The position numbers and the translations under genes are program-made. Below are positions 1 through 64,000 of a DNA stretch of 64,000 bases, piece by piece. Position 1 is the stretch's first letter; the number at the start of each line of letters is the position of its first letter. The DNA is taken from contig CAYXTO010000013.1 of the NCBI GenBank assembly GCA_964468045.1, positions 21,392 through 85,391 on the forward strand, given 5' to 3'. The notes under the pieces were generated by a model that saw only the letters and a list, made by a program, of their open reading frames with translations, was not told where the DNA came from and made no database searches. Source of the stretch: an uncultured Caenibius sp. GTDB lineage: Bacteria > Pseudomonadota > Alphaproteobacteria > Sphingomonadales > Sphingomonadaceae.

Positions 1-767
1 GCGTTCTTCTTGGCCTGCTCGAACATGTCGCGCACGCGGCTCGCGCCCACGCCCACGAACATCTCGACGAAATCCGAACCCGAGATGGTGAAGAACGGCA
101 CCCCGGCCTCACCCGCGATCGCGCGGGCCAGCAGGGTCTTGCCGGTGCCCGGGCTGCCGACCAGCAGCGCGCCCTTGGGGATCTGGCCGCCCAGCTTGGA
201 GAAGCGCTGCGGATCGCGCAGGAATTCGACGATCTCCTGCAATTCCTCGCGCGCTTCGTCGATCCCGGCCACATCATCGAAGGTGACCCGGCCCTGGCGT
301 TCGGTCAGCAACTTGGCCTTGGACTTGCCGAAGCCCATCGCGCCCGATCCGCCGCCCTTCTGCATCTGGCGCAGGGCGAAGAAGGCGACGCCGAGGATCA
401 GCAGGAACGGCAGCGACTGGACCAGGATATAGAGCAGAAGATTCGGCTCTTCCGCCTGGCGGCCGGCATATTTCACGCCATTGTCCTGCAGCAGCTTCGG
501 CAGTTCGATATCGTTGGGAATCGGCACGGTGGTGAAGGGCTGGTCGTTCTTCATCACGCCGGTGATGCGGTCGGTGCCGATCTGCACTTCCTTGACGCTG
601 CCTTCCGCGACCTTCTCGCGGAAATCCGAATAGCGCAGCTGCGTGCCGGCCGATGACGCCCCGGTGCCGAACGCGGACACCACGAACAGCAGGGCAAGGA
701 AGATTCCTCCCCAGATCAGAAGGCTCTTCATCCAGGGGTTGCCGCCCGGCGGCTGCTCGTCACGCAT
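1..767 (-). CDS. ftsH: ATP-dependent zinc metalloprotease FtsH, N-terminal part (3' end runs off the window)
   Basis: Absent from the ORF track because it is open at the window edge. Reverse-strand translation from the ATG at 765-767 gives [28 protein letters not shown]..., a second TM segment, then the AAA+ Walker A region [52 protein letters not shown], typical of FtsH. Confidence 0.9.
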
Positions 768-897
768 GGTCCACTCGTTCCTTTCCCCCTGAATGTAGGG
801 CCGCAGGGATGAATGGCAAGCTAATGCAGGCTGGAACCTCCGCATTTTTGCCTCGATCGGGCGGGAAAGAGGCCCGGCCGGGGAATTCGTAAATAGG

Positions 898-925
898 TTG
901 ACATTCTTCCGGTGCCCCGTAATTT
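898..925 (+). promoter_or_regulatory. Candidate sigma70-like promoter (TTGACA, 16 nt, TAATTT) ahead of the membrane-protein operon
   Basis: Perfect -35 hexamer at 898-903 and an AT-rich -10-like hexamer at 920-925, in the 317-nt intergenic region between divergent ftsH and 1085-1807. Sequence match only. Confidence 0.3.
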
Positions 926-1084
926 GCGTAGGCTGTCAACGCGAAATTGCAGGGCCTCCTGTCTGTCGCATCATCGCGATCCGGAGGTTTTGCCAACAAG
1001 GACGGGCGCCCGGATGATGGCGAGAATCTGAAAGCGGGGCGGCTCAAGCCGAAAATGCGGCGGGCCGGCTGGAGGAGAGGGATT

Positions 1085-1807
1085 ATGGTTCAGCTTACCA
1101 CTGACAACAGCTACGGCACCTGGAAGTTCTGCGCCTGGAACGGCATGATTTTCATGGTGGTTTTCATGATCTTCTGGGGCGGCCTGGGTCATAACCTGCC
1201 CCCTTATGGCGGCGATCTGCCGGCCAGCACCATCGCGGATTATTTCCGTGACAATCGCAACATGGTGAGGCTGGGCATGGTCATCTCGATGACCTTCGCC
1301 GTCAGCTACGCGGTGTGGGGAATTTCCATCGGCAAGGTCATGGATCACATCCTTGGCCGGGATCACATCCTCACCAACCTGCAGGTCTGGGGCGCCGGAC
1401 TGACGGTGGTGCCCATCCTGGTTTCTTCCTCCTTCTGGCTGACGGGCGCCTATCGTCCGGAGGCACTGCCGGATGAAATCCTGCAGTTGATGTACGACAT
1501 GGCCTGGCTGCTGATCGACCTGGCCTATTCGGTCACCTCGGTACAGATGATCGCGCTCGGCTTCGGCTGCCTGCGCGACAAACGCGCCCAGCCCTTCTTC
1601 CCGAAATGGGTCTGCTGGTATTCCATCTGGGTCGGCTTCATGTTCGTCGCCGAATGCCTGATGCCGTTCTTCAAGTCCGGGGCCTTCTCCCGGCAGGGTG
1701 TCCTGAACTTCTGGATCGAGTTCGTGATCTTCTTCATCTACGCGCCAATCATCACCTGGTACCTGCTGAAGGCGATCAATCGCATCCAGCGCGGCGAAGG
1801 CGCCTGA
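1085..1807 (+). CDS. Integral membrane protein of unknown family (about 6 predicted TM helices)
   Basis: Internal ATG of ORF 947-1807, preceded by GGAGGAGAGGG at 1071-1081. The 240-aa product is rich in hydrophobic stretches (FMVVFMIFWGGLG, VISMTFAVSYAVWGI, GLTVVPILVSSSFWL, FWIEFVIFFIYAPIITWYLL). I recognise no catalytic motif. Confidence 0.7.
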   Translation: MVQLTTDNSYGTWKFCAWNGMIFMVVFMIFWGGLGHNLPPYGGDLPASTIADYFRDNRNMVRLGMVISMTFAVSYAVWGISIGKVMDHILGRDHILTNLQVWGAGLTVVPILVSSSFWLTGAYRPEALPDEILQLMYDMAWLLIDLAYSVTSVQMIALGFGCLRDKRAQPFFPKWVCWYSIWVGFMFVAECLMPFFKSGAFSRQGVLNFWIEFVIFFIYAPIITWYLLKAINRIQRGEGA

Positions 1808-1810
1808 TCC

Positions 1811-2446
1811 ATGATGGACACGGTCACGGCACCCCGGCCGGGGAAGAAAGCGCACGGCGGAACCGCCGGTCACACTACCGGTGGCGACGCGCGCTTCCCG
1901 GGCGACGAAGGCGTCTGGTTCTTCATCGTTGCGGATATGTGCATGTTCGCGGTGTTCTTCCTGCTGTTCATGGCCGGACAGGCGGAGGACCCGGACACCT
2001 ATCGCGAATCGCGGGCCCAGCTCGTTCCGGCGATCGGGCTGGTGAACACGCTGATCCTGGTTCTGAGCGGCTGGTTCATGGCCCGGGCCGTGAACGCCGC
2101 CCGGGCCGGGGAATGGCGAATCGCGCAACGCAGGATCATCCATGCCCTGCTGGTCGGTTCCTGCTTCGGGATGCTCAAGATCTACGAATATTCGACGAAG
2201 ATTTCGGCGGGCATCACCATCCAGACCAACGAGTTCTTCACATATTATTTCGCCTTCACCGGCATTCACTTCCTTCATTTCCTGATCGGCATCGGCGTGC
2301 TGCTGGTCTGCCTCGGCAAGATCAGGCAGGCCGACAATCCGCACCGGCTGAAATGGATCGAGAGCGCCGGCAATTACTGGCACATGGTCGACCTGCTCTG
2401 GATGATCCTGTTCCCGATGATCTATCTCGCGGGAGGATGGAAATGA
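1811..2446 (+). CDS. Heme-copper oxidase subunit III family protein (NorE/NirO-like, orphan)
   Basis: 211 aa with 5 TM-like segments. C-terminal YWHMVDLLWMILFPMIYL and FTGIHFLHFLIGIGVLL blocks are typical of the cytochrome c oxidase subunit 3 family. Starts 3 nt after the preceding gene. Confidence 0.8.
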   Translation: MMDTVTAPRPGKKAHGGTAGHTTGGDARFPGDEGVWFFIVADMCMFAVFFLLFMAGQAEDPDTYRESRAQLVPAIGLVNTLILVLSGWFMARAVNAARAGEWRIAQRRIIHALLVGSCFGMLKIYEYSTKISAGITIQTNEFFTYYFAFTGIHFLHFLIGIGVLLVCLGKIRQADNPHRLKWIESAGNYWHMVDLLWMILFPMIYLAGGWK

Positions 2447-2709
2447 CCCTCCGGATCAACGAGAACATCGCCCTCGTCCTGCTTGTCCTGCTTTCGCTCG
2501 GCAGCTTCGTCCTGGTCGAGGAGGACATCATGTCGCTCGCGGCCAGCCTTGCCGCTTTCGCCATCGGGCTGGTCAAGATAAACCTCGTGTTCGGCAGCTT
2601 CATGCATCTGGGCTGGCGACATCGCCCCTGGCGACAGGTACTCACTGTATGGCTGGCCGCAGTGGCGGTCATCCTTGCCACCGGGTTGGCAGTTCTTTCT
2701 TGGGAGTAG
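2443..2709 (+). CDS. Small two-TM membrane protein, prokaryotic oxidase subunit IV / NorF-like
   Basis: ATG at 2443 overlaps the upstream TGA (ATGA). The 88-aa product is MTLRINENIALVLLVLLSLGSFVLV...WRQVLTVWLAAVAVILATGLAVLSW. Size, two helices and its position after a subunit III homolog fit subunit IV-family proteins. Confidence 0.6.
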   Translation: MTLRINENIALVLLVLLSLGSFVLVEEDIMSLAASLAAFAIGLVKINLVFGSFMHLGWRHRPWRQVLTVWLAAVAVILATGLAVLSWE

Positions 2710-2713
2710 ATTG

Positions 2714-3658
2714 ATGTTTGACAATTCCGTTCTGGCCGAACCTGAAATGGCCATCGACCCGGCCCATGACGGCCGCCACGAACTGCCCAAGATCGCCATG
2801 GGGCGGGAATCCATCCCCTATATCGTGGTCCTGCCGGAGGAACGAATCGCCTTCTTCACCTACACCTGGGTCTCAGCCGACAGCAGGGCGGGTGCGGCCA
2901 TCGCGGTCTTCGGCCCCGGTGTCGGCGACAAGCCGATCCAGCAGCGCCTGCCGGACCGCCCGGTTCCCGCGGACATGGGTTTCGACAAGTGGGAAATCGA
3001 CGGGTTCCGGATGGAACAGGACCTGAAGTTCGACAAGGCGAAGATCCATTGGGAAACGCCGGAAGCGACGATCGATTTCACTTTCGAGGCGTTCCACCCG
3101 CCCTATGCCTATGCTTCCGACCCGCGCGGCTGCCCCAAATATTGCGCGACGGACCGGATCGAGCAGGCCGGCCGCGTCACCGGCACGCTGAAGCTGCCCG
3201 GCCGCACGATCGAGTTTGAAAGCACCGGGCACCGCGACCACAGCTGGGGCACGCGGGACTGGGTTCCCTTCCAGCAATATGAATGGTTCGTCGGCCAGAG
3301 CGGCACCGATATCGCGGTCCACTTCTGGCGCTTCCATGCGCTCGGCAAGGAGCATGTGCGCGGCTTCGTCTACAAGGACGGGCTGATGTCGCGGATCGAG
3401 ACGGTGGAGAATGACGTCGATTACGACGATCAGTACTGGCAGACCGGCTATCGCGCGCGCCTGGTCGACGCAGCCGGGCGGGAAACCACGGTGGAAACCG
3501 AGGTATTCGGTCATTACACGCTGCTGCCCGATCCGGTGGTGAGCCTGAACGAAAGCGGCGGGCGCGCCTTGATCGACGGCAAACCCGGTATAGGCTGGAT
3601 GGAATGCGCCTGGCCGACAGCCTATCTGGAACACATTCGCGCCCACGGCCCGTATTGA
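2714..3658 (+). CDS. Conserved hypothetical protein, unnamed family A, copy 1 of 3
   Basis: ATG at 2714 with GGGAG at 2702-2706. The 314-aa soluble-looking protein shares the blocks QAGRVTGTLKLPGRTIEFESTGHRDHSWGTRDW with the products of 34289-35248 and 57043-57981. Confidence 0.75.
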   Translation: MFDNSVLAEPEMAIDPAHDGRHELPKIAMGRESIPYIVVLPEERIAFFTYTWVSADSRAGAAIAVFGPGVGDKPIQQRLPDRPVPADMGFDKWEIDGFRMEQDLKFDKAKIHWETPEATIDFTFEAFHPPYAYASDPRGCPKYCATDRIEQAGRVTGTLKLPGRTIEFESTGHRDHSWGTRDWVPFQQYEWFVGQSGTDIAVHFWRFHALGKEHVRGFVYKDGLMSRIETVENDVDYDDQYWQTGYRARLVDAAGRETTVETEVFGHYTLLPDPVVSLNESGGRALIDGKPGIGWMECAWPTAYLEHIRAHGPY

Positions 3659-3720
3659 GACAGGGCCGGTTCAGCCCTATCGCTGGATGAGACCGAAGAG
3701 TACCTAAGGGAGATTGATTC

Positions 3721-4827
3721 ATGGAAGCCGTCGCCGCCGTTCTGGAGGAGCCTTCGGGCCCGTTCTCCATCGAAACCGTCGAAGTGGCCGCGCCCAAGGC
3801 GGGCGAAGTGCTGGTCGATATCAAGGCGGTCGGCATCTGCCATACCGATCTCGCCGCCGCGACCGGCGCCTTCGGCAATCCCTTCCCGGTGGTGCTGGGC
3901 CACGAGGGTGCGGGCGTGGTCGAAGCCGTCGGCGAAGGCGTCACCAACGTCAGGCCGGGCGACAAGGTGCTGCTGACCTTCAACAGCTGCGGCGAATGCA
4001 AGCGCTGCAAGTCCAACGATCCGGCCTACTGCCTCCAGTTCTTCCCGATGAACTTCGGCTGCGTCCACAGCGACGGCACGAACCGCCTCTCCAAGGACGG
4101 CGCCACGGTCTATGACAACTTCTTCGGCCAGTCGTCCTTCGCGGCCAAGGCGGTGGCCAATTCCCGCAACGTGCTGAAAGTGGCAGACGACGCCGATCTC
4201 GCCACGCTCGCGCCTCTCGGCTGCGGCATCCAGACCGGCGCCGGCGGCGTGATGCGCTCGCTCAGCGCGAAGCCGGGCGAATCGCTGGTGGTGATCGGCG
4301 GCGGCGCGGTGGGGCTTTCGGCCGTGATGGGCGGCAAGATCGCCGGATGCGATCCGATCATCCTCATCGAACCGCAGGCCGCCCGCCGCGAGGAAGGGCT
4401 GGCGCTGGGCGCCACCCATGCGATCGATCCCGCGGCACAGGCCAGCACGGCCGAAGCGGTTCGCGCCATCGTGCCGGAAGGCGTGGACATGGTGGTCGAC
4501 ACCAGCGGCTACCTGCCCGCGGTCGAGCAGGCCGTGAACATGGTCTGCACGCTGGGCCGGATCGGCCTGATCGGCGTGCCCGGCTCGCTCGATGCGGCCC
4601 TTCCCGTCCCGCTCGTCCAGTTCATCACCATGGGCGGTACGGTTCGCGGCATCATCGAGGGTGACAGCGACATCATCGGCTTCCTCCCCGAGTTGATCGC
4701 GCACCATGCCGCCGGCCGCCTGCCGGTGGACAGGATCATCTCACGCTATCCCTTCAGCGATATCAATCGGGCTATCGAGGACGGCCATCACGGCAAGTGC
4801 ATCAAGGCCGTGCTGACATTCGACTGA
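3721..4827 (+). CDS. Zinc-dependent alcohol dehydrogenase (MDR family, aryl/alkyl-alcohol dehydrogenase-like)
   Basis: GICHTDL and GHEGAGVVEAVGEGV catalytic-zinc motifs, CGECKRCKSNDPAYC structural-zinc loop, GGGAVGLSAV Rossmann motif. RBS AAGGGAG at 3706-3712. Confidence 0.9.
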   Translation: MEAVAAVLEEPSGPFSIETVEVAAPKAGEVLVDIKAVGICHTDLAAATGAFGNPFPVVLGHEGAGVVEAVGEGVTNVRPGDKVLLTFNSCGECKRCKSNDPAYCLQFFPMNFGCVHSDGTNRLSKDGATVYDNFFGQSSFAAKAVANSRNVLKVADDADLATLAPLGCGIQTGAGGVMRSLSAKPGESLVVIGGGAVGLSAVMGGKIAGCDPIILIEPQAARREEGLALGATHAIDPAAQASTAEAVRAIVPEGVDMVVDTSGYLPAVEQAVNMVCTLGRIGLIGVPGSLDAALPVPLVQFITMGGTVRGIIEGDSDIIGFLPELIAHHAAGRLPVDRIISRYPFSDINRAIEDGHHGKCIKAVLTFD

Positions 4828-4837
4828 GAGGACCGAG

Positions 4838-5626
4838 ATGACCAATCCAAGCATGCGACTTGAGCGCGACGGCGCGCTGGCGCGCATTACCTTCACCCAG
4901 GCCGAGCGCGGCAATCCGATCGACGGGGAATTCTGCAGCGCATTCGGCGATATTGCGGACGATATTTCGGAAGACCGTTCGGTCCGCGCGGTGCTGATCA
5001 CCGCCGAGGGCAAGAATTTCAGTTTTGGCGGGGACGTGCGCAAGTTCCAGGCGGCGAAGGATGACCTGCCGAAGCTGATCAAGGAATGGACCCGCGACCT
5101 GCATGTCGGCATTGCCCGCCTGCAGCGGATGGATGCCCCGATCGTCGCCGCGATCCAGGGCATCTGCACCGGGGGAATGACCGGCACGATCGCGGGCTCC
5201 GACATCGTCGTGATCGAACCGTCCACCAAGTTCGTCGCGGCCTATGCGGGTATCGGCTATTCCAACGACGCCAGTTCCTCGGTGATGTTCGCGCGGCGCA
5301 TGGGCATCGCCCGCGCCAAGCGGTTCCTGATCATGAACGAGATTCTCGATGCGGAGGCCGCCGTCGCGGCTGGCCTAGCCGACGAAATCGTCCCGGCGGA
5401 CAGCCTTCTCGCCAGGGCCGAGGAAATCGCGCAGCGGCTCGCCCAGGGGCCGACGCGCGCCTTCGGCGAAATCCGGCGGCTGCTCAATAGCGTGGGCGAC
5501 CAGCCGCTGGAAACGCAGCTCGAGCTGGAAGCGCAGGCGCTGGCTCGCATCGCCCGTACCGCCGACGCGCAGGAAGGGCTCACCGCTTTCGTCGAGAAGC
5601 GCAAACCGCAATTTCGGGGAGAGTGA
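4838..5626 (+). CDS. Enoyl-CoA hydratase/isomerase (crotonase) family protein
   Basis: 262 aa with a crotonase-fold pattern: LARITFTQAERGNPID, FSFGGDV oxyanion region, and C-terminal EGLTAFVEKRKPQF typical of the family. Confidence 0.9.
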   Translation: MTNPSMRLERDGALARITFTQAERGNPIDGEFCSAFGDIADDISEDRSVRAVLITAEGKNFSFGGDVRKFQAAKDDLPKLIKEWTRDLHVGIARLQRMDAPIVAAIQGICTGGMTGTIAGSDIVVIEPSTKFVAAYAGIGYSNDASSSVMFARRMGIARAKRFLIMNEILDAEAAVAAGLADEIVPADSLLARAEEIAQRLAQGPTRAFGEIRRLLNSVGDQPLETQLELEAQALARIARTADAQEGLTAFVEKRKPQFRGE

Positions 5627-5632
5627 TCGGAA

Positions 5633-7192
5633 ATGTGGCTGTATCCGGAAGTTCGCACTCTCGGGCAATTCATCGAATATCATGCCCGCAAGACGCCTGA
5701 TCGGCGCGCGCTGGTGTGGGGTGACCGCACGATTTCCTTCGCCGAATATGATCGCGCCGCCAATCGGGTTGCAAATGGGCTGATCGCGCGGGGGGTCGAG
5801 GCGGGCCATCGCGTGGGCTTCTTTGGCCTGAACAGCCCGGATTTCTATTTTGCGCTGACCGGCACCGCGAAGACCCGCGGCGCATTCACGGTGTTCAACT
5901 GGCGGCTGGCCGTACCCGAGCTGGTCCAGCTGATCCAGGACAGCCAGACCCGGCTGTGCATAGTCGAACGCGCGCTGGAGGATTTGTGGAACGAGGCGAT
6001 CGCTTCCTGCACAGGCGGGATCGAGACGATCTGGATCGACGAGACCACCACCCTGGAAACGATCTTCGCCGATCAGCCGGGGGAAAAGCCCGACATCTTC
6101 ATCAGCGAGGAAGATACCGCGATCCAGCTTTACACCTCCGGCACCACGGGGATTCCCAAGGGGGTGATGCTCAGCCACGGCGGCTTCAACCGCATGCGGC
6201 TGTGCGAGCATTTCGAGCCCACCTATCATTGGGAAGATGATGACATCTTCATCAATCCGCTTCCCAATTTCCATCTGCTGTCGATCGGCATCGCCTTTCA
6301 GTGCCTCTACAACGGCGTCGGGATCTCGATCGTGCGGCAGTTCAATCCCGCCACGGTGCTGGCGACGATCCAGCATGACAGGCCGACCCTGCTGACGCTG
6401 ACGCCCACGATGATCCAGATGCTGCTGGATCATCCGGATGCCCAGACCACGGATTTCTCGTCGCTGCGCCTGACCCTTTATGCGGGTTCGCCGATTTCGC
6501 TGGGGCTGATCAAGCGCGCCATCGAAATGATGCCTTGCAAGTTCATGCAGTTCTACGGCGCGACAGAGGCCAACGGCGCCTTTTCGATCCTGCGTCCGGA
6601 GGAGCATGACCTCAATGACGAGGCCAAGCTGCAAAGCTGCGGACGGCCCCTGCCGCTGATCGAATTCCGCATCGTGGATTCCGAAGGAAACGAAGTGCCC
6701 GATGGCGAACCCGGCGAATTGCTGGTCCGCGCGCCCGCCATTTTCATGGGCTACTGGAACCAGCCGGAAACCACCGCCAAGGTGATAGAAAGCGGCTGGT
6801 ATCACTCCGGCGATGTCGCCCGGCGCGATGCCGAGGGGCTGTATTATATCGTGGACCGGGTGAAGGACATGATCGTCTCGGGGGGCGAGAACATCTATTC
6901 CGCCGAAGTCGAGAATGTCATTTCCACTCACCCCCAGGTCGCGGCCGTGGCGGTGATCGGGGTGCCGGATGCGCGCTGGGGGGAAGCGGTCAAGGCCTGC
7001 GTGATCGCGAAGCCCGACCAGACGGTGGATGAAGCCGACATCCTGGCCTATGCGCGGGAGAAGCTCGCCGGCTACAAGGTGCCGAAGAGCGTCGATTTCT
7101 TCGAGAGCTTCCCGCTGGTGCCCAGCGGCAAGGTGTCCAAGAAGGATCTGCGCGCACCCTATTGGGAAGGCGTGGGCCGCTCCGTTTCCTGA
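5633..7192 (+). CDS. AMP-dependent acyl-CoA synthetase/ligase
   Basis: AMP-binding motif LYTSGTTGIPKGVMLSH, GYWNQPE, YHSGDVARRDAEGLYYIVDRVKDMIVSGGENIY, and C-terminal PSGKVSKKDLR. Confidence 0.9.
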   Translation: MWLYPEVRTLGQFIEYHARKTPDRRALVWGDRTISFAEYDRAANRVANGLIARGVEAGHRVGFFGLNSPDFYFALTGTAKTRGAFTVFNWRLAVPELVQLIQDSQTRLCIVERALEDLWNEAIASCTGGIETIWIDETTTLETIFADQPGEKPDIFISEEDTAIQLYTSGTTGIPKGVMLSHGGFNRMRLCEHFEPTYHWEDDDIFINPLPNFHLLSIGIAFQCLYNGVGISIVRQFNPATVLATIQHDRPTLLTLTPTMIQMLLDHPDAQTTDFSSLRLTLYAGSPISLGLIKRAIEMMPCKFMQFYGATEANGAFSILRPEEHDLNDEAKLQSCGRPLPLIEFRIVDSEGNEVPDGEPGELLVRAPAIFMGYWNQPETTAKVIESGWYHSGDVARRDAEGLYYIVDRVKDMIVSGGENIYSAEVENVISTHPQVAAVAVIGVPDARWGEAVKACVIAKPDQTVDEADILAYAREKLAGYKVPKSVDFFESFPLVPSGKVSKKDLRAPYWEGVGRSVS

Positions 7193-7203
7193 CGCGGTTG
7201 CGA

Positions 7204-7224
7204 CGAGGGCCTTGTCGGCCCTCG
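7204..7224. terminator. GC-rich hairpin between convergent genes (possible bidirectional terminator, no U-tract)
   Basis: CGAGGGCC (7204-7211), loop TTGTC, GGCCCTCG (7217-7224). Lies in the 51-nt gap between the stops of 5633-7192 (+) and 7244-9109 (-). Confidence 0.3.
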
Positions 7225-7243
7225 CCGCCTCCCCAGCCCGGGA

Positions 7244-9109
7244 CTATAGATCCACCACCAGTTGCGCGCCCCTTGCTCGGGATACGCACAGGCACATATG
7301 CCTGTTTTCGGCTTTCTCCTCGTCCGAGAAATAGGCGTCGCGATGCTCGGCCTCGCCGGAAACGATATCCGCCGCGCACCGCCCGCAGGTGCCCTGCATG
7401 CAGGCGAAGGGCACCTCGATCCCCGCCATCGCCAGCGCATCGATGATGGTGCGGTCGGGCGGCACCTCCACCGATCTGCCGGAGCGGGCGAGTTGCAGGT
7501 TGAACGCCCGGTTCTCGCTGTCGTCGGCAACGGCGGCCGAGAAGGATTCCGTGCGGATCTGGGCCTCGCGCCAGCCTCTCGCGGCTGCTTCCCGGCGGAG
7601 CCAGTCCATGAAGGGCTGCGGACCGCAGAGATAAAGCAGATCTTCCGACCCATGGGTTCCCAGCACTGCGTCGAGATCGATGCCCGAACCGCCCTCGGGC
7701 CGATCCAGATGCACCGTGGCGCAGCGTGACATCGGCCCCTGGGCAAGGTCCTTGCGGAACGCGATTGCGCCTTCATCCCGCGAACAGACATGGAGGTGAT
7801 AAGGCTTGCCCAGCGCATGGAGGCGATGCGCCATCGCCAGCAGCGGCGTGATGCCGATGCCGCCCGCCACCAGCACGAAGCGGGGTGCGTTTTCATAAAG
7901 CACGAAGTTGTTGCGCGGACGGGAGACCGCGATCTCGTCGCCCACCTTCAGCGCATGCATGGCGCGCGAGCCGCCGCGCCCGCCGTCCTCCCGCTTGACC
8001 GCGATGCGATAGCGATTGGCGGCCTGGTCGTGGGACACCAGGGAATATTGGCGGACCAGCCCGTCCGGCAGGTGAACCTCGACATGCGCCCCGGCATCGC
8101 CTGATGGCAGGACGCGGCCGTCGGCCGGCTCAAGATCGAAGGAACGGATGGCATCGGCCTGATCCTCGATCCTGGCGACGCGCATGGCGATCGGCGCACG
8201 ATCCTCCTCGGTCGGGATATGGAATTCTCCCGGCCCTTCGAACCAGCCGCGATCGGGGATGCCCTGCCGGCGCAATACGCCATTGGCGAGCTCCCATACG
8301 CGCCTGTACTTGTACCAGGGCACATGCGGCACGAGGTGGTGAATCGTGTGGTCTTCCTGTCCGAACATCAGCCGCCGGAACGATGAATTGCCCCGCACGT
8401 AAACCGTCGACTGGAACGGTTCATGCTCCCAGGTCAGCCCGGTGGGATGCTGGATATGCGCGAAGGTATAGGCGACGATACCCAGGCCCACGCGCTGCGG
8501 CACCACATAGAGCAGCAGGAATTCCTTCCACCAGGGCGACATCAGGAAGGCGACATGGGAAATCACCACCGTCGCCAGCATGATATGGAACCAGAGGGCG
8601 ACCTTGCCCGACCAGTAATGCCGGCCATAGCGATAATACCAGCCGACCCAGTGCAGATCGGCGAACATCAGGTAGGATACGCCCAGCCATTTCGGCAGAT
8701 CGACGAAGCCGGTGTCGGGATCGCGCCCTTCCTCGCCGGTATAGCGATGATGGTCCATATGAATGGCGCGGAACACCGTCATGTTCACACCGGGCAGGAG
8801 CAGCTGGCCGGGGATCACGCCGAGAAGATCGTTCAGCACGCCATTGCTGGAAACCGCGCGGTGCGAGGCATCGTGCAGCGGCGTGAAGGCCAGATAGACC
8901 GCGCCGAGGTTGAACAGCATCGCGATCCACAAGGGAAGATGGCCGCTCATATAGCCCCATACCCCGAGGCCGAACGCGCCCAGCGCCAGCGCGACCAGCG
9001 CCGCCTGCTGGAACGCCAGAAGCGGCACGCGCATCACATCCGCATAGCGCGGGTCTTTCACAACTTGATTAAGTACATCCCTGACTGCGGGATTTCTGGT
9101 CATGGCCAT
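7244..9109 (-). CDS. Membrane fatty-acid-desaturase-family di-iron enzyme fused to a phthalate-dioxygenase-reductase-type (flavin/NAD/2Fe-2S) reductase
   Basis: The N-terminal ~300 aa has TM helices and three His boxes (HDASH, HMDHHRY, HTIHHLVPHVPWY). The C-terminal ~310 aa has RxYS-like flavin site RQYSLVS, NAD site LVAGGIGITPLL and a plant-type ferredoxin motif CMQGTCGRCAADIVSGEAEH. Confidence 0.85.
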   Translation of the reverse strand: MAMTRNPAVRDVLNQVVKDPRYADVMRVPLLAFQQAALVALALGAFGLGVWGYMSGHLPLWIAMLFNLGAVYLAFTPLHDASHRAVSSNGVLNDLLGVIPGQLLLPGVNMTVFRAIHMDHHRYTGEEGRDPDTGFVDLPKWLGVSYLMFADLHWVGWYYRYGRHYWSGKVALWFHIMLATVVISHVAFLMSPWWKEFLLLYVVPQRVGLGIVAYTFAHIQHPTGLTWEHEPFQSTVYVRGNSSFRRLMFGQEDHTIHHLVPHVPWYKYRRVWELANGVLRRQGIPDRGWFEGPGEFHIPTEEDRAPIAMRVARIEDQADAIRSFDLEPADGRVLPSGDAGAHVEVHLPDGLVRQYSLVSHDQAANRYRIAVKREDGGRGGSRAMHALKVGDEIAVSRPRNNFVLYENAPRFVLVAGGIGITPLLAMAHRLHALGKPYHLHVCSRDEGAIAFRKDLAQGPMSRCATVHLDRPEGGSGIDLDAVLGTHGSEDLLYLCGPQPFMDWLRREAAARGWREAQIRTESFSAAVADDSENRAFNLQLARSGRSVEVPPDRTIIDALAMAGIEVPFACMQGTCGRCAADIVSGEAEHRDAYFSDEEKAENRHMCLCVSRARGAQLVVDL

Positions 9110-9144
9110 TGGTCAGCACTCCTGCTCCCGATTCTCCACGCTTT

Positions 9145-9185
9145 GCGTATATTAGATACGCATTATGCGCTTTGACCTGAGTCAA
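9145..9185 (-). promoter_or_regulatory. Two short inverted repeats in the promoter region of the desaturase-reductase gene
   Basis: GCGTAT-N5-ATACGC at 9145-9161 and TTGAC-CTGA-GTCAA at 9172-9185, 36-76 nt upstream of the start at 9109. On the minus strand a TAATAT -10-like hexamer overlaps the first repeat. Confidence 0.3.
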
Positions 9186-9232
9186 AATGGGAAAAAGCAG
9201 GAGCGGCGCCTGTGGTCGCGTCGCTTCAGTCG

Positions 9233-10189
9233 TCAGGCAGGATAGGGTGGCATCCCCATGCGCGCCCGCGCGCGGGCATAATCCTCCACCAGCCATTCGA
9301 TGTAATCGCCCGCCGGCTCGGAGCGCTTGATCGCGCCGATGCCCTGCCCCGCGCTCCAGATATCCTTCCAGGCCTTGGCATTGTCGCCGCCGCCGTCGAT
9401 ATTGATCGCCTTGCCTTCGGGGCGAACGAGCTGGGCCGGATCGAGGCCATTCTCGAGGATGGAGGGGCGCAGGAAATTGGCGTTCACCCCGGTGAAGCAA
9501 TTGGTCACCACGATATCGTCCGCCACGCCGTCGACGATCATCTGCTTGAAGCCGGGCTGGGTATTCGCTTCCGCGCTCGCGAGGAAGGGCGAGCCGATAT
9601 AGGCGAAATCCGCGCCGAGCACTTCCGCCGCCAGCACGGCCTGCCCGTTGGCGATCGCGCCGGACAGCAGCACCAGGCCATCCCACCATTCGCGCAGTTC
9701 CTGCATCAGTGCGAAAGGCGAGCGATCCCCCGTGTGCCCGCCGGCGCCCGCGCCCACCGCAATGATCCCGTCCACCCCCATCTCCGCACATTTGCGGGCA
9801 TGGCGGTCCTTGATCACATCCTGGAACACCAGCGAGCCATTGGCCTGCAAGGCGCGCACCAGATCGGGATTGGCGGCCAGCGCCAGCACCACGATCGGCA
9901 CCTTATGCTTCAGCACGATCTCCAGATCCGCTTCCAGCCGCGAGTTGGACTTGTGCGCCACCAAATTGATCGCATAGGGCACATCGCCGACGCTGGCCGC
10001 AATCCGCGCGATATCCGCATCCAGTTGCTCGCTGGTGCGCGGGTTGAGCGCGGGCATCGAACCGATGATCCCGGCCCTGCACTGCTCGATCACCAGATCG
10101 GCGGTGGAGGCGATGAACATCGGCCCGGCCATGACCGGCAGCCGCAAATTGGCCTTCAGGCGGCGCGCAAGCTCGGCGCGATTGGACAT
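9233..10189 (-). CDS. FMN-dependent oxidoreductase, nitronate monooxygenase (NMO / 2-nitropropane dioxygenase) family
   Basis: Start moved to MSNRAEL (ATG 10187-10189), 1 nt after the upstream stop. TIM-barrel NMO pattern: LPVMAGPMFIAS, GVDGIIAVGAGAGGHTG, GADFAYIGSPFLAS. Confidence 0.85.
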   Translation of the reverse strand: MSNRAELARRLKANLRLPVMAGPMFIASTADLVIEQCRAGIIGSMPALNPRTSEQLDADIARIAASVGDVPYAINLVAHKSNSRLEADLEIVLKHKVPIVVLALAANPDLVRALQANGSLVFQDVIKDRHARKCAEMGVDGIIAVGAGAGGHTGDRSPFALMQELREWWDGLVLLSGAIANGQAVLAAEVLGADFAYIGSPFLASAEANTQPGFKQMIVDGVADDIVVTNCFTGVNANFLRPSILENGLDPAQLVRPEGKAINIDGGGDNAKAWKDIWSAGQGIGAIKRSEPAGDYIEWLVEDYARARARMGMPPYPA

Positions 10190-10190
10190 T

Positions 10191-11042
10191 CTAGTTACCC
10201 CTCCATTCGATGCGGCCGCCGTCGAGCACCTTGCGATCCCCCACAAAGCCCTGGAAATGCGCCTGCGTCCCGTCCTTCCATATCCGGAAAGTCAGGGTGT
10301 CGCCCGGCATCACCACGCCCGAAAAACGGCACGACAGATGGCCGACAGCCGACGGGTCCCGGCCCAGCGCGCGGGAAACGGCGACGCCCGCGATGCCGTA
10401 GCTCGCCAGCCCTTGCAGGATCGGCCGCTCGAACCCGGCCTTCTTGGCGAAATCGGGCTTGAGATGGAGCGGGTTCCAGTCCCCCGACAGGCGATAGATC
10501 AGCGCCGCGCGCGGCGACGTCTCGAAGCTGCCGGTCGCATCGGGATCACTCGCAAAATCGAAGCCCTGCTCGCGCGCGGGCGGCTCCCCGCCGAAGCCGC
10601 CATCGCCGCGCAGCAACAGCGTCTGGTGCAGGCGGCAATAGGAGCGGCCATCGGCGGCGTCGCGGATTTCCCGCTCCACCACCATGATCGCGCCCTTGCC
10701 TTCGCCGCGATCCGCCAGCGTATGGACACGGGCAGTGCCGACGATCTCGCCGGAGGCGGGCAGCGGATGCTCGAACCACGCCGCCTGCGCCATATGGACC
10801 AGCTTGGTGAAGTCGATCCCGAACTTGGGGTCGCGCATCCACATGCCGGGCGAGGCCAGCGTCACCGCATAGGTGGGCAGCACCTTGAGCGCGGTCTCGT
10901 CCATGAAGGCGAGATCGCCTTCATCGAGCGGATCGCGGGCAAGACCGACCCCCAATGCGTAGAGGATCGCGTCGCGCGCCTGCCATGCATGGCGCGTCTC
11001 GCCGAAATCATGGGCGAACAGCGCGGCGCTATCGATCGGCAT
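10191..11042 (-). CDS. MaoC-like double hot-dog (R)-specific enoyl-CoA hydratase (MFE-2 hydratase-2-like)
   Basis: 283 aa. C-terminal half has the hydratase-2 motif region YRLSGDWNPLHLKPDFAKKAGFERPILQGL. The N-terminal half is a degenerate hot-dog, as in peroxisomal MFE-2 / Hsd4B-type proteins. Confidence 0.85.
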   Translation of the reverse strand: MPIDSAALFAHDFGETRHAWQARDAILYALGVGLARDPLDEGDLAFMDETALKVLPTYAVTLASPGMWMRDPKFGIDFTKLVHMAQAAWFEHPLPASGEIVGTARVHTLADRGEGKGAIMVVEREIRDAADGRSYCRLHQTLLLRGDGGFGGEPPAREQGFDFASDPDATGSFETSPRAALIYRLSGDWNPLHLKPDFAKKAGFERPILQGLASYGIAGVAVSRALGRDPSAVGHLSCRFSGVVMPGDTLTFRIWKDGTQAHFQGFVGDRKVLDGGRIEWRGN

Positions 11043-11046
11043 GGCG

Positions 11047-11961
11047 TCAGCAGGGGTCCCAGGTGAACACGTCGCCCGAGCGGTGCAGCGGATAGAAATC
11101 GTTGCGAAACTGGTCGAACACCCGCTCCGTCACCGTTTCCGGCGTCCAGCCATCCGAAGTATGCGCGGTGCGGATCGGGCGCGGCTGCGAGAACAGGTAG
11201 ATCTCGTTGTTGCGCACGCCGAAGATCTGCCCGGTCACGTCCCTCGCCTCGTCACTGGTCAGGGCCACCACGAAGGGCGCGATCTTGTTGGCATCGAGCT
11301 TCTTCAGCCCTTCCACGCGCTTCTGCTGTTCCGGCGTATCGGTCGGGATCGAATCGATCATCCGGGTCCAGGCGAAGGGCGCGACCGCGTTGGAACGCAC
11401 GCCGAAGCGCTGCATGTCGATCGCGATGCTCTTGGACAGGCCGACGATGCCCATCTTCGCCGATGCATAATTGGCCTGGCCGAAATTGCCGATCAGGCCC
11501 GCAGTGGACGTCATGTGGACATAGGCGCCGGAGCCCTGCTCCTTGAAGTAGGGGGCGGCGGCGCGGCTGGTGTTGAAGCTGCCCTTGAGGTGGACCGCCA
11601 GCACCGCGTCGAAATCGTCCGGCCCCATCTTGTGGAAGAACAGGTCGCGCAGATTGCCGGCATTGTTCACCACGCCGTCGATCCGGCCGAAATTGTCGAT
11701 GGCGGCCTTGATCATGGCGACGCCGCCTTCCCAATCCGCCACGGAATCATGGCTGGCGACAGCCTTGCCGCCCATGGCGCGGATCTCTTCCACGACCTGC
11801 TCGGCCGGCGAGGGGCCTTCCTGCCCTTCCCCGGTCAGCGAAACGCCGAGATCGTTGACCACCACGGCCGCGCCGGCCTTCGCCATTTCCAGCGCGATGC
11901 CGCGCCCGACGCCGCGCCCGGCGCCGGTGACGAGGACGGCCTTGCCTTCCATCATGCCCAT
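11047..11961 (-). CDS. SDR-family 3-hydroxyacyl-CoA dehydrogenase (MFE-2 dehydrogenase-domain-like)
   Basis: TGAGRGVGRG cofactor motif, NNAG, catalytic YASAKMG. The extended C-terminal region is as in MFE-2 / Hsd4A-type enzymes. 4 nt from the downstream hydratase gene. Confidence 0.85.
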   Translation of the reverse strand: MGMMEGKAVLVTGAGRGVGRGIALEMAKAGAAVVVNDLGVSLTGEGQEGPSPAEQVVEEIRAMGGKAVASHDSVADWEGGVAMIKAAIDNFGRIDGVVNNAGNLRDLFFHKMGPDDFDAVLAVHLKGSFNTSRAAAPYFKEQGSGAYVHMTSTAGLIGNFGQANYASAKMGIVGLSKSIAIDMQRFGVRSNAVAPFAWTRMIDSIPTDTPEQQKRVEGLKKLDANKIAPFVVALTSDEARDVTGQIFGVRNNEIYLFSQPRPIRTAHTSDGWTPETVTERVFDQFRNDFYPLHRSGDVFTWDPC

Positions 11962-11971
11962 GTGACTTACC

Positions 11972-13150
11972 TCAATAGCTCCTGGGGAGTTCCAGCACCT
12001 TTTCGGCGATGAAGCTCATGATCAGTTGTTCGGTGATGGGGGCGAGGCGGGTCAGCACGCTTTCGCGGAACAGCCGCTCGACGTGATATTCCTTGGCATA
12101 GCCGAAGCCGCCATGGGTCGCGACCGCCTGATAGGCCGCATCGAAGCAGGCCCGGGCCGCCAGGAACTTGGCCGCATTGGCTTCCGCCCCGCAGGGCAGG
12201 CCGCTGTCGTACAGGCGCGCGGCCTTCTCGACCATCAGCCAGGCGCTTTCCAGATACATCCACTTTTCCGCGAGCGGATGCTGGATGCCCTGGTTCTGGC
12301 CGATCTGCCGATCGAACACGACGCGTTCCTTGGCGTATTTCACTGCGCGGCGCAGCGCATCGCGGCCGATGCCGATCGCCTCGCAGGCGATCAGGATGCG
12401 TTCCGGGTTGAGGCTGTGCAGGATGTAGCCGAAGCCCTTGCCCTCCTCGCCGATCCGGTCCTCCTCGGGAATGAACAGGTCCTCGATGAAGATGGCGTTC
12501 GAATCCACCGCCTTGCGGCCCATCTTGGGGATCAGGTGGACGTCGATCTTGGAACGGTCGAGATCGGTGTAGAAGATCGTGATGCCATCGGTCGGCTTCT
12601 TGCAATCCTCGAACTTGGTGGTGCGCGTCAGCAGCATGATCTTGTTCGCCACCTGCGCGGTGGAGGTCCACACCTTCTGCCCGTTCACCCGATAGCCGCC
12701 CGGCACCTTCTCGGCGAAGGTCTTGATCCGGGTGGTGTTGAGCCCGGCATCCGGCTCGGTGAAGCCGAAGCACACCTGGTCCTCGCCAGCGACGAGCCGG
12801 GGCACCCAGCGCGCCTTCTGCTCGTCCGTGCCCTTGACCACGATGGGATGCGGGCCGAACAGATTGATGTGGATGGTGGACGCCGCCGCGAAGCCGCCGC
12901 CCGAAGCAGCGACCTCGTTCATCATGGTCATCGCTTCGGTCACACCGAGGCCGGACCCGCCATATTCCTCCGGCATGGTGATGCCCAGCCAGCCGCCCTC
13001 GGCCATGGCGCGGTGAAATTCGCGGGGGAACTTGCCGTCGTCGTCGCGGGCAAGCCAGTATTCGTCGTCGAAGGGTGCGCAGGCCGCGCGCACGCCTTCG
13101 CGAATGGCGTTCAGGTCTTCCTCCGTTGGCAGGGGCCGTTGCTCACTCAT
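11972..13150 (-). CDS. Acyl-CoA dehydrogenase
   Basis: 392 aa. ACAD blocks FGFTEPDAGLNTT, VNGQKVWTSTA, and C-terminal GGFGYAKEYHVERLFRES with the catalytic Glu context. Confidence 0.9.
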   Translation of the reverse strand: MSEQRPLPTEEDLNAIREGVRAACAPFDDEYWLARDDDGKFPREFHRAMAEGGWLGITMPEEYGGSGLGVTEAMTMMNEVAASGGGFAAASTIHINLFGPHPIVVKGTDEQKARWVPRLVAGEDQVCFGFTEPDAGLNTTRIKTFAEKVPGGYRVNGQKVWTSTAQVANKIMLLTRTTKFEDCKKPTDGITIFYTDLDRSKIDVHLIPKMGRKAVDSNAIFIEDLFIPEEDRIGEEGKGFGYILHSLNPERILIACEAIGIGRDALRRAVKYAKERVVFDRQIGQNQGIQHPLAEKWMYLESAWLMVEKAARLYDSGLPCGAEANAAKFLAARACFDAAYQAVATHGGFGYAKEYHVERLFRESVLTRLAPITEQLIMSFIAEKVLELPRSY

Positions 13151-13219
13151 CTTGTCAGGCTCCGTCTGATGTTTCTTGTCGAATAACGGGACATATGCAG
13201 GCGAGGGTCGCTCGCGATC

Positions 13220-14092
13220 TCATGCTTCTCCGGCGGCGGCCAGCGTCTTGCGGGCGGCGACCAGATGCGGGATGTCGACCATCTTGCCGTCGATCCCGAG
13301 CGTGCCCGCATCGGGATTGGCGGCAAAGGCATCCACCACGCGCCGGGCGAAAGCCACTTCCTCGTCCGAGGGGGAGAAGCAGCGATTGATCGTCTCGACC
13401 TGCGCGGGGTGGATCGCGACGCGGCCGGTAAACCCGTCGCGCCGGGCGCGGCGGCAATCGGCTTCCAGCCCTTCCGGGTCCTTGAAGTTGGCATAGAGCG
13501 TATCGAGCGGCGCCACTCCGGCGGCGGCGGCGGCGAACAGGCACTGCGCCCGCGCGACCTGATAGGGAAAGGTCCAGCTTCCGTCCGGTTCCTTGTTGTC
13601 GGTGATGCCGATCGCGGCGCCGAGATCCTCCGCCCCCCACGTCAAGCCGACCAGCCGCTCGCCGGCCTGCTGGTAGCTCCCGAGCGCGAACATGGCCGCC
13701 GGGGTTTCGGTGGAAACCACCGCGATCTTGACCGTGCCCTGCGCAATGCCCGAGCGCTGCTCCAGCGCGTCGAGATAATGGCCGATCCGCTCGATGTCGT
13801 GGGCGCCATTGGCCTTGGGCACCAGGATCCCGGCAAGGCCCGGGCGGACCACCGCGGAAAGATCCGCCAGGGTCAGCCCGGTATCGAGCGGGTTGATCCG
13901 CACGAACAGCGCCGGTTCGACCTCGCCCGCCTGGTCCAGCCAGCCCTGCACCATTTCGCGGGCGGTGTCCTTCATCGAAGGCGCGACCGAATCCTCCAGG
14001 TCCAGGATCAGCACGTCGGCGCCGCTCTCGCGGGCCTTGGCGAACTTCTTGTCCGAATCGCCCGGGACGAACAGAAGCGAGCGCAGCCTCAT
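13220..14092 (-). CDS. HpcH/HpaI-CitE family CoA-ester lyase (citryl/malyl/beta-hydroxyacyl-CoA lyase-like)
   Basis: Start moved to MRLRSLLFVPGDSDKKFAKA (ATG 14090-14092), which overlaps the upstream stop as ATGA. CitE-type pattern LFVPG, DVLILDLEDSV, GAEDLGAAIG. Confidence 0.85.
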   Translation of the reverse strand: MRLRSLLFVPGDSDKKFAKARESGADVLILDLEDSVAPSMKDTAREMVQGWLDQAGEVEPALFVRINPLDTGLTLADLSAVVRPGLAGILVPKANGAHDIERIGHYLDALEQRSGIAQGTVKIAVVSTETPAAMFALGSYQQAGERLVGLTWGAEDLGAAIGITDNKEPDGSWTFPYQVARAQCLFAAAAAGVAPLDTLYANFKDPEGLEADCRRARRDGFTGRVAIHPAQVETINRCFSPSDEEVAFARRVVDAFAANPDAGTLGIDGKMVDIPHLVAARKTLAAAGEA

Positions 14093-14544
14093 GCCTGCGG
14101 CTTCTTCATCATCAGCGCGTTGCGCACGGTGCGGCAGACCACCTCGTCGCGCTGGTTGTAGCCGACATGCTCGAAAGTGACGATGCCCTGGGTCGGGCGC
14201 GATTTGCTCTCGCGCAGCGCCAGAACCTTGGTTTCGCTGCGGATCGTATCGCCCGCGAACACCGGCTTGGGGAAGGTTGTCTCGGTCATCCCGAGATTGC
14301 CGATGGTCGTGCCGAAAGTGGTGTCCTGCACCGAAAGGCCGATGACGAGGCCCAGCGTGAACATCGAATTCATCAGCGGCTTGCCGAATTCGGTCGTCTC
14401 GCAATAGGCGTGGTCGATATGGATCGCCGCCGGATTATAGGTCAGCGACGAGTACAGCATATTGTCCATGTCGAGCACGGTCCGGCGGACTTCGTGCCGG
14501 AAAACCTGACCTTCGGTGAATTCATCGAAATACAAACCCGGCAT
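14089..14544 (-). CDS. MaoC-family (single hot-dog) enoyl-CoA hydratase/dehydratase
   Basis: Start at MPGLYFDEFTEGQVF (ATG 14542-14544) with GAGGGA upstream. The hot-dog fold pattern is comparable to itaconyl/mesaconyl-CoA hydratase-like proteins. Confidence 0.8.
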   Translation of the reverse strand: MPGLYFDEFTEGQVFRHEVRRTVLDMDNMLYSSLTYNPAAIHIDHAYCETTEFGKPLMNSMFTLGLVIGLSVQDTTFGTTIGNLGMTETTFPKPVFAGDTIRSETKVLALRESKSRPTQGIVTFEHVGYNQRDEVVCRTVRNALMMKKPQA

Positions 14545-14557
14545 CTGCCCTGCTCCC

Positions 14558-15760
14558 TCAATCCTTGCGGCCGAGAATCGAGACGGCCGCGACATTGTTG
14601 AACGGCGCGCCGCCCAGATTGTGAGTCAGACCGAACTTCACATCCTGCCGCTGCCGTTCGCCAGCGCGCCCTAGCAGTTGGTTGTAGACTTCGTAAGCCA
14701 TCCTGAGACCCGAAGCGCCGACCGGGTGCCCGAAGCACTTCAGCCCGCCGTCGAGCTGGCACGGGATCGCGCCGCCGGCATCATAGCGTCCATCGAGAAT
14801 ATCGGCGGGAGCGCGGCCGGGGTCGGACAGGCCGAGATCTTCCATGATCACCAGCTCGGTGATCGAGAAGCAGTCATGCACCTCGGTCAGATCGATATCC
14901 GCCTTGGGATCGGAAATCCCGGCTTCGGCATAGGCGCGCTGCGCCGCCGCCTGGGTATTGGGCACATGGGCGCCGTCCCATTCGGAGAACTGCATCTCGC
15001 TGCCGTTGCTGGCGGAAAGCTGGATCGCCTTGATCGTCACCGGGTTGTCGATGCCCAGTTCCTTCGCGATCTCGGGCGTGGTGAGAATGGCGGCGGCCGC
15101 ACCGTCGGACACGCCGCAGCAATCGAACAACCCCAGCGGATCGGCAATCAGCGGGGCATTGACGATAGTTTCCATATCGATCGCCTTGCGCAGATGCGCC
15201 TTGGGCGAATGGACCCCGTTCTGATGGCTCTTCCACGAAACATGCGCCATCGCGCGCTTGAGATCGCCCGCATCGACTCCGTGCCTGGCGGCATAGGCTC
15301 CGGCCAGTTGCGCGAAGGTGCCGGGCGCGGAACCGTAGGGCATCCACAGGTCGTTCTGCACGCCCTTGGTCTTGAGCGGCAGCCCGCCGTAGCCGGTGTC
15401 CTTGAGCTTCTCGACGCCGATGGCCAGCGCCACGTCGACCGCGCCGGACGCCACCGCATAGGCCGCGCCGCGCAGGGCCTCCGTGCCAGTCGCGCACATG
15501 TTCTCGACCCGCGTTACCGGAACCCGGTCCAGCCGCAGGGCATGCGCCGCCGGCAGCGAGCTGTTGCCGACATTGATGTCGTCCAGCGCATTGCCGACCC
15601 ACACCGCCTCGATCCGCTTCCGGTCGATCCCGGCGTCGGCCAGCGCCTCGGTGAAAGCCTCTACCATCAGCCCTTCAGCGGCGATGTCCCAGCGCTCGCC
15701 GAAACGGGTGCAGCCCATGCCGATGACGGCGACCTTGTCCCTGATTCCGCGAGCCATCAA
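14558..15760 (-). CDS. SCP-x / lipid-transfer-protein-type thiolase with a complete catalytic set
   Basis: Nucleophile loop VENMCATGTEAL, HDCFS, and GGLKCFGHPVGASG all present. The start overlaps the stop of the upstream gene (ATGA). Confidence 0.9.
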   Translation of the reverse strand: MMARGIRDKVAVIGMGCTRFGERWDIAAEGLMVEAFTEALADAGIDRKRIEAVWVGNALDDINVGNSSLPAAHALRLDRVPVTRVENMCATGTEALRGAAYAVASGAVDVALAIGVEKLKDTGYGGLPLKTKGVQNDLWMPYGSAPGTFAQLAGAYAARHGVDAGDLKRAMAHVSWKSHQNGVHSPKAHLRKAIDMETIVNAPLIADPLGLFDCCGVSDGAAAAILTTPEIAKELGIDNPVTIKAIQLSASNGSEMQFSEWDGAHVPNTQAAAQRAYAEAGISDPKADIDLTEVHDCFSITELVIMEDLGLSDPGRAPADILDGRYDAGGAIPCQLDGGLKCFGHPVGASGLRMAYEVYNQLLGRAGERQRQDVKFGLTHNLGGAPFNNVAAVSILGRKD

Positions 15761-17184
15761 TTCTCTCCGATCCGGGGCCGCTGCAGAGGCGCGGCCTTCC
15801 AGAAGTAAGTGCGGAAACCGAGCAGCTTGTTCTGCGACTTGATCCGCAGGCGCATCCGCACCCGGTCGCCCACCGCGAAGCCTGCCTCGGGCCGGTCGAC
15901 CATCTCCATCAGCACGCGCGCCCCATTGTCGAACTGCACCAGGCCGAAATCGAACGGCGGATCGGGATTGAAGTTCAGGCGATCGGCCGTGACCGACACG
16001 ATCCGCGCTTCCTCGTCGGCCAGCCGCACATCCTCTAGCGACTCCGGCCCGTCGGCGGCCGGATTGACCGGGATCGCGCTCTTGGGGAACTGCACATTGC
16101 CGTGGCTATCGCGCCCGCCGATGAAGCCGATCATGTCGCGGCCCACCCGCTCCAGCACCGTGGCCTGGGCCTTCAGCTCGAATTCGGAGCGCATCCCCCA
16201 GTCGAGATCGATCACCCCGGACAGGTTGAGGAAGCGGGTATAGTCCGCCAGCGCCTGTCCTTCCGCCAGCATCGCGGCGAGGTCCTTCGCGCCGGGCACT
16301 TCCTCCACCACCTCGAACAGCATCACGTCGATGCCGCTGCCGAAACCCGCGAGCAGCACCACATCGCCCGGCTGCGCCACCGCGAAGGCCAGCCCCAGTC
16401 CGAACAGCGGATGCGCCGCGCCGAGATCACCGGCCTCATCCGACAATTGCTGGCAATGGTTGACCGCGCCGATGCCCAGCTTGCGCGCGGCGGCAGCCCA
16501 GCAGCCGGAGACCGGCTCGGCGCAGGCAACCTGGGCAATGGCTGCCGCTTCGATGCCCGCCTTTTCGCATGCGCTGCGGATGGCGGGGATGAACAGCTCC
16601 GCCACCGAAACGTCGCGGACGAAGCGTTCCTCATAGGCGTAGGGGGTCGGGTGATCGAGCGTGGTGTAGCGGTCCACCAGATCGTGGCTCAACGCGGCAT
16701 GGCCGATCAGCCGCGCCGCGCCGCTCTCACCCGTCAGCACCGCCGCCGCGCCATCGCCATAGGCAAGCTGGGCCGCGCTGCCCGCCTGGGTCCTGCGCTT
16801 CTCCGCCGCCGCGACAAGCTGCGGGCCGCCCGCCAGCAGCGAGTCGAGCAAGGCGCTGGTCCCGGCCCGGCGCATATTCGCGGCATCCAGGGTGCGCACC
16901 TTGCGCGGCAGGGCCAGCGCATCGAGCATGATGCCGGCCTGCGAACGGTCCGTGAAATAGGCGGAGGTCGAAGCGAAACGCAGCACCTCCACATCCGCCC
17001 CGGCAAGGTCCCGGGATGCCTCCACTGCCATGGTCAGCGGATCTTCATCCCAGCCCGCGACCGCGCGCGCGCCCTTGCGCGGCATCGGCAGGCCCGACCA
17101 CGCCAGCTGCCTGGCGGCCGCCTTGCGATCCAGCCGCAACAAGGGCAGATAGCCGCCCATTCCGGAAATCCATGCCTTCTGCAT
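15757..17184 (-). CDS. HMG-CoA-synthase/KAS III-like thiolase-fold domain fused to a C-terminal DUF35-type OB-fold domain
   Basis: N-terminus carries the WDEDPLTMAVEA motif of the HMGCS family, but the expected nucleophile loop reads DAANMRRAGTSAL with no Cys. The C-terminal ~130 aa (GNVQFPKSAIPV...GLVQFDNGARVLMEMVD...VGDRVRMRLRI) matches the DUF35 OB-fold pattern without zinc-ribbon cysteines. Confidence 0.8.
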   Translation of the reverse strand: MQKAWISGMGGYLPLLRLDRKAAARQLAWSGLPMPRKGARAVAGWDEDPLTMAVEASRDLAGADVEVLRFASTSAYFTDRSQAGIMLDALALPRKVRTLDAANMRRAGTSALLDSLLAGGPQLVAAAEKRRTQAGSAAQLAYGDGAAAVLTGESGAARLIGHAALSHDLVDRYTTLDHPTPYAYEERFVRDVSVAELFIPAIRSACEKAGIEAAAIAQVACAEPVSGCWAAAARKLGIGAVNHCQQLSDEAGDLGAAHPLFGLGLAFAVAQPGDVVLLAGFGSGIDVMLFEVVEEVPGAKDLAAMLAEGQALADYTRFLNLSGVIDLDWGMRSEFELKAQATVLERVGRDMIGFIGGRDSHGNVQFPKSAIPVNPAADGPESLEDVRLADEEARIVSVTADRLNFNPDPPFDFGLVQFDNGARVLMEMVDRPEAGFAVGDRVRMRLRIKSQNKLLGFRTYFWKAAPLQRPRIGEN

Positions 17185-17239
17185 CGTCTCTCTTCGCCAA
17201 ATCGCTTCAGCCGCCCGCGCCGGAAATCGACGAAGCGGC

Positions 17240-17297
17240 TTGACAGGTGCGGGTCATTTCGTAAACAAGTTGACTATCGGTTGGCAAGAGCTAATTG
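17240..17297 (+). promoter_or_regulatory. Candidate tandem promoters plus an imperfect palindrome with an AAC-NN-GTT core
   Basis: TTGACA at 17240-17245. TTGACT at 17270-17275, then 16 nt, then TAATTG at 17292-17297. The palindrome GTAAACAAGTTGAC at 17261-17274 (10 of 14 symmetric positions) overlaps the second -35, 48 nt upstream of the SDR start. Confidence 0.3.
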
Positions 17298-17321
17298 AGC
17301 CGATGCCATCAGGAGAGGCCA

Positions 17322-18212
17322 ATGGAAATTTTTCGCGACGATGTGCTGTCCGGCAAGAATATTCTGGTGACCGGCGGCGGCGGCGGCCTTGGCAAGGAAA
17401 TCGCGCAGGCGCTATCCGCAAAGCATGCCACGGTCCATATTTCCGGGCGCCGGCTCGGAATGCTGGAAGAAACCGCCGCGCGGATCTCGGCGCAGACCGG
17501 ACACCCCGTTCACGCCCATGCCTGCGACGTGCGCGACGCCGATGCGATGGACGCGCTGATCGAGGAAATCTGGCAGGACAAGCCGCTGACCGGGCTGATC
17601 AACAACGCGGCGGCCAACTTCATCTCGCCGACCAAGGATCTCAGTGCGCGGGGCTTCCGCGCCATCACCTCCACGGTGATGGACGGCAGCTTCCACGCCA
17701 CCCTGTCTTGCGGCAAGCGCTGGATTCGCGATGGCCTGCCCGGTTCGGTCGTCTCCAATCTCGTGACCTGGGTATGGACCGGATCCGCCTTCGTGGTGCC
17801 TTCGGCCATGGCCAAGACCGCGCTGCACGCCATGACCATGTCGCTGGCGGCGGAGTGGGGCCCCTACGGCATCCGCCTGAACGCGACCGCTCCCGGCCCC
17901 TTCCCGACGCCCGAAGCCTGGGAAAAGCTGAACCCGCTGCCCGATACGCAAAGCTCCGCGACCAATTGCGACACGATCCCGATGCGGCGCTACGGCAACA
18001 TGCCGGAGCTGACCAACCTCATCACTTTCCTGATGTCGGACGGCTGCGATTTCCTGACCGGGCAGACGATTGCGGTGGACGGGGCGCAGCATCTCGCGGC
18101 CCCCAGCACATTCGCCGACCTCACCAACCTCACCGATGAGCAGTGGCAGGCCGCCCGCGCGGCGATCGAAGCTTCCACCGCCAAATCCAAAGCCGCTCAG
18201 AACCAGGGCTAA
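17322..18212 (+). CDS. SDR-family reductase (2,4-dienoyl-CoA reductase / trans-2-enoyl-CoA reductase-like)
   Basis: Start at MEIFRDDVLSGK with AGGAGAGG at 17311-17318. VTGGGGGLGKE, NNAAANF and the SAMAKTAL active-site region resemble the DECR-type SDR subgroup. Confidence 0.8.
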   Translation: MEIFRDDVLSGKNILVTGGGGGLGKEIAQALSAKHATVHISGRRLGMLEETAARISAQTGHPVHAHACDVRDADAMDALIEEIWQDKPLTGLINNAAANFISPTKDLSARGFRAITSTVMDGSFHATLSCGKRWIRDGLPGSVVSNLVTWVWTGSAFVVPSAMAKTALHAMTMSLAAEWGPYGIRLNATAPGPFPTPEAWEKLNPLPDTQSSATNCDTIPMRRYGNMPELTNLITFLMSDGCDFLTGQTIAVDGAQHLAAPSTFADLTNLTDEQWQAARAAIEASTAKSKAAQNQG

Positions 18213-18218
18213 TCTTCC

Positions 18219-19382
18219 ATGATCGAACGCACGCTTTTCACCCCCGAGCACGAAATGTGGCGCGATACCGCCCGCAAATTCGTGGAGAAGGAAATCGTTC
18301 CCTTCCACGACCAGTGGGAGAAGGACGGCATCGTCCCGCGCGACCTCTGGCTCAAGGCGGGCGAGGCGGGCCTGCTGTGCTGCACCGTGCCGGAAGAATA
18401 TGGCGGGATCGGCGCCGACTATCTCTATGATGTCGTGGTGTTCGAGGAATTGTGGCGGGCCGGCACCAGCGGACCGGGCTTCCTGATCCATACCGACCTC
18501 GTCGCGACCTATATCAAGTCCTTCGGCACCGAGGAGCAGAAGCAGCAATGGCTGCCGAAGATGGTCACCGGCGAAGCCATCGGCTCGCTGGGCATGACCG
18601 AGCCCCATGCCGGCTCCGACCTCAAGGCGATCAAGACCAAGGCAGTACGCGACGGCGACGATTACGTCATCAACGGGCAGAAGGTGTTCATTTCCAACGG
18701 CCAGATGTGCGACGTGCTGGTGCTCGCCACCAAGACCGACAGCGAGGCGGGCGCCAAGGGCGTGACCCTGTTCCTGGTCGACACCAGCCTGCCCGGCTTC
18801 AAGCGCGGCCAGAATCTCGACAAGCTGGGGATGAAAGCGCAGGATACGTCGGAACTGTTCTTCGAGGATCTGCGCGTTCCGGCCAGCGCCATGCTGGGCG
18901 GCGAGGGCGAAGGCTTCAAGCTGATGATGACCAAGCTGTCGCAGGAACGGCTGGCCCAGGCCATCCGCTCCGCCACGGTGACCGAGACGATGATCGAATG
19001 GACGGTGGATTACACCTCGGAACGCAAGGCCTTCGGACAGACCATCGCCGATTTCCAGAACACCCAGTTCGTGCTGGCCGACCTCAAGGCCCGCTCGGTG
19101 ATGGCCCGGGTCTTCACCGACAAGTGCATCGAGCTGTTCATGCAGGACAAGCTGGACGCGGTGGATGCGGCGATGCTCAAGATGGTCACCTCGGAGCTGC
19201 ACTGCGAAGCGGCGGACAAGTGCCTCCAGCTGTTCGGCGGCTGGGGCTATATGTGGGAATATCCGATCTGCCGCGCCTATGCGGATTCCCGCATCGTCAA
19301 GATCGCGGGCGGCTCGATCGAGATCATGAAGACCATCATCGCGCGTGAAATGTTCAAGGGCAGGATCGGCAGGAAACAATGA
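18219..19382 (+). CDS. Acyl-CoA dehydrogenase
   Basis: 387 aa. GMTEPHAGSDL, INGQKVFISNG, and C-terminal GGWGYMWEYPICRAYADSRIVKIAGGSIEIMKTIIARE with the catalytic Glu. Confidence 0.9.
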   Translation: MIERTLFTPEHEMWRDTARKFVEKEIVPFHDQWEKDGIVPRDLWLKAGEAGLLCCTVPEEYGGIGADYLYDVVVFEELWRAGTSGPGFLIHTDLVATYIKSFGTEEQKQQWLPKMVTGEAIGSLGMTEPHAGSDLKAIKTKAVRDGDDYVINGQKVFISNGQMCDVLVLATKTDSEAGAKGVTLFLVDTSLPGFKRGQNLDKLGMKAQDTSELFFEDLRVPASAMLGGEGEGFKLMMTKLSQERLAQAIRSATVTETMIEWTVDYTSERKAFGQTIADFQNTQFVLADLKARSVMARVFTDKCIELFMQDKLDAVDAAMLKMVTSELHCEAADKCLQLFGGWGYMWEYPICRAYADSRIVKIAGGSIEIMKTIIAREMFKGRIGRKQ

Positions 19383-19879
19383 GCGCCAAGCCATATCGTC
19401 CGATGCAAAAGGATCTCGACGCCTATCTGCGGTTCGGGTTCCTGATCCACGATGTCTCGCGGCTGCGCCGCATCGTGGTGGACCGGGCGCTCAAGCCGCT
19501 GGGCATCACGCGCTCGCAATGGTGGGTGCTCGCCTTCCTGTCGCGCCGCGACGGGATGACGCAGACCGCGCTGGCCGCCGATCTCGACCTTACCAAGGTC
19601 GCCATCGGCGGGCTCATCGACCGCATGGAGTCGGCCGGCTTCGTCGAACGCCGGTCTGACGAACGCGATGCCCGCGCAAGGCGCGTGTTCCTGACCGGCG
19701 CGGGGCAGAACCTGGTCGCCACCATCCGCCGGGCGGTGGATGCGGTCGAATCCGATATCCTCGAAGTGGTCAGCGTCGAGGAGCTCGATGCCGCGGCGCA
19801 GGCCCTCGTCAAGGTGAAGGGACGCTTGCTCGAACTCTTGGGCGGCGAAACCGATTTCGCGCAGGACCTGGAGCCCTGA
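19379..19879 (+). CDS. MarR-family transcriptional regulator
   Basis: 166 aa. Winged-helix pattern LGITRSQWWVLAFLSRRDGMTQTALAADLDLTKVAIGGLIDRMESAGFVERRSDERDARARRVFLT. ATGA overlap with the ACAD gene. Confidence 0.85.
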   Translation: MSAKPYRPMQKDLDAYLRFGFLIHDVSRLRRIVVDRALKPLGITRSQWWVLAFLSRRDGMTQTALAADLDLTKVAIGGLIDRMESAGFVERRSDERDARARRVFLTGAGQNLVATIRRAVDAVESDILEVVSVEELDAAAQALVKVKGRLLELLGGETDFAQDLEP

Positions 19880-19910
19880 TCGCACAACCCAATCGTCAAT
19901 GGAGGAATTT

Positions 19911-20669
19911 ATGAAGGGATTGGCCGGAAAGGTGGCGATCGTCACCGGTGGCGGACAAGGTATCGGCAGGGCGCTGGCGTTGCGCCTGGCCGAGGAAGGC
20001 TGCAAGGTCGCAATCTTCGATCTCAGCATCGAAGCCGGCGAGGAGACCGCGAAGCTGGCCGGTGACGCAACCGTGAAGACCTACAAGGTCGATGTGAGCG
20101 ATTTCGACGCGGTTCAGGCTGCGGTAGAGGCCGTCGAGAACGATCTCGGTCCCGTCTGGGCGCTCGTCAACAATGCCGGCTGGGACAAGGTCCAGCCCTT
20201 CCTCACCACCACGCCCGATCTCTGGGAAAAGATCATCGCGATCAATCTCAAGGGCAATCTCAACACGCACTTCGCGGTCGCCAGCCGGATGGCCAGCCGT
20301 GGCGGCGGGCGCATCATCAATATCGCCTCGGATGCGGCGCGCGTCGGCACCAGCAATGAAGCCGTCTATTCGGCCTGCAAGGGCGGCCTGATCGCCTTCA
20401 CCAAGTCGATTGCCCGCGAGCTGGCCCGCAAGGGCGTGCTCGCCAATTGCGTCTGCCCGGGGCCGACCAACACCCCGATGATGGAAGCGACGCTGGGCCA
20501 GGGTCCGGAGGCCGAGAAGTGGAAGGACGCGATGGTCCGCGGCGTTCCGGTCAAGCGCATCGGCGAACCGGAAGACTATGCCGGCATGGTCGCGCTGCTC
20601 GCGTCGGACGATGGCGCCTACATCACCGGCCAGGCAATCTCGATTTCCGGCGGCCTGACGATGGTCTGA
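19911..20669 (+). CDS. SDR-family dehydrogenase, BadH-like (2-hydroxycycloalkane-carboxyl-CoA dehydrogenase-like)
   Basis: ATG at 19911 follows GGAGGA (19901-19906). An alternative ATG lies at 19899. VTGGGQGIG, NNAGWDKVQPFLTTTPDLWEKIIAINLKG, YSACKGG. The WDK..PF..T block is what I associate with BadH-type enzymes. Confidence 0.8.
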   Translation: MKGLAGKVAIVTGGGQGIGRALALRLAEEGCKVAIFDLSIEAGEETAKLAGDATVKTYKVDVSDFDAVQAAVEAVENDLGPVWALVNNAGWDKVQPFLTTTPDLWEKIIAINLKGNLNTHFAVASRMASRGGGRIINIASDAARVGTSNEAVYSACKGGLIAFTKSIARELARKGVLANCVCPGPTNTPMMEATLGQGPEAEKWKDAMVRGVPVKRIGEPEDYAGMVALLASDDGAYITGQAISISGGLTMV

Positions 20670-20675
20670 CCGCAG

Positions 20676-21104
20676 ATGGGTTTCGTGCAATCTCCTCCCG
20701 GCGGCTTCGAATTGCTGACTCCCAATAACCCCTATTGGGAGCAATTCGGCCCGGTCTATGCGGACCGGCCCAGGAAGCTGCTGGGTTTCAGGATTGCGGA
20801 GCACCACTGCAACCCGGTCAAATCGCTACACGGTGGGGCACTGGCCACTTTCGCCGACATGCAGCTCATGGCGCTGCCTGAGTATGACGGCAAGCTGGAA
20901 ACACACGCCCCCACCATCTCACTATCGCTGGACTATATCGGTCCGGCTCATCTCGGCGAGTGGGTCGAGGCGGAAGTGGTGGTCGATCGGACCACCCGGA
21001 GGCTTCTGTTCATTCGCTCGATGATCACCGCCGAGGGCCGCACCATCGCCCGGTCGAATGCCCTCTACCGCAATCACGACAAGACAGGATACCCCCTGAC
21101 ATGA
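20676..21104 (+). CDS. PaaI/YdiI-type hot-dog thioesterase
   Basis: 142 aa. HCNPVKSLHGGALATFADM is typical of PaaI-family thioesterases. Paralog of 62705-63223. Confidence 0.8.
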   Translation: MGFVQSPPGGFELLTPNNPYWEQFGPVYADRPRKLLGFRIAEHHCNPVKSLHGGALATFADMQLMALPEYDGKLETHAPTISLSLDYIGPAHLGEWVEAEVVVDRTTRRLLFIRSMITAEGRTIARSNALYRNHDKTGYPLT

Positions 21105-21889
21105 CCCAAGCATTCGAAGACATCATCTACGAAATTCGCGGCCGTGCGGCCTGGATCATCATCAACCGGCCCAAGCTGTACAACGCCTTCCGCGCCCAAA
21201 CGCTGGAAGAAATGATTTCCGCGTTCAAGCTGGCGGCAGACGACAAGGGCGTGTCCTGCGTCGTGCTCACCGGCGCGGGCGACAAGGCATTCTGCACCGG
21301 CGGCGACCAGAGCGCCCATGAAGGCCAGTATGACGGGCGCGGCATCGTCGGCCTGCCGATCGACGAATTGCAGTCGATCATCCGCGACATCCCCAAGCCG
21401 GTCATCGCCCGCATCAATGGCTTCGCGATCGGCGGCGGCAATGTCTTCGCCACGCTGTGCGACCTCTCGATCATGGCCGACACCGCCAAGCTCGGCCAGG
21501 TCGGCCCGAAGGTCGGCTCGATCGACGCCGGCTGGGGCACCGCTCTGCTGGCCCGCCACGTGGGCGACAAGAAGGCCCGCGAGATCTGGTATCTCAACCT
21601 GCAGTATACCGCGCAGGAAGCGCTGGCGATGGGCCTGGTCAACAGGGTCGTCCCCGCCGCCGAGCTGGACGACGCGGTGAACGAATGGACCGACATCATC
21701 GGCCAGCGTTCGCCCACCGCCCTTGCTCTCGCCAAGCGCAGCTTCAACGCCGACAGCGACAATATCCGCGGTATCTCGATGCTCGCGCTGAACGCGGTGA
21801 AGCTGTTCTACGATACCGCTGAATCGAAGGAAGGGGTCAACGCCTTCAACGAAAAGCGCACTCCGGATTTCCACAAATATGTCAAGTAA
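21101..21889 (+). CDS. MenB/BadI-subfamily crotonase (candidate beta-ketoacyl-CoA ring hydrolase / Dieckmann-type enzyme)
   Basis: ATGA overlap with the thioesterase gene. FCTGGDQ, GQVGPKVGSIDAGWGT, AREIWYLNLQYTAQEALAMGLVNRVVP, and C-terminal EGVNAFNEKRTPDF match the pattern shared by naphthoate synthase MenB and 2-ketocyclohexanecarboxyl-CoA hydrolase BadI. Confidence 0.85.
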   Translation: MTQAFEDIIYEIRGRAAWIIINRPKLYNAFRAQTLEEMISAFKLAADDKGVSCVVLTGAGDKAFCTGGDQSAHEGQYDGRGIVGLPIDELQSIIRDIPKPVIARINGFAIGGGNVFATLCDLSIMADTAKLGQVGPKVGSIDAGWGTALLARHVGDKKAREIWYLNLQYTAQEALAMGLVNRVVPAAELDDAVNEWTDIIGQRSPTALALAKRSFNADSDNIRGISMLALNAVKLFYDTAESKEGVNAFNEKRTPDFHKYVK

Positions 21890-21904
21890 GCTACGGGCTG
21901 CCGC

Positions 21905-23149
21905 ATGACGATCCAGCCGCGCCGCCTTGCATCCGGTGAACTCGCCGGGGCCCTGTCCCCCGGCGGGCACACCATCCTGTCCTCCTGCTCGGCGGAGAGC
22001 GATCTGCTCGCCGCCGAAGTGGAAGGTGCAGGCAGCGCGCTGGGCGATATGCGATTCTCGGGCATCTTCGTGCCCGCCGTGAACCGGCATGTGTGGCGGG
22101 CCGGCCCGGAAAGCAGCGTCACCACCTTCTTCCAGACACCCGACCTGCGCAAGGAAGGCGCGCGCAGCACCTTCCTGCCGCTGTGCTATCAGGACGTGAG
22201 CGGCTGGTACGGGCAGAACCCGCCCTCGGCGGCGCTGTTCATGTGCTCGCCCCCCGATGCGAATGGCCGCTGCAGCTTCGGCACCGAGGTCGCCTTCGTG
22301 GCGGACAACTGGCGCAGGACCCGCACCCGCATCGCCCATATCAATCCGCTGATGCCGGCCACGCCGGGCGATGAAGGCATTCCGTTCTCCGAGCTCACCG
22401 CCTATTTCGAGGCGGAACAGCCGCTCCGCACCATGGCCGTGGGCGGAACCGATCCGATCACCCAGGCCATCGCGGTCAACGCCGCCCGGTTCGTGGAGGA
22501 TGGAGCGACCGTGCAGACCGGCCTCGGCAAGCTGCCCGACGCCGTGCTGGACCTGTTGGTCGATCGCCGGAACCTGAGGCTCAATACCGGGCTGATCTGC
22601 GACGCCGCGCTGCGCCTCGTCAATTCCGGGGCCATGGCGGATGGCCCCTCCGCCATCGTCGGCTGCGCCTTCGGCGCTGAAACTCTCTATGCCGGGCTGG
22701 ACAACCCGCATTTCCAGTTCCGCCCGGTCTCCGTCACGCACGATGTCATTCGCCTTGCGGGCGTGCCGAAGCTGATAACCATCAACTCCGTGATGAGCGT
22801 GGATCTGTTCGGCCAGGGCTTTGCCGAGGCGTCCGCGCGCGGGTTCATGTCAGGCCCCGGCGGCGCCAGCGATTTCGCGCGCGCGGCGCGCTATAGCCCG
22901 GGCGGCCTGCGGATCATCATCCTGCCATCGGCGGCGGGCGATATCAGCCGTATCGTCGCTCCGGGCGAAGGGATCGGGCCCGCGTCGCTCAGCCGGATGG
23001 ACATCGACGTCGTGGTAACGGAACATGGCGCGGCGGACCTGCGCGGCAAGAGCCATCAGGACCGGGCAAAACTGCTGATCGGCATTGCCGATCCCGCCCA
23101 TCGCGAGGCATTGGAGCGCGCCTGGGCGGAAGTAGCGGTAATCATCTGA
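21905..23149 (+). CDS. Acetyl-CoA hydrolase/transferase family protein (CoA-transferase)
   Basis: 414 aa. C-terminal GPGGASDFARAA and VVTEHGAADLRGKS blocks are typical of the 4-hydroxybutyrate/acetyl-CoA transferase family. Confidence 0.85.
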   Translation: MTIQPRRLASGELAGALSPGGHTILSSCSAESDLLAAEVEGAGSALGDMRFSGIFVPAVNRHVWRAGPESSVTTFFQTPDLRKEGARSTFLPLCYQDVSGWYGQNPPSAALFMCSPPDANGRCSFGTEVAFVADNWRRTRTRIAHINPLMPATPGDEGIPFSELTAYFEAEQPLRTMAVGGTDPITQAIAVNAARFVEDGATVQTGLGKLPDAVLDLLVDRRNLRLNTGLICDAALRLVNSGAMADGPSAIVGCAFGAETLYAGLDNPHFQFRPVSVTHDVIRLAGVPKLITINSVMSVDLFGQGFAEASARGFMSGPGGASDFARAARYSPGGLRIIILPSAAGDISRIVAPGEGIGPASLSRMDIDVVVTEHGAADLRGKSHQDRAKLLIGIADPAHREALERAWAEVAVII

Positions 23150-23161
23150 AGGGAAGAGGAA

Positions 23162-24091
23162 ATGGCGAAGGACAAGGTTATCATCAGCTGCGCGATCACG
23201 GGGTCGATCCACACCCCGTCGATGTCGCCGCATCTTCCGGTCACACCCGCCGAGATCGCGGAAAGCGCGCTCGGCGCGGCGGAAGCCGGCGCGGCCATCG
23301 TGCATCTCCATGCCCGTAACCCGGAGGATGGCCGCCCCGATCAGTCGCCCGAGGCGTTCGAGCCCTTCCTCAAGGTCATCAAGCAAAGCTCCAACGTGGT
23401 GGTGAACCTCACCACCGGCGGATCGCCCTACATGCCGGTGGAAGAGCGGGTGAAGCCCGCCGAAGTGTGGAAGCCGGAGGTCGCCAGCCTCAACATGGGT
23501 TCGATGAACTTCGGCCTGTTTCCGATGCTGAAGCGCTACAAGGATTTCAAGTATGACTGGGAAGAGCCGATGCTCCGCAATTCGGACGATCTGGTCTTCC
23601 GCAACAGCTACAAGGACATCCGCTACGCGCTCGAAACGCTGAACAAGTCCGGCGCCCGCTACGAGTTCGAATGCTACGACACCAGCCACCTCTATAATCT
23701 GCACTATTTCTGGCAGGAAGGCCTCGTCCAAGCGCCATTGTTCATCCAGACCTGTTTCGGCCTGCTCGGCGGTATCGGCTCGCATCCTGACGATGTGATG
23801 CATATGAAGCGCACGGCCGACCGCCTGTTCGGCGACAATTACCGCTGGTCGGTGCTGGCTGCGGGCGTGGGCCAGATGCGCGTCGCGGCAATGGCCGCGT
23901 CAATGGGCGGCCATGTCCGGGTCGGCCTCGAGGATTCGCTCTGGATCGGGCGCGGCAAGCTGGCCGAAACCAACGCGGCGCAGGTCAGCAAGGTTCGCCA
24001 GATCATCGAAGGGCTCGGCCTTGAGATCGCCACGCCCGACGACGCGCGCGAAATCCTTTCGCTCAAGGGCGGCGATCAGGTCGGCTTCTGA
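23162..24091 (+). CDS. Beta-keto acid cleavage enzyme (BKACE, 3-keto-5-aminohexanoate cleavage enzyme family, DUF849)
   Basis: N-terminal VIISCAITGSIHTPSMSPHLPVTPAEIA...AAIVHLHARNPEDGRP and C-terminal GGHVRVGLEDSLW are the characteristic BKACE TIM-barrel / zinc-site blocks. Confidence 0.9.
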   Translation: MAKDKVIISCAITGSIHTPSMSPHLPVTPAEIAESALGAAEAGAAIVHLHARNPEDGRPDQSPEAFEPFLKVIKQSSNVVVNLTTGGSPYMPVEERVKPAEVWKPEVASLNMGSMNFGLFPMLKRYKDFKYDWEEPMLRNSDDLVFRNSYKDIRYALETLNKSGARYEFECYDTSHLYNLHYFWQEGLVQAPLFIQTCFGLLGGIGSHPDDVMHMKRTADRLFGDNYRWSVLAAGVGQMRVAAMAASMGGHVRVGLEDSLWIGRGKLAETNAAQVSKVRQIIEGLGLEIATPDDAREILSLKGGDQVGF

Positions 24092-24131
24092 CCGCATCAC
24101 CCAGCATTCCAGACTTTCAGGGACCGATAGA

Positions 24132-25415
24132 ATGAGCCTTGCCGATCTGACTCAATTCCGCGTCGAACAGCGGGATAACGGCCTCGTCCACTTCATCTTC
24201 GACGCGCCGCGCTCGATGAATGTCTTCTCCAACGCGGCGATCGCGGAGCTCGGCATCTTCGCGGACTGGCTGAAGGACAGCGACGCCAGGGGCGTGGTGA
24301 TCCGTTCCGGCAAGGCCAACGGCTTCTGCGCCGGGGCCGACCTCACGGAGCTGGCGGAAGCCTATCAGATGATCGTGGCGGCCCGCCCGGAAGACCGCTT
24401 CGACATCGCCTTCGATCATTTCTTCCGCCTCAGCCATGCGATCCGGCGGATGGAACGCGCCGGCAAGCCCATTGCCGCCGCGATCGCGGGGGTTGCACTC
24501 GGCGGCGGATGCGAGCTGGCGCTCGGCGCGCATTACCGCATCCTCGCGGATACGCCCCGCGCCATGCTGGGCCTGCCGGAACATGCCGTGGGCCTGCTGC
24601 CCGGCGCGGGCGGAACCCAGCGCATGACGCGACTGGTCGGCATCGACATCGGCCTCGAAGTCCTGCTGCACGGCCGCACCTTTGCGGGACAGGAAGCGCT
24701 GCAGGTCGGGGTGGCCAACCGTCTGGTGCCGGAAGGCGAGGAAGTCGCGGCGGCCGAGGAATGGTTGCTGGGCGCGCAAGCCAGCGCGATCCAGCCCTGG
24801 GATGCCAATGGATACCAGCCGCTGGCCCATGCCGATTATGCCGACGCCATCGAACGCCATCGTGGGGCCGAACTGGCGCGGATGCTGGGCCACGAACCGG
24901 CACCACTTTCCATTCTCGAATGCGTCGAGCTCGGCCTGATGCAGCATATGGACGGGGCGATCCGTTCCGAAATGGCCGTGTTCTCTCAGCTGATCCAGCG
25001 GCGAGAGCCCCGCAACATGATCCGCGCCTCGTTCCTCGGCAAGCAGGCCTTCGACAAGGCGCGCCGCGCCGAAGCGATCCCGCAAGCGGCAAAGGATGCT
25101 GCCGCAAAGGCAGGCGAGGCGGTGAACGATGCGCTGGCCGCCACCCCTGCCCTTGCCAGGGGCGGTTTCGGATCGGCCAAGGGCCAGGCACCCGTGCAGA
25201 ACAGCATCGAGCGTGGTTATTGGCTTGAGAGCAGCACCGCTGATGCTGCGGAAGCACGCAGCGCGGTCGCCAGGCTGAAAGCCGCCATCGAACCGCTCGC
25301 CGCAGGGTTGAGCGAGGACGAACGGCTGATCTTCGACCATATGCTGGTGCGGGAAGGCCTCGTTCCGGCCTATCTTGGCGGCAGCTACGGCATTCTGGAC
25401 GGTGACTGGAACTGA
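24132..25415 (+). CDS. Crotonase-fold protein with a ~230-aa C-terminal extension of unknown function
   Basis: Start moved to MSLADLTQFRVEQRDNGLVHFIFD (ATG 24132). The first ~190 aa are crotonase-like (GFCAGADL, AAIAGVALGGGCELAL). The remainder has no dehydrogenase Rossmann motif. Confidence 0.75.
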   Translation: MSLADLTQFRVEQRDNGLVHFIFDAPRSMNVFSNAAIAELGIFADWLKDSDARGVVIRSGKANGFCAGADLTELAEAYQMIVAARPEDRFDIAFDHFFRLSHAIRRMERAGKPIAAAIAGVALGGGCELALGAHYRILADTPRAMLGLPEHAVGLLPGAGGTQRMTRLVGIDIGLEVLLHGRTFAGQEALQVGVANRLVPEGEEVAAAEEWLLGAQASAIQPWDANGYQPLAHADYADAIERHRGAELARMLGHEPAPLSILECVELGLMQHMDGAIRSEMAVFSQLIQRREPRNMIRASFLGKQAFDKARRAEAIPQAAKDAAAKAGEAVNDALAATPALARGGFGSAKGQAPVQNSIERGYWLESSTADAAEARSAVARLKAAIEPLAAGLSEDERLIFDHMLVREGLVPAYLGGSYGILDGDWN

Positions 25416-25440
25416 GGCCCTCGCGGGGTCAGACAGAACC

Positions 25441-26472
25441 TCAGATCTGCCCGCCTTTTCCATCCGAGATACGGGCCAGCAAGGTGCCTTCGTTCCGCCC
25501 GGAGAACAGCAGGGACAGCGTTTCCGGCAGGTTTTTCAGTCCATCGCGCACGTCTTCGCGATGGGCCAGCAGACCCTTGGCATCCCAGGCCGCAAGGTCC
25601 GCAAGCCCTTGGGGGATGATGTCGAGATGATGGCGGACCAGGAAGCCTTCCATCCGGATCCCGCCATAGATCAACCGCATCATGTCGATCGGCGGCGCGG
25701 TGATCGCGCCTCCGCTCTCATAGCTCGAGATCTGGCCGCACAGCACGATCCGCCCGCGTGGCCGCATCCGCGCCGCGGCCGCCACCAGCATGTCGCCACC
25801 GACATTGTCGAAATAGATGTCGATCCCATCCGGGCAATGCGCATCCATGCCTGCCGCGACATCTTCCGACTTGTAGTCGATCAGATGCTCGATCCCGCAT
25901 TCCTCGCGCAGCCAGCGCAGCTTGTCCGGCCCACCAGCGATGCCGACGACCTTGCATCCGACAATGCGGCCGATCTGCGCGACGATGGAGCCCACCGACC
26001 CGGCCGCGCCCGACACCAGCAGCACCTCGCCCGCCTTCGGCTCGCCCAGGCGCATCAATCCGCAATAGGCGGTCAGCGCATTGATCCCCAGGACGCCCAT
26101 GGCATCCACCGATCCGATGTCCTCGGGAATGATCCGATAGCCTGCGGTCGGATCGACCCATTGCTGGTCCTGCCAGCTGCCCGATCCGAACAGCCGCGCC
26201 CCCGCCGGAAAGTCGGGGTTGTTGCTTTCGACAATCCGGCCGATCGCCGGCGCGAGGATGGGCTGCCCCAGCTCGACCACCGGATGAAAGCTGTCGCGCT
26301 GCCCGCTGATCCAGTTGCGGATCGTCGGCGCGCATAGCAGCAGTTCCCACTGTATCAGCACCTGGCCGGGAGCGCCCTGCCCCGCCACATCGGGCACTTC
26401 GCGATATTCAAAGCAATCACGCCCGACGGCGCCCACCGGATGCTTGGCAAGCAGCCACTGCCGATTGGTCAT
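25441..26472 (-). CDS. NADP-dependent zinc-independent MDR oxidoreductase (alkenal/enone double-bond reductase, YncB/PTGR1-like)
   Basis: 343 aa. VSGAAGSVGSIVAQIGRIVGCKVVGIAG cofactor motif, no zinc ligands. The N-terminal KHPVG...F pattern fits the leukotriene B4 dehydrogenase / enone reductase subgroup. Confidence 0.85.
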   Translation of the reverse strand: MTNRQWLLAKHPVGAVGRDCFEYREVPDVAGQGAPGQVLIQWELLLCAPTIRNWISGQRDSFHPVVELGQPILAPAIGRIVESNNPDFPAGARLFGSGSWQDQQWVDPTAGYRIIPEDIGSVDAMGVLGINALTAYCGLMRLGEPKAGEVLLVSGAAGSVGSIVAQIGRIVGCKVVGIAGGPDKLRWLREECGIEHLIDYKSEDVAAGMDAHCPDGIDIYFDNVGGDMLVAAAARMRPRGRIVLCGQISSYESGGAITAPPIDMMRLIYGGIRMEGFLVRHHLDIIPQGLADLAAWDAKGLLAHREDVRDGLKNLPETLSLLFSGRNEGTLLARISDGKGGQI

Positions 26473-26493
26473 CTCTGTTCCTTCTTGTTTCGT

Positions 26494-26784
26494 TCAGGAA
26501 TTGGCCGAAGCCACTACCACCTGGAATTCCGAATTGCCTTCGCGCAGTTTCTTGACCTGGGTATATTCCGGCGAATGCCAGAAGGTTTCTGCGGCTTCGA
26601 CCGAGGGAAACTCCAGCACGCCCACGGTGTGCCAGGGCCAATCGCCTTCGAGCACCACCGGCGGAACGCCACGACCGATCAATTTTCCGCCATGCGCCGC
26701 GATCAGCGGCTGCACTGCCTCGACATATTTGCCGAACTGCTCCGCATCATCCACGCGGGCAAAAACCACCATGTAAGCGGACAT
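26494..26784 (-). CDS. DUF1330 domain protein (dimeric alpha/beta-barrel superfamily)
   Basis: 96 aa. MSAYMVVFARVDDAEQFGKYVEAVQPLIAAHGGK...EFPSVEAAETFWHSPEY is the typical DUF1330 pattern. Confidence 0.8.
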   Translation of the reverse strand: MSAYMVVFARVDDAEQFGKYVEAVQPLIAAHGGKLIGRGVPPVVLEGDWPWHTVGVLEFPSVEAAETFWHSPEYTQVKKLREGNSEFQVVVASANS

Positions 26785-26809
26785 CAGGAAATCCTCCCCT
26801 CTGGTTTGT

Positions 26810-27700
26810 TCACTTTGCGAAGCGCGCTTCGGCGAAGTTGGCTATCTCGTCCATCGCTTCCCGCGTCGCTTCGAGGAAGGGGAAGAAAGTCCAGATATGG
26901 ACGAGATCGTCATGCAGGGAGAGGCGAACCTTGCCCCTGGCTTCCCCGATGCTCACCGCCAGGCGCACGGAATCGTCGCGCAAGGCTTCGGTCGAACTGG
27001 CGATCAGCATGATCGGCGGCAGCCCCCGATGATCGCCCCACAGCGGCGAAGCAAGCGGCTCCTTCTTCGGGTCGAGATCGCCGACATAGACCTTGCCCAT
27101 ACCGACGATCAGGTCTTGCTGGATCAGCGGATCGGTGTCGATGTTCGCGCTGTTGCCTTCGCCGGCCAGATCAGTGAGCGGCGCAATTCCAAGCGCACCG
27201 CACGGCAGAGGCAAGCCCCGGTCGCGCGCATTCATCAACGTGGCGATGCACAGCCCGCCGCCCGCCGAATCCCCGCTCAACAGGAATTTCTCCGGCGGAT
27301 GATTGGAAACGCACCACTGGTACACCTTCAAGCCGTCCTCGACCGGCGCGGGATAGGGATGCTCGGGAGCCAGGCGATAATCGGGAAGAATCACCGGAGC
27401 CCGGGTCGCGGCGGAAAGCCGGCCGCCGAACTCGCGATAGGCGCGGGCCGACCCCATGACATAGCCCCCGCTATGGAAGTGAACCACCAGCCGGTCAGCC
27501 TGGGCGCCGGGGGCGGTGACCTTGTAGCAGGGCACCCCTTCGATCTCGATCTGCTCGATGATCAGGTCCGCGGGCAACGGGATCTTGTCCGCCATGTCCT
27601 CGAAACCCTGGCGATACTCCTCGATCGGCGCATCGACCGCTTCGGGTGTCGCTTCGCGGAACATGGCGATAGCCCGGGCGCGGGCCTCTGCTTCGGTCAT
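26810..27700 (-). CDS. Alpha/beta-hydrolase esterase (hormone-sensitive-lipase family)
   Basis: Oxyanion HFHSGGY (HGGG-type) and nucleophile elbow GDSAGGG. 296 aa. Confidence 0.85.
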   Translation of the reverse strand: MTEAEARARAIAMFREATPEAVDAPIEEYRQGFEDMADKIPLPADLIIEQIEIEGVPCYKVTAPGAQADRLVVHFHSGGYVMGSARAYREFGGRLSAATRAPVILPDYRLAPEHPYPAPVEDGLKVYQWCVSNHPPEKFLLSGDSAGGGLCIATLMNARDRGLPLPCGALGIAPLTDLAGEGNSANIDTDPLIQQDLIVGMGKVYVGDLDPKKEPLASPLWGDHRGLPPIMLIASSTEALRDDSVRLAVSIGEARGKVRLSLHDDLVHIWTFFPFLEATREAMDEIANFAEARFAK

Positions 27701-27818
27701 CCTCTATCTCCTGCAGGGCCAGCCGAACTAGCCGAACCTCATTCGGATAATGAGTAGTCAGCAGCCCGATCGAAGGCAAGAGCCGCCTCGAGCCATCAAA
27801 ACGATCGGGAGCAGGAAC

Positions 27819-27837
27819 TGTCCGAAATTGTCCGAAA
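27819..27837 (+). repeat. Tandem direct repeat TGTCCGAAA x2 (10-bp period) upstream of the SDR gene
   Basis: TGTCCGAAA at 27819-27827 and 27829-27837, about 70 nt upstream of the start at 27909, in the 208-nt divergent intergenic region. Confidence 0.35.
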
Positions 27838-27908
27838 ATGACTCGCCTTTCCCGCCGGGCAGACGCTACACAGCGCGCGATTTGTTGATGCACGAAAGGG
27901 AGCAAGGC

Positions 27909-28649
27909 ATGGCCGGACGGCTGGAAGGAAAAGTTGCGATCATCACCGGGGCCGCGCAAGGCCAGGGCGCGCATGAAGCGCGCGCCTTTGTCGCGGAGGG
28001 CGCGAAAGTCATGCTGACGGATGTCAGGGACGAAGTGATGGATGTCGCCCGTGAGCTGGGCAATTCGGCCCGGGCCATGAAGCACGATGTCTCCGATGAA
28101 GACCAGTGGAATGCGGTCGTCGCCGAAACCATCGCCGCATTCGGCAAGGTCGACATCCTGGTCAACAATGCCGGGATCTTCGCACCCAATCCGATCACCG
28201 AGACCAGCAAGGAAAGCTATATCGCCCACTTCAACGTCAACCAGCTGGGCATGTTTCTGGGCATGAAGGCGGTGATCGAACCGATGAAGGCCAACGGCGG
28301 TGGCTCGATCGTCAATATCTCCTCGGGCGCCGGGCAGCGCGGCTATCCCGACATGATCGCTTACCTGTCCACCAAATGGGCTGCGTCCGGCATGACCAAG
28401 GGCGCGGCCCGCGAGCTGGCTCCGTTCAAGATCAGGGTCAATTCGATACACCCCGGCCTGATCGAAACGCCGATGATCACCGGCGCGGGCGGGGATGCCG
28501 ACTTCATGAAGGAAATCGCGGCCACCGTTCCGCTCGGCAAGATCGGCAAGACCGACGACGTGGTGGAGCCGGTGATCTATCTCGCCTCCGACCAGTCCAG
28601 CTATGTGACCGGCTCGCAGATGACGATGGACGGGGGAACGGGGCTCTAA
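27909..28649 (+). CDS. SDR-family dehydrogenase (3-alpha/20-beta-hydroxysteroid dehydrogenase-like classical SDR)
   Basis: Start at MAGRLEGKVAIITGAAQGQG with AAGGGAG upstream. NNAG, YLSTKWA catalytic region, PGLIETPM. Confidence 0.85.
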   Translation: MAGRLEGKVAIITGAAQGQGAHEARAFVAEGAKVMLTDVRDEVMDVARELGNSARAMKHDVSDEDQWNAVVAETIAAFGKVDILVNNAGIFAPNPITETSKESYIAHFNVNQLGMFLGMKAVIEPMKANGGGSIVNISSGAGQRGYPDMIAYLSTKWAASGMTKGAARELAPFKIRVNSIHPGLIETPMITGAGGDADFMKEIAATVPLGKIGKTDDVVEPVIYLASDQSSYVTGSQMTMDGGTGL

Positions 28650-28664
28650 GCCCCGCCCGGATGA

Positions 28665-29696
28665 TCAGATACGATAGAAGCGCGCGGCGTTGTCATGGAA
28701 CAGTGCCGCGCGTTCGCTTTCGCTGGCGCCTGAGGCCAGGCGCTTGAAGGCATTCCACAGCGTGACATAGTCGTACATCGCCTTGTCGACCGGGAAATTG
28801 CTCTCGAACACGCAGCGTTCCGCGCCGAACAGCTCGATTGTCGTTTCGAACCACGGGCGCCAGCTATCCGCCAGTTCCTGCGAACTGGGCGGCGTCGGCC
28901 GTTCATGCCATTCCGCGCCGGTGATGATCATTCCGAGCCCGCCCAGCTTGACATGGACGTTCGGGCAGCGGGCAAGCTCCGTCATATCCCTGCGCCAGTC
29001 GCTGAAGCGTTCCTTTTCCCGTGTCTTGTAGGGACCGACCCCGATCGGGGTGCCATAGTGATCCAGCATGACGCGCAGGTCCGGCAGCGCCCGCGCCACC
29101 TCCGCGAGTTCGGGCAATTGCTGGTGATAGAGCATCGCCTCATAGGACAGATCGTTGGCGATCAGCCGCTTCAGTCCATCGCGATAGGCAGGTTCGGCCA
29201 GCAGATAGCGCTGCGCGGGCTTCAGGACGATGCCATCGGGAAAATTGCTGTCATAGCTGACGCTATGCCGGATACCGCGCAAGCGCCCGTCCGCCACCCG
29301 GCGATGTTCGTTGAGCACATCCTCCAGCCTGTCGCCCAGGGTAAGGTCCGCAAAGGAAACGATCGCCGCGCATAATCTGGCCGCGATCCCGCGCCGCTCC
29401 GCTTCCCTGGCGACCCTGGTGACCGCTTCGGTTTCCCCGGCGCTGCGGAATTCGGCAGGACCTGAATCGCGATAGGCATAGCCCGCCTGGACCAGCACGG
29501 TGGCGACCACATTGTGCCCGCACGCCAGATCTTCCGCCAGCTCGTCGAGCAGATAGGCGTGGCCGCCTTCTTCCCACAGGTGATGATGGGCATCGATGAT
29601 CGGCAGGCCGGGATCGATTACCTCTTCGCGCGCCAGAGCGAGCCAGGCCGGATCGGGTGGCGGATACCGGTAGTGACCGGCAAGATCGAGTCCCAT
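28665..29696 (-). CDS. Amidohydrolase-2 family metal hydrolase (lactonase-like)
   Basis: Start moved to MGLDLAGHY (ATG 29694-29696). The N-terminal IIDAHHHLW motif and a C-terminal D-containing FESNFPVD are characteristic of amidohydrolase-2 lactonases / LigI-type enzymes. Confidence 0.8.
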   Translation of the reverse strand: MGLDLAGHYRYPPPDPAWLALAREEVIDPGLPIIDAHHHLWEEGGHAYLLDELAEDLACGHNVVATVLVQAGYAYRDSGPAEFRSAGETEAVTRVAREAERRGIAARLCAAIVSFADLTLGDRLEDVLNEHRRVADGRLRGIRHSVSYDSNFPDGIVLKPAQRYLLAEPAYRDGLKRLIANDLSYEAMLYHQQLPELAEVARALPDLRVMLDHYGTPIGVGPYKTREKERFSDWRRDMTELARCPNVHVKLGGLGMIITGAEWHERPTPPSSQELADSWRPWFETTIELFGAERCVFESNFPVDKAMYDYVTLWNAFKRLASGASESERAALFHDNAARFYRI

Positions 29697-29707
29697 GAGA
29701 TGAAGCC

Positions 29708-30415
29708 TTAGCGGTTGACAGGGTTGACAGGGTTGAGAAGTGTCATCGCCCGATCGAGCATCTTGGCAGTCGCCTTGTTGATGTCCTTCGGCTTGCGCAT
29801 CAGCAGCCAGGTCACGATCACCTGGTTGACGGCGCCAACCAGTATCGATGCGGTCTCGTAATAGTCGAGCTTCTCGCCGCTCCATTCGCCCCGCGCCGTT
29901 CCCATGCGCAAGGCATAGAGCAGGATCCGGGTGTAATCGTCGAACATATCCTTGAGCTCGCCCTGCGTGACCGTGACGCTGGGCCAGATTTCCAGATAGA
30001 GCGCCCGTGCCCAGTCGGGATTGCGACGCGCGAAATCGACCGAGAGGTAGAGGAAGTGCCAGACATATTCGTATGCGGTGGACTTCTTTTCGACAAGGGC
30101 GCGATATTCCTCGAAGAATCGGCACAGATTGGCCACCGGCACGGCGTGCGCGATGTCTTCCTTGCCTGCGTAATATTCATAGATGGTCGAGACCGGAATC
30201 CCGGCCTCCGCGGCAATGTCGGATATGCGCGATGCCGACAGGCCATCCCGCGCAAACACCCGCATGGCTGCGTTCAGGATCTCCTTCTCACGTTGCCGGC
30301 TGCGATCCTGCTTGCGGGAACTGTTCGGCTTGCACCGTTCCACCCTGCTATCGAGATAAGCGTACCACTCCTCGTCGGAGTAGGCATCCTGTTGTTTAGG
30401 CTGAATTGCCGCCAA
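29708..30415 (-). CDS. TetR-family transcriptional regulator
   Basis: HTH region KEILNAAMRVFARDGLSASRISDIAAEAGIPVSTIYEYYAGKEDI. 235 aa. Confidence 0.85.
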   Translation of the reverse strand: MAAIQPKQQDAYSDEEWYAYLDSRVERCKPNSSRKQDRSRQREKEILNAAMRVFARDGLSASRISDIAAEAGIPVSTIYEYYAGKEDIAHAVPVANLCRFFEEYRALVEKKSTAYEYVWHFLYLSVDFARRNPDWARALYLEIWPSVTVTQGELKDMFDDYTRILLYALRMGTARGEWSGEKLDYYETASILVGAVNQVIVTWLLMRKPKDINKATAKMLDRAMTLLNPVNPVNR

Positions 30416-30451
30416 TTTCTGGTTCTCCCGCTGCCGCCCTTTTCAGTCACC

Positions 30452-30469
30452 TAGCTTAAATATAAGCTA
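30452..30469. promoter_or_regulatory. Inverted repeat TAGCTTA-N4-TAAGCTA, candidate TetR operator
   Basis: Perfect 7-bp arms at 30452-30458 and 30463-30469. Lies 37 nt upstream of the TetR start, in the region divergent to the SnoaL/acyl-CoA synthetase/LLM genes. AT-rich relative to its surroundings. Confidence 0.4.
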
Positions 30470-30473
30470 CAGC

Positions 30474-30540
30474 AAAGTCGAGAAGTGGTCCCGAAGGCAA
30501 GCTGGCGGATGATTCGCCAGACCGACTCAAAAGTCGAGAA
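30474..30540. repeat. Pair of 11-bp direct repeats AAAGTCGAGAA
   Basis: Identical copies at 30474-30484 and 30530-30540 (56-bp period), in the same divergent intergenic region. Confidence 0.35.
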
Positions 30541-30600
30541 AAATTCTTGTTTCGGGGGTGCCAAAATGCTTTGAACCTGCTGCGGGATGAGGATCGGATT

Positions 30601-31176
30601 ATGAGCGACACAGTGGAAACCTCTGAGAAGCAGGGCTGGCAATTGCCCGGATGGGCACATGCGACCGGCGCGATCACCCTTGGCCCAGGCGTCCTGCACG
30701 GCGATGCGGAAGCTCGGCAGCTCGTGGTCGAGCGGGTGGCCCGCTATTGCTGGGCCTATGATGAACGGCGGGCGGATCTGCTCGCCGATTGCTTTACCGA
30801 GGATGGCGTCTGGGAAGGAAATGTGCTGGACCAGGTCCCGATCGGCCCGTTCAAGACACGCCAGGGGATAGTCGAATGGCTGACGGGTTTCTGGCCGCAC
30901 CAGCATGACCAGCGCCGGCATATGCTGCTCAACAATCTTGTTGAAAGTCTGGATTCCGACAGCGCAGTGACGTTCAGCTATCTGCTGCTGATGTCGAGCG
31001 ACGGTGAGGCCTCCAAGATCGAGTGCACCGGCTTCTACCGTTGCGAATTGTCCAGGCAGGGCAATGTCTGGCGGATCGGCAGGATGACCGCCTGTTTCGA
31101 TGCGCCGTTCTGGCCCGGCAAGCTCGATCGCATGAGTGAGAGGGGGCGGCGGCGGCATGGTGTCCTTGCAGACTGA
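30601..31176 (+). CDS. SnoaL-like / NTF2-superfamily protein
   Basis: Start at MSDTVETSEK (ATG 30601). VVERVARYCWAYDERRADLLADCFTEDGVWEG is the typical SnoaL_4-type N-terminal helix / cone pattern. Confidence 0.7.
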   Translation: MSDTVETSEKQGWQLPGWAHATGAITLGPGVLHGDAEARQLVVERVARYCWAYDERRADLLADCFTEDGVWEGNVLDQVPIGPFKTRQGIVEWLTGFWPHQHDQRRHMLLNNLVESLDSDSAVTFSYLLLMSSDGEASKIECTGFYRCELSRQGNVWRIGRMTACFDAPFWPGKLDRMSERGRRRHGVLAD

Positions 31177-32815
31177 ACTGCAGCCGGTGTCGGAAAGAAG
31201 GAAGCCGCTGACCGAATCCTACTGGCCTGCCAGTCAGGATTCGCAATTATATCCCGTGACCTGCGGCAGCGTGCTGCGCGCTTCGGCGGCGCGATGGCCC
31301 GACAAGGTGGCGCTGGTCGATCCCGGCGAAGATGGCCGGCCCATCCGCCGCTGGACCTATGCGGAATTGCTTGCCGAGGCCGAAAAGGTCGCCGATCTCC
31401 TCGCCGCGCGGTTTGCGAAAGGGACCCATGTCGCAATCTATGCGGCGAATTGCCCGGAATGGGTGTTCGTCCAGTTCGGCGCCGCATTGGCCGGAATGGT
31501 GCTGGTGACCGTAAATCCGGCCTGCAACACCGCAGAGCTCGCTTATATCTTGAGGCAGTCGCGATCGCGTGCCGTATTCCATCAGCAATCGTGGCGCGGC
31601 ATCGAAATGGGCGCCGTGGTGGATGAAGCGGCCGCGCGGGAACGGCTGGAGATCGCGCTGAAGGTCAATATCGACGATCCCGCCCGGCTTCGCGCCCCGG
31701 ATGGTCCGCCGGCGCCGTTGCCCAATGTCGCTCCCGCCGATCCGGCGATGATCCAGTATACGTCCGGCACCACGGGTTATCCCAAGGGCGTATTGCTGTC
31801 CCATCACCAGATCGCCAACACTTCGCGCATCATGGCGGAAGTGAAGGAGCTCGACGAGAGCACCATAAACCTTTCCGTGGCGCCGCTGTTCCACACCGGG
31901 GGCTGCGTGGGCGGTGTTCTCGGCGCGGTTCAGATGGGATCCACCCTCATTCTTCTGCGCTCCTTCGAGCCGGAGTTCATGCTGGACCTGATCGAGGCGG
32001 AAAAGGTCACATATACCTTCGCCGTGCCGACCATGCTGATCTCCTTGCTGCAAGCGCAGCGTCAGCGGCCGCGCGATCTTTCCAGCCTCTCCATGGTCTT
32101 CTCCGGCGGCGCGACAGTGCCGGTTTCGGTCGTGCAGGACACGGAACGGGAATTCGGCGTGCGCCTGATCATCGGCTATGGCCTGACCGAAAGCTCGCCA
32201 GCCATTACCCATACCCGCCCCGGCGACAATGCCAGGGACATCAGCGAAACCATCGGACGGCCCATCCCGCTGGTGGAGGTCAAGATCGTCGATCCGGAGA
32301 CCGGCGCAATCCAGCCGATCGGGGTCTCGGGTGAATTATGCTGCCGCGGTTTCAACGTCATGATGGGCTATTACGACATGCCCGAGGCGACCGCCGCCGC
32401 CATCGATCCGGACGGCTGGCTGCACTCGGGCGACCTGTGCCAGATGGACGAGCGCGGCTATTGCCGCATCACCGGCCGCCTGAAGGACATGATCATTCGC
32501 GGCGGCGAGAACATCTATCCGCGAGAGATCGAGGAAGTCCTGATCGCTCATCCTGAAATCGCTTCGGTCGCGGTGTTCGGTATCCCCGATGAATATTGGG
32601 GAGAGCAGGTGGGTTGCGCATTCGTGCCGGAACCTGGCCGGGCACCGAATGCGGCGACGCTGGCCGAACATTGCGGCAAGAGCCTGGCCCGCCACAAGAT
32701 CCCGAAGATATGGTTCTCGATGGCGGACCTGCCGCTGACTCCGTCCGGCAAGATCCAGAAATTCCGCCTGGGGGAAATGGCGGCGGCCGGCGATCTCGAT
32801 TACGCCCGGCTGTGA
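31157..32815 (+). CDS. AMP-dependent acyl-CoA synthetase/ligase
   Basis: IQYTSGTTGYPKGVLLSH, GYGLTESS, HSGDLCQMDERGYCRITGRLKDMIIRGGENIYPREIE, PSGKIQKF. ATG at 31157 preferred over GTG at 31136. Overlaps the SnoaL stop by 20 nt. Confidence 0.85.
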   Translation: MVSLQTELQPVSERRKPLTESYWPASQDSQLYPVTCGSVLRASAARWPDKVALVDPGEDGRPIRRWTYAELLAEAEKVADLLAARFAKGTHVAIYAANCPEWVFVQFGAALAGMVLVTVNPACNTAELAYILRQSRSRAVFHQQSWRGIEMGAVVDEAAARERLEIALKVNIDDPARLRAPDGPPAPLPNVAPADPAMIQYTSGTTGYPKGVLLSHHQIANTSRIMAEVKELDESTINLSVAPLFHTGGCVGGVLGAVQMGSTLILLRSFEPEFMLDLIEAEKVTYTFAVPTMLISLLQAQRQRPRDLSSLSMVFSGGATVPVSVVQDTEREFGVRLIIGYGLTESSPAITHTRPGDNARDISETIGRPIPLVEVKIVDPETGAIQPIGVSGELCCRGFNVMMGYYDMPEATAAAIDPDGWLHSGDLCQMDERGYCRITGRLKDMIIRGGENIYPREIEEVLIAHPEIASVAVFGIPDEYWGEQVGCAFVPEPGRAPNAATLAEHCGKSLARHKIPKIWFSMADLPLTPSGKIQKFRLGEMAAAGDLDYARL

Positions 32816-32823
32816 TCCCCGGC

Positions 32824-32904
32824 TGGCCGGAGATTGACCTGACCATCGAAACCTCCATTACCGACAAATAACCAAAATTGATTCGGATTTTGGCCGGAGA
32901 TTGA
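32824..32904 (+). repeat. 14-bp perfect direct repeat TGGCCGGAGATTGA flanking an AT-rich spacer
   Basis: Copies at 32824-32837 and 32891-32904. The second ends 14 nt before the LLM start codon, the first begins 8 nt after the synthetase stop. Confidence 0.5.
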
Positions 32905-32918
32905 AAGGAAACCATAAC

Positions 32919-34118
32919 ATGGCGCAAAAGCGCATGAGATTTGGTGCATTCATTGCGCCGCATACCCCAACCGACGAGCATCCCTCGCTGAGCCTTGAAG
33001 AGGATATGGAGCGAGTGGTGTGGATGGAAAAGCTGGGTTTCGATGAAGCCTGGATTGGCGAACATCACTCCAGCGGCTGGGAAATCAACGGCAGCCCGGA
33101 GATCTTCATCGCCGCGGTCTCGCAACGCACCAGCCGAATCAAGCTCGGCACCGGGGTGGTTTCACTGCCCTATCACAATCCTTTTACGGTGGCCGACCGC
33201 ATCCGGCAGCTCGACCATGTCACCAAGGGCCGCACCATTCTCGGCATGGGGCCGGGCTCGCTGCCGTCCGATGCGTACATGATGGGCATTCCCACCGCTG
33301 AAGCGCGGGACCGGATGGAGCAAGCGATCGAGCCGATCGTGCGGCTGCTGAACAATGAGATCGTGACCGCCAAGACCGACTGGTTCAACCTGCAGGAAGC
33401 CAGGCTCCAGCTCGATCCCTATAATGACGATGGCGTGGAAGTAGCTGTCGCCAGCCAGGTTTCGCCGACCGGGGCGCGAGCGGCGGGCAAGTTCGGCCTG
33501 TCGATGTTGGCGATCGGCGCGACCTCTGCAGGCGGGTTCAATGCGCTGGCCTCCAACTGGGCGATCGCCGAAGAAACCGCCGCCGAGCACGGCAACCAGA
33601 TGGACCGGAATGGCTGGCGCCTGGTCGGACCCGTTCACGTGGCCGAAACCCGCGAAAAGGCCCGCGAGAATGTCCGTTACGGATTGGAACGGTGGATCGA
33701 ATACATGTCGCAGGTTGCGGCTATTCCGCTGGCGCCGCCTGCCGGGCAGGATCCGGTGGATTATATGATCGATACCGGGTTCGGAGTGATCGGAACGCCG
33801 GACGATTTCGTGGCGCAGATGAGCCGGCTGTCGGAGCAATCGGGCGGGTTCGGCTGCTTCCTCAACCTGGACAATCACTGGGCCGACTGGGAGCAGACCA
33901 AGCGCTCCTACGAGCTGATCGCCCGCTTCGCCATTCCGAAGATCAACAAGCTCAACGAATCCCGCATCCGTTCGGAGACCTGGCTGCGGGAGAACAACGC
34001 CCAGTTCAAGGGCGAACTGACCGCGGCGGTGCGCTCCAAGATGGAGGAATACGCCCGGGAAAAGGGCATGGACAAGCTGTCCCCCGATCTCGTCGCACAC
34101 TTCAAGGCCAATACCTGA
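32919..34118 (+). CDS. Luciferase-like (LLM-class) flavin-dependent monooxygenase/oxidoreductase
   Basis: ATG at 32919. MRFGAFIAPH...GFDEAWIGEHHSSGWEINGSPEIFIAAVSQRTSRIKLGTGVVSLPYHNPF is the typical LLM TIM-barrel N-terminus, seen in proteins annotated as limonene monooxygenase-like. Confidence 0.85.
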   Translation: MAQKRMRFGAFIAPHTPTDEHPSLSLEEDMERVVWMEKLGFDEAWIGEHHSSGWEINGSPEIFIAAVSQRTSRIKLGTGVVSLPYHNPFTVADRIRQLDHVTKGRTILGMGPGSLPSDAYMMGIPTAEARDRMEQAIEPIVRLLNNEIVTAKTDWFNLQEARLQLDPYNDDGVEVAVASQVSPTGARAAGKFGLSMLAIGATSAGGFNALASNWAIAEETAAEHGNQMDRNGWRLVGPVHVAETREKARENVRYGLERWIEYMSQVAAIPLAPPAGQDPVDYMIDTGFGVIGTPDDFVAQMSRLSEQSGGFGCFLNLDNHWADWEQTKRSYELIARFAIPKINKLNESRIRSETWLRENNAQFKGELTAAVRSKMEEYAREKGMDKLSPDLVAHFKANT

Positions 34119-34128
34119 AGGCCGATCC

Positions 34129-34159
34129 GGGGCGGTGCAATGCGCCGCCCCTTTATATT
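34129..34159 (+). terminator. Candidate rho-independent terminator after the LLM gene
   Basis: GGGGCGG (34129-34135), 9-nt loop, CCGCCCC (34145-34151), followed by TTTATATT. Confidence 0.45.
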
Positions 34160-34288
34160 GCAGCCGTCGATCAGGCTATCACTGAACAATTCGCCAGCGA
34201 TAGCCCCCAAGGTTCGTGGCTTTGTCATTGAAGCCTGCCAGTAGTACAGGACTGCCAGCCCCACCAACAATTATCCGGAGAGGACGAA

Positions 34289-35248
34289 ATGATTCGCCCC
34301 GAAGACGTAAGCTACCATACGCCCCAGGACGTCCAGTACGACTGGGCTGAAACCAGCTTCTTCTCCTTCCATGTTCCCGAAGCAAATCTTACGGGATGGA
34401 TCTATCTCATCGCCCGGACCGGCCTCGGCTCCATAGTCTGCGATATCGAAGTGATGGACCGGATCGGCCGGATCACTCTCGAAACCGTCTATTTCGACTT
34501 CCAGCAGCATCTGCCCTTGCCGGAAAAGCTCGAGGACTTCTCGCTGCTCAATGGCCTTTCCCTCAAGACCGAGAACGAACCGCGCGACTATGTTCTCGAT
34601 TACCAGGGCACGGACGACACCTTCTTCAAGCTGAAGTTTACCGGGCTGATGGATCCGTTCGATATCCATGATCCCAGCATGGATCCCCTTGCATCGGTGG
34701 ATCCCAACCAGAGCGGGTTCGGTTCCGCTTATGCAAACCACTTCGACATGACGGTTCACACCACCGGCAAGGTCCGCATCCGGGGCAAGGACTACGACAT
34801 CGATTGCGTGACGACGATGGATCACAGCTGGGGGCCCCGCAACGAGCGTGGCATGAACCCGATGGGCTGGATCAACGGCAATTTCGGGACCGATTTCGCT
34901 TTCCAGACAATCTGGAAGCTGGATCAGCTCAAGCAAGGCTGGGACCAGTTCGAGCTGGCCCACGGCTACGTGCTGATCGACGGCAAGGTGAAGGGCCTGA
35001 CCAAGGGCCGGATGCAGGCCGTCCGGCAAGGTCCCTTCCCGGCCGGGTATGAAACTGTCCTGACCGATCTGGACGGTCGCGAATACACCTTCACCGGCAC
35101 CACGGTGAACCAGACGCCCTGGGCTTGCTACAGCAACATCATGGCCATCAATTCGACCGTGAAGTGGTTCCACAATGGCCGGCCCGGCTATGGTCTCGCT
35201 CAGGAAAACTGGCCGCTCGACCGCTTGACCGGCAAGGGCCTTGCCTGA
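34289..35248 (+). CDS. Conserved hypothetical protein, unnamed family A, copy 2 of 3
   Basis: 319 aa. Shares WAETSFFSFHVPE and HTTGKVRIRGKDYDIDCVTTMDHSWGPRNE with the corresponding blocks of 57043-57981 and 2714-3658. RBS GGAGAGGA upstream. Confidence 0.75.
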   Translation: MIRPEDVSYHTPQDVQYDWAETSFFSFHVPEANLTGWIYLIARTGLGSIVCDIEVMDRIGRITLETVYFDFQQHLPLPEKLEDFSLLNGLSLKTENEPRDYVLDYQGTDDTFFKLKFTGLMDPFDIHDPSMDPLASVDPNQSGFGSAYANHFDMTVHTTGKVRIRGKDYDIDCVTTMDHSWGPRNERGMNPMGWINGNFGTDFAFQTIWKLDQLKQGWDQFELAHGYVLIDGKVKGLTKGRMQAVRQGPFPAGYETVLTDLDGREYTFTGTTVNQTPWACYSNIMAINSTVKWFHNGRPGYGLAQENWPLDRLTGKGLA

Positions 35249-35291
35249 AGGTCACTCCGCGAAAGACGGACCGAAGCTGATGTCTTGAGCA

Positions 35292-35329
35292 AAAAGGCCG
35301 CGCCCCATCCGGACGCGGCCTTTTGTTTT
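35292..35329. terminator. Bidirectional rho-independent terminator
   Basis: AAAAGGCCGCG (35292-35302) pairs with CGCGGCCTTTT (35314-35324), with an A-tract upstream and TTTTGTTTT downstream. Lies between convergent genes. Confidence 0.65.
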
Positions 35330-35366
35330 GTGTCCTATGCCCGGGATAAAATCCCGGCCTTTGGCA

Positions 35367-36830
35367 TCATCCGTATTTGCGCAGGGTCATGTTGAGGGTG
35401 GAGGACTTCACCTCGATCACCGGCATGTTGGCGATCTTCATCAGCTTGCGCGCCTGCTCCAGCTCCGGCGTCGACAGCAGCGGATAGTTCCGCCGGATTG
35501 GCCCGGCTGCCTTCATCTTGTCCCTGTCTGCCTGCGGAACAGTCATCCGATAGATCAGCTCGTCCTCGTCCTCGGTGTCGTACTGCTTCTTCAACTCTTC
35601 CAGCGTCGGCTCCTCCGGCGGGTTGGCCAGCACTTCCTTGGCCCGGCTCGACGCCATGATCTTGTCCATCACCTCCGGATCCACCGGCGCCACGGGCTTG
35701 CCGTAATATTCCGCCGCATACTGGATCACTTCATCCGGCACCGTCCCATAGCGCTTGCCCGTCACCACATTCAGCACCGCCTGGATCCCCACCAGCTGGC
35801 TGAACGGCGTCGCCATCCCCGGATAGCCCAGGTCCCGCCGCACCGCCGCCACCTCGTCCAGAACCTCGTCCAGCTTGTCCATCATGTTGTGGTTGGCCAA
35901 CTGCGCCTTGAACGTGCCCATCATCCCGCCCGGGATCTGGTGCTCGATCGAGAAGATGTCGTATTCGGCATACTGGTTCACCAGGAAGCCCGCCGCCTTG
36001 CCGACCGCCTCGAAATGATCGGCCACCGGCTTGAACAGCGCTTCATCCAGATTGTGGGTATGGCCCTTGAGCTGGATGTTCCTGGCCATGATCTCGGTTG
36101 AGGGCACCGAGGGTCCATTGGCCATCGGCCGGCTCGCGGTGTGGATCACCGACACCCCGAAATCGATCGCATCGAGATAGGCCTTGGCCGACATCCCCAG
36201 CAGGTTGTTCGAATGCATCTCGATCGGCTTGCCGTTGGCCACCTTCACCAAGGCCGGCACCAGCGTCGACAGCCGCTCCCGCTCCAGCACACCCGCCGTG
36301 TCGTAGAGCAGGATGGAGTCGATGTTGGGATCGGAAGCCAGGATCCCGGCCTTCTCGATGAAATATTCGTCGGTATGGACCGGCGAAAGCGCGAACATGA
36401 TGGCGCCAGCCACCTGCGCCCCGTTCGCCGCCTTCGCTTCCTTGGCAAGCCGGCGCATATTGTCGGTGCCCAGCAGCACGTCATACAGCCAGAACGAGCG
36501 CACGCCATGCGCGCACAGGCGGCGCACCCACAGGTCCATCAGCGCCGGCGGCGTGATGCCGAAGGTGACGTTGGCATTGGCGCGCAGGCCCGCCCGGACC
36601 GGGGTGTTGGGCATCGACGCCACCAGCAGGTCCAGCCCGGACCAGTAATCCTCCTGGCAATAGCGGATCAGCACGTCCATCATGCCGCCGCCGGTCAGGT
36701 CGATGATCTTGAACCCGGTCCTGTCGATCAGCGGGGAGACCGGCAGCGCCATCCCGGCCTGCATCCGCAGGCCCCACAGGCTTTGCTGCCCGTCACGCAT
36801 GGTTTCGTCGAGAAATTCGATATGGGCCAT
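35367..36830 (-). CDS. OadA/PycB-type carboxyltransferase-like subunit (HMGL-like TIM barrel plus conserved carboxylase domain) without a biotinyl domain
   Basis: Start moved to MAHIEFLDETMRDGQQSL (ATG 36828-36830). The N-terminal D-x-T-x-RD-x-QS motif and the central EHQIPGGMMGTF...VRRDLGYPGMATPFSQLVGIQAVLNVV blocks match oxaloacetate decarboxylase alpha / pyruvate carboxylase B. There is no C-terminal MKM/biotinyl motif. Confidence 0.85.
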   Translation of the reverse strand: MAHIEFLDETMRDGQQSLWGLRMQAGMALPVSPLIDRTGFKIIDLTGGGMMDVLIRYCQEDYWSGLDLLVASMPNTPVRAGLRANANVTFGITPPALMDLWVRRLCAHGVRSFWLYDVLLGTDNMRRLAKEAKAANGAQVAGAIMFALSPVHTDEYFIEKAGILASDPNIDSILLYDTAGVLERERLSTLVPALVKVANGKPIEMHSNNLLGMSAKAYLDAIDFGVSVIHTASRPMANGPSVPSTEIMARNIQLKGHTHNLDEALFKPVADHFEAVGKAAGFLVNQYAEYDIFSIEHQIPGGMMGTFKAQLANHNMMDKLDEVLDEVAAVRRDLGYPGMATPFSQLVGIQAVLNVVTGKRYGTVPDEVIQYAAEYYGKPVAPVDPEVMDKIMASSRAKEVLANPPEEPTLEELKKQYDTEDEDELIYRMTVPQADRDKMKAAGPIRRNYPLLSTPELEQARKLMKIANMPVIEVKSSTLNMTLRKYG

Positions 36831-36834
36831 CGGC

Positions 36835-38205
36835 TCAGCTTCCCATCTTCTTGTCAAAGTCCGGCAGGCACTTGTCTTCCGCCCAGCGGGTTGTGATCTG
36901 GTTGTTCCGGAAATCGGGATGATCGACGATGAACGCAGCAAGCGGCATCGTGGTCTTGATCCCTTCCAGTTCGAATGCATTGATCGCCGCGATCAGCTTG
37001 TCGATCGCCTCGTTGCGGTCCTTCCCATACACGATCAGCTTGCCGATCATGGAATCGTAGAACGGTGGAACGAGGTAGTTCTCGCCGGCATGGCTATCCA
37101 GGCGGATACCCTCGCCCTGCGGCGGGTTCCACTTGGTGATCCGCCCGGGCGATGGTGCGAAATCGCGCTGCGCATCCTCCGCATTGATGCGGCATTCGAT
37201 GGCGTGGCCCCGAACTTCGACTTCATCCTGGGTGATACCGATCCCTTCGCCGCCCGCGACGCGAAGCTGGCAAGCGATCAGGTCGCGCCCGGTGATCTCT
37301 TCCGTCACCGGATGCTCGACCTGGATGCGCGAGTTGACCTCGATGAAGTAGAAATCGTTGCGATCGACGTCGTAGAGGAACTCGACCGTGCCGGCATTGC
37401 GATACTTCGCGGTCGAGGTGAGGCGCACCGCGGATTCATGCAACCGCTTGCGGACATCGTCCGGCACCGCCGTGGCCGGCGCTTCCTCGATCAGCTTCTG
37501 ATAACGGCGCTGGACGGTGCAGTCCCGCTCGCCGAAATGGACGACATTACCTTCGCCGTCACCGACGATCTGCACTTCGACATGGCGTGCCCGTTCGACA
37601 AAGCGTTCCATGTAAAGGCGATTGTCGCCAAAGGCGCTCTCCGCTTCGCGTGAGGCGCGTTCGAACGATGCGTCCAGTTCTTCCGGCGACACCGCCTTGA
37701 ACATCCCTCGTCCGCCGCCGCCGGCAGTCGCCTTCATGACCACCGGATAGCCGAGCTGGTCCGCAGCCTTCTTCGCCTCTTCCACGGAACGGATATGGTC
37801 TGTTCCAGGAACAGTCTGGACGTTGGCCGCAGCGGCCAATTCACGCGAAGAGATCTTGTCGCCCAGAATTTCGATGGAATCCGGACGGGGACCGACGAAG
37901 ACGATCCCTTCCTGCTCGCAAAGCCTGGCAAGCTCCGGCTTTTCCGACAGGAAACCATAGCCCGGATGCAAGGCATCGCAGCCGGTAGCCACGGCGGCGT
38001 GCACCACCAGGTTGACATCGAGATAGCTCTTGGTCGACGGCGCCGGCCCCAGCACGACCGCACGGTCGGCCATGCGCGCGCCCATGCTGTCCTTATCGGC
38101 GGCGGAAACCCCGATCACCGTCTCGATGCCAAGCGCCTTCGCGGTGCGCAGCACGCGGACCGCGATTTCGCCACGATTGGCGACAAAAAGGCGTTTGATC
38201 GCCAC
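36835..38205 (-). CDS. Biotin carboxylase (ATP-grasp) subunit
   Basis: RLFVANRGEIAVRVLRTAKALGIETV, HPGYGFLSE, GYPVVMKATAGGGGRGM, EVNSRIQVEHPVTE. 456 aa. Confidence 0.92.
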   Translation of the reverse strand: MAIKRLFVANRGEIAVRVLRTAKALGIETVIGVSAADKDSMGARMADRAVVLGPAPSTKSYLDVNLVVHAAVATGCDALHPGYGFLSEKPELARLCEQEGIVFVGPRPDSIEILGDKISSRELAAAANVQTVPGTDHIRSVEEAKKAADQLGYPVVMKATAGGGGRGMFKAVSPEELDASFERASREAESAFGDNRLYMERFVERARHVEVQIVGDGEGNVVHFGERDCTVQRRYQKLIEEAPATAVPDDVRKRLHESAVRLTSTAKYRNAGTVEFLYDVDRNDFYFIEVNSRIQVEHPVTEEITGRDLIACQLRVAGGEGIGITQDEVEVRGHAIECRINAEDAQRDFAPSPGRITKWNPPQGEGIRLDSHAGENYLVPPFYDSMIGKLIVYGKDRNEAIDKLIAAINAFELEGIKTTMPLAAFIVDHPDFRNNQITTRWAEDKCLPDFDKKMGS

Positions 38206-38208
38206 GGG

Positions 38209-38718
38209 TCAGGCCTTTTCGACGTAGAACAGCGGCTGTCCGTGCTCGACCATGTCGGCATCGTTGACGCAAACCTGCACGACCTTGCCGGAAACGCCAG
38301 CCTTCACCGCGGTGAAGAGCTTCATCACTTCGAGCAGGCAGATTTCGGTGTCTTCCGTGACCTGCTGGCCGATTTCCACGAAGGGCGCCGCGCCTGGCTT
38401 CGGTGCGCGGTAGAAGGTGCCGAGGTTCGGCGCTGTCACCGCCACCCAATTGGCCGGAATGCTGTCCGCAGCCGGCGCGCTTGCAGCGGGAGCCGAAGCG
38501 GCGGGCGCTGCAGCCGGGGCCGCAGGAGCGGCGGCGGCAGGTGCGGCGACAGCCGCCGGAGCGCTGGCAAGACCGCCGCCAATACCCGAAGTAAGCTGCG
38601 CATCGGCGCGCCGCGACAGGAACAGGTGCAGCCCGTCCAGTTCGATGTGCAATTCGTCCCAATCGGATTGTTCGAACAAATCGACAATCGCCACTACGTC
38701 TTTTGAGTTGTCAGACAC
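38209..38718 (-). CDS. Biotin carboxyl carrier protein
   Basis: Ala/Pro-rich linker (APAAVAAPAAAAPAAPAAAPAASAPAAS) followed by the biotinyl domain with CLLEVMKLFTAVKA (E-V-M-K-L attachment motif). Confidence 0.85.
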   Translation of the reverse strand: MSDNSKDVVAIVDLFEQSDWDELHIELDGLHLFLSRRADAQLTSGIGGGLASAPAAVAAPAAAAPAAPAAAPAASAPAASAPAADSIPANWVAVTAPNLGTFYRAPKPGAAPFVEIGQQVTEDTEICLLEVMKLFTAVKAGVSGKVVQVCVNDADMVEHGQPLFYVEKA

Positions 38719-38776
38719 CTGTCACTCGCTCCCGAAAAATGAATCCCCACGCCGGCCGAATCTATCGGCCAGCAGA

Positions 38777-40237
38777 TTACTTTGCCGATTCCAGCAACTT
38801 GTCACGCACCGAACGGCGCAGAATCTTGTTGGCCCCGCTCTTGGGAAGTTCATCCCACACATGGATCTCCTTCGGGCGCTTCACGCTCGAAAGCTTCCCG
38901 CGCGCGAATTCCATGATCGCCTCCGGATCGAGATCGCCGGTTCCGGCGACCACGGCCACCACGCGATCGCCCCATTTCTCGTCCGGCAGGCCAACCACCG
39001 CCACTTCGGAGACGCCGGGATAATCCATCAGGCCATCTTCGACTTCGCGCGGATAGATATTGTAGCCGCCCGAGATCAGCATGTCGTTCTTGCGATCGAC
39101 GATATAGAAGAAGCCATCCTCGTCCATGATGCCGATGTCGCCGGTGTGGAGCCAGCCATTGCGAAAGGCTTCGGCGGTCTTTTCCGGCATCTGCCAGTAT
39201 CCCGCCATGGTCTGCGGGCCACGGCAGACGATCTCGCCACGCTCACCCGGCGGCAGCGGATTGTCCTCGTCGTCGAAGATCGCGACCTCGACCACCGAGA
39301 ACGGACGTCCGCACGAACCCACGCGGTCATGATGTTCCGGGCGCAGATAGGTGATCGCCATCGGGCTTTCGGCCTGGCCGTAGCATTGTGCGAACACGCG
39401 GCCGAAACGCTCCTCGCCCCGCTTCATCACGTTTGGAGAGATGGAGGAGCCGCCATAGGAGATGATCTTGAAGCTGGTCTTCACCTGGTTGCCGACCGGA
39501 TCGTCCAGCAGCATGGCCAGCATCGTCGGCACCAGGAAGGAATAGGACGCCTGGGTCTGCTCCGCCAGCTTGAGATATTCGGTCGTGTCGAACTTGGTCA
39601 TCATGACCGAATGCACGCCGCGAATGATCGACGGCAGGAAGTAGGCACCCCCGGCATGGGCGATCGGCGCCCCGTGCAGGAAGATCTCCCCTTCGGCCAG
39701 TTCGGGGATGAGATCGGCCAGGAAGACATTGATCTCGACGAGATCGCTGCGGGTCGTCAGCACAACGACCTTCGACTTGCCGGTGGTGCCGCCGGTGAAT
39801 GCGAAGCGCAGCGGTGCATCCAGATCGCGGTCCACCGCACAGGGGTTCTGTTCACCCTTTTCGATCATTTCCAGCAGTTCTGGGAGCTGGATCTGGATTT
39901 CCGTATTGAGCTCGTCGATCCCGTCGTGGATCACGCAACGCGATTGCGACGCTTCAAGCTTGTGCAGATGGGTGTCGAGCGTTTCCTTCACATTGAGCTG
40001 CACCCGGACCAGCCCGGCCTTGAGGATCGCATAATAGGCGATCATGCATTCCGTGGAATTGGGCAGCAGCACCGCAACGCGATCGCCCGGATTGAGGCCC
40101 TTGGCGATCAGCGCGTTGCCGAGACGATCGGTCGCCGCATCGAAATCCCGGAAGCTGAGAGTGCGGTCGCCTTCGGTAATGCAAGGCGCATCCTTGTATT
40201 GGAGCGCCGCCCGGCGGATGATCGAACCGATCTGCAT
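38777..40237 (-). CDS. AMP-dependent acyl-CoA synthetase/ligase
   Basis: FTGGTTGKSKVVVL, YGQAESP, HTGDIGIMDEDGFFYIVDRKNDMLISGGYNIYPREVE, SGANKILRR. Confidence 0.9.
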   Translation of the reverse strand: MQIGSIIRRAALQYKDAPCITEGDRTLSFRDFDAATDRLGNALIAKGLNPGDRVAVLLPNSTECMIAYYAILKAGLVRVQLNVKETLDTHLHKLEASQSRCVIHDGIDELNTEIQIQLPELLEMIEKGEQNPCAVDRDLDAPLRFAFTGGTTGKSKVVVLTTRSDLVEINVFLADLIPELAEGEIFLHGAPIAHAGGAYFLPSIIRGVHSVMMTKFDTTEYLKLAEQTQASYSFLVPTMLAMLLDDPVGNQVKTSFKIISYGGSSISPNVMKRGEERFGRVFAQCYGQAESPMAITYLRPEHHDRVGSCGRPFSVVEVAIFDDEDNPLPPGERGEIVCRGPQTMAGYWQMPEKTAEAFRNGWLHTGDIGIMDEDGFFYIVDRKNDMLISGGYNIYPREVEDGLMDYPGVSEVAVVGLPDEKWGDRVVAVVAGTGDLDPEAIMEFARGKLSSVKRPKEIHVWDELPKSGANKILRRSVRDKLLESAK

Positions 40238-40254
40238 CGAAAACCCTCTCTGTC

Positions 40255-41304
40255 CTACTTCGCCATGGCGTGATCATGCATCAGCACGACACGACCGGTG
40301 ATTTCTTTCGCTTCCATCGCCCGGTGGGCCTCGGCGGCTTCGCTGACCGGCATGACGCGCCCGATCTCCGGCGTGATCTTCCCATCTGCCACGATCTGGA
40401 TGATCTTGCGCAGATCGTTGAGCGTCGCGTGGGCGCTGCCGATGAATTCCAGTTCCTTGAGGATCGAAAGCGCGGGATTGAACGGCCAGTTGCCCGGCTC
40501 CATCGTGCCTACGATGACCATGCGACCACCGGCCCGGATCGAGCGCACGCTCGACGGAAAGGTCGCGGCGCCGGCGATCTCGAGCACGCCATCAACGCCG
40601 ATGCCATCGGTCCAGTCGCGCAGTTCCTTGTGGAAGCCGCCCTCGCCCGCGACCACCACATGATCCGCGCCCGCATCCTTCAATTGCCGGGCCTTCGCCG
40701 GCGAAGTGGTCGCGGCGACCACGCGCAACCCGCCCAGCGCAGCCAGGCGAACCGCGTGGATGCCCACGCCCCCGGAAGCGCCGGTGATCAGCACCGTGCT
40801 GCCGATCGGCAGGGCCGCCCGGCGCAGCGCATGATAGCCCGTGCCGATCGCACAGCTCAGGACGGGCGCCACGTCCAGCGGGATTTCCTCGGGCAGATGC
40901 AGCGTATTGCGCTCCGAAGCGATGACATATTCGCCATAGCCGCCCGAGATCTGCTCGCCATAGAATCCGGCGCCGGAAACGCAGATGTTCTCCTGCCCGT
41001 TGCGGCAGGGAATGCAGGTGCCGCAACCGATCCGCTGGATCATCGCGACCCGGTCGCCGACCTTGAACCTGGTGATCAGCGATCCGACCTCGACCACTTC
41101 CCCGGCCACCTCATGCCCCATCACGCAGGGCAGCTGGGTGGTCGAGAAATGACCGGCGCGATTGAGCAGGTCGTGCCCGCACACGCCGCAGCCGGCGACG
41201 CGCACCAGCATCTGGTCCGCGGTGATTTCCGGAACCGGCACTTCCACCTGGTGCAGGACGGAAGGAGCGCCGAATTCGGAAAGCTGGATCGCCTTCATCT
41301 TCAT
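40255..41304 (-). CDS. Zinc-binding MDR-family dehydrogenase/reductase
   Basis: CGVCGHD, GHEVAGEVVEVG, structural-zinc loop CGTCIPCRNGQENIC, cofactor motif ITGASGGVGIHAV. Confidence 0.85.
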   Translation of the reverse strand: MKMKAIQLSEFGAPSVLHQVEVPVPEITADQMLVRVAGCGVCGHDLLNRAGHFSTTQLPCVMGHEVAGEVVEVGSLITRFKVGDRVAMIQRIGCGTCIPCRNGQENICVSGAGFYGEQISGGYGEYVIASERNTLHLPEEIPLDVAPVLSCAIGTGYHALRRAALPIGSTVLITGASGGVGIHAVRLAALGGLRVVAATTSPAKARQLKDAGADHVVVAGEGGFHKELRDWTDGIGVDGVLEIAGAATFPSSVRSIRAGGRMVIVGTMEPGNWPFNPALSILKELEFIGSAHATLNDLRKIIQIVADGKITPEIGRVMPVSEAAEAHRAMEAKEITGRVVLMHDHAMAK

Positions 41305-41310
41305 CCGGCG

Positions 41311-42432
41311 TTACCCCGCCGCCAGCAAAGCGACGGTGCCCGCCAGCACGCGTTCCTGATGATACTCGGTCGAACCGTAGAGCGTGCCCAGCAGGCGGCC
41401 CCGGCGATAATGAAAATGCAGCGCCATTTCCCAGGTATAACCCATCCCGCCATGCAGCTGGATCGCCTCGCGCATCACATGCACTGCCATCCGGTTGGCC
41501 TTGGACTTGGCCATCGACACAGCACGCTCCCGCTCATCCACATCGGCCGAAGCCATCGCCCAGGATGCATAGTAGGCGCCGGAACGGGCCGTGTTCAGAT
41601 CGACCGCCATGTCGGCGCAGCGATGCTTGATCGCCTGGAACGCACCGATCGGCTGGCCGAACTGCACGCGTTCCTTCACATAGCCGAGGGTGACGTCGAG
41701 CAGCCTACCGCCGATGCCGACCATGCCGAGCGAAGCGATCGTCGCCAGCAGATCGATCACATAAGCGGCATTCGCCGCACTGGCGGCGCCCAGAATGTCT
41801 TCCCTGGCGATCGCGACATTGTCGAAGCCGATGCTGTAGTAATCGCCGCTGATATCCAGCGCTTCCTCGCGGGAGATGGACACCCCATCGCGGTTGCGGT
41901 CGATCGCCAGCAGAATCGGTTCGCCAGCGACGTCCTTGGCGATCACCAGCAGCAGATCGGCGCGATCGGCGCCCGCCACCAGCAGCTTCCTGCCATTGAG
42001 GCGGTTGTCGGCAGTAAGCGCCGAGGCGAAACCCTCAGCCGCATAGCCGCCATCCTTCTCATAGACCGCGAACGCCACGCGAAGGCCGCCCGTGGAAAGG
42101 TCTTCCAGCCACTTCGCCTTCTGCGCATCATCGCCGAACCGGGCGATGACCAGGCTGGCCGCGATGGTGTCGGTCACCGTCAGGGGAACCAGCGCGGCGC
42201 CGAATTCCTCGGCGATCAGGGCCAGATCGACCGTGGTCAGGCCAAGGCCGCCCTGCTCTTCGGGAACCAGCAGGCCGAACAGGCCCAGCTCGGCCAGCTT
42301 CGGCCACAGCTCCGCCTCAAGCGCCACCGGATCGCCACCGTCGCGCAGGAGGTCGATCGGATATTCGGCGGAGAGGCTCTCACGAACCGTCTCCTGGAAC
42401 ATGTATTGTTCTTCGTTGAAGTCGAAATTCAT
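41311..42432 (-). CDS. Acyl-CoA dehydrogenase family protein, second member of an adjacent pair (beta-like subunit)
   Basis: Start moved to MNFDFNEEQYMF (ATG 42430-42432), 7 nt after the stop of the upstream ACAD. Overall ACAD fold pattern, but more divergent than its partner. Confidence 0.8.
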   Translation of the reverse strand: MNFDFNEEQYMFQETVRESLSAEYPIDLLRDGGDPVALEAELWPKLAELGLFGLLVPEEQGGLGLTTVDLALIAEEFGAALVPLTVTDTIAASLVIARFGDDAQKAKWLEDLSTGGLRVAFAVYEKDGGYAAEGFASALTADNRLNGRKLLVAGADRADLLLVIAKDVAGEPILLAIDRNRDGVSISREEALDISGDYYSIGFDNVAIAREDILGAASAANAAYVIDLLATIASLGMVGIGGRLLDVTLGYVKERVQFGQPIGAFQAIKHRCADMAVDLNTARSGAYYASWAMASADVDERERAVSMAKSKANRMAVHVMREAIQLHGGMGYTWEMALHFHYRRGRLLGTLYGSTEYHQERVLAGTVALLAAG

Positions 42433-42439
42433 GGCGGGC

Positions 42440-43630
42440 CTACTTCGGCAGGCCGAGCACGCGCTCGGCGATGATATTGCGCTGGATCTCGGATGTGCCG
42501 GAATAGATCGTGAAGGCACGGCTCTGCAGGCAGCTCATCGGGAAACGCCCCCGCGCCAGTGCATCCTCATCACCCTGCATCAGCAGCGCTTCCGGACCGA
42601 GAATCTCGATCGACATGTCGAACATGTCCTGCGCCACATGGCTCCAGTAGAGCTTCATCATGGAGCTTTCCGGGCCGGGCTTCTCGCCCTTGATCGCCTT
42701 GCTGAACTCGCGCAGGCAATTCATCCGCATCAGCTCGAGATCGACGATGGATTGGGCCAGGCGCTGACGAATGGCGGGATTATCGATCGCCTTCCCCTCA
42801 CCAAGCTCGACCTCGCCGGCGGTTTCGATCAGCAGATCGAGCTCCTGCTTGAAGCGGATCTGCCGGGCAAGCGCATCTTCCGCGCCGCGTTCGTAGGACA
42901 GCGTGGTCATCGCGATGCGCCAGCCATCGTTCAGTTCGCCAACGAGATTTTCCTTCGGAACGCGAACATTCTCGAAGAAGGTTTCGTTGAATTCCTTCTC
43001 CCCCGAAATCTGGGTGAGCGGGCGGATGGTGATTCCCGGCGTGCTCATGTCGACCAGGAAGAAGCTCAGCCCCTTGTGCTTCGGGGCGTTCTGATCGGTC
43101 CGCGCCAGCAGGATGCACCATTGGGAATACTGGGCGAAGCTGGTCCAGATCTTCTGCCCGTTGATGACGAATTCATCGCCGTCGAGATCAGCGCGGCAAC
43201 GGGAGGACGCCAGGTCCGACCCGGCATTCGGCTCGGAGAAGCCCTGGCACCAGATTTCCTCGGCAGCGAGGATCTTGGGAAGGTAGCGTTCGCGCTGCGC
43301 TTCCGACCCGTGGTGCATCAGCGTGGTGGCCGCAAGGTTGCGGCCGATGACATTGATGCCTTCCGGGGCCTGTGCGCGGGCCAGTTCTTCCGCGAAGATG
43401 CCCTGTTCGACCAAGGTCGCGCCACGGCCGCCATATTTCTGGGGCCAGCTGATGCCACTCCACCCGCCTTCATAGAGCTTGCGCTCCCAGTCGATCCGGA
43501 AATGGGCGCGCTCATCCTCGTCTTCCGGTTCGAAGATGGTCTTGCCCCAGCCTTTCGGCAAGGCATCGACCAGCCACGCACGCACCTCGCTGCGGAAACG
43601 CTGTTCTTCTTCCGAGTAATTGAAATCCAT
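42440..43630 (-). CDS. Acyl-CoA dehydrogenase, first member of the pair (alpha-like subunit)
   Basis: WPQKYGGRGATLVEQ, CQGFSEPNAGSDLAS, INGQKIWTSFA, and C-terminal IYSGTSEIQRNIIAERVLGLPK resemble the FadE26/FadE28-type steroid/bulky-substrate ACADs. Confidence 0.9.
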   Translation of the reverse strand: MDFNYSEEEQRFRSEVRAWLVDALPKGWGKTIFEPEDEDERAHFRIDWERKLYEGGWSGISWPQKYGGRGATLVEQGIFAEELARAQAPEGINVIGRNLAATTLMHHGSEAQRERYLPKILAAEEIWCQGFSEPNAGSDLASSRCRADLDGDEFVINGQKIWTSFAQYSQWCILLARTDQNAPKHKGLSFFLVDMSTPGITIRPLTQISGEKEFNETFFENVRVPKENLVGELNDGWRIAMTTLSYERGAEDALARQIRFKQELDLLIETAGEVELGEGKAIDNPAIRQRLAQSIVDLELMRMNCLREFSKAIKGEKPGPESSMMKLYWSHVAQDMFDMSIEILGPEALLMQGDEDALARGRFPMSCLQSRAFTIYSGTSEIQRNIIAERVLGLPK

Positions 43631-43639
43631 GGGGTCGCC

Positions 43640-44425
43640 CTATTCCTTTCCGAATTCCGGGGCGCGCTTTTCACGGAAGGCGGCAACGCCTTCGGCATGG
43701 TCAGGCGTGGTGTAGGCCAGCGTCTGCGCATAGCCTTCGTATTCGAGCATCTGATCGAGCGTGGAATCCGCCGACTTGTTCAGCAGCGTCTTGATCATGG
43801 CCAGCGCGACCGGCGGGCCGGCGGCGATTTCCTTCGCGATCTTCCCGGCTTCGGCCAGCAGATCGTCATGCGGGACGACATGGTTCACAATGCCGAGATC
43901 GTAGGCTTCCTGCGCGCTGATCTTCTTGGCGGTGAAGCACAGTTCCTTCGCCTTGTTCACACCAACGATGCGGGTGAGGAAGTAAAGCCCGCCGAGATCC
44001 GGCACCAGACCCATCTTGGTGAAGATCTGGCTGTACATGGCCTTGTCGCTGGAAACGATGAAATCGCACGCCAGCGCGATGTTGAAGCCCGCGCCGACGG
44101 CCACGCCGTTCACGGCTGCGATCACCGGCTTTTCCAGGTCGAATAGCGGACGCAGCACATTGCGCAGGATGCCGCGATGGCGCGCGCGACGGGCCAGCAG
44201 CTTCATGTTCGGGTCCATGCCGCGGACATCGGCGCCGGCGCAGAAACCACGGCCCGCACCCGTCAAGATGACGCAACGCACTTCCGGATTGGCGGCGATC
44301 TCGCCAATCAGGTAATTCAGTTCCTTGTACATCTGGTCATTGGTGCTGTTCAGCGCGTCAGGGCGGTTCAGCGTGATCGTCGCTACACGCTCGTCCAGCT
44401 CATAGGTGATCGTTTCGAAATCCAA
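43640..44425 (-). CDS. Enoyl-CoA hydratase (crotonase)
   Basis: No in-frame ATG near the conserved N-terminus. TTG at 44423-44425 is preceded by AGGAG 8 nt upstream, giving (M)DFETITYELDERVATITLNRPDALN. FCAGADV, AAVNGVAVGAGFNIALACD, EGVAAFREKRAPEF. Confidence 0.85.
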   Translation of the reverse strand: MDFETITYELDERVATITLNRPDALNSTNDQMYKELNYLIGEIAANPEVRCVILTGAGRGFCAGADVRGMDPNMKLLARRARHRGILRNVLRPLFDLEKPVIAAVNGVAVGAGFNIALACDFIVSSDKAMYSQIFTKMGLVPDLGGLYFLTRIVGVNKAKELCFTAKKISAQEAYDLGIVNHVVPHDDLLAEAGKIAKEIAAGPPVALAMIKTLLNKSADSTLDQMLEYEGYAQTLAYTTPDHAEGVAAFREKRAPEFGKE

Positions 44426-44468
44426 GGTCTCAACTCCTAGGCAACCTGCGCAAGAATGCAGGCAATGA

Positions 44469-45302
44469 TCAGAATGCGATTGCGTCAGACTGCTGCGGCG
44501 GCACGAACGCGATATCCCCTTCGGTCGAATCCGGAATCGCCCACCAGTCCTCAGGCATATGCGTCGGAATGCGGAAATCATGCGCGGGCACGACGATATC
44601 GGCATGGTCCATCACGCGCTGCATCGCCGCCGCCCAGTCACGCTCGCTTTCAGAGCGGATGGGGCCCGGCAGGAATGTGTCGGCAAGATAGCGGGTCGGC
44701 CTGTCCGTGGCCCGCGGATCGGCGGGATACCAATATTTGTAATGGTCCCCCAGATCAGACACGAGCGCGACCTTGCCCTTGGCCGTGGTCACGATCGGAA
44801 CCTGCATGCCCGGCGTATGGGAAGGAACATGCAGGACGTGGATGCCATCCACGAAATCGAAATCGCCCTCGACCAGGCGCAGACCCTTGGGGCGCTTGCG
44901 GCTCAGAAGCTCGGCCATGATGTGGCCCTTGAAGAAAGGCCGCTGGCTCGGCGTCGGATCGATCGCGTGGAACAGTTCCTCGCGCTGCACCACGACGCAG
45001 GCATTGGGAAACAGGTCGGTGTTGTCGGCATGGTCGAAATGCATGTGGGTCAGGATGACATGGCTGATATCGTCCGGGGTCAGCCCATGTTCGGCAAGGC
45101 GTGCGCGCAAGGCCGCGTGGCCGCCGCCCCAGCCGCTCACCTTCAGCATCTCCTCGATCCGGGCGATATCGGTCATCCCGCTATCGACCAGGAAATGCTG
45201 CTTGCCGTCGGTCACGAGCCAGACGTGAATGGGGTCGCGATGGATCTTCCCGCCTTGCGGCAGATAGAGTTCACCAATCCTGAGCGAATGAACCTCGAAC
45301 AT
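44469..45302 (-). CDS. MBL-fold metallo-hydrolase (lactonase-like)
   Basis: H-x-H-x-D-H motif THMHFDHADN. 277 aa. Pattern resembles N-acyl-homoserine-lactonase-type MBL proteins. Confidence 0.85.
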   Translation of the reverse strand: MFEVHSLRIGELYLPQGGKIHRDPIHVWLVTDGKQHFLVDSGMTDIARIEEMLKVSGWGGGHAALRARLAEHGLTPDDISHVILTHMHFDHADNTDLFPNACVVVQREELFHAIDPTPSQRPFFKGHIMAELLSRKRPKGLRLVEGDFDFVDGIHVLHVPSHTPGMQVPIVTTAKGKVALVSDLGDHYKYWYPADPRATDRPTRYLADTFLPGPIRSESERDWAAAMQRVMDHADIVVPAHDFRIPTHMPEDWWAIPDSTEGDIAFVPPQQSDAIAF

Positions 45303-45321
45303 CCCAACTTACCCGATTATT

Positions 45322-45349
45322 GCCCCGCGCCTGTTTCCGGGCGCGGGGC
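45322..45349 (-). other. 10-bp GC-rich hairpin inside the operon (between the DUF35 gene and the MBL gene)
   Basis: GCCCCGCGCC (45322-45331), 8-nt loop, GGCGCGGGGC (45340-45349). No clear U-tract on the transcribed (minus) strand. Confidence 0.4.
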
Positions 45350-45357
45350 ATTTGCAT

Positions 45358-46287
45358 TTACTCGTCGATGACCTCGAACCGCTCGATGTCCGACACGCTG
45401 CCCTTGCGCTCGCCTTGCGTCCAGATCGCGCGGACACGGGTGCCCGGCTTGATCTTCTGCTTGGCGCTTTCAAGGTCCTCGATATCGATCATGTGGATCA
45501 TGCGGGTGGAAGCTCCATCGAGAACGATCTCGGCATAGACATAGGGCACCTGCCGGGTCTGGCCAAAGACTTCCATGTTGATGATCGAACATGCGCGGAT
45601 CGTGCCGGTGTTGGCGCACGCCTTCCAGGTGCCGGTGCGCTTATGCGTCACGTCGTCGACCTCGCGCGGCGGCAGCAGCGCATCGTCGCCATTCGAGGTG
45701 CGCACGCCCATCACCCGTCCATGCTCGCGGATCTCGTCGAACATGCGGCCGTAATAGGGGCCGTAGGCATGCTCGTAGTCGAGAGTCATGGAATAGTCGA
45801 TGACGCCAAGCGGTTCGGCTGGATCGGTCAGATCCTTGACCGCGCCGGCCGGCGCGTCGGCCGATGGGACGAAGCCGGCGATCGCCAGGATGGACGTGCC
45901 CTGGTCATCATCGCTCCATTTCGCCGCGACGCGCTGGCCGACCGACAAATCGCCCAGATCGGCAAGGATCTTGTGCGGGAATTCGTTGTCGCAGCCATCA
46001 AGGCGGATCAGGCCGATGACCTCGCCGTTCACGCGGGTGAAGGCGGTGAGAACACCGGTTTCCGGAACCTGGACCAGCGCCACGGGCTCGTCGCCGTTGA
46101 CGGGCGAAAAGTCCTGCGCGGGGGCAACCACCTTGCCATCGGGGAACTTCGAGCCGACGATGCGGCGGTTCGGCATTTCCGCGAGGAACGTTCCGGCCGC
46201 TCGGCCAGGAGTCAGCGTGTAAGGCATGCTGATCTGGCTGTGGAAGGTCGGAAGATCGAGCGGGTAAGCTTCTGGTGCGGAGTACAT
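45358..46287 (-). CDS. Tandem DUF35-type OB-fold protein (two OB-fold modules, no zinc-ribbon cysteines)
   Basis: 309 aa. Two repeats of the DUF35 C-terminal OB pattern (GVLTAFTRV...IGLIRLDG...VGQRVAAKW and GTIRACSIIN...YVYAEIVLDG...PGTRVRAIW). Confidence 0.8.
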   Translation of the reverse strand: MYSAPEAYPLDLPTFHSQISMPYTLTPGRAAGTFLAEMPNRRIVGSKFPDGKVVAPAQDFSPVNGDEPVALVQVPETGVLTAFTRVNGEVIGLIRLDGCDNEFPHKILADLGDLSVGQRVAAKWSDDDQGTSILAIAGFVPSADAPAGAVKDLTDPAEPLGVIDYSMTLDYEHAYGPYYGRMFDEIREHGRVMGVRTSNGDDALLPPREVDDVTHKRTGTWKACANTGTIRACSIINMEVFGQTRQVPYVYAEIVLDGASTRMIHMIDIEDLESAKQKIKPGTRVRAIWTQGERKGSVSDIERFEVIDE

Positions 46288-46299
46288 CTGTCGTTCTCC

Positions 46300-47451
46300 T
46301 TAAGCGCTCAGCACGGCACAGCCGCGCAGGTTGGCCCAGCCGCCGCCCGACTGGACGAGTGCGGTCTTGGCGCCTTTGATCTGGTGGCTCTCGTTGCGGC
46401 CCATGACCTGGGTCGCCCCTTCGATCAGCCGGATAACGCCGACCGCGCCGATCGGATTGGCGCCCATGCAGCCTCCCGAGGGATTGACCGGAATATCGCC
46501 ATCGAGCTGGGTGGCGCCGGAAGCGATCAGCTCAGCCGCCTGGCCCGGAGGGCACAGACCAAGGCTTTCGTAATAGTTGAGCTCGAAGCAGCTATAGGGC
46601 TCCTGCACCTCGACCACGTCGAACTGGCGACGCGGATTGGTGATGCCGGCGGCGCGATAGACGCGCTTCGAAGCGATTGCGAGCGGTTCCGACAGCATCA
46701 GCGAGCGTTCCGGGGCATTGTCCGCTTCGCAGCAATAGGCAATGCCGCGAATCCATGCCGGCGTGGTGGTCGAATGGTGCGCCACCTTCTCGTTGGCGAG
46801 AACGATGGCAGCCGCGCCGTCCGAGATCGGCGGCACGTCGAGCAGCTTGATCGGCCAGCACAACGGCCGGGAATTGAGCACGTCCTCGACGGTCACTTCC
46901 TTCTTCACATGCGCATAGGGATTGGCGATCGCGTTCTTGCGATTCTTGGCCGCAACCATCGCCGCGGCTTCTTCCGTATGGCCCAGCACCTCCATGCGCG
47001 CCCGCCAGTAAGCGGCGGAAAAGCCCATGATGCCGACCGCGAACTCACGACCCCAGAACGGATCGTAAAGCGTCGAGATCGAGTACTGAAGCTGGCCTTC
47101 GGACAGCTTGTCGTACGCGACCACGAGCGTGCGCTCCGAATAGCCGCCCGCGACCTGGTAATAGCCGGCAAGAGCGCCGGCAAAGCCTGCGCCGCCGCCG
47201 CTGGTGAGGCGCACGACCGACTTGCCCTGCGCGCCGATCGCATCGACTACCCACTTTTCCGGCTGGTTCACCGCAGCGAACAGCACGGGGCCGGTAGCGA
47301 CGACCACCGTGTCGATCTCATCCATCGACAGCTTCGCGTCAGCCAATGCACGATCCACCGCCTCGCGGACGAGACCAGCCTGGCTGACATCGGTCCGACG
47401 GCGTGCGTGATGCGTCTGTCCGACGCCTACAATTCCTACTTCACGGCCCAT
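46300..47451 (-). CDS. Thiolase-fold (SCP-x/Ltp-like) protein with an incomplete catalytic set
   Basis: ATG at 47449-47451 (TTG alternative at 47457). The expected nucleophile loop reads VRLTSGGGAGFAGAL with no Cys. The C-terminal GGCMGANPIGAVG has Asn where canonical thiolases have His. Confidence 0.85.
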   Translation of the reverse strand: MGREVGIVGVGQTHHARRRTDVSQAGLVREAVDRALADAKLSMDEIDTVVVATGPVLFAAVNQPEKWVVDAIGAQGKSVVRLTSGGGAGFAGALAGYYQVAGGYSERTLVVAYDKLSEGQLQYSISTLYDPFWGREFAVGIMGFSAAYWRARMEVLGHTEEAAAMVAAKNRKNAIANPYAHVKKEVTVEDVLNSRPLCWPIKLLDVPPISDGAAAIVLANEKVAHHSTTTPAWIRGIAYCCEADNAPERSLMLSEPLAIASKRVYRAAGITNPRRQFDVVEVQEPYSCFELNYYESLGLCPPGQAAELIASGATQLDGDIPVNPSGGCMGANPIGAVGVIRLIEGATQVMGRNESHQIKGAKTALVQSGGGWANLRGCAVLSA

Positions 47452-47453
47452 GA

Positions 47454-48560
47454 TCAAACCTCGAGAGTAAAGACGCAGTTGGTCTGCATCGCGACACCGC
47501 CGGTGCCGTGGACGACAGCGCGGCTCGGCGCGGCTGCGCCGGACTGGGGTTGCAAAAGCTGGCCGGACGCAGCCGCCAGACGCGCAAGACCCGTAGCCAG
47601 CACCGGATCGGCCGGCAAAGCGCCGCCCGAACGGTTGACCTTGTCGGACAGCGCCGCATCGAGACCCTTGCCTGCCTTGGCGACGCCGATGCCTTCCAGC
47701 GCCAGCAGCTCGCCAACGACCGAGCTGCCGCTGACCTCGACCACATCCGCTTCGGCCGCATTCCAGCCGGCCTTGGCCGATGCCATCGCGGCCGCGCTGG
47801 CGACCGAATCAAGCTTGCCGGCGCCACGTGCGGCAAAGGAATGGGTATCCATCGAAGTGCCCATGCCGGTGATGAAGACGGGCGGACGACCCAGCCGGCG
47901 AGCGATCTCTTCGGTGCTGAGGAGAATTGCGACAGCGCCGTCCACCGGGCGCGAGATCATCAGCTCTGTCAGCGGCGCGGCCCCTTCGCCCGATGCCAGC
48001 ACGGCATCGACGTCGGGCACGCTGTCGATCGCGACCTGACCGCCTTCGGCGGCCGCGGCCCAGCGCTTCGCCACGACATCGGCGAGATCGCGATCCTTGA
48101 CGCCGCTGGCATCGAGGTAACGCTGCGCCTGGATGCCGAGGGCAACACGCTGATTGAAACCGACGGGCCGCTGGTAGAACGGCTCCACCATGGACGACCA
48201 GTACAGGCTGATGTCGGATTCCGAAGGCTTGGAATAGGCCACGATCAGGCCGATGGACGAACCCGCGCGGAGCTTGTTCACGCCATAGAGCGCGCCCCAC
48301 AGCCCGTCCTCCTCGACACGCGCCTCTTCCTTGTGATGGGCGCCGAGCGCACCAAGGAAGCCGCAGTTCGAGATCGAACGGCCATCGAGCACGTCACTGC
48401 CGGAGTCGATGATGAAATCGACATCGTCCAGCGTCAGGCCCGTGCCCTTGAACACATCCGTAACGACTGCGGAAATGAGGTCGATATGCTGGGCGCTATC
48501 CCATGCGGGACGCAGCTGGGTCATCGACGTCGAAATAATGCCAACGCGAGGCATGCTCAT
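47454..48560 (-). CDS. Thiolase-fold (SCP-x/Ltp-like) protein, degenerate partner
   Basis: 368 aa. The C-terminal loop reads NRSGGALPADPVLATG and lacks both the Cys and the His of the canonical CxGHP motif. RBS AGGGGGG upstream. Confidence 0.8.
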   Translation of the reverse strand: MSMPRVGIISTSMTQLRPAWDSAQHIDLISAVVTDVFKGTGLTLDDVDFIIDSGSDVLDGRSISNCGFLGALGAHHKEEARVEEDGLWGALYGVNKLRAGSSIGLIVAYSKPSESDISLYWSSMVEPFYQRPVGFNQRVALGIQAQRYLDASGVKDRDLADVVAKRWAAAAEGGQVAIDSVPDVDAVLASGEGAAPLTELMISRPVDGAVAILLSTEEIARRLGRPPVFITGMGTSMDTHSFAARGAGKLDSVASAAAMASAKAGWNAAEADVVEVSGSSVVGELLALEGIGVAKAGKGLDAALSDKVNRSGGALPADPVLATGLARLAAASGQLLQPQSGAAAPSRAVVHGTGGVAMQTNCVFTLEV

Positions 48561-48621
48561 GATGCACCCCCCTGCGTTGCCGGCTCAGTCATGTTCATGG
48601 CCAACCTTCCTGAAAAACACC

Positions 48622-48649
48622 CTCTCCAAACTTCTCTCCAAATTTGGAG
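48622..48649 (-). promoter_or_regulatory. Operator-like array: CTCTCCAAA x2 (12-bp period) merging into the perfect 14-bp palindrome CTCCAAATTTGGAG
   Basis: Direct copies at 48622-48630 and 48634-48642. Palindrome at 48636-48649. Lies 62-89 nt upstream of the thiolase-fold gene start (48560), in a 240-nt lower-GC intergenic region. Confidence 0.4.
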
Positions 48650-48800
48650 CGGCACGCGAAAAACCGGAGGGGGGAAGCCCGCCGGCATAAATTAAGTCGA
48701 GTGTCCGAATAGGAACGACGCCTTTTCGAGTCAACCCGCGTTTTCGAAATAACATCGGCTTTTTGAATGACAAGCGCCAAATGCTCCCAATCCCTGAAAT

Positions 48801-49601
48801 TCAGACATCGCTAAACTTTGGAGAACGGCCCTGCAGGAATGCGGCAACACCTTCCTGGCTATCGCGAGTGGCCACCAAATCAGCGGACAGCGACTGCGCA
48901 TCCAGATAGGCTTCCATCCAGCTCATGCCCTCGAGTCGCGACGAGGCGATCTTGCGGGCCTGGATCGAAGGCAGGCTCTTGGCCGCTATCGCCTCCGCCA
49001 GCTGCAGCGCCTTGGGCAACACCTCTTCACGGGGCACGACGTAATTGAAGAAGCCTGTCGGCTCCAATTCACGCGCCGTGTATTTCTGGCCGGTGAAGAG
49101 GATCTCCCGCATCTTCGCTTCGGGCATCTTGAGCATCGAGAACAGGCCGGCGCCTCCGCAGACCAACCCATAGTCGATCTCAGGGCACGAGAACTTCGCA
49201 TCCTCCCACGCGATCCGCATGTCGCACAGCCCGGACAGGATCATGCCTATGCCGATGGCCGGCCCATTCACGGCGGCGATGACCGGCCGATCCAGATAAT
49301 AGAAGGAAGGGAGCTTTTCATTGATGTAGCGATAGCGCTCCTTGCGCTTCGCGGTGTCCATCCCGACGAAGTCGTTGAGGTCCGCTCCGCCGCACCACGC
49401 GCGCGCCTCCTCCGGGGCGGTCAGAATCAGCACCCTGATCGCCGGATCCCCGGCCACGCGTTCGCTCAGGTCGCCGATATTCTCGTAAACCGACAAGGAT
49501 ACCGCATTCACCGGCGGCCGGCTGAAGGTCGCCAGGCCGACTCCGGAAGCCAGCAGATCGAGGCGCAAGGCGCCGAATTCTTCTGTCCTGACTATATCCA
49601 T
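48801..49601 (-). CDS. Enoyl-CoA hydratase/isomerase (crotonase) family protein
   Basis: Start at MDIVRTEEFG (ATG 49599-49601) with GGGGAGA upstream. WCGGADL, AAVNGPAIGIGMILSGLCD, EGVAAFLQGRSPKF. Confidence 0.85.
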   Translation of the reverse strand: MDIVRTEEFGALRLDLLASGVGLATFSRPPVNAVSLSVYENIGDLSERVAGDPAIRVLILTAPEEARAWCGGADLNDFVGMDTAKRKERYRYINEKLPSFYYLDRPVIAAVNGPAIGIGMILSGLCDMRIAWEDAKFSCPEIDYGLVCGGAGLFSMLKMPEAKMREILFTGQKYTARELEPTGFFNYVVPREEVLPKALQLAEAIAAKSLPSIQARKIASSRLEGMSWMEAYLDAQSLSADLVATRDSQEGVAAFLQGRSPKFSDV

Positions 49602-49740
49602 CTTCTCCCCGCATCGAAAACGCAATTTCCCGGCTGCCGTAACTGCACGTCCGGGACGGGTAAAGCCGAAAGACTTTTTGATTCGGTTTGACCTGTCTTG
49701 CCTCTCTTTCTACACCCAAGAGCGGAGGGAGAAGAATAAA

Positions 49741-52140
49741 ATGGCGAAGCTCGCATCACGGTCTCTTGCAACCATACTGCTCATCATCGGCCTGATGGTC
49801 GGATTGGGCGGAGCCTGGCTCATCGTGCTGGGGGGCTCGCCCTATTATCTTCTCGGCGGCATGGCCGTGGCGCTGTCCGGGTTCTGGCTGTGGCGCTCCA
49901 ACTCCCGCGCCGGCTGGCTCTATGCGGCCTTCCTGATCGTCACCGCCTTGTGGGCGCTGTGGGAAGTCGGCCTCGATGGCTGGCAGCTGACCGCACGCAT
50001 CATCGGTCCGGCCCTGTTCGGTCTGTTCTTCGCGCTGCCCGGTGTGAGGAAGCAGATCGGCAAGAGCGGATGGGCCGCTGCCGCTGCCGGCCTGCTGGGT
50101 TTCCTGGTGGTGTTCGGCGCGGCCCTGCGCTCCCCGATGGAAGTGGCCGCGGACAAGGCACCCCAGGTGCGCACGGCGCAGACGCTCGGTAACGACAACG
50201 AATGGAGCGCCTGGGCCCGCGACAATGCCGGATCGCATTTCTCCCCCCTGAGCCAGATCACCCCGGCCAATGTCGACAAGCTCGAACTCGCCTGGGAATT
50301 CGACACCGGCTACGACCCGATGACCGATGCCGCGCCCAGTCCGCTCCAGGCGACTCCGCTGATGGTGGATGGCCGGCTTTACCTCTGCACGCAGACCAAC
50401 GTCGTCTTCGCGCTCGATCCGGAAACCGGCAAGGAACTCTGGCGCTTCGATCCCAAGGTCGACCCGACCGGCGGCACCGCCGTGCGTACCTGCCGCGGCG
50501 TGACCTATTATGAAAGCCAGGCAACGGCGCCCGCCCAAGGTGCTGGTGCTGCTGGTACGGCGCCTGCCGCCGTGCCCTTCTGTGCTCGCCGGATCATCAC
50601 CGGCACCTTCGGCGCGCAGCTGATCGCGCTCGACAGCGCCACCGGCAAGCCCTGCCCGGGCTTCGGCGAAAACGGCATCGTCGACCTCAAGGAAGGCATG
50701 GGCGAAGTGCTGCCGGGCTATTATCATATCTCTTCGGCCCCCACGATCGTGCGCGGTACGATCGTCGTTGGCGGCTGGGTGGCCGATAATCTGAGCGCCA
50801 ATCAGCCGTCCGGCGTCATCCGCGGCTTCGATGCGGAAACCGGCCGGCTGCGCTGGGCATGGGACGCCGGCAATCCGGCCAACCGGAACGGCCCGCCGCC
50901 GGGACAATGGTATACCCGCTCGACTCCCAACAGCTGGGCCCCGATGAGCGCGGACGAGGAACTGGGCCTCGTCTATGTGCCTACCGGCAATCCCGCGCCG
51001 GACTATTTCGGCGGCTACAGGTCGCAGGCGAGCGAGACGTACGGCAGCGCGGTCGTCGCGCTGGATGCGCAGACGGGGGAGCCGAAATGGCATTTCCAGA
51101 CCGCGCACCATGATCTTTGGGATTATGACGTCGCATCCCAGCCCACGCTGTTCAACTTCCCCGGCAAGAACGGGCCGATCCCGGCCCTGGCCCAGGCGAC
51201 CAAGCGCGGCGAATTGTTCGTGCTGGATCGCCGGACCGGCACACCGCTGACCCAGGTCGTCGAGAAGCCTGCGCCGCAAAGAGGCAAGGTGCCGGACGAT
51301 CGCCTCTCCCCGACCCAGCCGTTCTCCACCGGGATGCCCAGCTTCGCCGGGGATCGCCTGACCGAAAAGGACATGTGGGGCATCACTCCGATCGACCAGC
51401 TGTTCTGCCGGATCTGGTTCAAGCGGCTGCGGTATGACGGGCCGGTGACTCCTCCGGGGCTGGACGAGGCGATCGTCTATCCCAGCATCGGCGGCGGCAT
51501 GAACTGGGGCGGCGTGGCGTTCGATCCGGATCGCCGGATCATGATCATCAATTCACTCTATTATGCAACGCTGCTGTCGCTTATTCCGCGGGTAGAAGCC
51601 GACCGGCAGATCGAAGCGGCAGGCAAGGCGGGCGACAGCCACGATCTGGCGCTGGCCGCCGCACCGCTGCCGATGGCCGGGACGCCCTATGGCGCTCGGG
51701 TGCGGGGTTTCACGACACCGCTCAACACGCTGTGCCACGCGCCGCCCTATGGCCGGATGACGGCGGTCGACATGGATACGCAGAAGATCCTCTGGCAACG
51801 TCCGGTAGGCACCGTCCAGGATAGCGGCCCGCTCGGCCTCAAGGTCGGCCTGCCGATCCGCATGGGCATGCCGGGCTTCGGCGGATCTCTGGTTACACGC
51901 AGCGGCCTGACGTTCTTCGGCGCCCAGAAGGAGCAAGCCTTCCGCGCCTTCGACACCGCGACCGGAAAGGAACTCTGGTCCACCCGGATGCCGGCATCCG
52001 GCAATGCGAATCCGATGACCTATAGCGGCCCCAGGAGCGGGCGCCAGTTCGTCGTGATTGCCGCCAGCGGTCACGTCACCTCCCAATCCTTGCCTCTGGG
52101 CCGGACTTTCCGCGCTTATGCCCTTCCGGAGAAAAAATGA
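49741..52140 (+). CDS. Membrane-bound PQQ-dependent dehydrogenase (glucose/quinate/shikimate dehydrogenase family)
   Basis: ATG at 49741 after GGAGGGAGAAG. The N-terminal 5-TM anchor (GGSPYYLLGGMAVALSGFWLW...LWALWEVGLDGWQL) is typical of Gcd/QuiA. It is followed by the PQQ beta-propeller (repeated W-motifs, DLWDYD). Confidence 0.9.
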   Translation: MAKLASRSLATILLIIGLMVGLGGAWLIVLGGSPYYLLGGMAVALSGFWLWRSNSRAGWLYAAFLIVTALWALWEVGLDGWQLTARIIGPALFGLFFALPGVRKQIGKSGWAAAAAGLLGFLVVFGAALRSPMEVAADKAPQVRTAQTLGNDNEWSAWARDNAGSHFSPLSQITPANVDKLELAWEFDTGYDPMTDAAPSPLQATPLMVDGRLYLCTQTNVVFALDPETGKELWRFDPKVDPTGGTAVRTCRGVTYYESQATAPAQGAGAAGTAPAAVPFCARRIITGTFGAQLIALDSATGKPCPGFGENGIVDLKEGMGEVLPGYYHISSAPTIVRGTIVVGGWVADNLSANQPSGVIRGFDAETGRLRWAWDAGNPANRNGPPPGQWYTRSTPNSWAPMSADEELGLVYVPTGNPAPDYFGGYRSQASETYGSAVVALDAQTGEPKWHFQTAHHDLWDYDVASQPTLFNFPGKNGPIPALAQATKRGELFVLDRRTGTPLTQVVEKPAPQRGKVPDDRLSPTQPFSTGMPSFAGDRLTEKDMWGITPIDQLFCRIWFKRLRYDGPVTPPGLDEAIVYPSIGGGMNWGGVAFDPDRRIMIINSLYYATLLSLIPRVEADRQIEAAGKAGDSHDLALAAAPLPMAGTPYGARVRGFTTPLNTLCHAPPYGRMTAVDMDTQKILWQRPVGTVQDSGPLGLKVGLPIRMGMPGFGGSLVTRSGLTFFGAQKEQAFRAFDTATGKELWSTRMPASGNANPMTYSGPRSGRQFVVIAASGHVTSQSLPLGRTFRAYALPEKK

Positions 52141-52625
52141 TGGCCAGCCTTGCAGTCAGCCCGTTCAGCCCGCCCGAACTGCTCGAGAAAGCGAGCAGTG
52201 ACGATGCGCGGGAGTGGGTTCCAGCGGCCATGGACGGCGTGTGGATGCGTCCTTTGCTGTTCGATACCGTTGCTGGCGCATGGGTGAATGTCACGCGGCT
52301 GGAACGGGAAGGCTTCATCAGCCGCCATGCGCATCCCTGCCCGGTCCACGCCTATGTGCTGTCCGGCCAATGGCGCTATGCGGAAAGGGACTGGATCGCA
52401 ACCGCAGGCAGCTACCTGCTCGAACCGCCGGGCGACATCCACACGCTGATGGGATTACCAGGCGGGTCGGAAACGCTTTTCTGGATTGGCGGAACGTTGG
52501 TCGAACTCGACGAAAACGGCAATACGACCGGCTATGCCGATGTGTTCACCCGCATCGAACAGGCTGCAAAGCACTTCGAAAAGGTCGGGCTTGGCCGCGA
52601 TTACGTGAAGCGTTTCATTCGCTGA
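52137..52625 (+). CDS. Cupin, 2,4'-dihydroxyacetophenone dioxygenase (DAD)-like family
   Basis: ATGA overlap with the PQQ dehydrogenase gene. RHAHPCPVHAYVLSGQWRYAERDWIATAGSYLLEPPGDIHTL is the His-rich cupin pattern I associate with DAD-family proteins. Confidence 0.75.
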   Translation: MMASLAVSPFSPPELLEKASSDDAREWVPAAMDGVWMRPLLFDTVAGAWVNVTRLEREGFISRHAHPCPVHAYVLSGQWRYAERDWIATAGSYLLEPPGDIHTLMGLPGGSETLFWIGGTLVELDENGNTTGYADVFTRIEQAAKHFEKVGLGRDYVKRFIR

Positions 52626-52647
52626 CGTCGAACCGGTTTGGTCCAGG

Positions 52648-52682
52648 AAAAAAGCCGCGCCCGTCAGGACGCGGCTTTTTTT
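52648..52682. terminator. Bidirectional rho-independent terminator
   Basis: AAAAAAGCCGCG (52648-52659) pairs with CGCGGCTTTTTT (52670-52681), flanked by an A-tract and a T-tract. Lies between the convergent cupin and BVMO genes. Confidence 0.7.
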
Positions 52683-52700
52683 ATTTCACTTCCCGGGTTT

Positions 52701-54359
52701 TCAGGCGTCGACCAAGGCCCCCTGACGCATCACGAAGCCTTCGTAACCGTTGGCTTTCACCTCCGCCACCTTCGCGCGGTAGGCGGGATTGCCGCCATTA
52801 TACACCAGCAGGCGATGGCCCCGCTTAGCGCCTTCGCCGAACTCGCCCCAGAACCAGCTGTTGGTGGCGGTGGTGAGCAAGGTCTGGTTGGCGACATCAT
52901 AGACATGCTGCGTCCATTCCTCCGCGGCGCTCTCTTCCGTTTCGATCCGTTCCACCCCATTGTCCTTCATGTACTGGAACAGGTCCGCGACCCATTCCAC
53001 CTGGGCTTCGGAACAGCGCGGGATATTGCAGAACGTGGCACCGTTGTGCGCACCGACCAATGTGAAGAGATTCGGAAATTCGGGAATCTGGAGGCCAAGA
53101 TAGGTGAAGGGGCCGTTGAACCAGGCTTCCTTCATCGTTTTTCCACCGATCCCGCGAATATCCATCTGCTTGATGCCGCCGATGATGGCATCGAAGCCGG
53201 TGGCATAGATGATCATGTCGAGATCGTACTTGGCATGCTCCGTTTCGATGCCTTCGGGCGTCATGCGCTGGATCGGATCTTCGTGAATATCCACCAGATG
53301 GACGTTCGGCTGGTTGTAGGCCTCGTAATACTTGGTTTCCATCGGCACGCGCTTCAGGCCGAAGCCGTGGTCCTTGGGAATCAGCTTTTCCGCGACCTTC
53401 GGATCCTTCACCCGCTCGCGAATCTTCTTGGCGATGAAATCGGTGATGTAGCCATTCACCTTGGGATCGGTGAACATGTCCGCATAATGGCCGACCCAGA
53501 TGGCGTAGCCTGACTGGTTGTAAAGCTCTTCGAACAGAGCCTCACGCTCCTCATGCGTCGTACCTTCGGCCGTTTCGTACATGAAATCGTGCTGGAAGCC
53601 GGAATTGGTGTTTCCGCACTTCTCGAAGATCTTCGGATAGTTCGCCTTGATCTCGGCCATGCGCTCCGGCTCGATCGGCTTGTCGCACAGCGGCGCGCAC
53701 CAATTGGGATGGCGCTGAAAGACATAGAGCTCGCCGGCCGTCTTGGCCACTTCCTGGATGACCTGAACCCCGGTTGCGCCGGTGCCGATCACACCCACGC
53801 GCTTGCCCGCGAAATCGACCTTCTGCCCGCCATAGCCATCGCGCTCATGCGGCCAGTAATAGGTGTGATAGGTCTCGCCCCGGAACAGGTCCATGCCCGG
53901 ATAGTTGGGCATATTCGGATGAGAGAGCGCCCCGACGCAAGTCAGCAGGAAGCGGGACTTGTACACCTCCGCATTGTCCAGCTCGACCGACCAGCTGTTT
54001 TCCTCATTGTTGAAGATGGCCTTCTTGATCTGCGTATTGAACGTGATGTCCTTGCGCACATCCATCTTGTCCGCCGCCTTGCTGAAGAACTCGTTGAGTT
54101 CCGGCTGGGTGGCGAATTCGGTCTTCCAGTCCCATTCCTGCAGCAGCTCGGGCAGGAACGAATAGGGATAGGTGTAGGATTCCGAATCCAGCTTGCAGCC
54201 CGGATAGCGGTTCATCGTCCAGGTGCCGCCCACATCCCCGTTCTTCTCGAACGCATGGACTGAATAGCCCATCTTCCGCAGACGATAGAGCGTATACATC
54301 CCGGTGATGCCAGCACCGATGATGATGACATCGAAATCCAGATCAGACCTTTGTGCCAT
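52701..54359 (-). CDS. Type I Baeyer-Villiger monooxygenase (FAD/NADPH, cyclohexanone-monooxygenase-like)
   Basis: GAGITG FAD motif, GGTW, BVMO fingerprint FRGETYHTYYWP (FxGxxxHxxxWP), second Rossmann motif GTGATG. 552 aa. Confidence 0.92.
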   Translation of the reverse strand: MAQRSDLDFDVIIIGAGITGMYTLYRLRKMGYSVHAFEKNGDVGGTWTMNRYPGCKLDSESYTYPYSFLPELLQEWDWKTEFATQPELNEFFSKAADKMDVRKDITFNTQIKKAIFNNEENSWSVELDNAEVYKSRFLLTCVGALSHPNMPNYPGMDLFRGETYHTYYWPHERDGYGGQKVDFAGKRVGVIGTGATGVQVIQEVAKTAGELYVFQRHPNWCAPLCDKPIEPERMAEIKANYPKIFEKCGNTNSGFQHDFMYETAEGTTHEEREALFEELYNQSGYAIWVGHYADMFTDPKVNGYITDFIAKKIRERVKDPKVAEKLIPKDHGFGLKRVPMETKYYEAYNQPNVHLVDIHEDPIQRMTPEGIETEHAKYDLDMIIYATGFDAIIGGIKQMDIRGIGGKTMKEAWFNGPFTYLGLQIPEFPNLFTLVGAHNGATFCNIPRCSEAQVEWVADLFQYMKDNGVERIETEESAAEEWTQHVYDVANQTLLTTATNSWFWGEFGEGAKRGHRLLVYNGGNPAYRAKVAEVKANGYEGFVMRQGALVDA

Positions 54360-54413
54360 AAGGCATCTCCCAATTCAGCAGCTGTGCCGATTCCGGCTAA
54401 GCTCCGGGATATT

Positions 54414-54476
54414 CTAGCGCCTTGACCTTGATCAAGAAAGCGAATCTTTCTCGGCTTTTGATCAAGGCCTCGCTAG
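54414..54476. repeat. Nested inverted-repeat element containing two TTGATCAA palindromes
   Basis: CTAGCG (54414-54419) / CGCTAG (54471-54476). CCTTGATCAA (54426-54435) / TTGATCAAGG (54458-54467). GAAAG / CTTTC around 54436-54450. Lies between the EthD stop and the BVMO start. Confidence 0.5.
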
Positions 54477-55261
54477 AGCGCCCACTCGCGCTCAACGTAG
54501 GGATACTCCTTCCCGGAAAACAGGAACGACTGCCCCAGCTCTATGAAATTGCGCTCGTCCTGAGCCGCCGTCAACCTGGCCTGTTCCACATCGGCGCCGC
54601 CGGGAACACGCGAGCGGTCGAACCACGCCTCGGCATGCCCGATAAACCGCCCCACTCCGAAGCCGAGCGCCGACGCGACCTGCCCGGTCAGCGGATAATC
54701 GCGGCGATGGACCTGATAATAGCAGGTGGTGCCCCGCGCGACGGCATGGGAGCGGACCAGCGGGCCATGCTCGGTCAGCCAATAGCTTTGGGCCTCGGCA
54801 TCGGTCATGCCGGCGCGCGGCATCAGCGGAAAGGCGAGCTTCAGCAGCGGCGTGCGCGGCCGCGCGGCGACACGCCCGGGAGCGGAGGAAACCTGCGGAA
54901 ATTCGTGCGCCAGCCAGCACAGCGATCCGGCCGCGTCGATAATTCCCTCGCCCGCCTGGCGGACCAGAGCGAGCGCAGAAGCGCCCCCAGAAGAGCCACA
55001 GAGCGACTCAAGCGCATCATGGGATGGCCACCAGAAGTCCGCCATCGCCTCGAACGGGCTGATCAGGCTGCCGCGCAACTCCGTTGCGATGCGATCGCCT
55101 TCCGCTGCATCGGGGTCGGCATGGAACTGGACGTAGCGGATCAGCCCGAGCTTCGCCTGCAAGCCCGCGACGGCGGGCCCGACCACATCCCGTAAGCCGG
55201 CGAAGAACGCCTCGGGAGCCAGCGCCGCATCGCGTTTCAGAAGACAGACCAGCCTTATCAT
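54473..55261 (-). CDS. Tandem EthD-domain protein (two dimeric alpha/beta-barrel modules)
   Basis: MIRLVCLLKRDAALAPEAFFAGL... and a second module LLKLAFPLMPRAGMTDAEAQSYWLTEHGPLV... both fit the EthD N-terminal pattern (beta-strand, K/R-R, helix with F/Y-W). Confidence 0.75.
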   Translation of the reverse strand: MIRLVCLLKRDAALAPEAFFAGLRDVVGPAVAGLQAKLGLIRYVQFHADPDAAEGDRIATELRGSLISPFEAMADFWWPSHDALESLCGSSGGASALALVRQAGEGIIDAAGSLCWLAHEFPQVSSAPGRVAARPRTPLLKLAFPLMPRAGMTDAEAQSYWLTEHGPLVRSHAVARGTTCYYQVHRRDYPLTGQVASALGFGVGRFIGHAEAWFDRSRVPGGADVEQARLTAAQDERNFIELGQSFLFSGKEYPYVEREWAL

Positions 55262-55303
55262 TCCTACATCCCCTCCGCACGATCGAGGATAGCCCCGATC
55301 GCC

Positions 55304-55804
55304 TCAGATCACCGTTTCGAGCGGCGGCAGCTTGTCGCGGTCAGGATCGATCCCGTTGCCCTTGAACCACACCCGGCTGCGCAGCGCATCCTTCTCGCCA
55401 TAAGCGAGAATTACATCCCAGGCACCGCGTGGCAATGGCTTGCGGCCTTCATCGCCGAGGATGACCCGGTCGATCGCATGGCCGAGCGTGCAGATGCCCC
55501 CATTGAGCGCATCGATATCGTACAGGTCGAGATCCGCCACCTGACCGAGCGCGGCGCGCAGACCGGCGGCCTGCTCATCATCCACCTCGGGCGCGAGCGC
55601 TTCGGCCAACTCGCGGATCATCCGGAAGGAACCGGCTTCGTAGCGCACGGCGTGCTTCCATTGATCCTTGAGCATGGCGAGATGGCCGACGATCAGGCGC
55701 ACCTGCTCCTGCGCCAGTTTCTGGTCATCCGGAATGGCGGGAGCGACCACTTCCTGCATCGCCTTCATCATGTTCCTGAAGCGGACATCGACACTGGGCA
55801 GCAT
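55304..55804 (-). CDS. Hypothetical protein (166 aa, probably all-helical), translationally coupled to the kinase gene
   Basis: ATG at 55802-55804 overlaps the kinase stop (ATGA), with AGGAGGA 7 nt upstream. No recognisable motif. Confidence 0.65.
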   Translation of the reverse strand: MLPSVDVRFRNMMKAMQEVVAPAIPDDQKLAQEQVRLIVGHLAMLKDQWKHAVRYEAGSFRMIRELAEALAPEVDDEQAAGLRAALGQVADLDLYDIDALNGGICTLGHAIDRVILGDEGRKPLPRGAWDVILAYGEKDALRSRVWFKGNGIDPDRDKLPPLETVI

Positions 55805-56997
55805 CAGATTTCCTCCTTGAGCATCTTGGTGATCTGTTCGAGGAAAACCGCGCCCGCCGAGCCGAGCCAGGTCATCACGTTTTCCTGATGATTGGTGTGC
55901 CCTTCGGCGACGCGCATCGCCTGGCCGAGATCCATCACCGCGCATTTGTAGGCGTTCAGCATCTCATACCAGCGCAACTTGACCGGATCGATCACATTGC
56001 CCGACAGCTGCTGATATTTTTCCAGAAACTCTTCGCGCGGGAGAAAGCCGGAAACGAGGAACTGCCCGTTGTCGTCGAGATAGCCGAACAGGCGCTGGAT
56101 GGTCCAGGCGATGTCCTCATGATAATCGCCCAGATGGCCCAGCTCCCAGTCGAGCACGGCCGTGAATTGCCCGCTCGGCTCCTCGAACATGAAATTGCCG
56201 ATGCGCAGGTCGCCGTGCACCACCCCGACCTTGTCGCAAACCGGGATGTTCTCCCGCAGCCAGCGTTCGCACAGGGTAATGATCGGCACGGGCTCGACTA
56301 TCGCGTTCCAGTAAAGGCCGGACCAGAAGTTCAGCTCCCACAACGCGGCATCCGTGGTGCCCGCCCTCGGCCTGGCGAAGAGCGAGAGATCCTTCGAACG
56401 CCAGTCCAGCCCATGGGTCTTGACGAATGCATCGACGAACTGGGGCGTAAGCTTGGGCGCGATGTCGTCGAAGCGGGTGCCCATGCCCGACACGCCCTTG
56501 GCCCCGCCGCTGGTGGGCTCGGTCACCCCGGAAACGAATTCCAGGATGGAGCCCGCCTGATCCAGTATGTCGGCATCGACATCGACGTGGCGGATCGTGG
56601 CGACCGGCAAGGTGCCGATCATCGCGTTCTGCAATTGCGCCTCGCGACCGCGGCAGGATTGGGAAATCCCTTCCGGCGGATCCATCCGCAGGACGAGCTT
56701 CTCGCCGCCCGGCCTGTCGGCATGGGCCACATCGAAAATGAACTGCTCCTTGGAAGCCCCGCCGGACATGCGGCGCACGTTCGCGATGGTGGCGTCCTTG
56801 TAGCCGAGATGATCGAAATAGCGCTTGAGCATCGCCGCGATCTCGTCACTCGTGCGGGCGCGATAAGGCCCCTTCCGCCGATAGGCGAGCGTGCGCTCCA
56901 GAACCCATTTCTGCCGGGGGTCCATCGCATCGCGATCCCATGGATCGGCAAAGGTCTTATCGTCCCCTTCGCGGACTTCCTCTTCAAGCATCTGCAT
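55804..56997 (-). CDS. APH-fold phosphotransferase (aminoglycoside phosphotransferase / ACAD10-11 N-terminal kinase-like family)
   Basis: SGGASKEQFIFDV nucleotide-lobe block, catalytic loop VVHGDLRIGNFMFEE (HGD-x4-N), and VLDWELGHLGDYHEDIAW (DWE motif). Confidence 0.85.
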   Translation of the reverse strand: MQMLEEEVREGDDKTFADPWDRDAMDPRQKWVLERTLAYRRKGPYRARTSDEIAAMLKRYFDHLGYKDATIANVRRMSGGASKEQFIFDVAHADRPGGEKLVLRMDPPEGISQSCRGREAQLQNAMIGTLPVATIRHVDVDADILDQAGSILEFVSGVTEPTSGGAKGVSGMGTRFDDIAPKLTPQFVDAFVKTHGLDWRSKDLSLFARPRAGTTDAALWELNFWSGLYWNAIVEPVPIITLCERWLRENIPVCDKVGVVHGDLRIGNFMFEEPSGQFTAVLDWELGHLGDYHEDIAWTIQRLFGYLDDNGQFLVSGFLPREEFLEKYQQLSGNVIDPVKLRWYEMLNAYKCAVMDLGQAMRVAEGHTNHQENVMTWLGSAGAVFLEQITKMLKEEI

Positions 56998-57042
56998 CTC
57001 CTTGGTGCCGGTCTACCCAGCCGGCCTGAACCTCGAGTGAAA

Positions 57043-57981
57043 CTAGTTTCCGTTGCCGCGCCACGGGAAATTGAAGCCGCCTTCGCCCATGCCATAGCCG
57101 AGCGTGCCGTCCGCGAGCCGGAACTCCATCATCTGCTCGACCATCATGAAAGTGTCGAACGGATAGTGCCAATGGAACATCGGCTTGCCTGTGAACTCCC
57201 ACAGGCGGCCGGTTTCATCCCATATCTTCCAATGGCCCGATTTGAAGCGGACGCCGTCTTCGTAATATTCGATTTCCTCTTCCATACGGTCGATCGCCAT
57301 CCAGCGCGTGCCATCATGCAGGATTTTCTGATAGCTGTGCCCGTGGTCGGTGATGCCGTGGACGGCGACGCAGGCCATGCCATTGTCGAAGATCGGCCAG
57401 ACGAGGCGATAATGGTGAAGCCCGGACCAGTTGCGCGGCCCCGCGCTGATATCGCGCCAGCCCGTGGTATCGATCGCCACGGTTTCGCCATTCTTCAGCT
57501 TGAGCGTACCCTTGACCGAGCACACGCCCTCGGGGTGGTAGAAACTCAGCTCGCGCCCGATCGCGTCATCGTCGCTCTTCTCGTCCTTGCCGACATGGAT
57601 GCTGTCGCAAAGCTCGAACAGCTGATCCCACAAGAGATCCGCCGAGAAATCCTCATGCGCGATGGTGACCCTGCAGCTCTGGAGGGGTTTCTCGACCTTG
57701 AAGGTAATCCCGGCCAGGGTGACGCCCGGATCGGGCCGATCCTCGGTATAGGGGAGGTTCATGTTGCTGCGCAGGAACAGCGGCTTTCCATCGCGGAAGA
57801 AGATCGCCCAGCAATTGCTTTCACCGAGGTTCTCCAGAAACCCCATCCGGATGAAGGCGCCGCAGCCCGTGTGGCGGTCATAGAAATTGAAGAAGTAGCT
57901 CTGGTTCCATTTGCGGATGTCCGGATTGCGGATCAGCTTCTCGCAATCCCGCTGCAGGGCATCCAGAGTCAGCTCGGTCAT
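57043..57981 (-). CDS. Conserved hypothetical protein, unnamed family A, copy 3 of 3
   Basis: Start at MTELTLDALQ (ATG 57979-57981) with GGGAGAG upstream. WNQSYFFNFYDRH and VCSVKGTLKLKNGETVAIDTTGWRDISAGPRNW align with the other two copies. Confidence 0.75.
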   Translation of the reverse strand: MTELTLDALQRDCEKLIRNPDIRKWNQSYFFNFYDRHTGCGAFIRMGFLENLGESNCWAIFFRDGKPLFLRSNMNLPYTEDRPDPGVTLAGITFKVEKPLQSCRVTIAHEDFSADLLWDQLFELCDSIHVGKDEKSDDDAIGRELSFYHPEGVCSVKGTLKLKNGETVAIDTTGWRDISAGPRNWSGLHHYRLVWPIFDNGMACVAVHGITDHGHSYQKILHDGTRWMAIDRMEEEIEYYEDGVRFKSGHWKIWDETGRLWEFTGKPMFHWHYPFDTFMMVEQMMEFRLADGTLGYGMGEGGFNFPWRGNGN

Positions 57982-58069
57982 GTTTCTCTCCCGTATTTGC
58001 GTTGCCCCATACGCAAAAGAGCCCCGGCCGTAAAGCCGGAGCCCCCATTGCAACCGATTTTTGTTCGGA

Positions 58070-60529
58070 TCAGTTGAACTTGAAGCCGAAGGTCACGCCA
58101 TAGGTGGCCGGCATGCCCGCGAAGCGAGCGGCCGAGTCAGCCGAGGAGATCACGTTGGTCCAGTAGTAGGTGTTGAAGATGTTCTTGCCCCAGACCATGA
58201 CCTTCCAGGCGCCTTCCGGAGCCTCGTAGCCCAGGCGGGCGTCAACCGTGGTCCAGCCCTTGAGAGCGAACGGGTTGGTCACGCCAGCCGGCAGGAAGCA
58301 GACCGGATCGCCGGAGGTATCGACCTGGCAACCCTCTAGATACCTCATCCTGCGAGCACCCGGCTGCGAGTCGGACTTGGTCCGCGCGCTGAGGGTGACA
58401 CCGAAGAACGGCGAACCGCCATTTTCGAGTTCCTTGCGGTAATCGAGGTTGACCGTGCCCGACCATTCCGGCGTGAACGGCAGGTCATCACCTGCGAAGT
58501 CGTCCGCAACACCCAGCACGTTGTAGTTGTACGGAGCCGCCGGGCTCTCCTTGATCTTGGAGTTCAGGTAGGTCACCGCGCCGCTCAGGGTCAGACCATC
58601 GGTCGGACGAACGGTCAGTTCGGCTTCCGCACCCCAGATGCGGGACTTGGGAATGTTGACCAGGGTTTCCAGGCCACCGAAGATCGCGTCAAGCAAGCGA
58701 CCACGGATCTGCTTGTCCTTGTAGTCCATGTAGAAGCCGGCCGCATTGAACTGGACCGCACGGTTGGCCAGCGAAGCCTTGAAACCGCCTTCAAAGGCCG
58801 TCACCGATTCCTGCGTCACCGGCTCGAGCGCAACGAACAAAGCTGCCGCCAAGGTCGGGAAGGAACCTGCCTTGTAGCCACGTGACACGTTGGCATAGAC
58901 CAGCACGTCCGGATTGACCTTGTAGTCAACGCCGACACGCCAGGAGACATTGTCTTCCTTCAAATTGCCACGGAACACTTCACCCGGCACGCCATCATAG
59001 TTGAGCGTGTAGCAGCCTTCCGGTGGGATCGGCGTGAACGGGTTACCGCTGATACCGCCCAGCACGTTGAAGAACTTGTTCACGTTGCCGTTGGGGGAAG
59101 TGTAGGAACACATCGCGTTCTTGTTCGAAGTGTCGGTGTAACGCGCAGCGGCTTTCAAGGTCAGCTGCTCGGTCACGTCGAATTCGAGGTTACCGAACAC
59201 GGCGATGTTCTCGATCTTCTGGAGATTCCGCGCGCCCGAATAGTTGATGTAGAACAGGCTGGAATCGTGGCTGGTGTTGTCGAAATAACGCAGGCCCTGA
59301 TCGTCCAGGGTCTTGCTCTTTTCGTAGTTGGCGCCAAGCAGCCAGCGGATCTGCGAAACCGGATCATTGGCCAGGCGGAGTTCCTGGTTGAAGGTCTTGA
59401 TGAAACCGTCGTTCTTCTCAAGATCGTAGGTGACATAGGCCATGCCGTCGCCATCCACGCCCTGGTTCTGCTTGTAATGCGCGTAGGAGGTCAGCGAGGT
59501 CAGGGTCAGCGAACCGAGCTCGATATCGGCCCGCATCGCCGCCTGCCACATCCGGCGATTGGAATAGGGGTCAAGATTGGTCTGGCCCCACTTCGCACGC
59601 TCGACCGGATCCAGCTGGCCCGCGTAACCTACATCGTTGGACGCCACGGTGCCCGGATCGGAAACGAGCGTCGACCAATCGGCGATACGCGGATTGCCGA
59701 ACGACCACAGCGCGCCCGGATTGCGATAGAAATCATGCAGGATTTCGCGTTCCGCGCTCCAGTTCTGGACGCGGATACCGACCAGCTGCTGCGCCTGCGG
59801 CTGCGACTTGTCGCGCCAGGCGTTGACGTTGAACGACAGCTTGACGGTTTCGCTGGCATCCACATCGAGCAGCATGCGGCCGGCGACATAGGACTGGCCG
59901 CCGTTGGTGTCGCGGCGAGTCGCGCTGTACTGCCAATCGTCGCCGTTCAGGCCGGTCACGGCCACACGGCCACGCACGCCTTCGGCCAGCGGGCCGCTGA
60001 TGAAGGCATTGCCTTCGATCGTGTTGAAGCGGCCGTAGCTGATGTCACCGCCGGCCTCGAAGGTTTCGGTCGGCTTGTTGGCGATGTAGTTGATCGCGCC
60101 GCCGGTGGAGTTCTGGCCGAACAGGGTGCCCTGCGGACCCTTCAGCGCTTCGATGCGCTGCAGGTCGTAAGCGGCGTGCGAGGCAAGCGCCGGGAACGGC
60201 ATCGGGATCTGGTCGAGATAGACGGAAACGGCCGGATAGACGCCCAGCGAGCTTTCGTTGAAGCCGACGCCACGCAGCGTCAGGATCGGCGTACCGGTGT
60301 TCGACGGCGCGAAGGCGAGGCCCGGAACCACCGAAGCAACGTCGGAAAGCGACGTCAGCTTGCGTTCCTGCAGAGCCGCACCGGAAATGGCGGTGATGGT
60401 CAGACCGACGTCGTTGAGGTTTTCCTCACGCTTGTTGGCCGTAACGACGATTTCGCCTGCATCCTGGGCGATAGCTACGCCAGGCACCATGATCATGGCA
60501 GTTGCGAGTAGATAATTGCGGAAATGCAT
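58070..60529 (-). CDS. TonB-dependent outer-membrane receptor
   Basis: Start at MHFRNYLLATAMIMVPGVAIAQ (signal peptide) with GGGAGGA upstream. Plug domain IVVTANKREENLNDV...RIEALKGPQGTLFGQNSTGGAINY. Long beta-barrel ending in an aromatic-rich YGVTFGFKFN. Confidence 0.92.
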   Translation of the reverse strand: MHFRNYLLATAMIMVPGVAIAQDAGEIVVTANKREENLNDVGLTITAISGAALQERKLTSLSDVASVVPGLAFAPSNTGTPILTLRGVGFNESSLGVYPAVSVYLDQIPMPFPALASHAAYDLQRIEALKGPQGTLFGQNSTGGAINYIANKPTETFEAGGDISYGRFNTIEGNAFISGPLAEGVRGRVAVTGLNGDDWQYSATRRDTNGGQSYVAGRMLLDVDASETVKLSFNVNAWRDKSQPQAQQLVGIRVQNWSAEREILHDFYRNPGALWSFGNPRIADWSTLVSDPGTVASNDVGYAGQLDPVERAKWGQTNLDPYSNRRMWQAAMRADIELGSLTLTSLTSYAHYKQNQGVDGDGMAYVTYDLEKNDGFIKTFNQELRLANDPVSQIRWLLGANYEKSKTLDDQGLRYFDNTSHDSSLFYINYSGARNLQKIENIAVFGNLEFDVTEQLTLKAAARYTDTSNKNAMCSYTSPNGNVNKFFNVLGGISGNPFTPIPPEGCYTLNYDGVPGEVFRGNLKEDNVSWRVGVDYKVNPDVLVYANVSRGYKAGSFPTLAAALFVALEPVTQESVTAFEGGFKASLANRAVQFNAAGFYMDYKDKQIRGRLLDAIFGGLETLVNIPKSRIWGAEAELTVRPTDGLTLSGAVTYLNSKIKESPAAPYNYNVLGVADDFAGDDLPFTPEWSGTVNLDYRKELENGGSPFFGVTLSARTKSDSQPGARRMRYLEGCQVDTSGDPVCFLPAGVTNPFALKGWTTVDARLGYEAPEGAWKVMVWGKNIFNTYYWTNVISSADSAARFAGMPATYGVTFGFKFN

Positions 60530-60734
60530 CAAGTTCCTCCCTGAAGCGAACTCCGACATGAGTTCGGCTTTTCCAGAGAGCGGCTCGTAATTTCGGACGA
60601 CGGATTGTCAACGTATTCCCGACAATGTTTCAGGAAAATACTCCAACGTGTTGCAAAAAAGGCGCAGCCGCTTTTCTACGGTGATCCTCGGGTCTGGAGT
60701 GTGATTTCCCCGCCGTGCCGTTCAAAGCAAACCA

Positions 60735-60761
60735 GGCCGGCAACGCCACGCGCTGCCGGCC
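60735..60761 (-). terminator. Candidate terminator after the DDN-like gene
   Basis: GGCCGGCA (60735-60742), 11-nt loop, TGCCGGCC (60754-60761). On the minus strand it is followed by TGGTTTGCTTTG. Confidence 0.45.
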
Positions 60762-60785
60762 CGATCCCAATTATGGCAAGGCTGG

Positions 60786-61304
60786 TTAGAGAGTGACGCC
60801 TTCGGGCAGGTCGAGCGCGACCACCGGGATCTCCCGCTGGCAACGAGTCTGATATTCAGCCTGGGCCGGCTGCTCCTTGGTGATGAAATCCCAATAGGCC
60901 TTGCGCGCTTCGCCGGTGATCACGCGCGCGGTGGCTTCGGAGCCGTTGGCGCCGACCTGGATGCGGCACTGCGGGTTCGCCTGCAGGTTGAGGAACCATA
61001 CCGGCGGCTCTTCCGTGCCGCCGCGCGAGGCGACGATCAGGATATCGCCATTGAAGCGATAATATTGCAGCGCCGTGTTGCGCCATTCCCCGCTCTTGCG
61101 GCCGAGATGGTGCAGCAGCAGGCAGGAAACCGGGCCGCCCGGCGTGCCGATCGCGATCGGATCCCAGTAATGCGCCGCCTCCGGATCGGTGAGATATTGC
61201 TGCCGGTGCTTTTCCAGCTCTTCCTTCACCAGGTCCGGGAGAGCCTTGAACTCATCCTTCGCAAAATTTGCTGCGCGAACCTCATCCATCTTTCCAGACG
61301 ACAT
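60786..61304 (-). CDS. Deazaflavin-dependent nitroreductase (DDN / DUF385, split beta-barrel FDOR-A) family protein
   Basis: LLLHHLGRKSGEWRNTALQYYRFNGDILIVASRGGTEEPPVWFLNLQANPQCRIQVG matches the G-R-K-S-G...R...P-L...V-A-S-x-G-G...P-x-W-x-x-N-L-x-A-N-P pattern of the family. Confidence 0.8.
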   Translation of the reverse strand: MSSGKMDEVRAANFAKDEFKALPDLVKEELEKHRQQYLTDPEAAHYWDPIAIGTPGGPVSCLLLHHLGRKSGEWRNTALQYYRFNGDILIVASRGGTEEPPVWFLNLQANPQCRIQVGANGSEATARVITGEARKAYWDFITKEQPAQAEYQTRCQREIPVVALDLPEGVTL

Positions 61305-61494
61305 CTCTCTACTCTCCCGATTTCGCTACGAAGAGCGAGGTAAACCGGCAGGGCCTGTCATTGTCAATCGATTCTCCTTCGGCTTTTGGAGATTCGCGCT
61401 GCCCCCTTGGCTTGCCGGGCGACAGGCTATAGGCGGGTGTTCCGCAAAACCATGGGCCATCAGCAGGCCGGACCACATCCAACTGGACGAGGAT

Positions 61495-62691
61495 ATGCCG
61501 ACAGACATTCGCAGCAACCCAGACAAGGCCTGGATCGAAGCCGTTCGCGAGCGGTATGAGGTCGAACGGACGGTGGACCTCGCCCTCACCCGCAAGCTGG
61601 AGCGGCGCGGCGCGCAGACTTTCAGCATCGCCCAGCTCGATGAATTGACCCAGCGGCTGGAAGCCTTCCTGGCGAAGCGGCTCGAAGGACCTTTCGCGAT
61701 TCGCAACCTGCGCGCGCTGACGGGGGGCAATTCCAAGGAGCAGTTCTCCTTCGAGCTCGACTGGAATTGCAATGGCGAGGCCCGCAAGGGCGAAAAGATG
61801 GTGCTCCGCCGCGAGCAGGCCGAATCCATCGTGGAGGCCGACAAGCTGAGGGAATTCCAGCTGGTCAGGGTGGCCGCATCGATGATGCCGGTTCCTACCG
61901 CCTACTGGCTGGACGAAAGCGGGGATGAGCTGGGCCGCCCCGCGCTGATCTACAGCTTCGTGACCGGAGTGCAGAAGCCGACCAAGTCAACCAGCAAGGT
62001 CACTGGAATCGGGATCAATTTCGATGCCGATTACCGCGCCGCGCTCGGGCCGCAATTCATCGATTACCTCGCGCGGATCCATAATTTCGAGCCTGCCGGG
62101 CACGACCTGTCCGCCTTCGATATGCCGCAGGTCGGCACCACTCAGGATGTGGACTGGCAGATCAACTGGTGGGCCAGGGCCTGGTTCGAGGACCGGCTGG
62201 AAGAGGTCCCGCTCATGACTATGGCCGAGCGGTGGCTCCGGGCCAACCGCAAGCCCCTCGATCATGTGTCGCTGATCCACGGCGATTTCCGCACCGGCAA
62301 CTTCCTGTTCGACGAGGATACGCTCAAGATCACGGCGATACTCGATTGGGAAACCGGATATTTCGGCGATCGCCATGGCGATCTAGCGTGGGTCCTCAAT
62401 CCGGTCTTCATCACCCCATCCGAAACCGGCGAGCCGCTGTACACTTCGCTCTTCGCACGCGACAAGTTCCTGCGTGATTACGAGAAGGCGAGCGGCCTCA
62501 CGGTGGATGAGGAACGGCTGACCTATTATAATATATTCGCTTATTGGCGTTCGGTCGTGCTCACCCTGGGCGCCGGCCCGCGCGCGGCGGGGGCGCTCAA
62601 GACTCATCAGGACGTCGTGCTGAGCTGGTTCGCGGGGATTTCCTATCCTCTCATCGAGGCACTGCGCCGGGAACTGGACAAGGTCGTCTGA
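61495..62691 (+). CDS. APH-fold phosphotransferase, paralog of 55804-56997
   Basis: Start moved to MPTDIRSNPDK (ATG 61495). TGGNSKEQFSFEL, LIHGDFRTGNFLFDE, ILDWETGYFGDRHGDLAW align block for block with the other kinase. Confidence 0.85.
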   Translation: MPTDIRSNPDKAWIEAVRERYEVERTVDLALTRKLERRGAQTFSIAQLDELTQRLEAFLAKRLEGPFAIRNLRALTGGNSKEQFSFELDWNCNGEARKGEKMVLRREQAESIVEADKLREFQLVRVAASMMPVPTAYWLDESGDELGRPALIYSFVTGVQKPTKSTSKVTGIGINFDADYRAALGPQFIDYLARIHNFEPAGHDLSAFDMPQVGTTQDVDWQINWWARAWFEDRLEEVPLMTMAERWLRANRKPLDHVSLIHGDFRTGNFLFDEDTLKITAILDWETGYFGDRHGDLAWVLNPVFITPSETGEPLYTSLFARDKFLRDYEKASGLTVDEERLTYYNIFAYWRSVVLTLGAGPRAAGALKTHQDVVLSWFAGISYPLIEALRRELDKVV

Positions 62692-62704
62692 TCGGCAGTC
62701 CAGC

Positions 62705-63223
62705 ATGACAAGCCCGACACCGGACGGCTTCGTCCGCTTCGACAATCTGGCAGGCAATGCCTACATGGAAATGGTCGGCCCGCTGTTCATGCGGGTCGAT
62801 TCCGAACGCGGCCCCTTGTTCGGCTTCCGGGTCGAGCAGCGTCACTGCAACGCCATCGGCATCTGCCATGGCGGAATGATCGCCACCTTCGCCGATATCT
62901 ACCTGCCGACCCAATTGCGGTTCGATCCGGAATTCGACGACGGCTATACGCCCACGATATCCCTGACGCTCGATTTTCTGGGCATGGCCAGGGTCGGCGC
63001 ATGGGTCGAGGGAAGCGGGCGCCTGCTCAGAAGAACCGGCCGGATAATCTTCACCGAGGGCCTTGTCACCGCCGATGGCGAACCGGTCCTGCGGGCGAGC
63101 GGAACGTTCCGGAAAGGCAAGCCGGGCGAGCGGGTCGATACCAACGAGCATCTGCAATCACTGGCGGGGACGTGGCCGACTCCGCCGCTTTCCGGCCCGG
63201 GGCCTTCAGTGCGCCGCCAGTGA
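62705..63223 (+). CDS. PaaI-type hot-dog thioesterase, paralog of 20676-21104
   Basis: HCNAIGICHGGMIATFADI and TPTISLTLDFLGMARVGAWVEGSG align with the other thioesterase. The low-complexity C-terminal tail overlaps the convergent MFS gene by 18 nt. Confidence 0.8.
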   Translation: MTSPTPDGFVRFDNLAGNAYMEMVGPLFMRVDSERGPLFGFRVEQRHCNAIGICHGGMIATFADIYLPTQLRFDPEFDDGYTPTISLTLDFLGMARVGAWVEGSGRLLRRTGRIIFTEGLVTADGEPVLRASGTFRKGKPGERVDTNEHLQSLAGTWPTPPLSGPGPSVRRQ

Positions 63224-64000
63224 AGTATCGCCCGCGGCCAACGCCCGCTCCGTCACCGTAGCCTCGCCTTCCGGCAGGATGATGGCGAGCCGCCACAGCA
63301 GCAGCAGCAAGGGCGGCATGACTAGGAAAAGCGAGAGCATCGCCATCTGCAGATTGCCGGTGATGTCGCTGATCACCCCCACCATGTAGGGCCCGAGACC
63401 GAGGCCAACGAGGCTGCTGGCCAGGGTCTGCACGGCGAACCCCGCCCCCCGCAGACGGGGAATGACCAGGTCCTGCGCGCTGGCGATCATGATCGGCGAC
63501 CAGACCGTCAGCAGCATCAGCGAAAAGAAGTTCAGCACGAAGAACTGCATGACGCTGGTGGTGGTATATTGGACGATCGTGACGGCGGAGAAGCCGATCA
63601 TGCAAAGGATCAGGAAATATATGCGCCCCGCGGGATGGCGCAGCTTGACCCAATCCCCGATCCATCCGCCAAGGAATGTGCCGAGACCGCCGCCAAAGAC
63701 GGCTATCAGGCCGAGCGCGAGGCCATCTTCCGGCCCGAGCCCGAGATAGCGATTGCCATATACATAGACGAAGGCGCCGGTGGCGTAGGTATAGATTCCC
63801 AGCAGGCCGCAGCAGAGCGCGAGCAGGCGGTAAGTCTTCCCGCCCAGGGTGAGCGCATGGGTGACCGGATCGCGCAGCCTCACCGACTGGCCCCAGCTGA
63901 ATGCCGCATAGGAGCCGATGCCGATGGCGAGCCACTGAACCAGATTGCTCGTCACGGTGAAGCCGGCAATGGTTCCGATCACGGCGCGCCGCTCTGGCGG
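63206..64000 (-). CDS. MFS-type transporter, C-terminal part (5' end beyond the window)
   Basis: Continuous hydrophobic helices (GLGTFLGGWIGDW, FFVLNFFSLMLLTVWSPIMIA, GLGLGPYMVGVISD). The reading frame stays open to the window edge. Confidence 0.75.
   Translation of the reverse strand, partial: PPERRAVIGTIAGFTVTSNLVQWLAIGIGSYAAFSWGQSVRLRDPVTHALTLGGKTYRLLALCCGLLGIYTYATGAFVYVYGNRYLGLGPEDGLALGLIAVFGGGLGTFLGGWIGDWVKLRHPAGRIYFLILCMIGFSAVTIVQYTTTSVMQFFVLNFFSLMLLTVWSPIMIASAQDLVIPRLRGAGFAVQTLASSLVGLGLGPYMVGVISDITGNLQMAMLSLFLVMPPLLLLLWRLAIILPEGEATVTERALAAGDTSLAAH

What the first reader, a model, noticed from the sequence alone, without database searches (positions are those of the whole stretch)
768..63223. 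A ~60-kb catabolic super-cluster whose gene mix fits no single textbook pathway (branched/alicyclic acyl-CoA, ketone and lactone chemistry)
Seen, between ftsH and the MFS gene:
- CoA-ester metabolism: 3 acyl-CoA synthetases, 4 ACAD genes, 5 crotonases, 2 MaoC hydratases, 4 thiolase-fold genes, 2 DUF35/OB-fold genes, 2 PaaI thioesterases, a CoA-transferase, a BKACE, a CitE-type lyase and a split biotin carboxylase.
- Dehydrogenases and kinases: 4 SDRs, 3 MDRs, 2 APH-fold kinases.
- Three copies of an unnamed protein family.
- Six oxygenase/redox types: type I BVMO, LLM, NMO-family, membrane desaturase-reductase fusion, DAD-like cupin, PQQ dehydrogenase.
- Three ester/lactone hydrolase folds, a TonB-dependent receptor, and MarR and TetR regulators.

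Not seen: Rieske or extradiol dioxygenases, KstD/KshAB-type steroid-nucleus enzymes, P450s, benzoyl-CoA reductase.

Established: a split MFE-2-like dehydrogenase/hydratase, adjacent ACAD pairs, Ltp-type thiolase-fold proteins with DUF35 partners, and LLM and NMO-family reductases make up the typical toolkit of actinobacterial steroid side-chain and HIP catabolism. BVMO plus esterase, and CitE-type lyases, are ketone-handling devices.

Inference: the substrate is a bulky hydrophobic compound imported via the TBDR. It would be a methyl-branched and/or alicyclic carboxylate or ketone, such as an isoprenoid acid or ketone, a naphthenic-type acid, or a sterol/hopanoid side chain. The pathway as a whole looks undescribed.
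Basis: partly seen in the sequence, partly recalled or inferred. Interest (0 to 1): 0.65.

Follow-up and report, generated by a model that had tools for sequence, protein, structure and literature searches.

The report
Mosaic island for branched-lipid catabolism
About 62 kb of an uncultured sewage-sludge sphingomonad genome is packed with some 58 genes for degrading bulky branched or ring-containing (probably terpenoid-like) lipids, but it is a patchwork of separately conserved modules rather than one pathway, and one module pairs a kinase with a relative of the recently solved 25-phosphosteroid lyase.

Summary
The gene inventory is real.

The host is an uncultured Novosphingobium/Caenibius-like sphingomonad from activated sludge. 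Synteny in about 60 related loci shows a mosaic of at least five modules, each conserved separately:
- A BadH/BadI-like, BKACE and CitE cluster, also found in Marinobacter.
- A 12-gene operon with a three-subunit biotin carboxylase. Its carboxyltransferase, carboxylase and ligase are 45-51% identical to a Rhodococcus aryl-methyl-ketone carboxylation cluster.
- A TonB receptor, DUF7064, APH kinase and small-protein cassette, seen in at least six genomes.
- A SnoaL, ligase, LLM and DUF7064 operon.
- A COX3/COX4-like, DUF7064, MDR, crotonase and ligase operon.

The three "unnamed" proteins are homologues of 25-phosphosteroid lyase (profile E = 3.7e-20; best Foldseek hit). The BVMO is closest to OTEMO, the camphor-pathway enzyme.

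Best reading: the island catabolises terpenoid or alicyclic alcohols, ketones and acids. The proposed steps are ATP-dependent alcohol dehydration, hydratase/lyase cleavage at branch points, ketone carboxylation or Baeyer-Villiger oxidation, and BadI-type ring opening. The substrates are inferred, not shown.

Each module is a new variant of a known kind. No characterised syntenic cluster was found.

The parts
3..935 (-). FtsH N-terminal part. Housekeeping gene that marks the left border of the island.
   Evidence: Pfam FtsH_ext and AAA. The same neighbour is seen in the 95%-identical relative L106.
1085..2709 (+). Three small membrane-protein genes: unknown 240 aa (1085-1807), COX3-like (1811-2446) and COX4_pro-like 88 aa (2443-2709). 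They start operon 1.
   Evidence: Pfam COX3 and COX4_pro. The trio is conserved upstream of a DUF7064 gene in L104, L106 and L033.
2714..3658 (+). DUF7065/DUF7064 paralogue 1, a 25-phosphosteroid-lyase homologue.
   Evidence: Pfam. RDHSWGTR and GxPGxG motifs. Family profile matches 25-PSL at E = 3.7e-20.
3721..7192 (+). MDR1 (3721-4827), crotonase ECH1 (4838-5626) and acyl-CoA synthetase FadD1 (5633-7192).
   Evidence: Pfam. Same order in L104 (52-78% identity) and L106.
7244..9109 (-). Membrane diiron desaturase/hydroxylase fused to an FNR-type reductase and a 2Fe-2S ferredoxin. Last gene of operon 2.
   Evidence: Pfam FA_desaturase, FAD_binding_6, NAD_binding_1 and Fer2. Three His boxes. The reductase part resembles phthalate dioxygenase reductase 2pia. 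Full-length orthologues occur in Caenibius, Nevskia, Marinobacter and Spongiibacter.
9233..13150 (-). NMO-family flavoenzyme (9233-10189), MFE-2-type hydratase (10191-11042), SDR1 (11047-11961) and ACAD1 (11972-13150).
   Evidence: Pfam. Conserved order in L104, L106 and L076.
13220..14544 (-). CitE-type beta-hydroxyacyl-CoA lyase (13220-14092) and mesaconyl-CoA-hydratase-like MaoC (14089-14544).
   Evidence: Pfam HpcH_HpaI and MC_hydratase. Closest PDB entry is M. tuberculosis CitE 6aq4, E = 8e-34. Below the RipC/Ccl cutoff, 174 vs 375 bits. Co-conserved with ACAD1 and the BKACE in many contigs.
14558..17184 (-). Thiolase Thl1 (14558-15757) and a PhlA/KAS-III-like protein fused to a DUF35 OB domain (15757-17184). 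First genes of operon 2.
   Evidence: Thl1 passes NF004810 (652 vs 403 bits) and keeps Cys88 and His343. The N-terminal part of the fusion resembles PhlA 9skh/5m3k. Pfam OB_ChsH2_C.
17322..25415 (+). Operon 3, nine genes:
- SDR2, 2,4-dienoyl-CoA-reductase-like (17322-18212)
- ACAD2 (18219-19382)
- MarR (19379-19879)
- SDR3, BadH-like (19899-20669)
- 4HBT thioesterase (20676-21104)
- ECH2, BadI-like (21101-21889)
- CoA-transferase (21905-23149)
- BKACE (23162-24091)
- ECH3 (about 24132-25415)
   Evidence: Pfam. NCBIfam: BKACE 547 vs cutoff 430 for NF053538; ECH2 scores 405 vs 467.6 against BadI; SDR3 scores 314 vs 431 against BadH. The order is conserved at 60-90% identity in at least 10 long metagenome loci. 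A compact form occurs in Marinobacter.
25441..28649 (.). Loosely placed genes: MDR2 enone-reductase type (25441-26472, -), Abhydrolase_3 esterase (26810-27700, -) and SDR4 (about 27888-28649, +).
   Evidence: Pfam. No conserved synteny with their neighbours in related loci.
28665..30415 (-). Amidohydro_2 hydrolase (28665-29696) and TetR regulator (29708-30415).
   Evidence: Pfam. The start was fixed by alignment to the L016 orthologue at 59% identity. Amidohydro_2 and TetR recur next to the carboxylase operon in L005, L006, L007 and L016.
30601..35248 (+). Operon 5: SnoaL_4 (30601-31176), FadD2 (about 31187-32815), LLM flavin oxidoreductase (32901-34118) and DUF7064 paralogue 2 (34289-35248).
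   Evidence: Pfam. The LLM and DUF7064_2 pair is conserved at 80% identity beside the carboxylase operon in L001-L003.
35367..40237 (-). Three-subunit biotin-dependent carboxylase, made of a PycB-type carboxyltransferase (35367-36830), biotin carboxylase (36835-38205) and BCCP (38209-38718), plus the acyl-CoA synthetase FadD3 (38777-40237).
   Evidence: Pfam. VMKL biotinylation motif. All PycB/OadA equivalog cutoffs are missed. CT 45%, BC 51% and FadD3 49% identical to the Rhodococcus pRB98 ketone-carboxylation-type cluster. In Novosphingobium SG720 it lies next to a biotin synthase.
40255..48560 (-). Rest of the 12-gene operon 6:
- MDR3 (40255-41304)
- ACAD3 (41311-42432)
- ACAD4 (42440-43630)
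- ECH4 (43640 to about 44425)
- MBL-fold hydrolase (44469-45302)
- DUF35 protein, 309 aa (45358-46287)
- Thiolase-fold Thl2 (46300-47457)
- Thiolase-fold Thl3 (47454-48560)
   Evidence: Pfam. The ACAD pair is weakly PimC/PimD-like. Thl2 and Thl3 and their orthologues lack the thiolase Cys and His. The whole operon is conserved in L001, L003, L005, L006, L007 and L016.
48741..48758 (-). Operator-like box upstream of operon 6.
   Evidence: Similar CCGA-N-TGTTTCGGAAAA boxes stand in the same intergenic position in L005, L006 and L016. Function not tested.
48801..52625 (.). ECH5 (48801-49625, -), membrane PQQ dehydrogenase (49678-52140, +) and Cupin_7 (52137-52625, +).
   Evidence: Pfam. The PQQ enzyme passes TIGR03074, glucose/quinate/shikimate family (930 vs 833 bits). 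A link to the rest is not shown.
52701..55261 (-). Type I BVMO (52701-54359) and tandem-EthD protein (54473-55261), the distal genes of operon 8.
   Evidence: Pfam. BVMO fingerprint. Closest solved relative is OTEMO 3uov at 599 bits, against 491 for PAMO, 460 for STMO and 437 for CHMO.
55304..60559 (-). Conserved cassette: TonB-dependent receptor (58070-60559), DUF7064 paralogue 3 (57043-57981), APH-fold kinase APH1 (55804-56997) and a 166-aa helical protein without a family (55304-55804).
   Evidence: Pfam. The same four-gene order is found in L100/L101, L102 (tandem), L103 and L108, and in variant form in L104. Foldseek best hit of the pLDDT 92 model is 25-phosphosteroid lyase, E = 6e-16. 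The kinase keeps HGDxxxGN and DWE. The small protein aligns at 33-42% identity.
60786..63223 (.). F420H2_quin_red-like protein (60786-61304, -), second APH kinase APH2 (about 61495-62691, +) and 4HBT thioesterase (62705-63223, +).
   Evidence: Pfam. APH2 matches 3ats, 9fsg and the ACAD11 kinase domain.
63206..64000 (-). MFS transporter, C-terminal part. It runs off the window.
   Evidence: Pfam MFS_1, weak.

Best explanation
The region is a chromosomal catabolic island of an uncultured Novosphingobium/Caenibius-like sphingomonad from activated sludge. It is built from at least five operon-sized modules. Each module is conserved on its own in other bacteria, and the modules are found in different combinations.

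Together they encode ways to pass the carbon centres that block ordinary beta-oxidation in terpenoid-like or alicyclic (naphthenic-type) compounds. The order of steps and the substrates are inferred.

1. Uptake through a TonB-dependent receptor.
2. ATP-dependent dehydration of a hard-to-oxidise, probably tertiary, alcohol. An APH kinase forms a phosphate ester and a 25-phosphosteroid-lyase homologue (DUF7064) eliminates phosphate to give an alkene. A small helical protein of unknown role accompanies them.
3. Activation to CoA esters by three ligases and one CoA-transferase.
4. At beta-substituted carbons: dehydrogenation by ACADs, hydration by MaoC or crotonase enzymes, and retro-aldol cleavage. 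The cleavage would be done by the CitE-type lyase, or by the Cys-less thiolase-fold/DUF35 proteins. It yields acetyl-CoA plus a ketone.
5. Ketones are then handled in one of two ways. A biotin-dependent carboxylase related to aryl-methyl-ketone carboxylases makes a beta-keto acid, which is taken on by a ligase or by the BKACE. Alternatively, an OTEMO-like BVMO oxidises the ketone, followed by ester or lactone hydrolases.
6. Alicyclic 2-oxoacyl-CoA rings are opened by the BadH/BadI-like pair.
For: Shown:
- Gene content.
- Host and habitat.
- Modular conservation:
  - The carboxylase operon is intact in six loci with varying flanks.
  - The BadHI-like/BKACE/CitE core is found in dozens of contigs and in Marinobacter.
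  - The receptor-lyase-kinase-small cassette is found in at least six loci from Sphingobium, Spongiibacter, gammaproteobacterial MAGs and Caenibius.
- In Caenibius the cassette sits inside the counterpart of the window's operon 1, which links those two modules.
- DUF7064 is homologous to 25-PSL: profile E = 3.7e-20 and the top five Foldseek hits, TM 0.64-0.67. The next structural relatives, AttH and kievitone hydratase, also act at prenyl or tertiary C-O centres.
- The kinase motifs are intact.
- CT, BC and ligase are 45-51% identical to a Rhodococcus cluster with PEP-type kinases, a phosphatase, an OB-fold protein and a thiolase. Characterised Hpe/Acv/Xcc carboxylases use the same PycB-type carboxyltransferase.
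- The BKACE passes the NF053538 cutoff. BadI and BadH are the best models for ECH2 and SDR3.
- CitE is closest to Mtb Rv2498c.
- The BVMO is closest to OTEMO, which acts on a terpenoid ketone CoA ester.
- Thl2 and Thl3 lack the thiolase Cys and His, while Thl1 keeps them.
Against: - No expression, genetic or biochemical data exist for this organism. It is uncultured and no usable RNA runs were found.
- No substrate is identified.
- ECH2 and SDR3 score below the curated BadI and BadH cutoffs. All operon 6 proteins miss every equivalog cutoff.
- The carboxylase could act on a 2-oxo acid rather than a ketone.
- The window has no PEP-type kinase or phosphatase, unlike characterised ketone carboxylase systems.
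- The 25-PSL relatives share only 16-18% identity with it, and their catalytic residues could not be compared because no paper on the structure was available.
- Paralogues 1 and 2 have no adjacent kinase in this window.
- The PQQ dehydrogenase, cupin, MDR2, esterase and SDR4 have no demonstrated tie to the rest.
Confidence: 0.5

Rival explanations
1. One dedicated 60-kb pathway (a true super-cluster) for a single bulky substrate, with all operons acting in one linear route.
For: About 50 consecutive catabolic genes lie between FtsH and the MFS gene with no mobile elements or tRNA genes. The near-identical relative L106 keeps the order of the first 19 kb. In Caenibius the cassette and operon 1 are fused, so some modules do belong together.
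Against: Each module occurs without the others elsewhere. The carboxylase operon has different flanks in L005, L006, L007 and L016. The cassette stands alone behind a receptor in Spongiibacter and Sphingobium. The BKACE core has other neighbours in soil contigs. Close relatives carry a 6-kb insertion between two of the operons. Two routes for ketones, two kinases and three lyase paralogues suggest several substrates or branches.
Confidence: 0.12
2. A steroid island for sterol or bile-acid side-chain and/or C/D-ring (HIP) degradation.
For: DUF7064 is homologous to the sterol side-chain enzyme 25-PSL. APH kinases belong to the same broad family as the 25-hydroxysteroid kinase, described as a phosphotransferase-family protein in PMC8449060. 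There is a heteromeric ACAD pair, Cys-less Ltp-like proteins with DUF35, a split MFE-2-like SDR/hydratase, an NMO and an LLM. The nearest named relatives include Caenibius, a genus with steroid degraders (the last point is own knowledge).
Against: The 64 kb contains no KstD, KshAB, Hsa/Tes or IpdAB-type CoA_trans gene, and no Rieske, P450 or molybdenum hydroxylase. The IpdE2 model scores 116 vs 450 bits, and Ltp3/Ltp4-type models are far below cutoff. The same modules occur in Marinobacter, Spongiibacter and Nevskia.
Confidence: 0.15
3. Catabolism of polyketide-type beta-di/triketones (phloroglucinol or acylphloroglucinol-like compounds) or of lignin-derived aryl ketones.
For: The BKACE passes the equivalog model for 3,5-dioxohexanoate (triacetate) cleavage. 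This reaction is named in anaerobic phloroglucinol degradation in PMC10470551, which was listed but not read. The Thl1 plus fusion pair resembles PhlC/PhlA/PhlB. BadI/MenB-type crotonases can hydrolyse beta-diketones (own knowledge). The carboxylase is related to Hpe/Acv/Xcc aryl-ketone carboxylases. Sphingomonads are lignin degraders (own knowledge).
Against: No aromatic ring-cleavage, phloroglucinol reductase, PEP-type phenol kinase or phosphatase genes are present. The PhlA match is weak, E = 5e-10. The abundance of ACADs, MaoC hydratases, the OTEMO-like BVMO and the 25-PSL homologues fits saturated substrates better.
Confidence: 0.1
4. No common theme: a paralogue-rich stretch of general fatty-acid and lipid metabolism genes that lie side by side by accretion.
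For: Sphingomonad genomes carry many such paralogues (own knowledge). Several genes, namely PQQ-DH, cupin, MDR2, the esterase and SDR4, show no conserved linkage. GC content is uniform and there is no sign of recent transfer.
Against: Specialised enzymes that ordinary beta-oxidation does not need are concentrated here: BKACE, a BadI-like hydrolase, a CitE lyase, the biotin carboxylase, kinase/lyase pairs and a BVMO. The modules recur together or near each other in other taxa.
Confidence: 0.1

Closest known systems
25-hydroxysteroid kinase / 25-phosphosteroid lyase of Sterolibacterium denitrificans (PMC8449060; PDB 9fzn, 9g2i, 9g4c)
   Same: A kinase of the APH/phosphotransferase type is paired with a lyase of the same fold and family. 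The family profile matches at E = 3.7e-20, 25-PSL is the best Foldseek hit, and the RDxSWGxR and GxxGYG motifs are shared. The implied logic is the same: phosphorylate an alcohol that cannot be oxidised, then eliminate phosphate to form an alkene.
   Different: Only 16-18% identity. Here the two genes are adjacent and sit in an operon with a TonB receptor and a conserved 166-aa protein, whereas in Sterolibacterium no lyase candidate lay near the kinase gene. No molybdenum C25/C26 hydroxylases are in the window. The host carries O2-dependent enzymes. There are three lyase paralogues and two kinases. The substrate is unknown.
Hpe / Acv / Xcc aryl methyl ketone carboxylation systems (Rhodococcus rhodochrous GD02, Sphingobium SYK-6, Aromatoleum EbN1)
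   Same: A three-subunit biotin carboxylase with separate BCCP, BC and PycB-type CT, followed by a beta-keto-acid CoA ligase. CT, BC and ligase are 45-51% identical to a Rhodococcus plasmid cluster of this type.
   Different: No PEP-synthase-type kinase or phosphatase, so a phenolic substrate is unlikely. The operon also carries two ACADs, a crotonase, an MDR, an MBL hydrolase and two Cys-less thiolase-fold proteins with a 309-aa DUF35 protein, in place of a canonical thiolase or hydrolase.
Bad/Ali cyclohexanecarboxylate pathway of Rhodopseudomonas palustris
   Same: An ACAD, a BadH-like SDR, a BadI-like MenB-family crotonase and a MarR regulator lie in one operon. BadI and BadH are the best NCBIfam models for ECH2 and SDR3.
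   Different: Scores are below the curated equivalog cutoffs. A CoA-transferase stands in place of the AliA ligase in this window. There are extra partners: BKACE, PaaI-type thioesterase, the CitE/MaoC/ACAD triad, the PhlA-like/DUF35 plus thiolase pair and a desaturase fusion.
Steroid side-chain aldolase system ChsE1E2 / ChsH1H2 / Ltp2 (Mycobacterium) and Shy/Sal (Proteobacteria)
   Same: An adjacent ACAD pair, a hydratase, and thiolase-fold proteins that lack the catalytic Cys and are accompanied by DUF35 (PMC11321319 listed).
   Different: No orthology was shown, as Ltp-type NCBIfam models score far below cutoff. Here there are two Cys-less paralogues plus a stand-alone 309-aa DUF35 protein, coupled to a carboxylase.
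Camphor pathway BVMO OTEMO (Pseudomonas putida CAM plasmid, PDB 3uov)
   Same: Closest solved relative of the window's BVMO by about 110 bits. OTEMO oxidises a CoA-activated alicyclic terpenoid ketone (own knowledge). An LLM-type flavoenzyme is also present in the island.
   Different: The neighbours differ (EthD, kinase/lyase cassette). No cam genes are present. Substrate not known.
BKACE family, 3,5-dioxohexanoate:acetyl-CoA acetone transferase (NF053538)
   Same: Passes the curated equivalog cutoff, 547 vs 430 bits.
   Different: The physiological beta-keto acid in this context is unknown. The gene is 82-89% conserved in more than 500 metagenome contigs, within a CoA-ester cluster that has not been characterised.

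Membership tests
25-HSK/25-PSL ATP-dependent alcohol dehydration system | Lyase homologous to 25-phosphosteroid lyase | tested here: met
   A 74-sequence profile that includes the three window paralogues matches 9fzn at E = 3.7e-20. The AF2 model (pLDDT 92) has 9g4c, 9g2i and 9fzn as its top five Foldseek hits, E = 6e-16, TM 0.64-0.67.
25-HSK/25-PSL ATP-dependent alcohol dehydration system | Partner kinase of the phosphotransferase (APH-like) family with intact catalytic motifs | tested here: met
   Pfam APH. HGDLRIGN and DWE motifs. Adjacent to the lyase here and in at least six other loci. Whether PDB 9fsg, hit by both kinases, is 25-HSK could not be verified.
25-HSK/25-PSL ATP-dependent alcohol dehydration system | Molybdenum-dependent C25/C26 steroid hydroxylases acting before and after | tested here: not met
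   No molybdopterin enzyme in the 64 kb. A molybdopterin oxidoreductase does sit next to a DUF7064 gene in Nevskia L107.
25-HSK/25-PSL ATP-dependent alcohol dehydration system | Phosphorylation of a tertiary alcohol and phosphate elimination to an alkene | not testable with these tools
   Needs an enzyme assay.
Hpe/Acv/Xcc biotin-dependent ketone carboxylases | Separate BCCP, BC and PycB-type carboxyltransferase subunits | tested here: met
   Pfam Biotin_lipoyl, Biotin_carb_N/CPSase_L_D2/Biotin_carb_C and PYC_OADA. VMKL motif. AcvE is PycB-like.
Hpe/Acv/Xcc biotin-dependent ketone carboxylases | Sequence relatedness to a cluster of this type | tested here: inconclusive
   45% (CT), 51% (BC) and 49% (ligase) identity to Rhodococcus oxybenzonivorans pRB98. 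That cluster has the Hpe-type gene set but is itself uncharacterised.
Hpe/Acv/Xcc biotin-dependent ketone carboxylases | PEP-synthase-type kinase and phosphatase that prepare the phenolic substrate | tested here: not met
   No PEP-utilising or PPDK domain and no phosphatase in the window.
Pyruvate carboxylase subunit B / oxaloacetate decarboxylase alpha | Score above the NCBIfam equivalog cutoffs | tested here: not met
   Best scores are 327 vs 402 (domain model), 285 vs 756 (oadA) and 281 vs 734 (PycB).
Bad/Ali cyclohexanecarboxyl-CoA pathway | BadI 2-ketocyclohexanecarboxyl-CoA hydrolase equivalog | tested here: not met
   TIGR03210 scores 405 bits against a cutoff of 467.6. It is still the best model, ahead of MenB at 326.
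Bad/Ali cyclohexanecarboxyl-CoA pathway | BadH dehydrogenase and AliB ACAD equivalogs | tested here: not met
   BadH scores 314 vs 431. The cyclohexanecarboxyl-CoA dehydrogenase models score 228 vs 575 and 225 vs 650.
BKACE, 3,5-dioxohexanoate:acetyl-CoA acetone transferase | NF053538 equivalog cutoff | tested here: met
   547 bits against a cutoff of 430, full length.
Aerobic steroid catabolism (KstR-type regulon; Tes/Scd genes) | Ring A/B enzymes (KstD, KshAB, HsaABCD/TesABD) and the IpdAB ring hydrolase | tested here: not met
   No FAD_binding_2, Rieske, extradiol or CoA_trans (PF01144) domain in any ORF. IpdE2 scores 116 vs 450.
Atu/Liu acyclic terpene pathway | Acyl-CoA carboxylase with a crotonase-fold Carboxyl_trans (PF01039) subunit | tested here: not met
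   The only carboxyltransferase is of the PYC_OADA TIM-barrel type.
Canonical thiolases | Nucleophilic Cys and catalytic His | tested here: not met
   For Thl2 and Thl3, SGGGAG / E-DG stand in place of NMCATG, and GANP / PADP in place of GHP. The same holds in the SG720 orthologues. Thl1 meets the feature, with Cys88 and His343, and passes NF004810.

The most novel reading that the evidence does not exclude
The receptor / 25-PSL-like lyase / APH kinase / small-protein cassette is a widespread aerobic system for ATP-driven dehydration of unactivated, tertiary terpenoid alcohols. Together with operon 6 (ACAD pair, hydratase, Cys-less thiolase-fold/DUF35 aldolase, biotin-dependent ketone carboxylase, ligase) it forms a so far undescribed general route. 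That route would cut isoprenoid or alicyclic chains at tertiary and quaternary carbons by making a ketone and then re-carboxylating it.
Probability: 0.25. Interest if true: 0.8.

Novelty: new variant of a known kind. Interest (0 to 1): 0.58.

Why it matters
Little is known about how bacteria mineralise saturated, branched and polycyclic terpenoids or naphthenic-type acids. A 2026 study of Ambrox-degrading Sphingomonas from activated sludge could assign only the first oxidation step to genes (PMC13599519).

This window gives testable candidates for the missing chemistry:
- A kinase/lyase pair that would extend the 25-phosphosteroid lyase reaction from one anaerobic sterol degrader to many aerobic Proteobacteria. 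The family has about 1,300 clusters at 50% identity.
- A biotin carboxylase likely to act on non-phenolic ketones.
- A highly conserved BadI-like/BKACE/CitE cluster with no assigned substrate.

These enzymes matter for predicting the biodegradability of fragrance, resin and petroleum-derived compounds in wastewater treatment. They would also add catalysts for C-O and C-C bond chemistry at hindered carbons.

Tried and rejected
- **Own contig:** exact-sequence look-up of the window's proteins found nothing on record.
- **Plasmid collection:** no full-length desaturase fusion. N. resinovorum pSA1 has only a 65% identical carboxylase with other neighbours and no annotation.
- **Literature:** nothing on DUF7064. 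No paper on the 25-PSL structures. Nothing on genes for isoprenoid ketone carboxylation or on a BadI-like cluster in sphingomonads. The NetSyn BKACE paper does not describe this context.
- **Single-sequence PDB search with DUF7064_3:** found nothing. Only profiles and the fold search revealed the homology.
- **RNA evidence:** only one run of unknown kind holds the sequence. Laying metagenome contigs on the window gave sub-kb fragments at 5-10x depth, useless for long-range synteny.
- **Other scans:** Rfam found no RNA family, there are no tRNA genes, and the promoter/terminator scan of the divergent region found nothing.
- **Small partner protein:** the single-sequence AF2 model had pLDDT 62, too poor for a fold search.
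- **Rejected ORFs:** 30451-31158(-) and 29466-29711(+) are antisense artefacts.
- **Rejected readings:** the Atu-type geranyl-CoA carboxylase reading (wrong carboxyltransferase fold) and a steroid-nucleus pathway (no ring enzymes).

Full report
**1. Observation**

The window has 59-67% G+C, so plain ORF lists are full of antisense artefacts. A GC3-based picker, Pfam scans of every candidate and comparison with called genes in close relatives give about 59 genes in nine or ten transcription units.

No Rieske, extradiol, P450, KstD/KshA or benzoyl-CoA-reductase domain occurs.

Signature motifs are intact:
- BVMO fingerprint FRGETYHTYYWP.
- Three His boxes in the desaturase fusion.
- VMKL in the BCCP.
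- HGDxxxGN and DWE in both kinases.

The 'DAD-like cupin' is Cupin_7. There are no tRNA genes, Rfam matches or mobile-element genes.

**2. Host**

A genome-collection scan with the carboxyltransferase found its nearest relatives in MAGs named Novosphingobium (90%), Caenibius (89%) and Sphingomonadaceae (86%). The DNA itself is found only in activated-sludge, bioreactor and wastewater metagenomes. There are therefore no culture-based data. RNA runs and contig laying were uninformative.

**3. One cluster or several?**

tblastn of all window proteins against about 60 fetched loci gives a consistent picture.

(a) *Operon 6* (Thl3-Thl2-DUF35-MBL-ECH4-ACAD4-ACAD3-MDR3-FadD3-BCCP-BC-CT) is kept as a unit in three sphingomonad MAGs, Novosphingobium sp. 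SG720, an uncultured Sphingomonas and a gammaproteobacterial MAG. Its flanks differ between them. Amidohydro_2, TetR, a TonB receptor, an SDR and a cupin recur nearby in variable order. SG720 adds a biotin synthase. The closest relatives carry a 6-kb insertion with another BVMO between this operon and the LLM-DUF7064_2 pair.

(b) *The BKACE* is 82-89% identical in more than 500 metagenome contigs. At least ten long loci share 'CitE-Thl1-fusion | SDR2-ACAD2-MarR-SDR3-4HBT-ECH2-CoAT-BKACE-(ligase)-ECH3'. Many soil contigs have a second arrangement that still joins ACAD2-SDR3-ECH2-BKACE with ACAD1-CitE(-MaoC). Marinobacter sp. NP-6 has a compact version with the desaturase fusion but no BKACE.

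(c) *TonB receptor-DUF7064-APH-small protein* recurs in a sludge contig, in Sphingobium (two tandem copies), in Spongiibacter and in a gammaproteobacterial MAG.

(d) *In a Caenibius MAG*, a variant of that cassette (DUF7064-APH-small-DUF7064) lies inside the counterpart of the window's operon 1. That operon starts with a TonB receptor and converges on the counterpart of operon 2.

(e) *A 95%-identical relative* has the window's order for the first 19 kb, including FtsH.

The island is therefore a mosaic of modules. Some modules are clearly linked functionally (operons 1, 2, 3 and the cassette). The 60 kb as such is not a conserved unit.

**4. The unnamed family**

The three paralogues are Pfam DUF7065/DUF7064, with no literature.
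- A three-sequence profile hit PDB entries named 25-phosphosteroid lyase (E = 1.3e-5) through the family's invariant motifs.
- A 74-sequence profile raised this to E = 3.7e-20.
- An AlphaFold model of paralogue 3 (pLDDT 92.4) has those entries as its five best Foldseek matches (E down to 6e-16, TM 0.64-0.67).
- The next matches are AttH, fungal decalin-forming pericyclases and kievitone hydratase.

In Sterolibacterium, a phosphotransferase-family kinase phosphorylates the tertiary C25 alcohol and a then-unidentified lyase eliminates phosphate. No candidate lyase gene lay near the kinase gene (PMC8449060; PMC11061730).

Here the kinase and lyase genes are adjacent in many genomes, together with an outer-membrane receptor and a conserved helical protein. 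Both window kinases also match the ACAD11 kinase domain and Mtb 3ats.

Inference: the cassette performs ATP-dependent dehydration of an imported alcohol.

**5. The carboxylase operon**

The carboxyltransferase fails all PycB/OadA equivalog cutoffs. It is 45% identical to a 'carboxyltransferase' on Rhodococcus oxybenzonivorans pRB98. That gene sits between BCCP and BC (51% identical) and an OB-fold protein plus thiolase, with an AMP-ligase (49% identical), two PEP-utilising kinases and a phosphatase. This is the gene set of the characterised Hpe/Acv aryl-methyl-ketone pathways, whose carboxyltransferase is PycB-like.

The window lacks the kinase and phosphatase that prepare phenolic substrates. 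Its two thiolase-fold proteins lack the thiolase Cys and His, as do their orthologues, whereas the Rhodococcus enzyme and Thl1 keep them.

Inference: operon 6 encodes dehydrogenation (a PimCD-like ACAD pair), hydration, retro-aldol cleavage by an Ltp2-like complex to a ketone, then carboxylation and CoA ligation.

**6. Operons 2 and 3**

- The BKACE passes NF053538. ECH2 and SDR3 have BadI and BadH as their best, though sub-threshold, models. A MarR sits in the operon, as in the bad cluster (the bad-cluster comparison is own knowledge).
- CitE is closest to Mtb Rv2498c, known to me as a beta-hydroxyacyl-CoA lyase for citramalyl- and HMG-CoA. Its neighbours are a mesaconyl-CoA-hydratase-like MaoC and an ACAD. 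This triad could convert a 3-substituted acyl-CoA into acetyl-CoA plus a ketone. The orphan (1-hydroxycyclohexan-1-yl)acetyl-CoA lyase reaction would be an example (own knowledge).
- Thl1 is a bona fide thiolase. Its partner is a PhlA-like protein fused to DUF35.

**7. The BVMO**

It is closest to OTEMO of the camphor pathway. OTEMO-like BVMOs in another sphingomonad sit with LLM, P450, NTF2 and TonB receptor genes.

**8. Synthesis and limits**

All module-level analogies point to substrates with tertiary or quaternary carbons, methyl ketones and saturated rings, that is, terpenoid-like or naphthenic-type compounds. The substrate, the order of steps and the cross-talk between modules are inferred. 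Several genes remain unplaced.

No characterised syntenic cluster was found in the collections and literature available. A 2026 study confirms that downstream genes for terpenoid mineralisation in sludge Sphingomonas are unknown.

I rate the island as new variants of known kinds. It is of moderate-to-good interest, chiefly because of the kinase/25-PSL-like lyase cassette and the non-phenolic ketone carboxylase operon.

Noticed in passing
window 1085-2709 (+): A trio of small membrane proteins (unknown 240 aa, COX3-like, COX4_pro-like 88 aa) has no oxidase subunits I or II nearby. It is conserved directly upstream of a DUF7064 gene in Caenibius (L104), the close relative L106 and L033. Its role is unknown.
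   Followed up: partly
window 55304-55804 (-): A 166-aa all-helical protein without any Pfam family starts at the stop codon of APH1. It always follows the APH kinase in the cassette (33-42% identity in Sphingobium and Spongiibacter). The arrangement recalls the small LvaB partner of the LvaA kinase (own knowledge). The single-sequence model was too poor to search with.
   Followed up: partly
window 46300-48560 (-); L016 2643-4909: Both thiolase-fold proteins of the carboxylase operon lack the nucleophilic Cys and the catalytic His, and so do their orthologues. The operon therefore has no canonical thiolase, although it makes or uses beta-keto compounds.
   Followed up: yes
window 48741-48758 (-); L005 about 2020-2050, L006, L016 intergenic regions: Conserved operator-like boxes (CCGA..TGTTTCGGAAAA, and in the other loci a second CCGAC..GTCGA box) lie upstream of the first gene of the carboxylase operon. 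They may be a TetR-type binding site.
   Followed up: partly
window 24091-24132; L030, L033, L044, L051 and others: Most relatives carry an AMP-ligase gene between the BKACE and ECH3. This window and L076 have none, so operon 3 here relies on the CoA-transferase or on ligases encoded elsewhere.
   Followed up: no
L107 8001-11174 (Nevskia MAG): A DUF7064 homologue (48% identical) lies next to a molybdopterin oxidoreductase, beside OYE, SDR and GST genes and an MC_hydratase, two ACADs and a desaturase. This recalls the Mo-hydroxylase/lyase pairing of anaerobic sterol degradation.
   Followed up: no
L001 11605-18004; L003 11608-17721: In the closest relatives about 6 kb is inserted between the carboxyltransferase gene and DUF7064_2. 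The insert carries a second BVMO (36-39% identical to the window's) and, in L001, an esterase. This is an indel hotspot between two modules.
   Followed up: no
window 54473-55261 (-): A protein with two EthD domains lies between the kinase cassette and the BVMO. The function of EthD domains is unknown.
   Followed up: no
window 60786-61304 (-): An F420H2_quin_red-family (split-barrel) protein in a proteobacterium that is not expected to make F420. Its cofactor and role are unclear.
   Followed up: no
window 49678-52140 (+): The PQQ dehydrogenase passes the model for membrane-bound glucose/quinate/shikimate dehydrogenases. A 43%-identical one also lies about 8 kb from the cassette in L100. This is either a loose association or coincidence.
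   Followed up: partly
L018 16510-21142 (Rhodococcus pRB98): Downstream of the Rhodococcus carboxylase cluster lie APH, ACAD, a CaiB-type CoA-transferase and an NMO. The NMO is 49% identical to the window's NMO. This is another kinase plus ACAD grouping of the ACAD10/11 or Lva type.
   Followed up: no

What the first reader, a model, noticed from the sequence alone, without database searches (positions are those of the whole stretch)
2714..3658. Unnamed protein family present three times in the window, each copy attached to a different oxygenase/activation module
Seen: 2714-3658 (314 aa), 34289-35248 (319 aa) and 57043-57981 (312 aa) are alignable by eye.
- Shared central blocks: QAGRVTGTLKLPGRTIEFESTGHRDHSWGTRDW / HTTGKVRIRGKDYDIDCVTTMDHSWGPRNE / VCSVKGTLKLKNGETVAIDTTGWRDISAGPRNW.
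- Copies 2 and 3 also share WAETSFFSFHVPE / WNQSYFFNFYDRH near the N-terminus.
- There is no signal peptide, TM segment or cofactor motif.
- Copy 1 follows the membrane trio and precedes ADH/crotonase/ligase. Copy 2 follows ligase plus LLM oxygenase. Copy 3 sits between the TonB receptor and the APH kinase.

Inference: this is a soluble, probably beta-rich enzyme family recruited three times into one pathway. Such a family would be a likely home for a missing, unconventional reaction. I cannot name the family. A distant AttH/CrtC-like (carotenoid-hydratase-type) fold is only a guess, though it would fit hydration of isoprenoid double bonds.
Basis: partly seen in the sequence, partly recalled or inferred. 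Interest (0 to 1): 0.7.

Follow-up and report, generated by a model that had tools for sequence, protein, structure and literature searches.

The report
Three kinase-linked phosphate-lyase-like beta-barrel paralogs
The three look-alike proteins are real paralogs of a catalogued but unstudied family (DUF7065+DUF7064) whose nearest characterised relative is a recently solved bacterial enzyme that removes phosphate from a phosphorylated steroid alcohol to make a double bond, and they probably work with the neighbouring APH-type kinases to dehydrate stubborn alcohols at the cost of ATP.

Summary
Three genes (2714-3658 +, 34289-35248 +, 57043-57981 on the MINUS strand) encode about 315-aa paralogs. 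All three match Pfam DUF7065+DUF7064 above threshold, so the family is catalogued but has no assigned function.

AlphaFold models (pLDDT 93.7) are two-lobed and all-beta. Their best PDB matches are the three 25-phosphosteroid lyase entries (25-PSL; E 1e-13 to 5e-15, TM about 0.7).

25-PSL is a full member of NCBIfam 'Rv3169 family'. The window proteins hit that model only weakly (E about 6e-11, below cut-off), so they are a sister family, not members.

Genomic association points to a kinase partner. Copy 3 sits in a conserved module: TonB receptor, DUF, APH kinase, small unknown protein. Relatives of all three copies occur in DUF-APH-small trios in other genomes; 28 of 49 scorable genes have an APH within 800 bp. 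One natural fusion joins APH, SCP2, DUF7065 and DUF7064.

Best reading: phosphate-eliminating C-O lyases completing an ATP-dependent dehydration of lipophilic alcohols. This is strong for copy 3 and weaker for copies 1 and 2, which have no adjacent kinase here. Substrates are unknown. Direct hydratase activity is the main rival.

The parts
2714..3658 (+). Copy 1 (c1), 314 aa, DUF7065+DUF7064 protein; candidate phospho-alcohol lyase
   Evidence: Pfam. AF2 model pLDDT 93.7. Foldseek top hit 25-PSL 9g4c_B at E 1.7e-13, TM 0.72. Orthologs at 55-75% identity sit directly next to an APH kinase in L087, L088, L139 and L141.
34289..35248 (+). Copy 2 (c2), 319 aa, DUF7065+DUF7064 protein. Motif variant T-M-D-H-S-W-G-P-R, with Met replacing the first Arg.
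   Evidence: Pfam. Relatives at 35-47% identity with the same HDMDHSWGR signature are in APH trios in 21 cases. Orthologs at 70% identity or more keep the LLM gene upstream but have no adjacent kinase.
57043..57981 (-). Copy 3 (c3), 312 aa, DUF7065+DUF7064 protein. First gene of the lyase-kinase-small trio.
   Evidence: Pfam. AF2 pLDDT 93.7. Foldseek top hit 25-PSL at E 4.7e-15. hhalign to the 25-PSL family over residues 13-304 against 19-354, E 2.8e-6.
55804..56997 (-). APH1, APH-family kinase (about 395 aa) immediately downstream of c3; proposed to phosphorylate the alcohol substrate
   Evidence: Pfam APH. 49-59% identical to the kinases following c3 orthologs in Sphingobium and Spongiibacter. 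Solved relatives include Rv3168 (3ATS), 9fsg and the ACAD11 kinase domain.
55304..55804 (-). Small protein (166 aa), third member of the conserved trio; no Pfam or PDB match; function unknown
   Evidence: Its start overlaps the APH1 stop (TGATG). Homologs follow the kinase in L004 (twice), L006, L088 and L087. No Pfam hit. No PDB hit.
58070..60559 (-). TonB-dependent receptor upstream of c3; probable uptake of the substrate
   Evidence: Pfam Plug + TonB_dep_Rec. The same receptor-DUF-APH order is seen in L004, L006 and L139.
52701..55261 (-). EthD-domain protein (54473-55261) and Baeyer-Villiger-type flavin monooxygenase (52701-54359), downstream on the same strand as the trio
   Evidence: Pfam. 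Membership of the same operon is inferred from orientation and short gaps only.
61492..62691 (+). APH2, a second APH-family kinase (about 399 aa; the longest ORF starts at 61189); candidate trans partner for c2 or c1
   Evidence: Pfam APH. Best match (42% identity) to the kinase of the APH-170aa-DUF trio in L087, whose DUF is 40% identical to c2. Best solved relative is Rv3168 at E 1.6e-16.
947..2709 (+). Membrane trio upstream of c1: 286-aa protein with no Pfam match, COX3-like protein (1811-2446) and COX4_pro-like protein (2443-2709)
   Evidence: Pfam. 4-nt gap to c1. The same trio lies near the c1 ortholog in L087.
3721..7192 (+). Zn-ADH, enoyl-CoA hydratase and AMP-ligase genes downstream of c1
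   Evidence: Pfam. A Zn-ADH also follows the modules in L004, L087 and L139.
30547..34118 (+). SnoaL-like, AMP-ligase and luciferase-like monooxygenase genes upstream of c2
   Evidence: Pfam. Synteny is conserved with c2 orthologs at 82% identity in L090 and L092.
34129..34159 (+). Terminator-like hairpin (10 pairs, 9 of them G-C, followed by a T-run) between the LLM gene and c2
   Evidence: It suggests c2 may be transcribed separately from the LLM gene.

Best explanation
The three proteins are paralogs of the DUF7065-DUF7064 family. They have a two-lobed, all-beta fold of the AttH/CrtC type, and the family is sister to the Rv3169/25-phosphosteroid-lyase family.

Proposed mechanism:
1. An APH-family kinase (APH1 next to copy 3; APH2 or APH1 acting in trans for copies 1 and 2) uses ATP to phosphorylate a poorly reactive hydroxyl group, most plausibly tertiary or otherwise non-oxidisable. 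The substrate is a lipophilic terpenoid-, steroid- or branched-alkyl-type compound, imported through the TonB receptor or produced by the island's oxygenases.
2. The DUF7065/7064 protein binds the phosphoester in its barrel and eliminates phosphate, giving an alkene. The net result is an ATP-driven dehydration.
3. The alkene enters the ADH / CoA-ligase / beta-oxidation-like enzymes encoded around it.

Three paralogs would give three substrate specificities.

Shown: paralogy, Pfam membership, fold, remote homology to 25-PSL, and the kinase and small-protein association, including one gene fusion. Inferred: the lyase reaction itself, the substrate class, which kinase serves which copy, and the role of the small protein.
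For: Fold. Both AF2 models (pLDDT 93.7, pTM 0.91) rank the three 25-PSL entries 9g4c, 9fzn and 9g2i first (E 1.7e-13 and 4.7e-15, TM 0.67-0.72). AttH, pericyclases and kievitone hydratase rank below them.

Sequence.
- 25-PSL scores 394 bits on NCBIfam Rv3169_fam. c1 and c3 hit the same model at E about 6e-11.
- 25-PSL's only Pfam hits are DUF7065 and DUF7064, colinear but below threshold.
- hhalign gives 88-90% probability, E about 2e-6, and is near full length for c3.
- phmmer of c1 against the PDB finds only 25-PSL in the motif region.
- Columns conserved in all four groups: R/H148, G157, R174 (Met in c2), D175, G179, R181, W191, D252, G292, G294, E297 (c1 numbering).

Association.
- DUF-APH-small trios occur next to relatives of c3 (L004, L005, L006), of c1 (L087, L088, L139, L141, and the second L004 trio) and of c2 (L087, L096 and many metagenome loci).
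- 28 of 49 scorable genes have an APH within 800 bp.
- P0335 fuses APH, SCP2, DUF7065 and DUF7064 in one 766-aa protein.

Kinase type.
- APH1 and APH2 are related to Rv3168 (3ATS), to 9fsg and to the ACAD11 kinase domain.
- 9fsg is a Sterolibacterium kinase whose ortholog lies 1.3 kb from the 25-PSL ortholog.
- Rv3168 and Rv3169 form one operon in M. tuberculosis (PMC5340868).
- The known 25-hydroxysteroid kinase is a 40-kDa phosphotransferase-family protein, and the two-enzyme kinase + lyase logic is established biochemically (PMC8449060, PMC7411048).
Against: - Identity to 25-PSL is only 15-17%. The window proteins fail the Rv3169_fam cut-off (42, 19 and 42 bits against 150), and 25-PSL carries two insertions they lack.
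- I could not read the 25-PSL structure paper or its coordinates. I therefore do not know which residues bind phosphate or act as base, and the motif conservation may be structural rather than catalytic.
- c1 and c2 have no adjacent kinase in this window. The window has three DUF genes but only two APH genes and one small-protein gene.
- Close c2 orthologs (70% identity or more) never have an adjacent kinase.
- 21 of 49 scorable family genes lack a nearby APH, and L140 has two tandem copies with none.
- The superfamily also contains true hydratases and pericyclases.
- c2 has Met for the first motif Arg and c3 has Ala for the motif Trp.
Confidence: 0.55

Rival explanations
1. Cofactor-free hydratase/dehydratase of the CrtC / kievitone-hydratase / AttH type. 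The barrel adds water to, or removes it from, an isoprenoid C=C or alcohol directly, with no phosphorylated intermediate. It could apply to the kinase-less copies c1 and c2 even if c3 is a phospho-lyase.
For: - The same superfamily fold: AttH 2ICH at E about 1e-10, and kievitone hydratase 7a0t at E about 1e-8.
- One UniRef record calls a c3 ortholog 'hydroxyneurosporene synthase'.
- An AttH-type hydratase acting on archaeal isoprenoid lipids has been reported (bioRxiv 10.1101/2025.10.20.683597, title and abstract only).
- c1, c2 and 21 of 49 scorable family genes have no adjacent kinase.
Against: - No Pfam CrtC or AttH (Lipocalin_9) hit at E<=1.
- 25-PSL outranks all hydratases in both fold searches and is the only one detectable by sequence.
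- Relatives of c1 type and c2 type are kinase-linked in other genomes.
- The APH fusion.
- Even the proven lyase's own family rarely has an adjacent kinase, 7 of 51 loci, so lack of adjacency says little.
Confidence: 0.2
2. A phosphate lyase, but acting on CoA thioesters. The kinase phosphorylates a hydroxyacyl-CoA, as LvaA/LvaB and the ACAD10/11 kinase domains do with 4-hydroxyacyl-CoA, and the DUF protein replaces the acyl-CoA-dehydrogenase-type eliminase.
For: - The window kinases hit the ACAD11 kinase domain and 3dxp.
- The island is rich in AMP-ligases, ACADs, ECHs and thiolases.
- AMP-ligase genes flank c1, c2 and the L141 trio.
- From my own recollection, not checked here: LvaA needs a small partner protein, LvaB, which would parallel the small protein of the trio.
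Against: - The kinases are closer to Rv3168 and 9fsg than to ACAD11.
- The TonB receptor and the SCP2 domain in the fusion point to free lipophilic ligands.
- The only characterised relative acts on a free steroid.
Confidence: 0.15
3. A non-catalytic lipid-binding or hand-over protein: an AttH/lipocalin-like barrel that receives the hydrophobic compound imported by the TonB receptor and presents it to the kinase or the oxygenases.
For: - Barrel fold typical of lipid binders.
- Position directly after a TonB receptor in several genomes.
- An SCP2 lipid-carrier domain in the fusion shows that ligand hand-over matters in this system.
Against: - Invariant polar and charged residues (R, D, H, S, R, D, E) within families and across to 25-PSL are more typical of an active site.
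- No signal peptide, although TonB cargo arrives in the periplasm.
- The fusion already carries a dedicated carrier domain in addition to the DUF domains.
Confidence: 0.07
4. A pericyclase, cyclase or isomerase like the fungal Fsa2/Phm7/CghA decalin synthases that share the fold.
For: Foldseek E about 1e-10 to these enzymes.
Against: - No PKS/NRPS or other biosynthetic genes are present; the island is catabolic.
- No sequence-level similarity.
- The kinase linkage is unexplained by this reading.
Confidence: 0.03

Closest known systems
25-phosphosteroid lyase (25-PSL) of Sterolibacterium denitrificans; PDB 9fzn, 9g2i, 9g4c; NCBIfam NF053593 'Rv3169 family'
   Same: - Two-lobed all-beta fold; it is the top Foldseek hit for both models (TM about 0.7).
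- Colinear motifs: N-terminal (W/F)-x-x-x-Y-F-F-N-F, central R-D-x-S-W-G-x-R, and C-terminal G-x-G-x-x-E.
- Works with, or is encoded near, an Rv3168-type APH-fold kinase.
- About 310-360 aa, cytoplasmic, with no cofactor motif.
   Different: - 15-17% identity. The window proteins fall below the Rv3169_fam cut-off, and 25-PSL falls below the DUF7065/7064 cut-offs, so these are sister families.
- 25-PSL has two insertions, of about 15 and about 35 residues.
- 25-PSL comes from an anaerobic, denitrifying steroid degrader. The window is an oxygenase-rich (aerobic) island of a Sphingomonadales-like bacterium.
- The window family is far more often directly adjacent to its kinase (28 of 49 against 7 of 51) and has a third, small partner protein.
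M. tuberculosis Rv3168 (APH-fold kinase, PDB 3ATS/3ATT) - Rv3169 operon
   Same: A kinase + barrel-protein gene pair under a TetR-family repressor (PMC5340868). The window's APH2 has Rv3168 as its best solved relative (E 1.6e-16).
   Different: Rv3169 belongs to the 25-PSL family, not to DUF7065/7064. The function of the mycobacterial pair is unknown, and no small third gene was noted.
AttH (NE1406, PDB 2ICH), CrtC hydroxyneurosporene synthase and kievitone hydratase (AttH/CrtC superfamily)
   Same: Overall fold (Foldseek E 1e-8 to 1e-10); lipophilic, isoprenoid-type substrates.
   Different: No detectable sequence similarity and no Pfam CrtC or Lipocalin_9 hit. Those enzymes add water without ATP or a kinase.
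LvaA/LvaB-LvaC and ACAD10/ACAD11 (kinase + phosphate elimination on 4-hydroxyacyl-CoA)
   Same: The same two-step logic: an APH-family kinase makes a phosphoester, then phosphate is eliminated to give an alkene. The window kinases hit the ACAD11 kinase domain.
   Different: In those systems the elimination is done by an acyl-CoA-dehydrogenase-fold flavoprotein, not by an AttH-like barrel, and the substrates are CoA thioesters.

Membership tests
Pfam DUF7065 (PF23213) + DUF7064 (PF23212) two-domain family | Both domains present, in N-to-C order, each above the Pfam gathering score | tested here: met
   DUF7065: 36.5, 34.8 and 35.2 bits (cut-off 27). DUF7064: 86.1, 52.7 and 46.9 bits (cut-off 24.7), for c1, c2 and c3.
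NCBIfam NF053593 Rv3169 family (contains 25-PSL) | Whole-protein score at or above the curated cut-off of 150 bits | tested here: not met
   41.8, 19.2 and 41.9 bits (E 6.7e-11, 5e-4, 6.2e-11). These are significant for homology but far below the cut-off. 25-PSL itself scores 394 bits.
25-phosphosteroid-lyase-like enzymes (function) | Same fold as the solved 25-PSL structures | tested here: met
   25-PSL entries rank 1-5 for both models, E 1.7e-13 and 4.7e-15, TM 0.67-0.72.
25-phosphosteroid-lyase-like enzymes (function) | Conservation of the residues shared across the 25-PSL family (R-D-x-S-W-G-x-R, W, D, G-x-G-x-x-E) | tested here: inconclusive
   c1 keeps all of them. c2 has Met for the first Arg and Gln for the final Glu. 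c3 has Ala for the motif Trp. Whether these residues are the catalytic or phosphate-binding ones is unknown to me.
25-phosphosteroid-lyase-like enzymes (function) | Phosphate-binding and catalytic residues as seen in the phosphate and product complexes 9g2i and 9g4c | not testable with these tools
25-phosphosteroid-lyase-like enzymes (function) | A partner kinase of the APH / phosphotransferase family that makes the phosphoester | tested here: met
   Met for c3: APH1 is adjacent and the arrangement is conserved in L004, L006 and L139. For c1 and c2 it is met only through relatives in other genomes and a possible trans kinase, APH2. An APH-SCP2-DUF fusion exists.
25-phosphosteroid-lyase-like enzymes (function) | Catalysis of phosphate elimination from an alkyl phosphoester to give an alkene | not testable with these tools
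   Needs enzymology.
CrtC / AttH family (Pfam CrtC PF07143, Lipocalin_9 PF17186) | Match to the family profiles | tested here: not met
   no such hit at E<=1. The similarity is at fold level only (2ICH E about 1e-10).
Fungal decalin-forming pericyclases (Fsa2, Phm7, CghA) | Encoded in a PKS-NRPS biosynthetic cluster, with sequence-level relatedness | tested here: not met
   The window holds no PKS or NRPS genes, and the similarity is fold only.

The most novel reading that the evidence does not exclude
DUF7065/7064 + APH kinase + the small unannotated protein form a modular three-component 'ATP-dependent alcohol dehydratase' cassette. It would be widespread in aerobic Proteobacteria, often placed behind a TonB receptor, often in several copies per locus, and sometimes fused with an SCP2 carrier. 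Until now this chemistry is known from a single anaerobic steroid degrader. It would then be a general bacterial answer to dead-end (tertiary) alcohols in terpenoid or steroid catabolism. In this island, three substrate-specific lyases would share two kinases, and the small protein would be a new obligatory subunit.
Probability: 0.35. Interest if true: 0.75.

Novelty: new variant of a known kind. Interest (0 to 1): 0.6.

Why it matters
ATP-dependent dehydration through a kinase plus a phosphate lyase has so far been documented only for the C25-hydroxysteroid step of anaerobic cholesterol degradation. The lyase itself entered the PDB only in January 2026.

The evidence here points to a sister family of more than 2,000 clusters at 50% identity. 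It is tightly linked, and once fused, to the same kind of kinase, and it occurs in oxygenase-rich catabolic islands of Sphingomonads and marine or soil Gammaproteobacteria. If the inference holds:
- two Pfam DUFs gain a function;
- many 'aminoglycoside phosphotransferase' annotations in catabolic clusters (possibly including Rv3168) would need reinterpreting;
- concrete enzyme pairs (c3 + APH1 + the small protein) become available for testing on tertiary terpenoid or steroid alcohols;
- a biocatalytic route from unreactive alcohols to alkenes opens up.

Tried and rejected
- The + strand reading of 57043-57981 is not the gene.
- phmmer of c3 alone against the PDB found nothing relevant.
- A profile of the c1 family against PDB sequences did not improve the 25-PSL hit (E 0.088). 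Fold search and the NCBIfam model were what made the link.
- The last homolog search, spent on a 41-aa 25-PSL fragment, found nothing. Joining two fragments worked, and the full 25-PSL sequence was read from a PDB alignment.
- A narrow HMM built from 25-PSL's close relatives finds none of the window proteins. Only the broader NCBIfam model and hhalign do.
- Idea: the small trio protein is a diverged SCP2 carrier, because the fusion has SCP2 in the same position. Rejected at sequence level: hmmsearch E 0.16, hhalign probability 0.1%. It remains a positional analogy only.
- Idea: the Arg-to-Met change in c2's motif marks kinase-independent members. Rejected: Met-type proteins are kinase-linked in 21 cases and unlinked in 18.
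- Idea: the window's 500-aa APH2 is the ortholog of the 501-aa APH next to the c1 ortholog in L087. Rejected, at only 28% identity. APH2 matches the other L087 kinase instead, at 42%.
- Kinase adjacency in the 25-PSL family itself is low, 7 of 51 loci, so adjacency is not a defining feature of the proven enzyme.
- No third kinase, no second small protein and no Y_phosphatase3 gene exists in the window.
- Model coordinates are not exposed, so spatial clustering of the conserved residues could not be checked.
Full report
OBSERVATION

Copy 3 is on the minus strand (57981->57043); the + strand reading is a different sequence.

Pairwise BLASTP is modest: c1-c2 5e-10, c1-c3 2e-6, c2-c3 0.11. All three nevertheless carry the same two Pfam domains, DUF7065 then DUF7064, each above its gathering score. 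A c1-family HMM recovers c2 (5e-12) and c3 (3e-8) and nothing else in the window. So the paralogy is real and there are exactly three copies. The family is catalogued but has no assigned function; a full-text search for 'DUF7064' returned no paper.

WINDOW CONTEXT

A codon-usage gene call plus Pfam scans show a 63% G+C lipid/terpenoid-type catabolic island. It holds several acyl-CoA dehydrogenases, enoyl-CoA hydratases, thiolases with ChsH2-type OB proteins, a biotin carboxylase set, three AMP-ligases, an HpcH-type lyase and BKACE. It also holds oxygenases (a Baeyer-Villiger-type FMO, a luciferase-like monooxygenase and a fatty-acid-desaturase/FNR fusion), a PQQ dehydrogenase and a TonB receptor. 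Homologs are mainly from Sphingomonadales.

- c1 starts 4 nt after a COX4_pro-like gene and is followed by Zn-ADH, ECH and AMP-ligase genes.
- c2 follows SnoaL, AMP-ligase and LLM genes, but a strong terminator-like hairpin (34129-34151) lies between the LLM gene and c2.
- c3 lies in a minus-strand run: TonB receptor, c3, APH kinase, a 166-aa protein with no Pfam or PDB match, an EthD protein and a BVMO. The APH stop overlaps the small gene's start.
- A second APH kinase sits at 61492-62691.

WHAT THE PROTEINS ARE

AlphaFold models of c1 and c3, built from 36- and 41-sequence alignments, are confident (pLDDT 93.7, pTM 0.91) and almost entirely beta.

Foldseek against the PDB puts the three 25-phosphosteroid lyase entries (9g4c, 9fzn, 9g2i; released January 2026) first for both models, at E 1.7e-13 and 4.7e-15 with TM 0.67-0.72. 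Below them come AttH 2ICH, the fungal pericyclases Fsa2, Phm7 and CghA, and kievitone hydratase.

I recovered the full 25-PSL sequence from a PDB alignment to a Sterolibacterium MAG ortholog.
- 25-PSL is a full member of NCBIfam 'Rv3169 family' (394 bits against a cut-off of 150).
- Its only Pfam hits are DUF7065 (E 0.008) and DUF7064 (E 0.11), colinear but sub-threshold.
- Conversely, c1 and c3 hit Rv3169_fam at E about 6e-11 but at only 42 bits.
- Profile-profile alignment gives 88-90% probability (E about 2e-6), near full length for c3.
- Jackhmmer from c1 or c3 converges on the 25-PSL-like ORFs.

The two families are thus clear but distant homologs, that is, sister families.

Columns conserved in all four groups are R/H148, G157, R174 (Met in c2), D175, G179, R181, W191, D252, G292, G294 and E297 in c1 numbering. 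25-PSL carries two insertions that the window proteins lack.

GENOMIC ASSOCIATION

- c3 orthologs in Sphingobium and Spongiibacter keep the order TonB receptor, DUF, APH, small protein. In Sphingobium the trio is tandemly duplicated, and the second DUF is of c1 type at 37% identity.
- c1 orthologs at 55-75% identity sit directly before an APH and a small protein in Novosphingobium sp. 9U, Reyranella and two further assemblies, once again behind a TonB receptor.
- A protein 40% identical to c2 closes an APH, 170-aa, DUF trio in L087. That trio's kinase is the best match to the window's APH2.
- Among 50 metagenome loci with c2 relatives plus four genome loci, 28 of 49 scorable family genes have an APH within 800 bp, and some loci hold up to four copies. 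Some of these loci are near-duplicates, so the count is not fully independent.
- Close c2 orthologs (70% identity or more) keep the LLM gene upstream but have no adjacent kinase.
- The Met variant of the motif does not correlate with kinase loss.
- A profile search of 1.84 billion representatives finds 2,272 clusters at E<=1e-3. One of them, P0335, is a 766-aa fusion of APH, SCP2, DUF7065 and DUF7064, which is Rosetta-stone evidence for a joint function on a lipophilic ligand.

THE KINASES

APH1 and APH2 have as solved relatives Rv3168 (3ATS/3ATT), 9fsg and the kinase domain of ACAD11.
- 9fsg is essentially identical (711 bits) to an APH encoded 1.3 kb from the 25-PSL ortholog in a Sterolibacterium MAG, and it is a close relative of Rv3168. 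I could not confirm that it is the published 25-hydroxysteroid kinase.
- In M. tuberculosis, Rv3168 and Rv3169 form one TetR-controlled operon (PMC5340868), and Rv3168 has an APH fold (PMC3691515).
- The biochemical precedent is that 25-hydroxysteroids are phosphorylated by a 40-kDa phosphotransferase-family kinase and that a separate C-O lyase eliminates phosphate to give the delta-24 alkene (PMC7411048, PMC8449060). In 2021 and 2024 the lyase gene was still described as unknown or putative (PMC8449060, PMC11061730).
- In the 25-PSL family itself a kinase is adjacent in only 7 of 51 loci. The absence of a neighbouring kinase for c1 and c2 is therefore weak evidence against a lyase role.

MECHANISM

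The best-supported reading has three steps. A kinase makes a phosphoester of a poorly reactive alcohol on a lipophilic substrate. The DUF7065/7064 barrel eliminates phosphate to give an alkene. Downstream ADH, CoA-ligase and beta-oxidation-type enzymes take over.

This is well supported for c3 and inferred for c1 and c2. The substrate, the identity of the catalytic residues, the pairing of kinases with copies, and the role of the small protein are all inferred or unknown.

The rivals are direct hydratase chemistry (the main one, especially for c1 and c2), a CoA-thioester version of the same chemistry, a non-catalytic lipid carrier, and a pericyclase.

COMPARISON AND NOVELTY

The proteins are members of Pfam DUF7065/DUF7064. 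They are not members of the Rv3169/25-PSL family, because the cut-off was tested and not met, but they most likely work like it.

New relative to what I could find in the library:
- the sister-family link to 25-PSL;
- the conserved three-gene cassette with a small unknown protein;
- the TonB-receptor coupling;
- the APH-SCP2-DUF fusion;
- the occurrence in aerobic, oxygenase-rich islands.

The 25-PSL structure paper was not available to me and may already discuss relatives. I therefore rate this as a new variant of a known kind, with interest 0.6.

Noticed in passing
window 55304-55804 (-); homologs at L004:12117-12629 and 14793-15299, L006:12143-12700, L088:12095-12568, L087:8033-8545: A protein of about 155-185 aa with no Pfam or PDB match always accompanies the APH kinase in the trios, and in the window its start overlaps the kinase stop codon. 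It may be an accessory subunit of the kinase or the lyase. It shows no sequence similarity to the SCP2 domain that occupies the equivalent position in the fusion P0335.
   Followed up: partly
P0335 (766 aa, from the representatives library): A natural fusion of an APH kinase (60-266), an SCP2 sterol-transfer domain (369-445), DUF7065 (466-638) and DUF7064 (642-761). Its source organism and genomic context are unknown.
   Followed up: partly
window 947-2709 (+); L087:3196-4798: A trio of a 243-286-aa protein with no Pfam match, a COX3-like protein and a COX4_pro-like protein, with no COX1 or COX2. It lies directly upstream of c1 (4-nt gap) and recurs near the c1 ortholog in another genome. Its function in a catabolic island is unexplained.
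   Followed up: no
L004:18102-18842, L088:20038-20805, L139:12729-13454: A Y_phosphatase3 (PF13350) gene recurs within a few kb of the DUF-APH-small modules in three unrelated genomes, though not in the window. It might recycle dead-end phosphoesters made by a promiscuous kinase; this is speculation.
   Followed up: no
L008:9515-13123 (Sterolibacterium MAG): The ortholog of the solved 25-PSL lies 1.3 kb from an APH-like kinase that is essentially identical to PDB 9fsg and closely related to Rv3168. The 2021 paper stated that no lyase candidate lay near the 25-HSK gene, so 9fsg may be a different kinase or the link was not recognised then.
   Followed up: partly
L118:9758-12446: A DUF7064-type gene lies back to back with an Rv3169/25-PSL-type gene (motif RSRDRSWGR), so the two sister families co-occur in one locus.
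   Followed up: no
L100, L101, L106 (metagenome loci): Up to four DUF7065/7064 genes occur within 20 kb, several of them with their own APH and small-protein genes. Multi-copy arrays like the three copies in the window appear to be typical of this family.
   Followed up: partly
window 7244-9109 (-): A 621-aa fusion of a membrane fatty-acid-desaturase/hydroxylase domain with FNR-type FAD/NAD-binding domains and a 2Fe-2S ferredoxin domain, making a self-sufficient di-iron oxygenase. It lies divergent from the c1 operon.
   Followed up: no
window 61189-61491 (+): The longest ORF for APH2 carries about 100 extra N-terminal residues of low-complexity, Cys/Ser/Arg-rich sequence that are unlikely to be coding. 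The real start is probably the ATG at 61492 (MPTDIRSNPDKAW...).
   Followed up: partly
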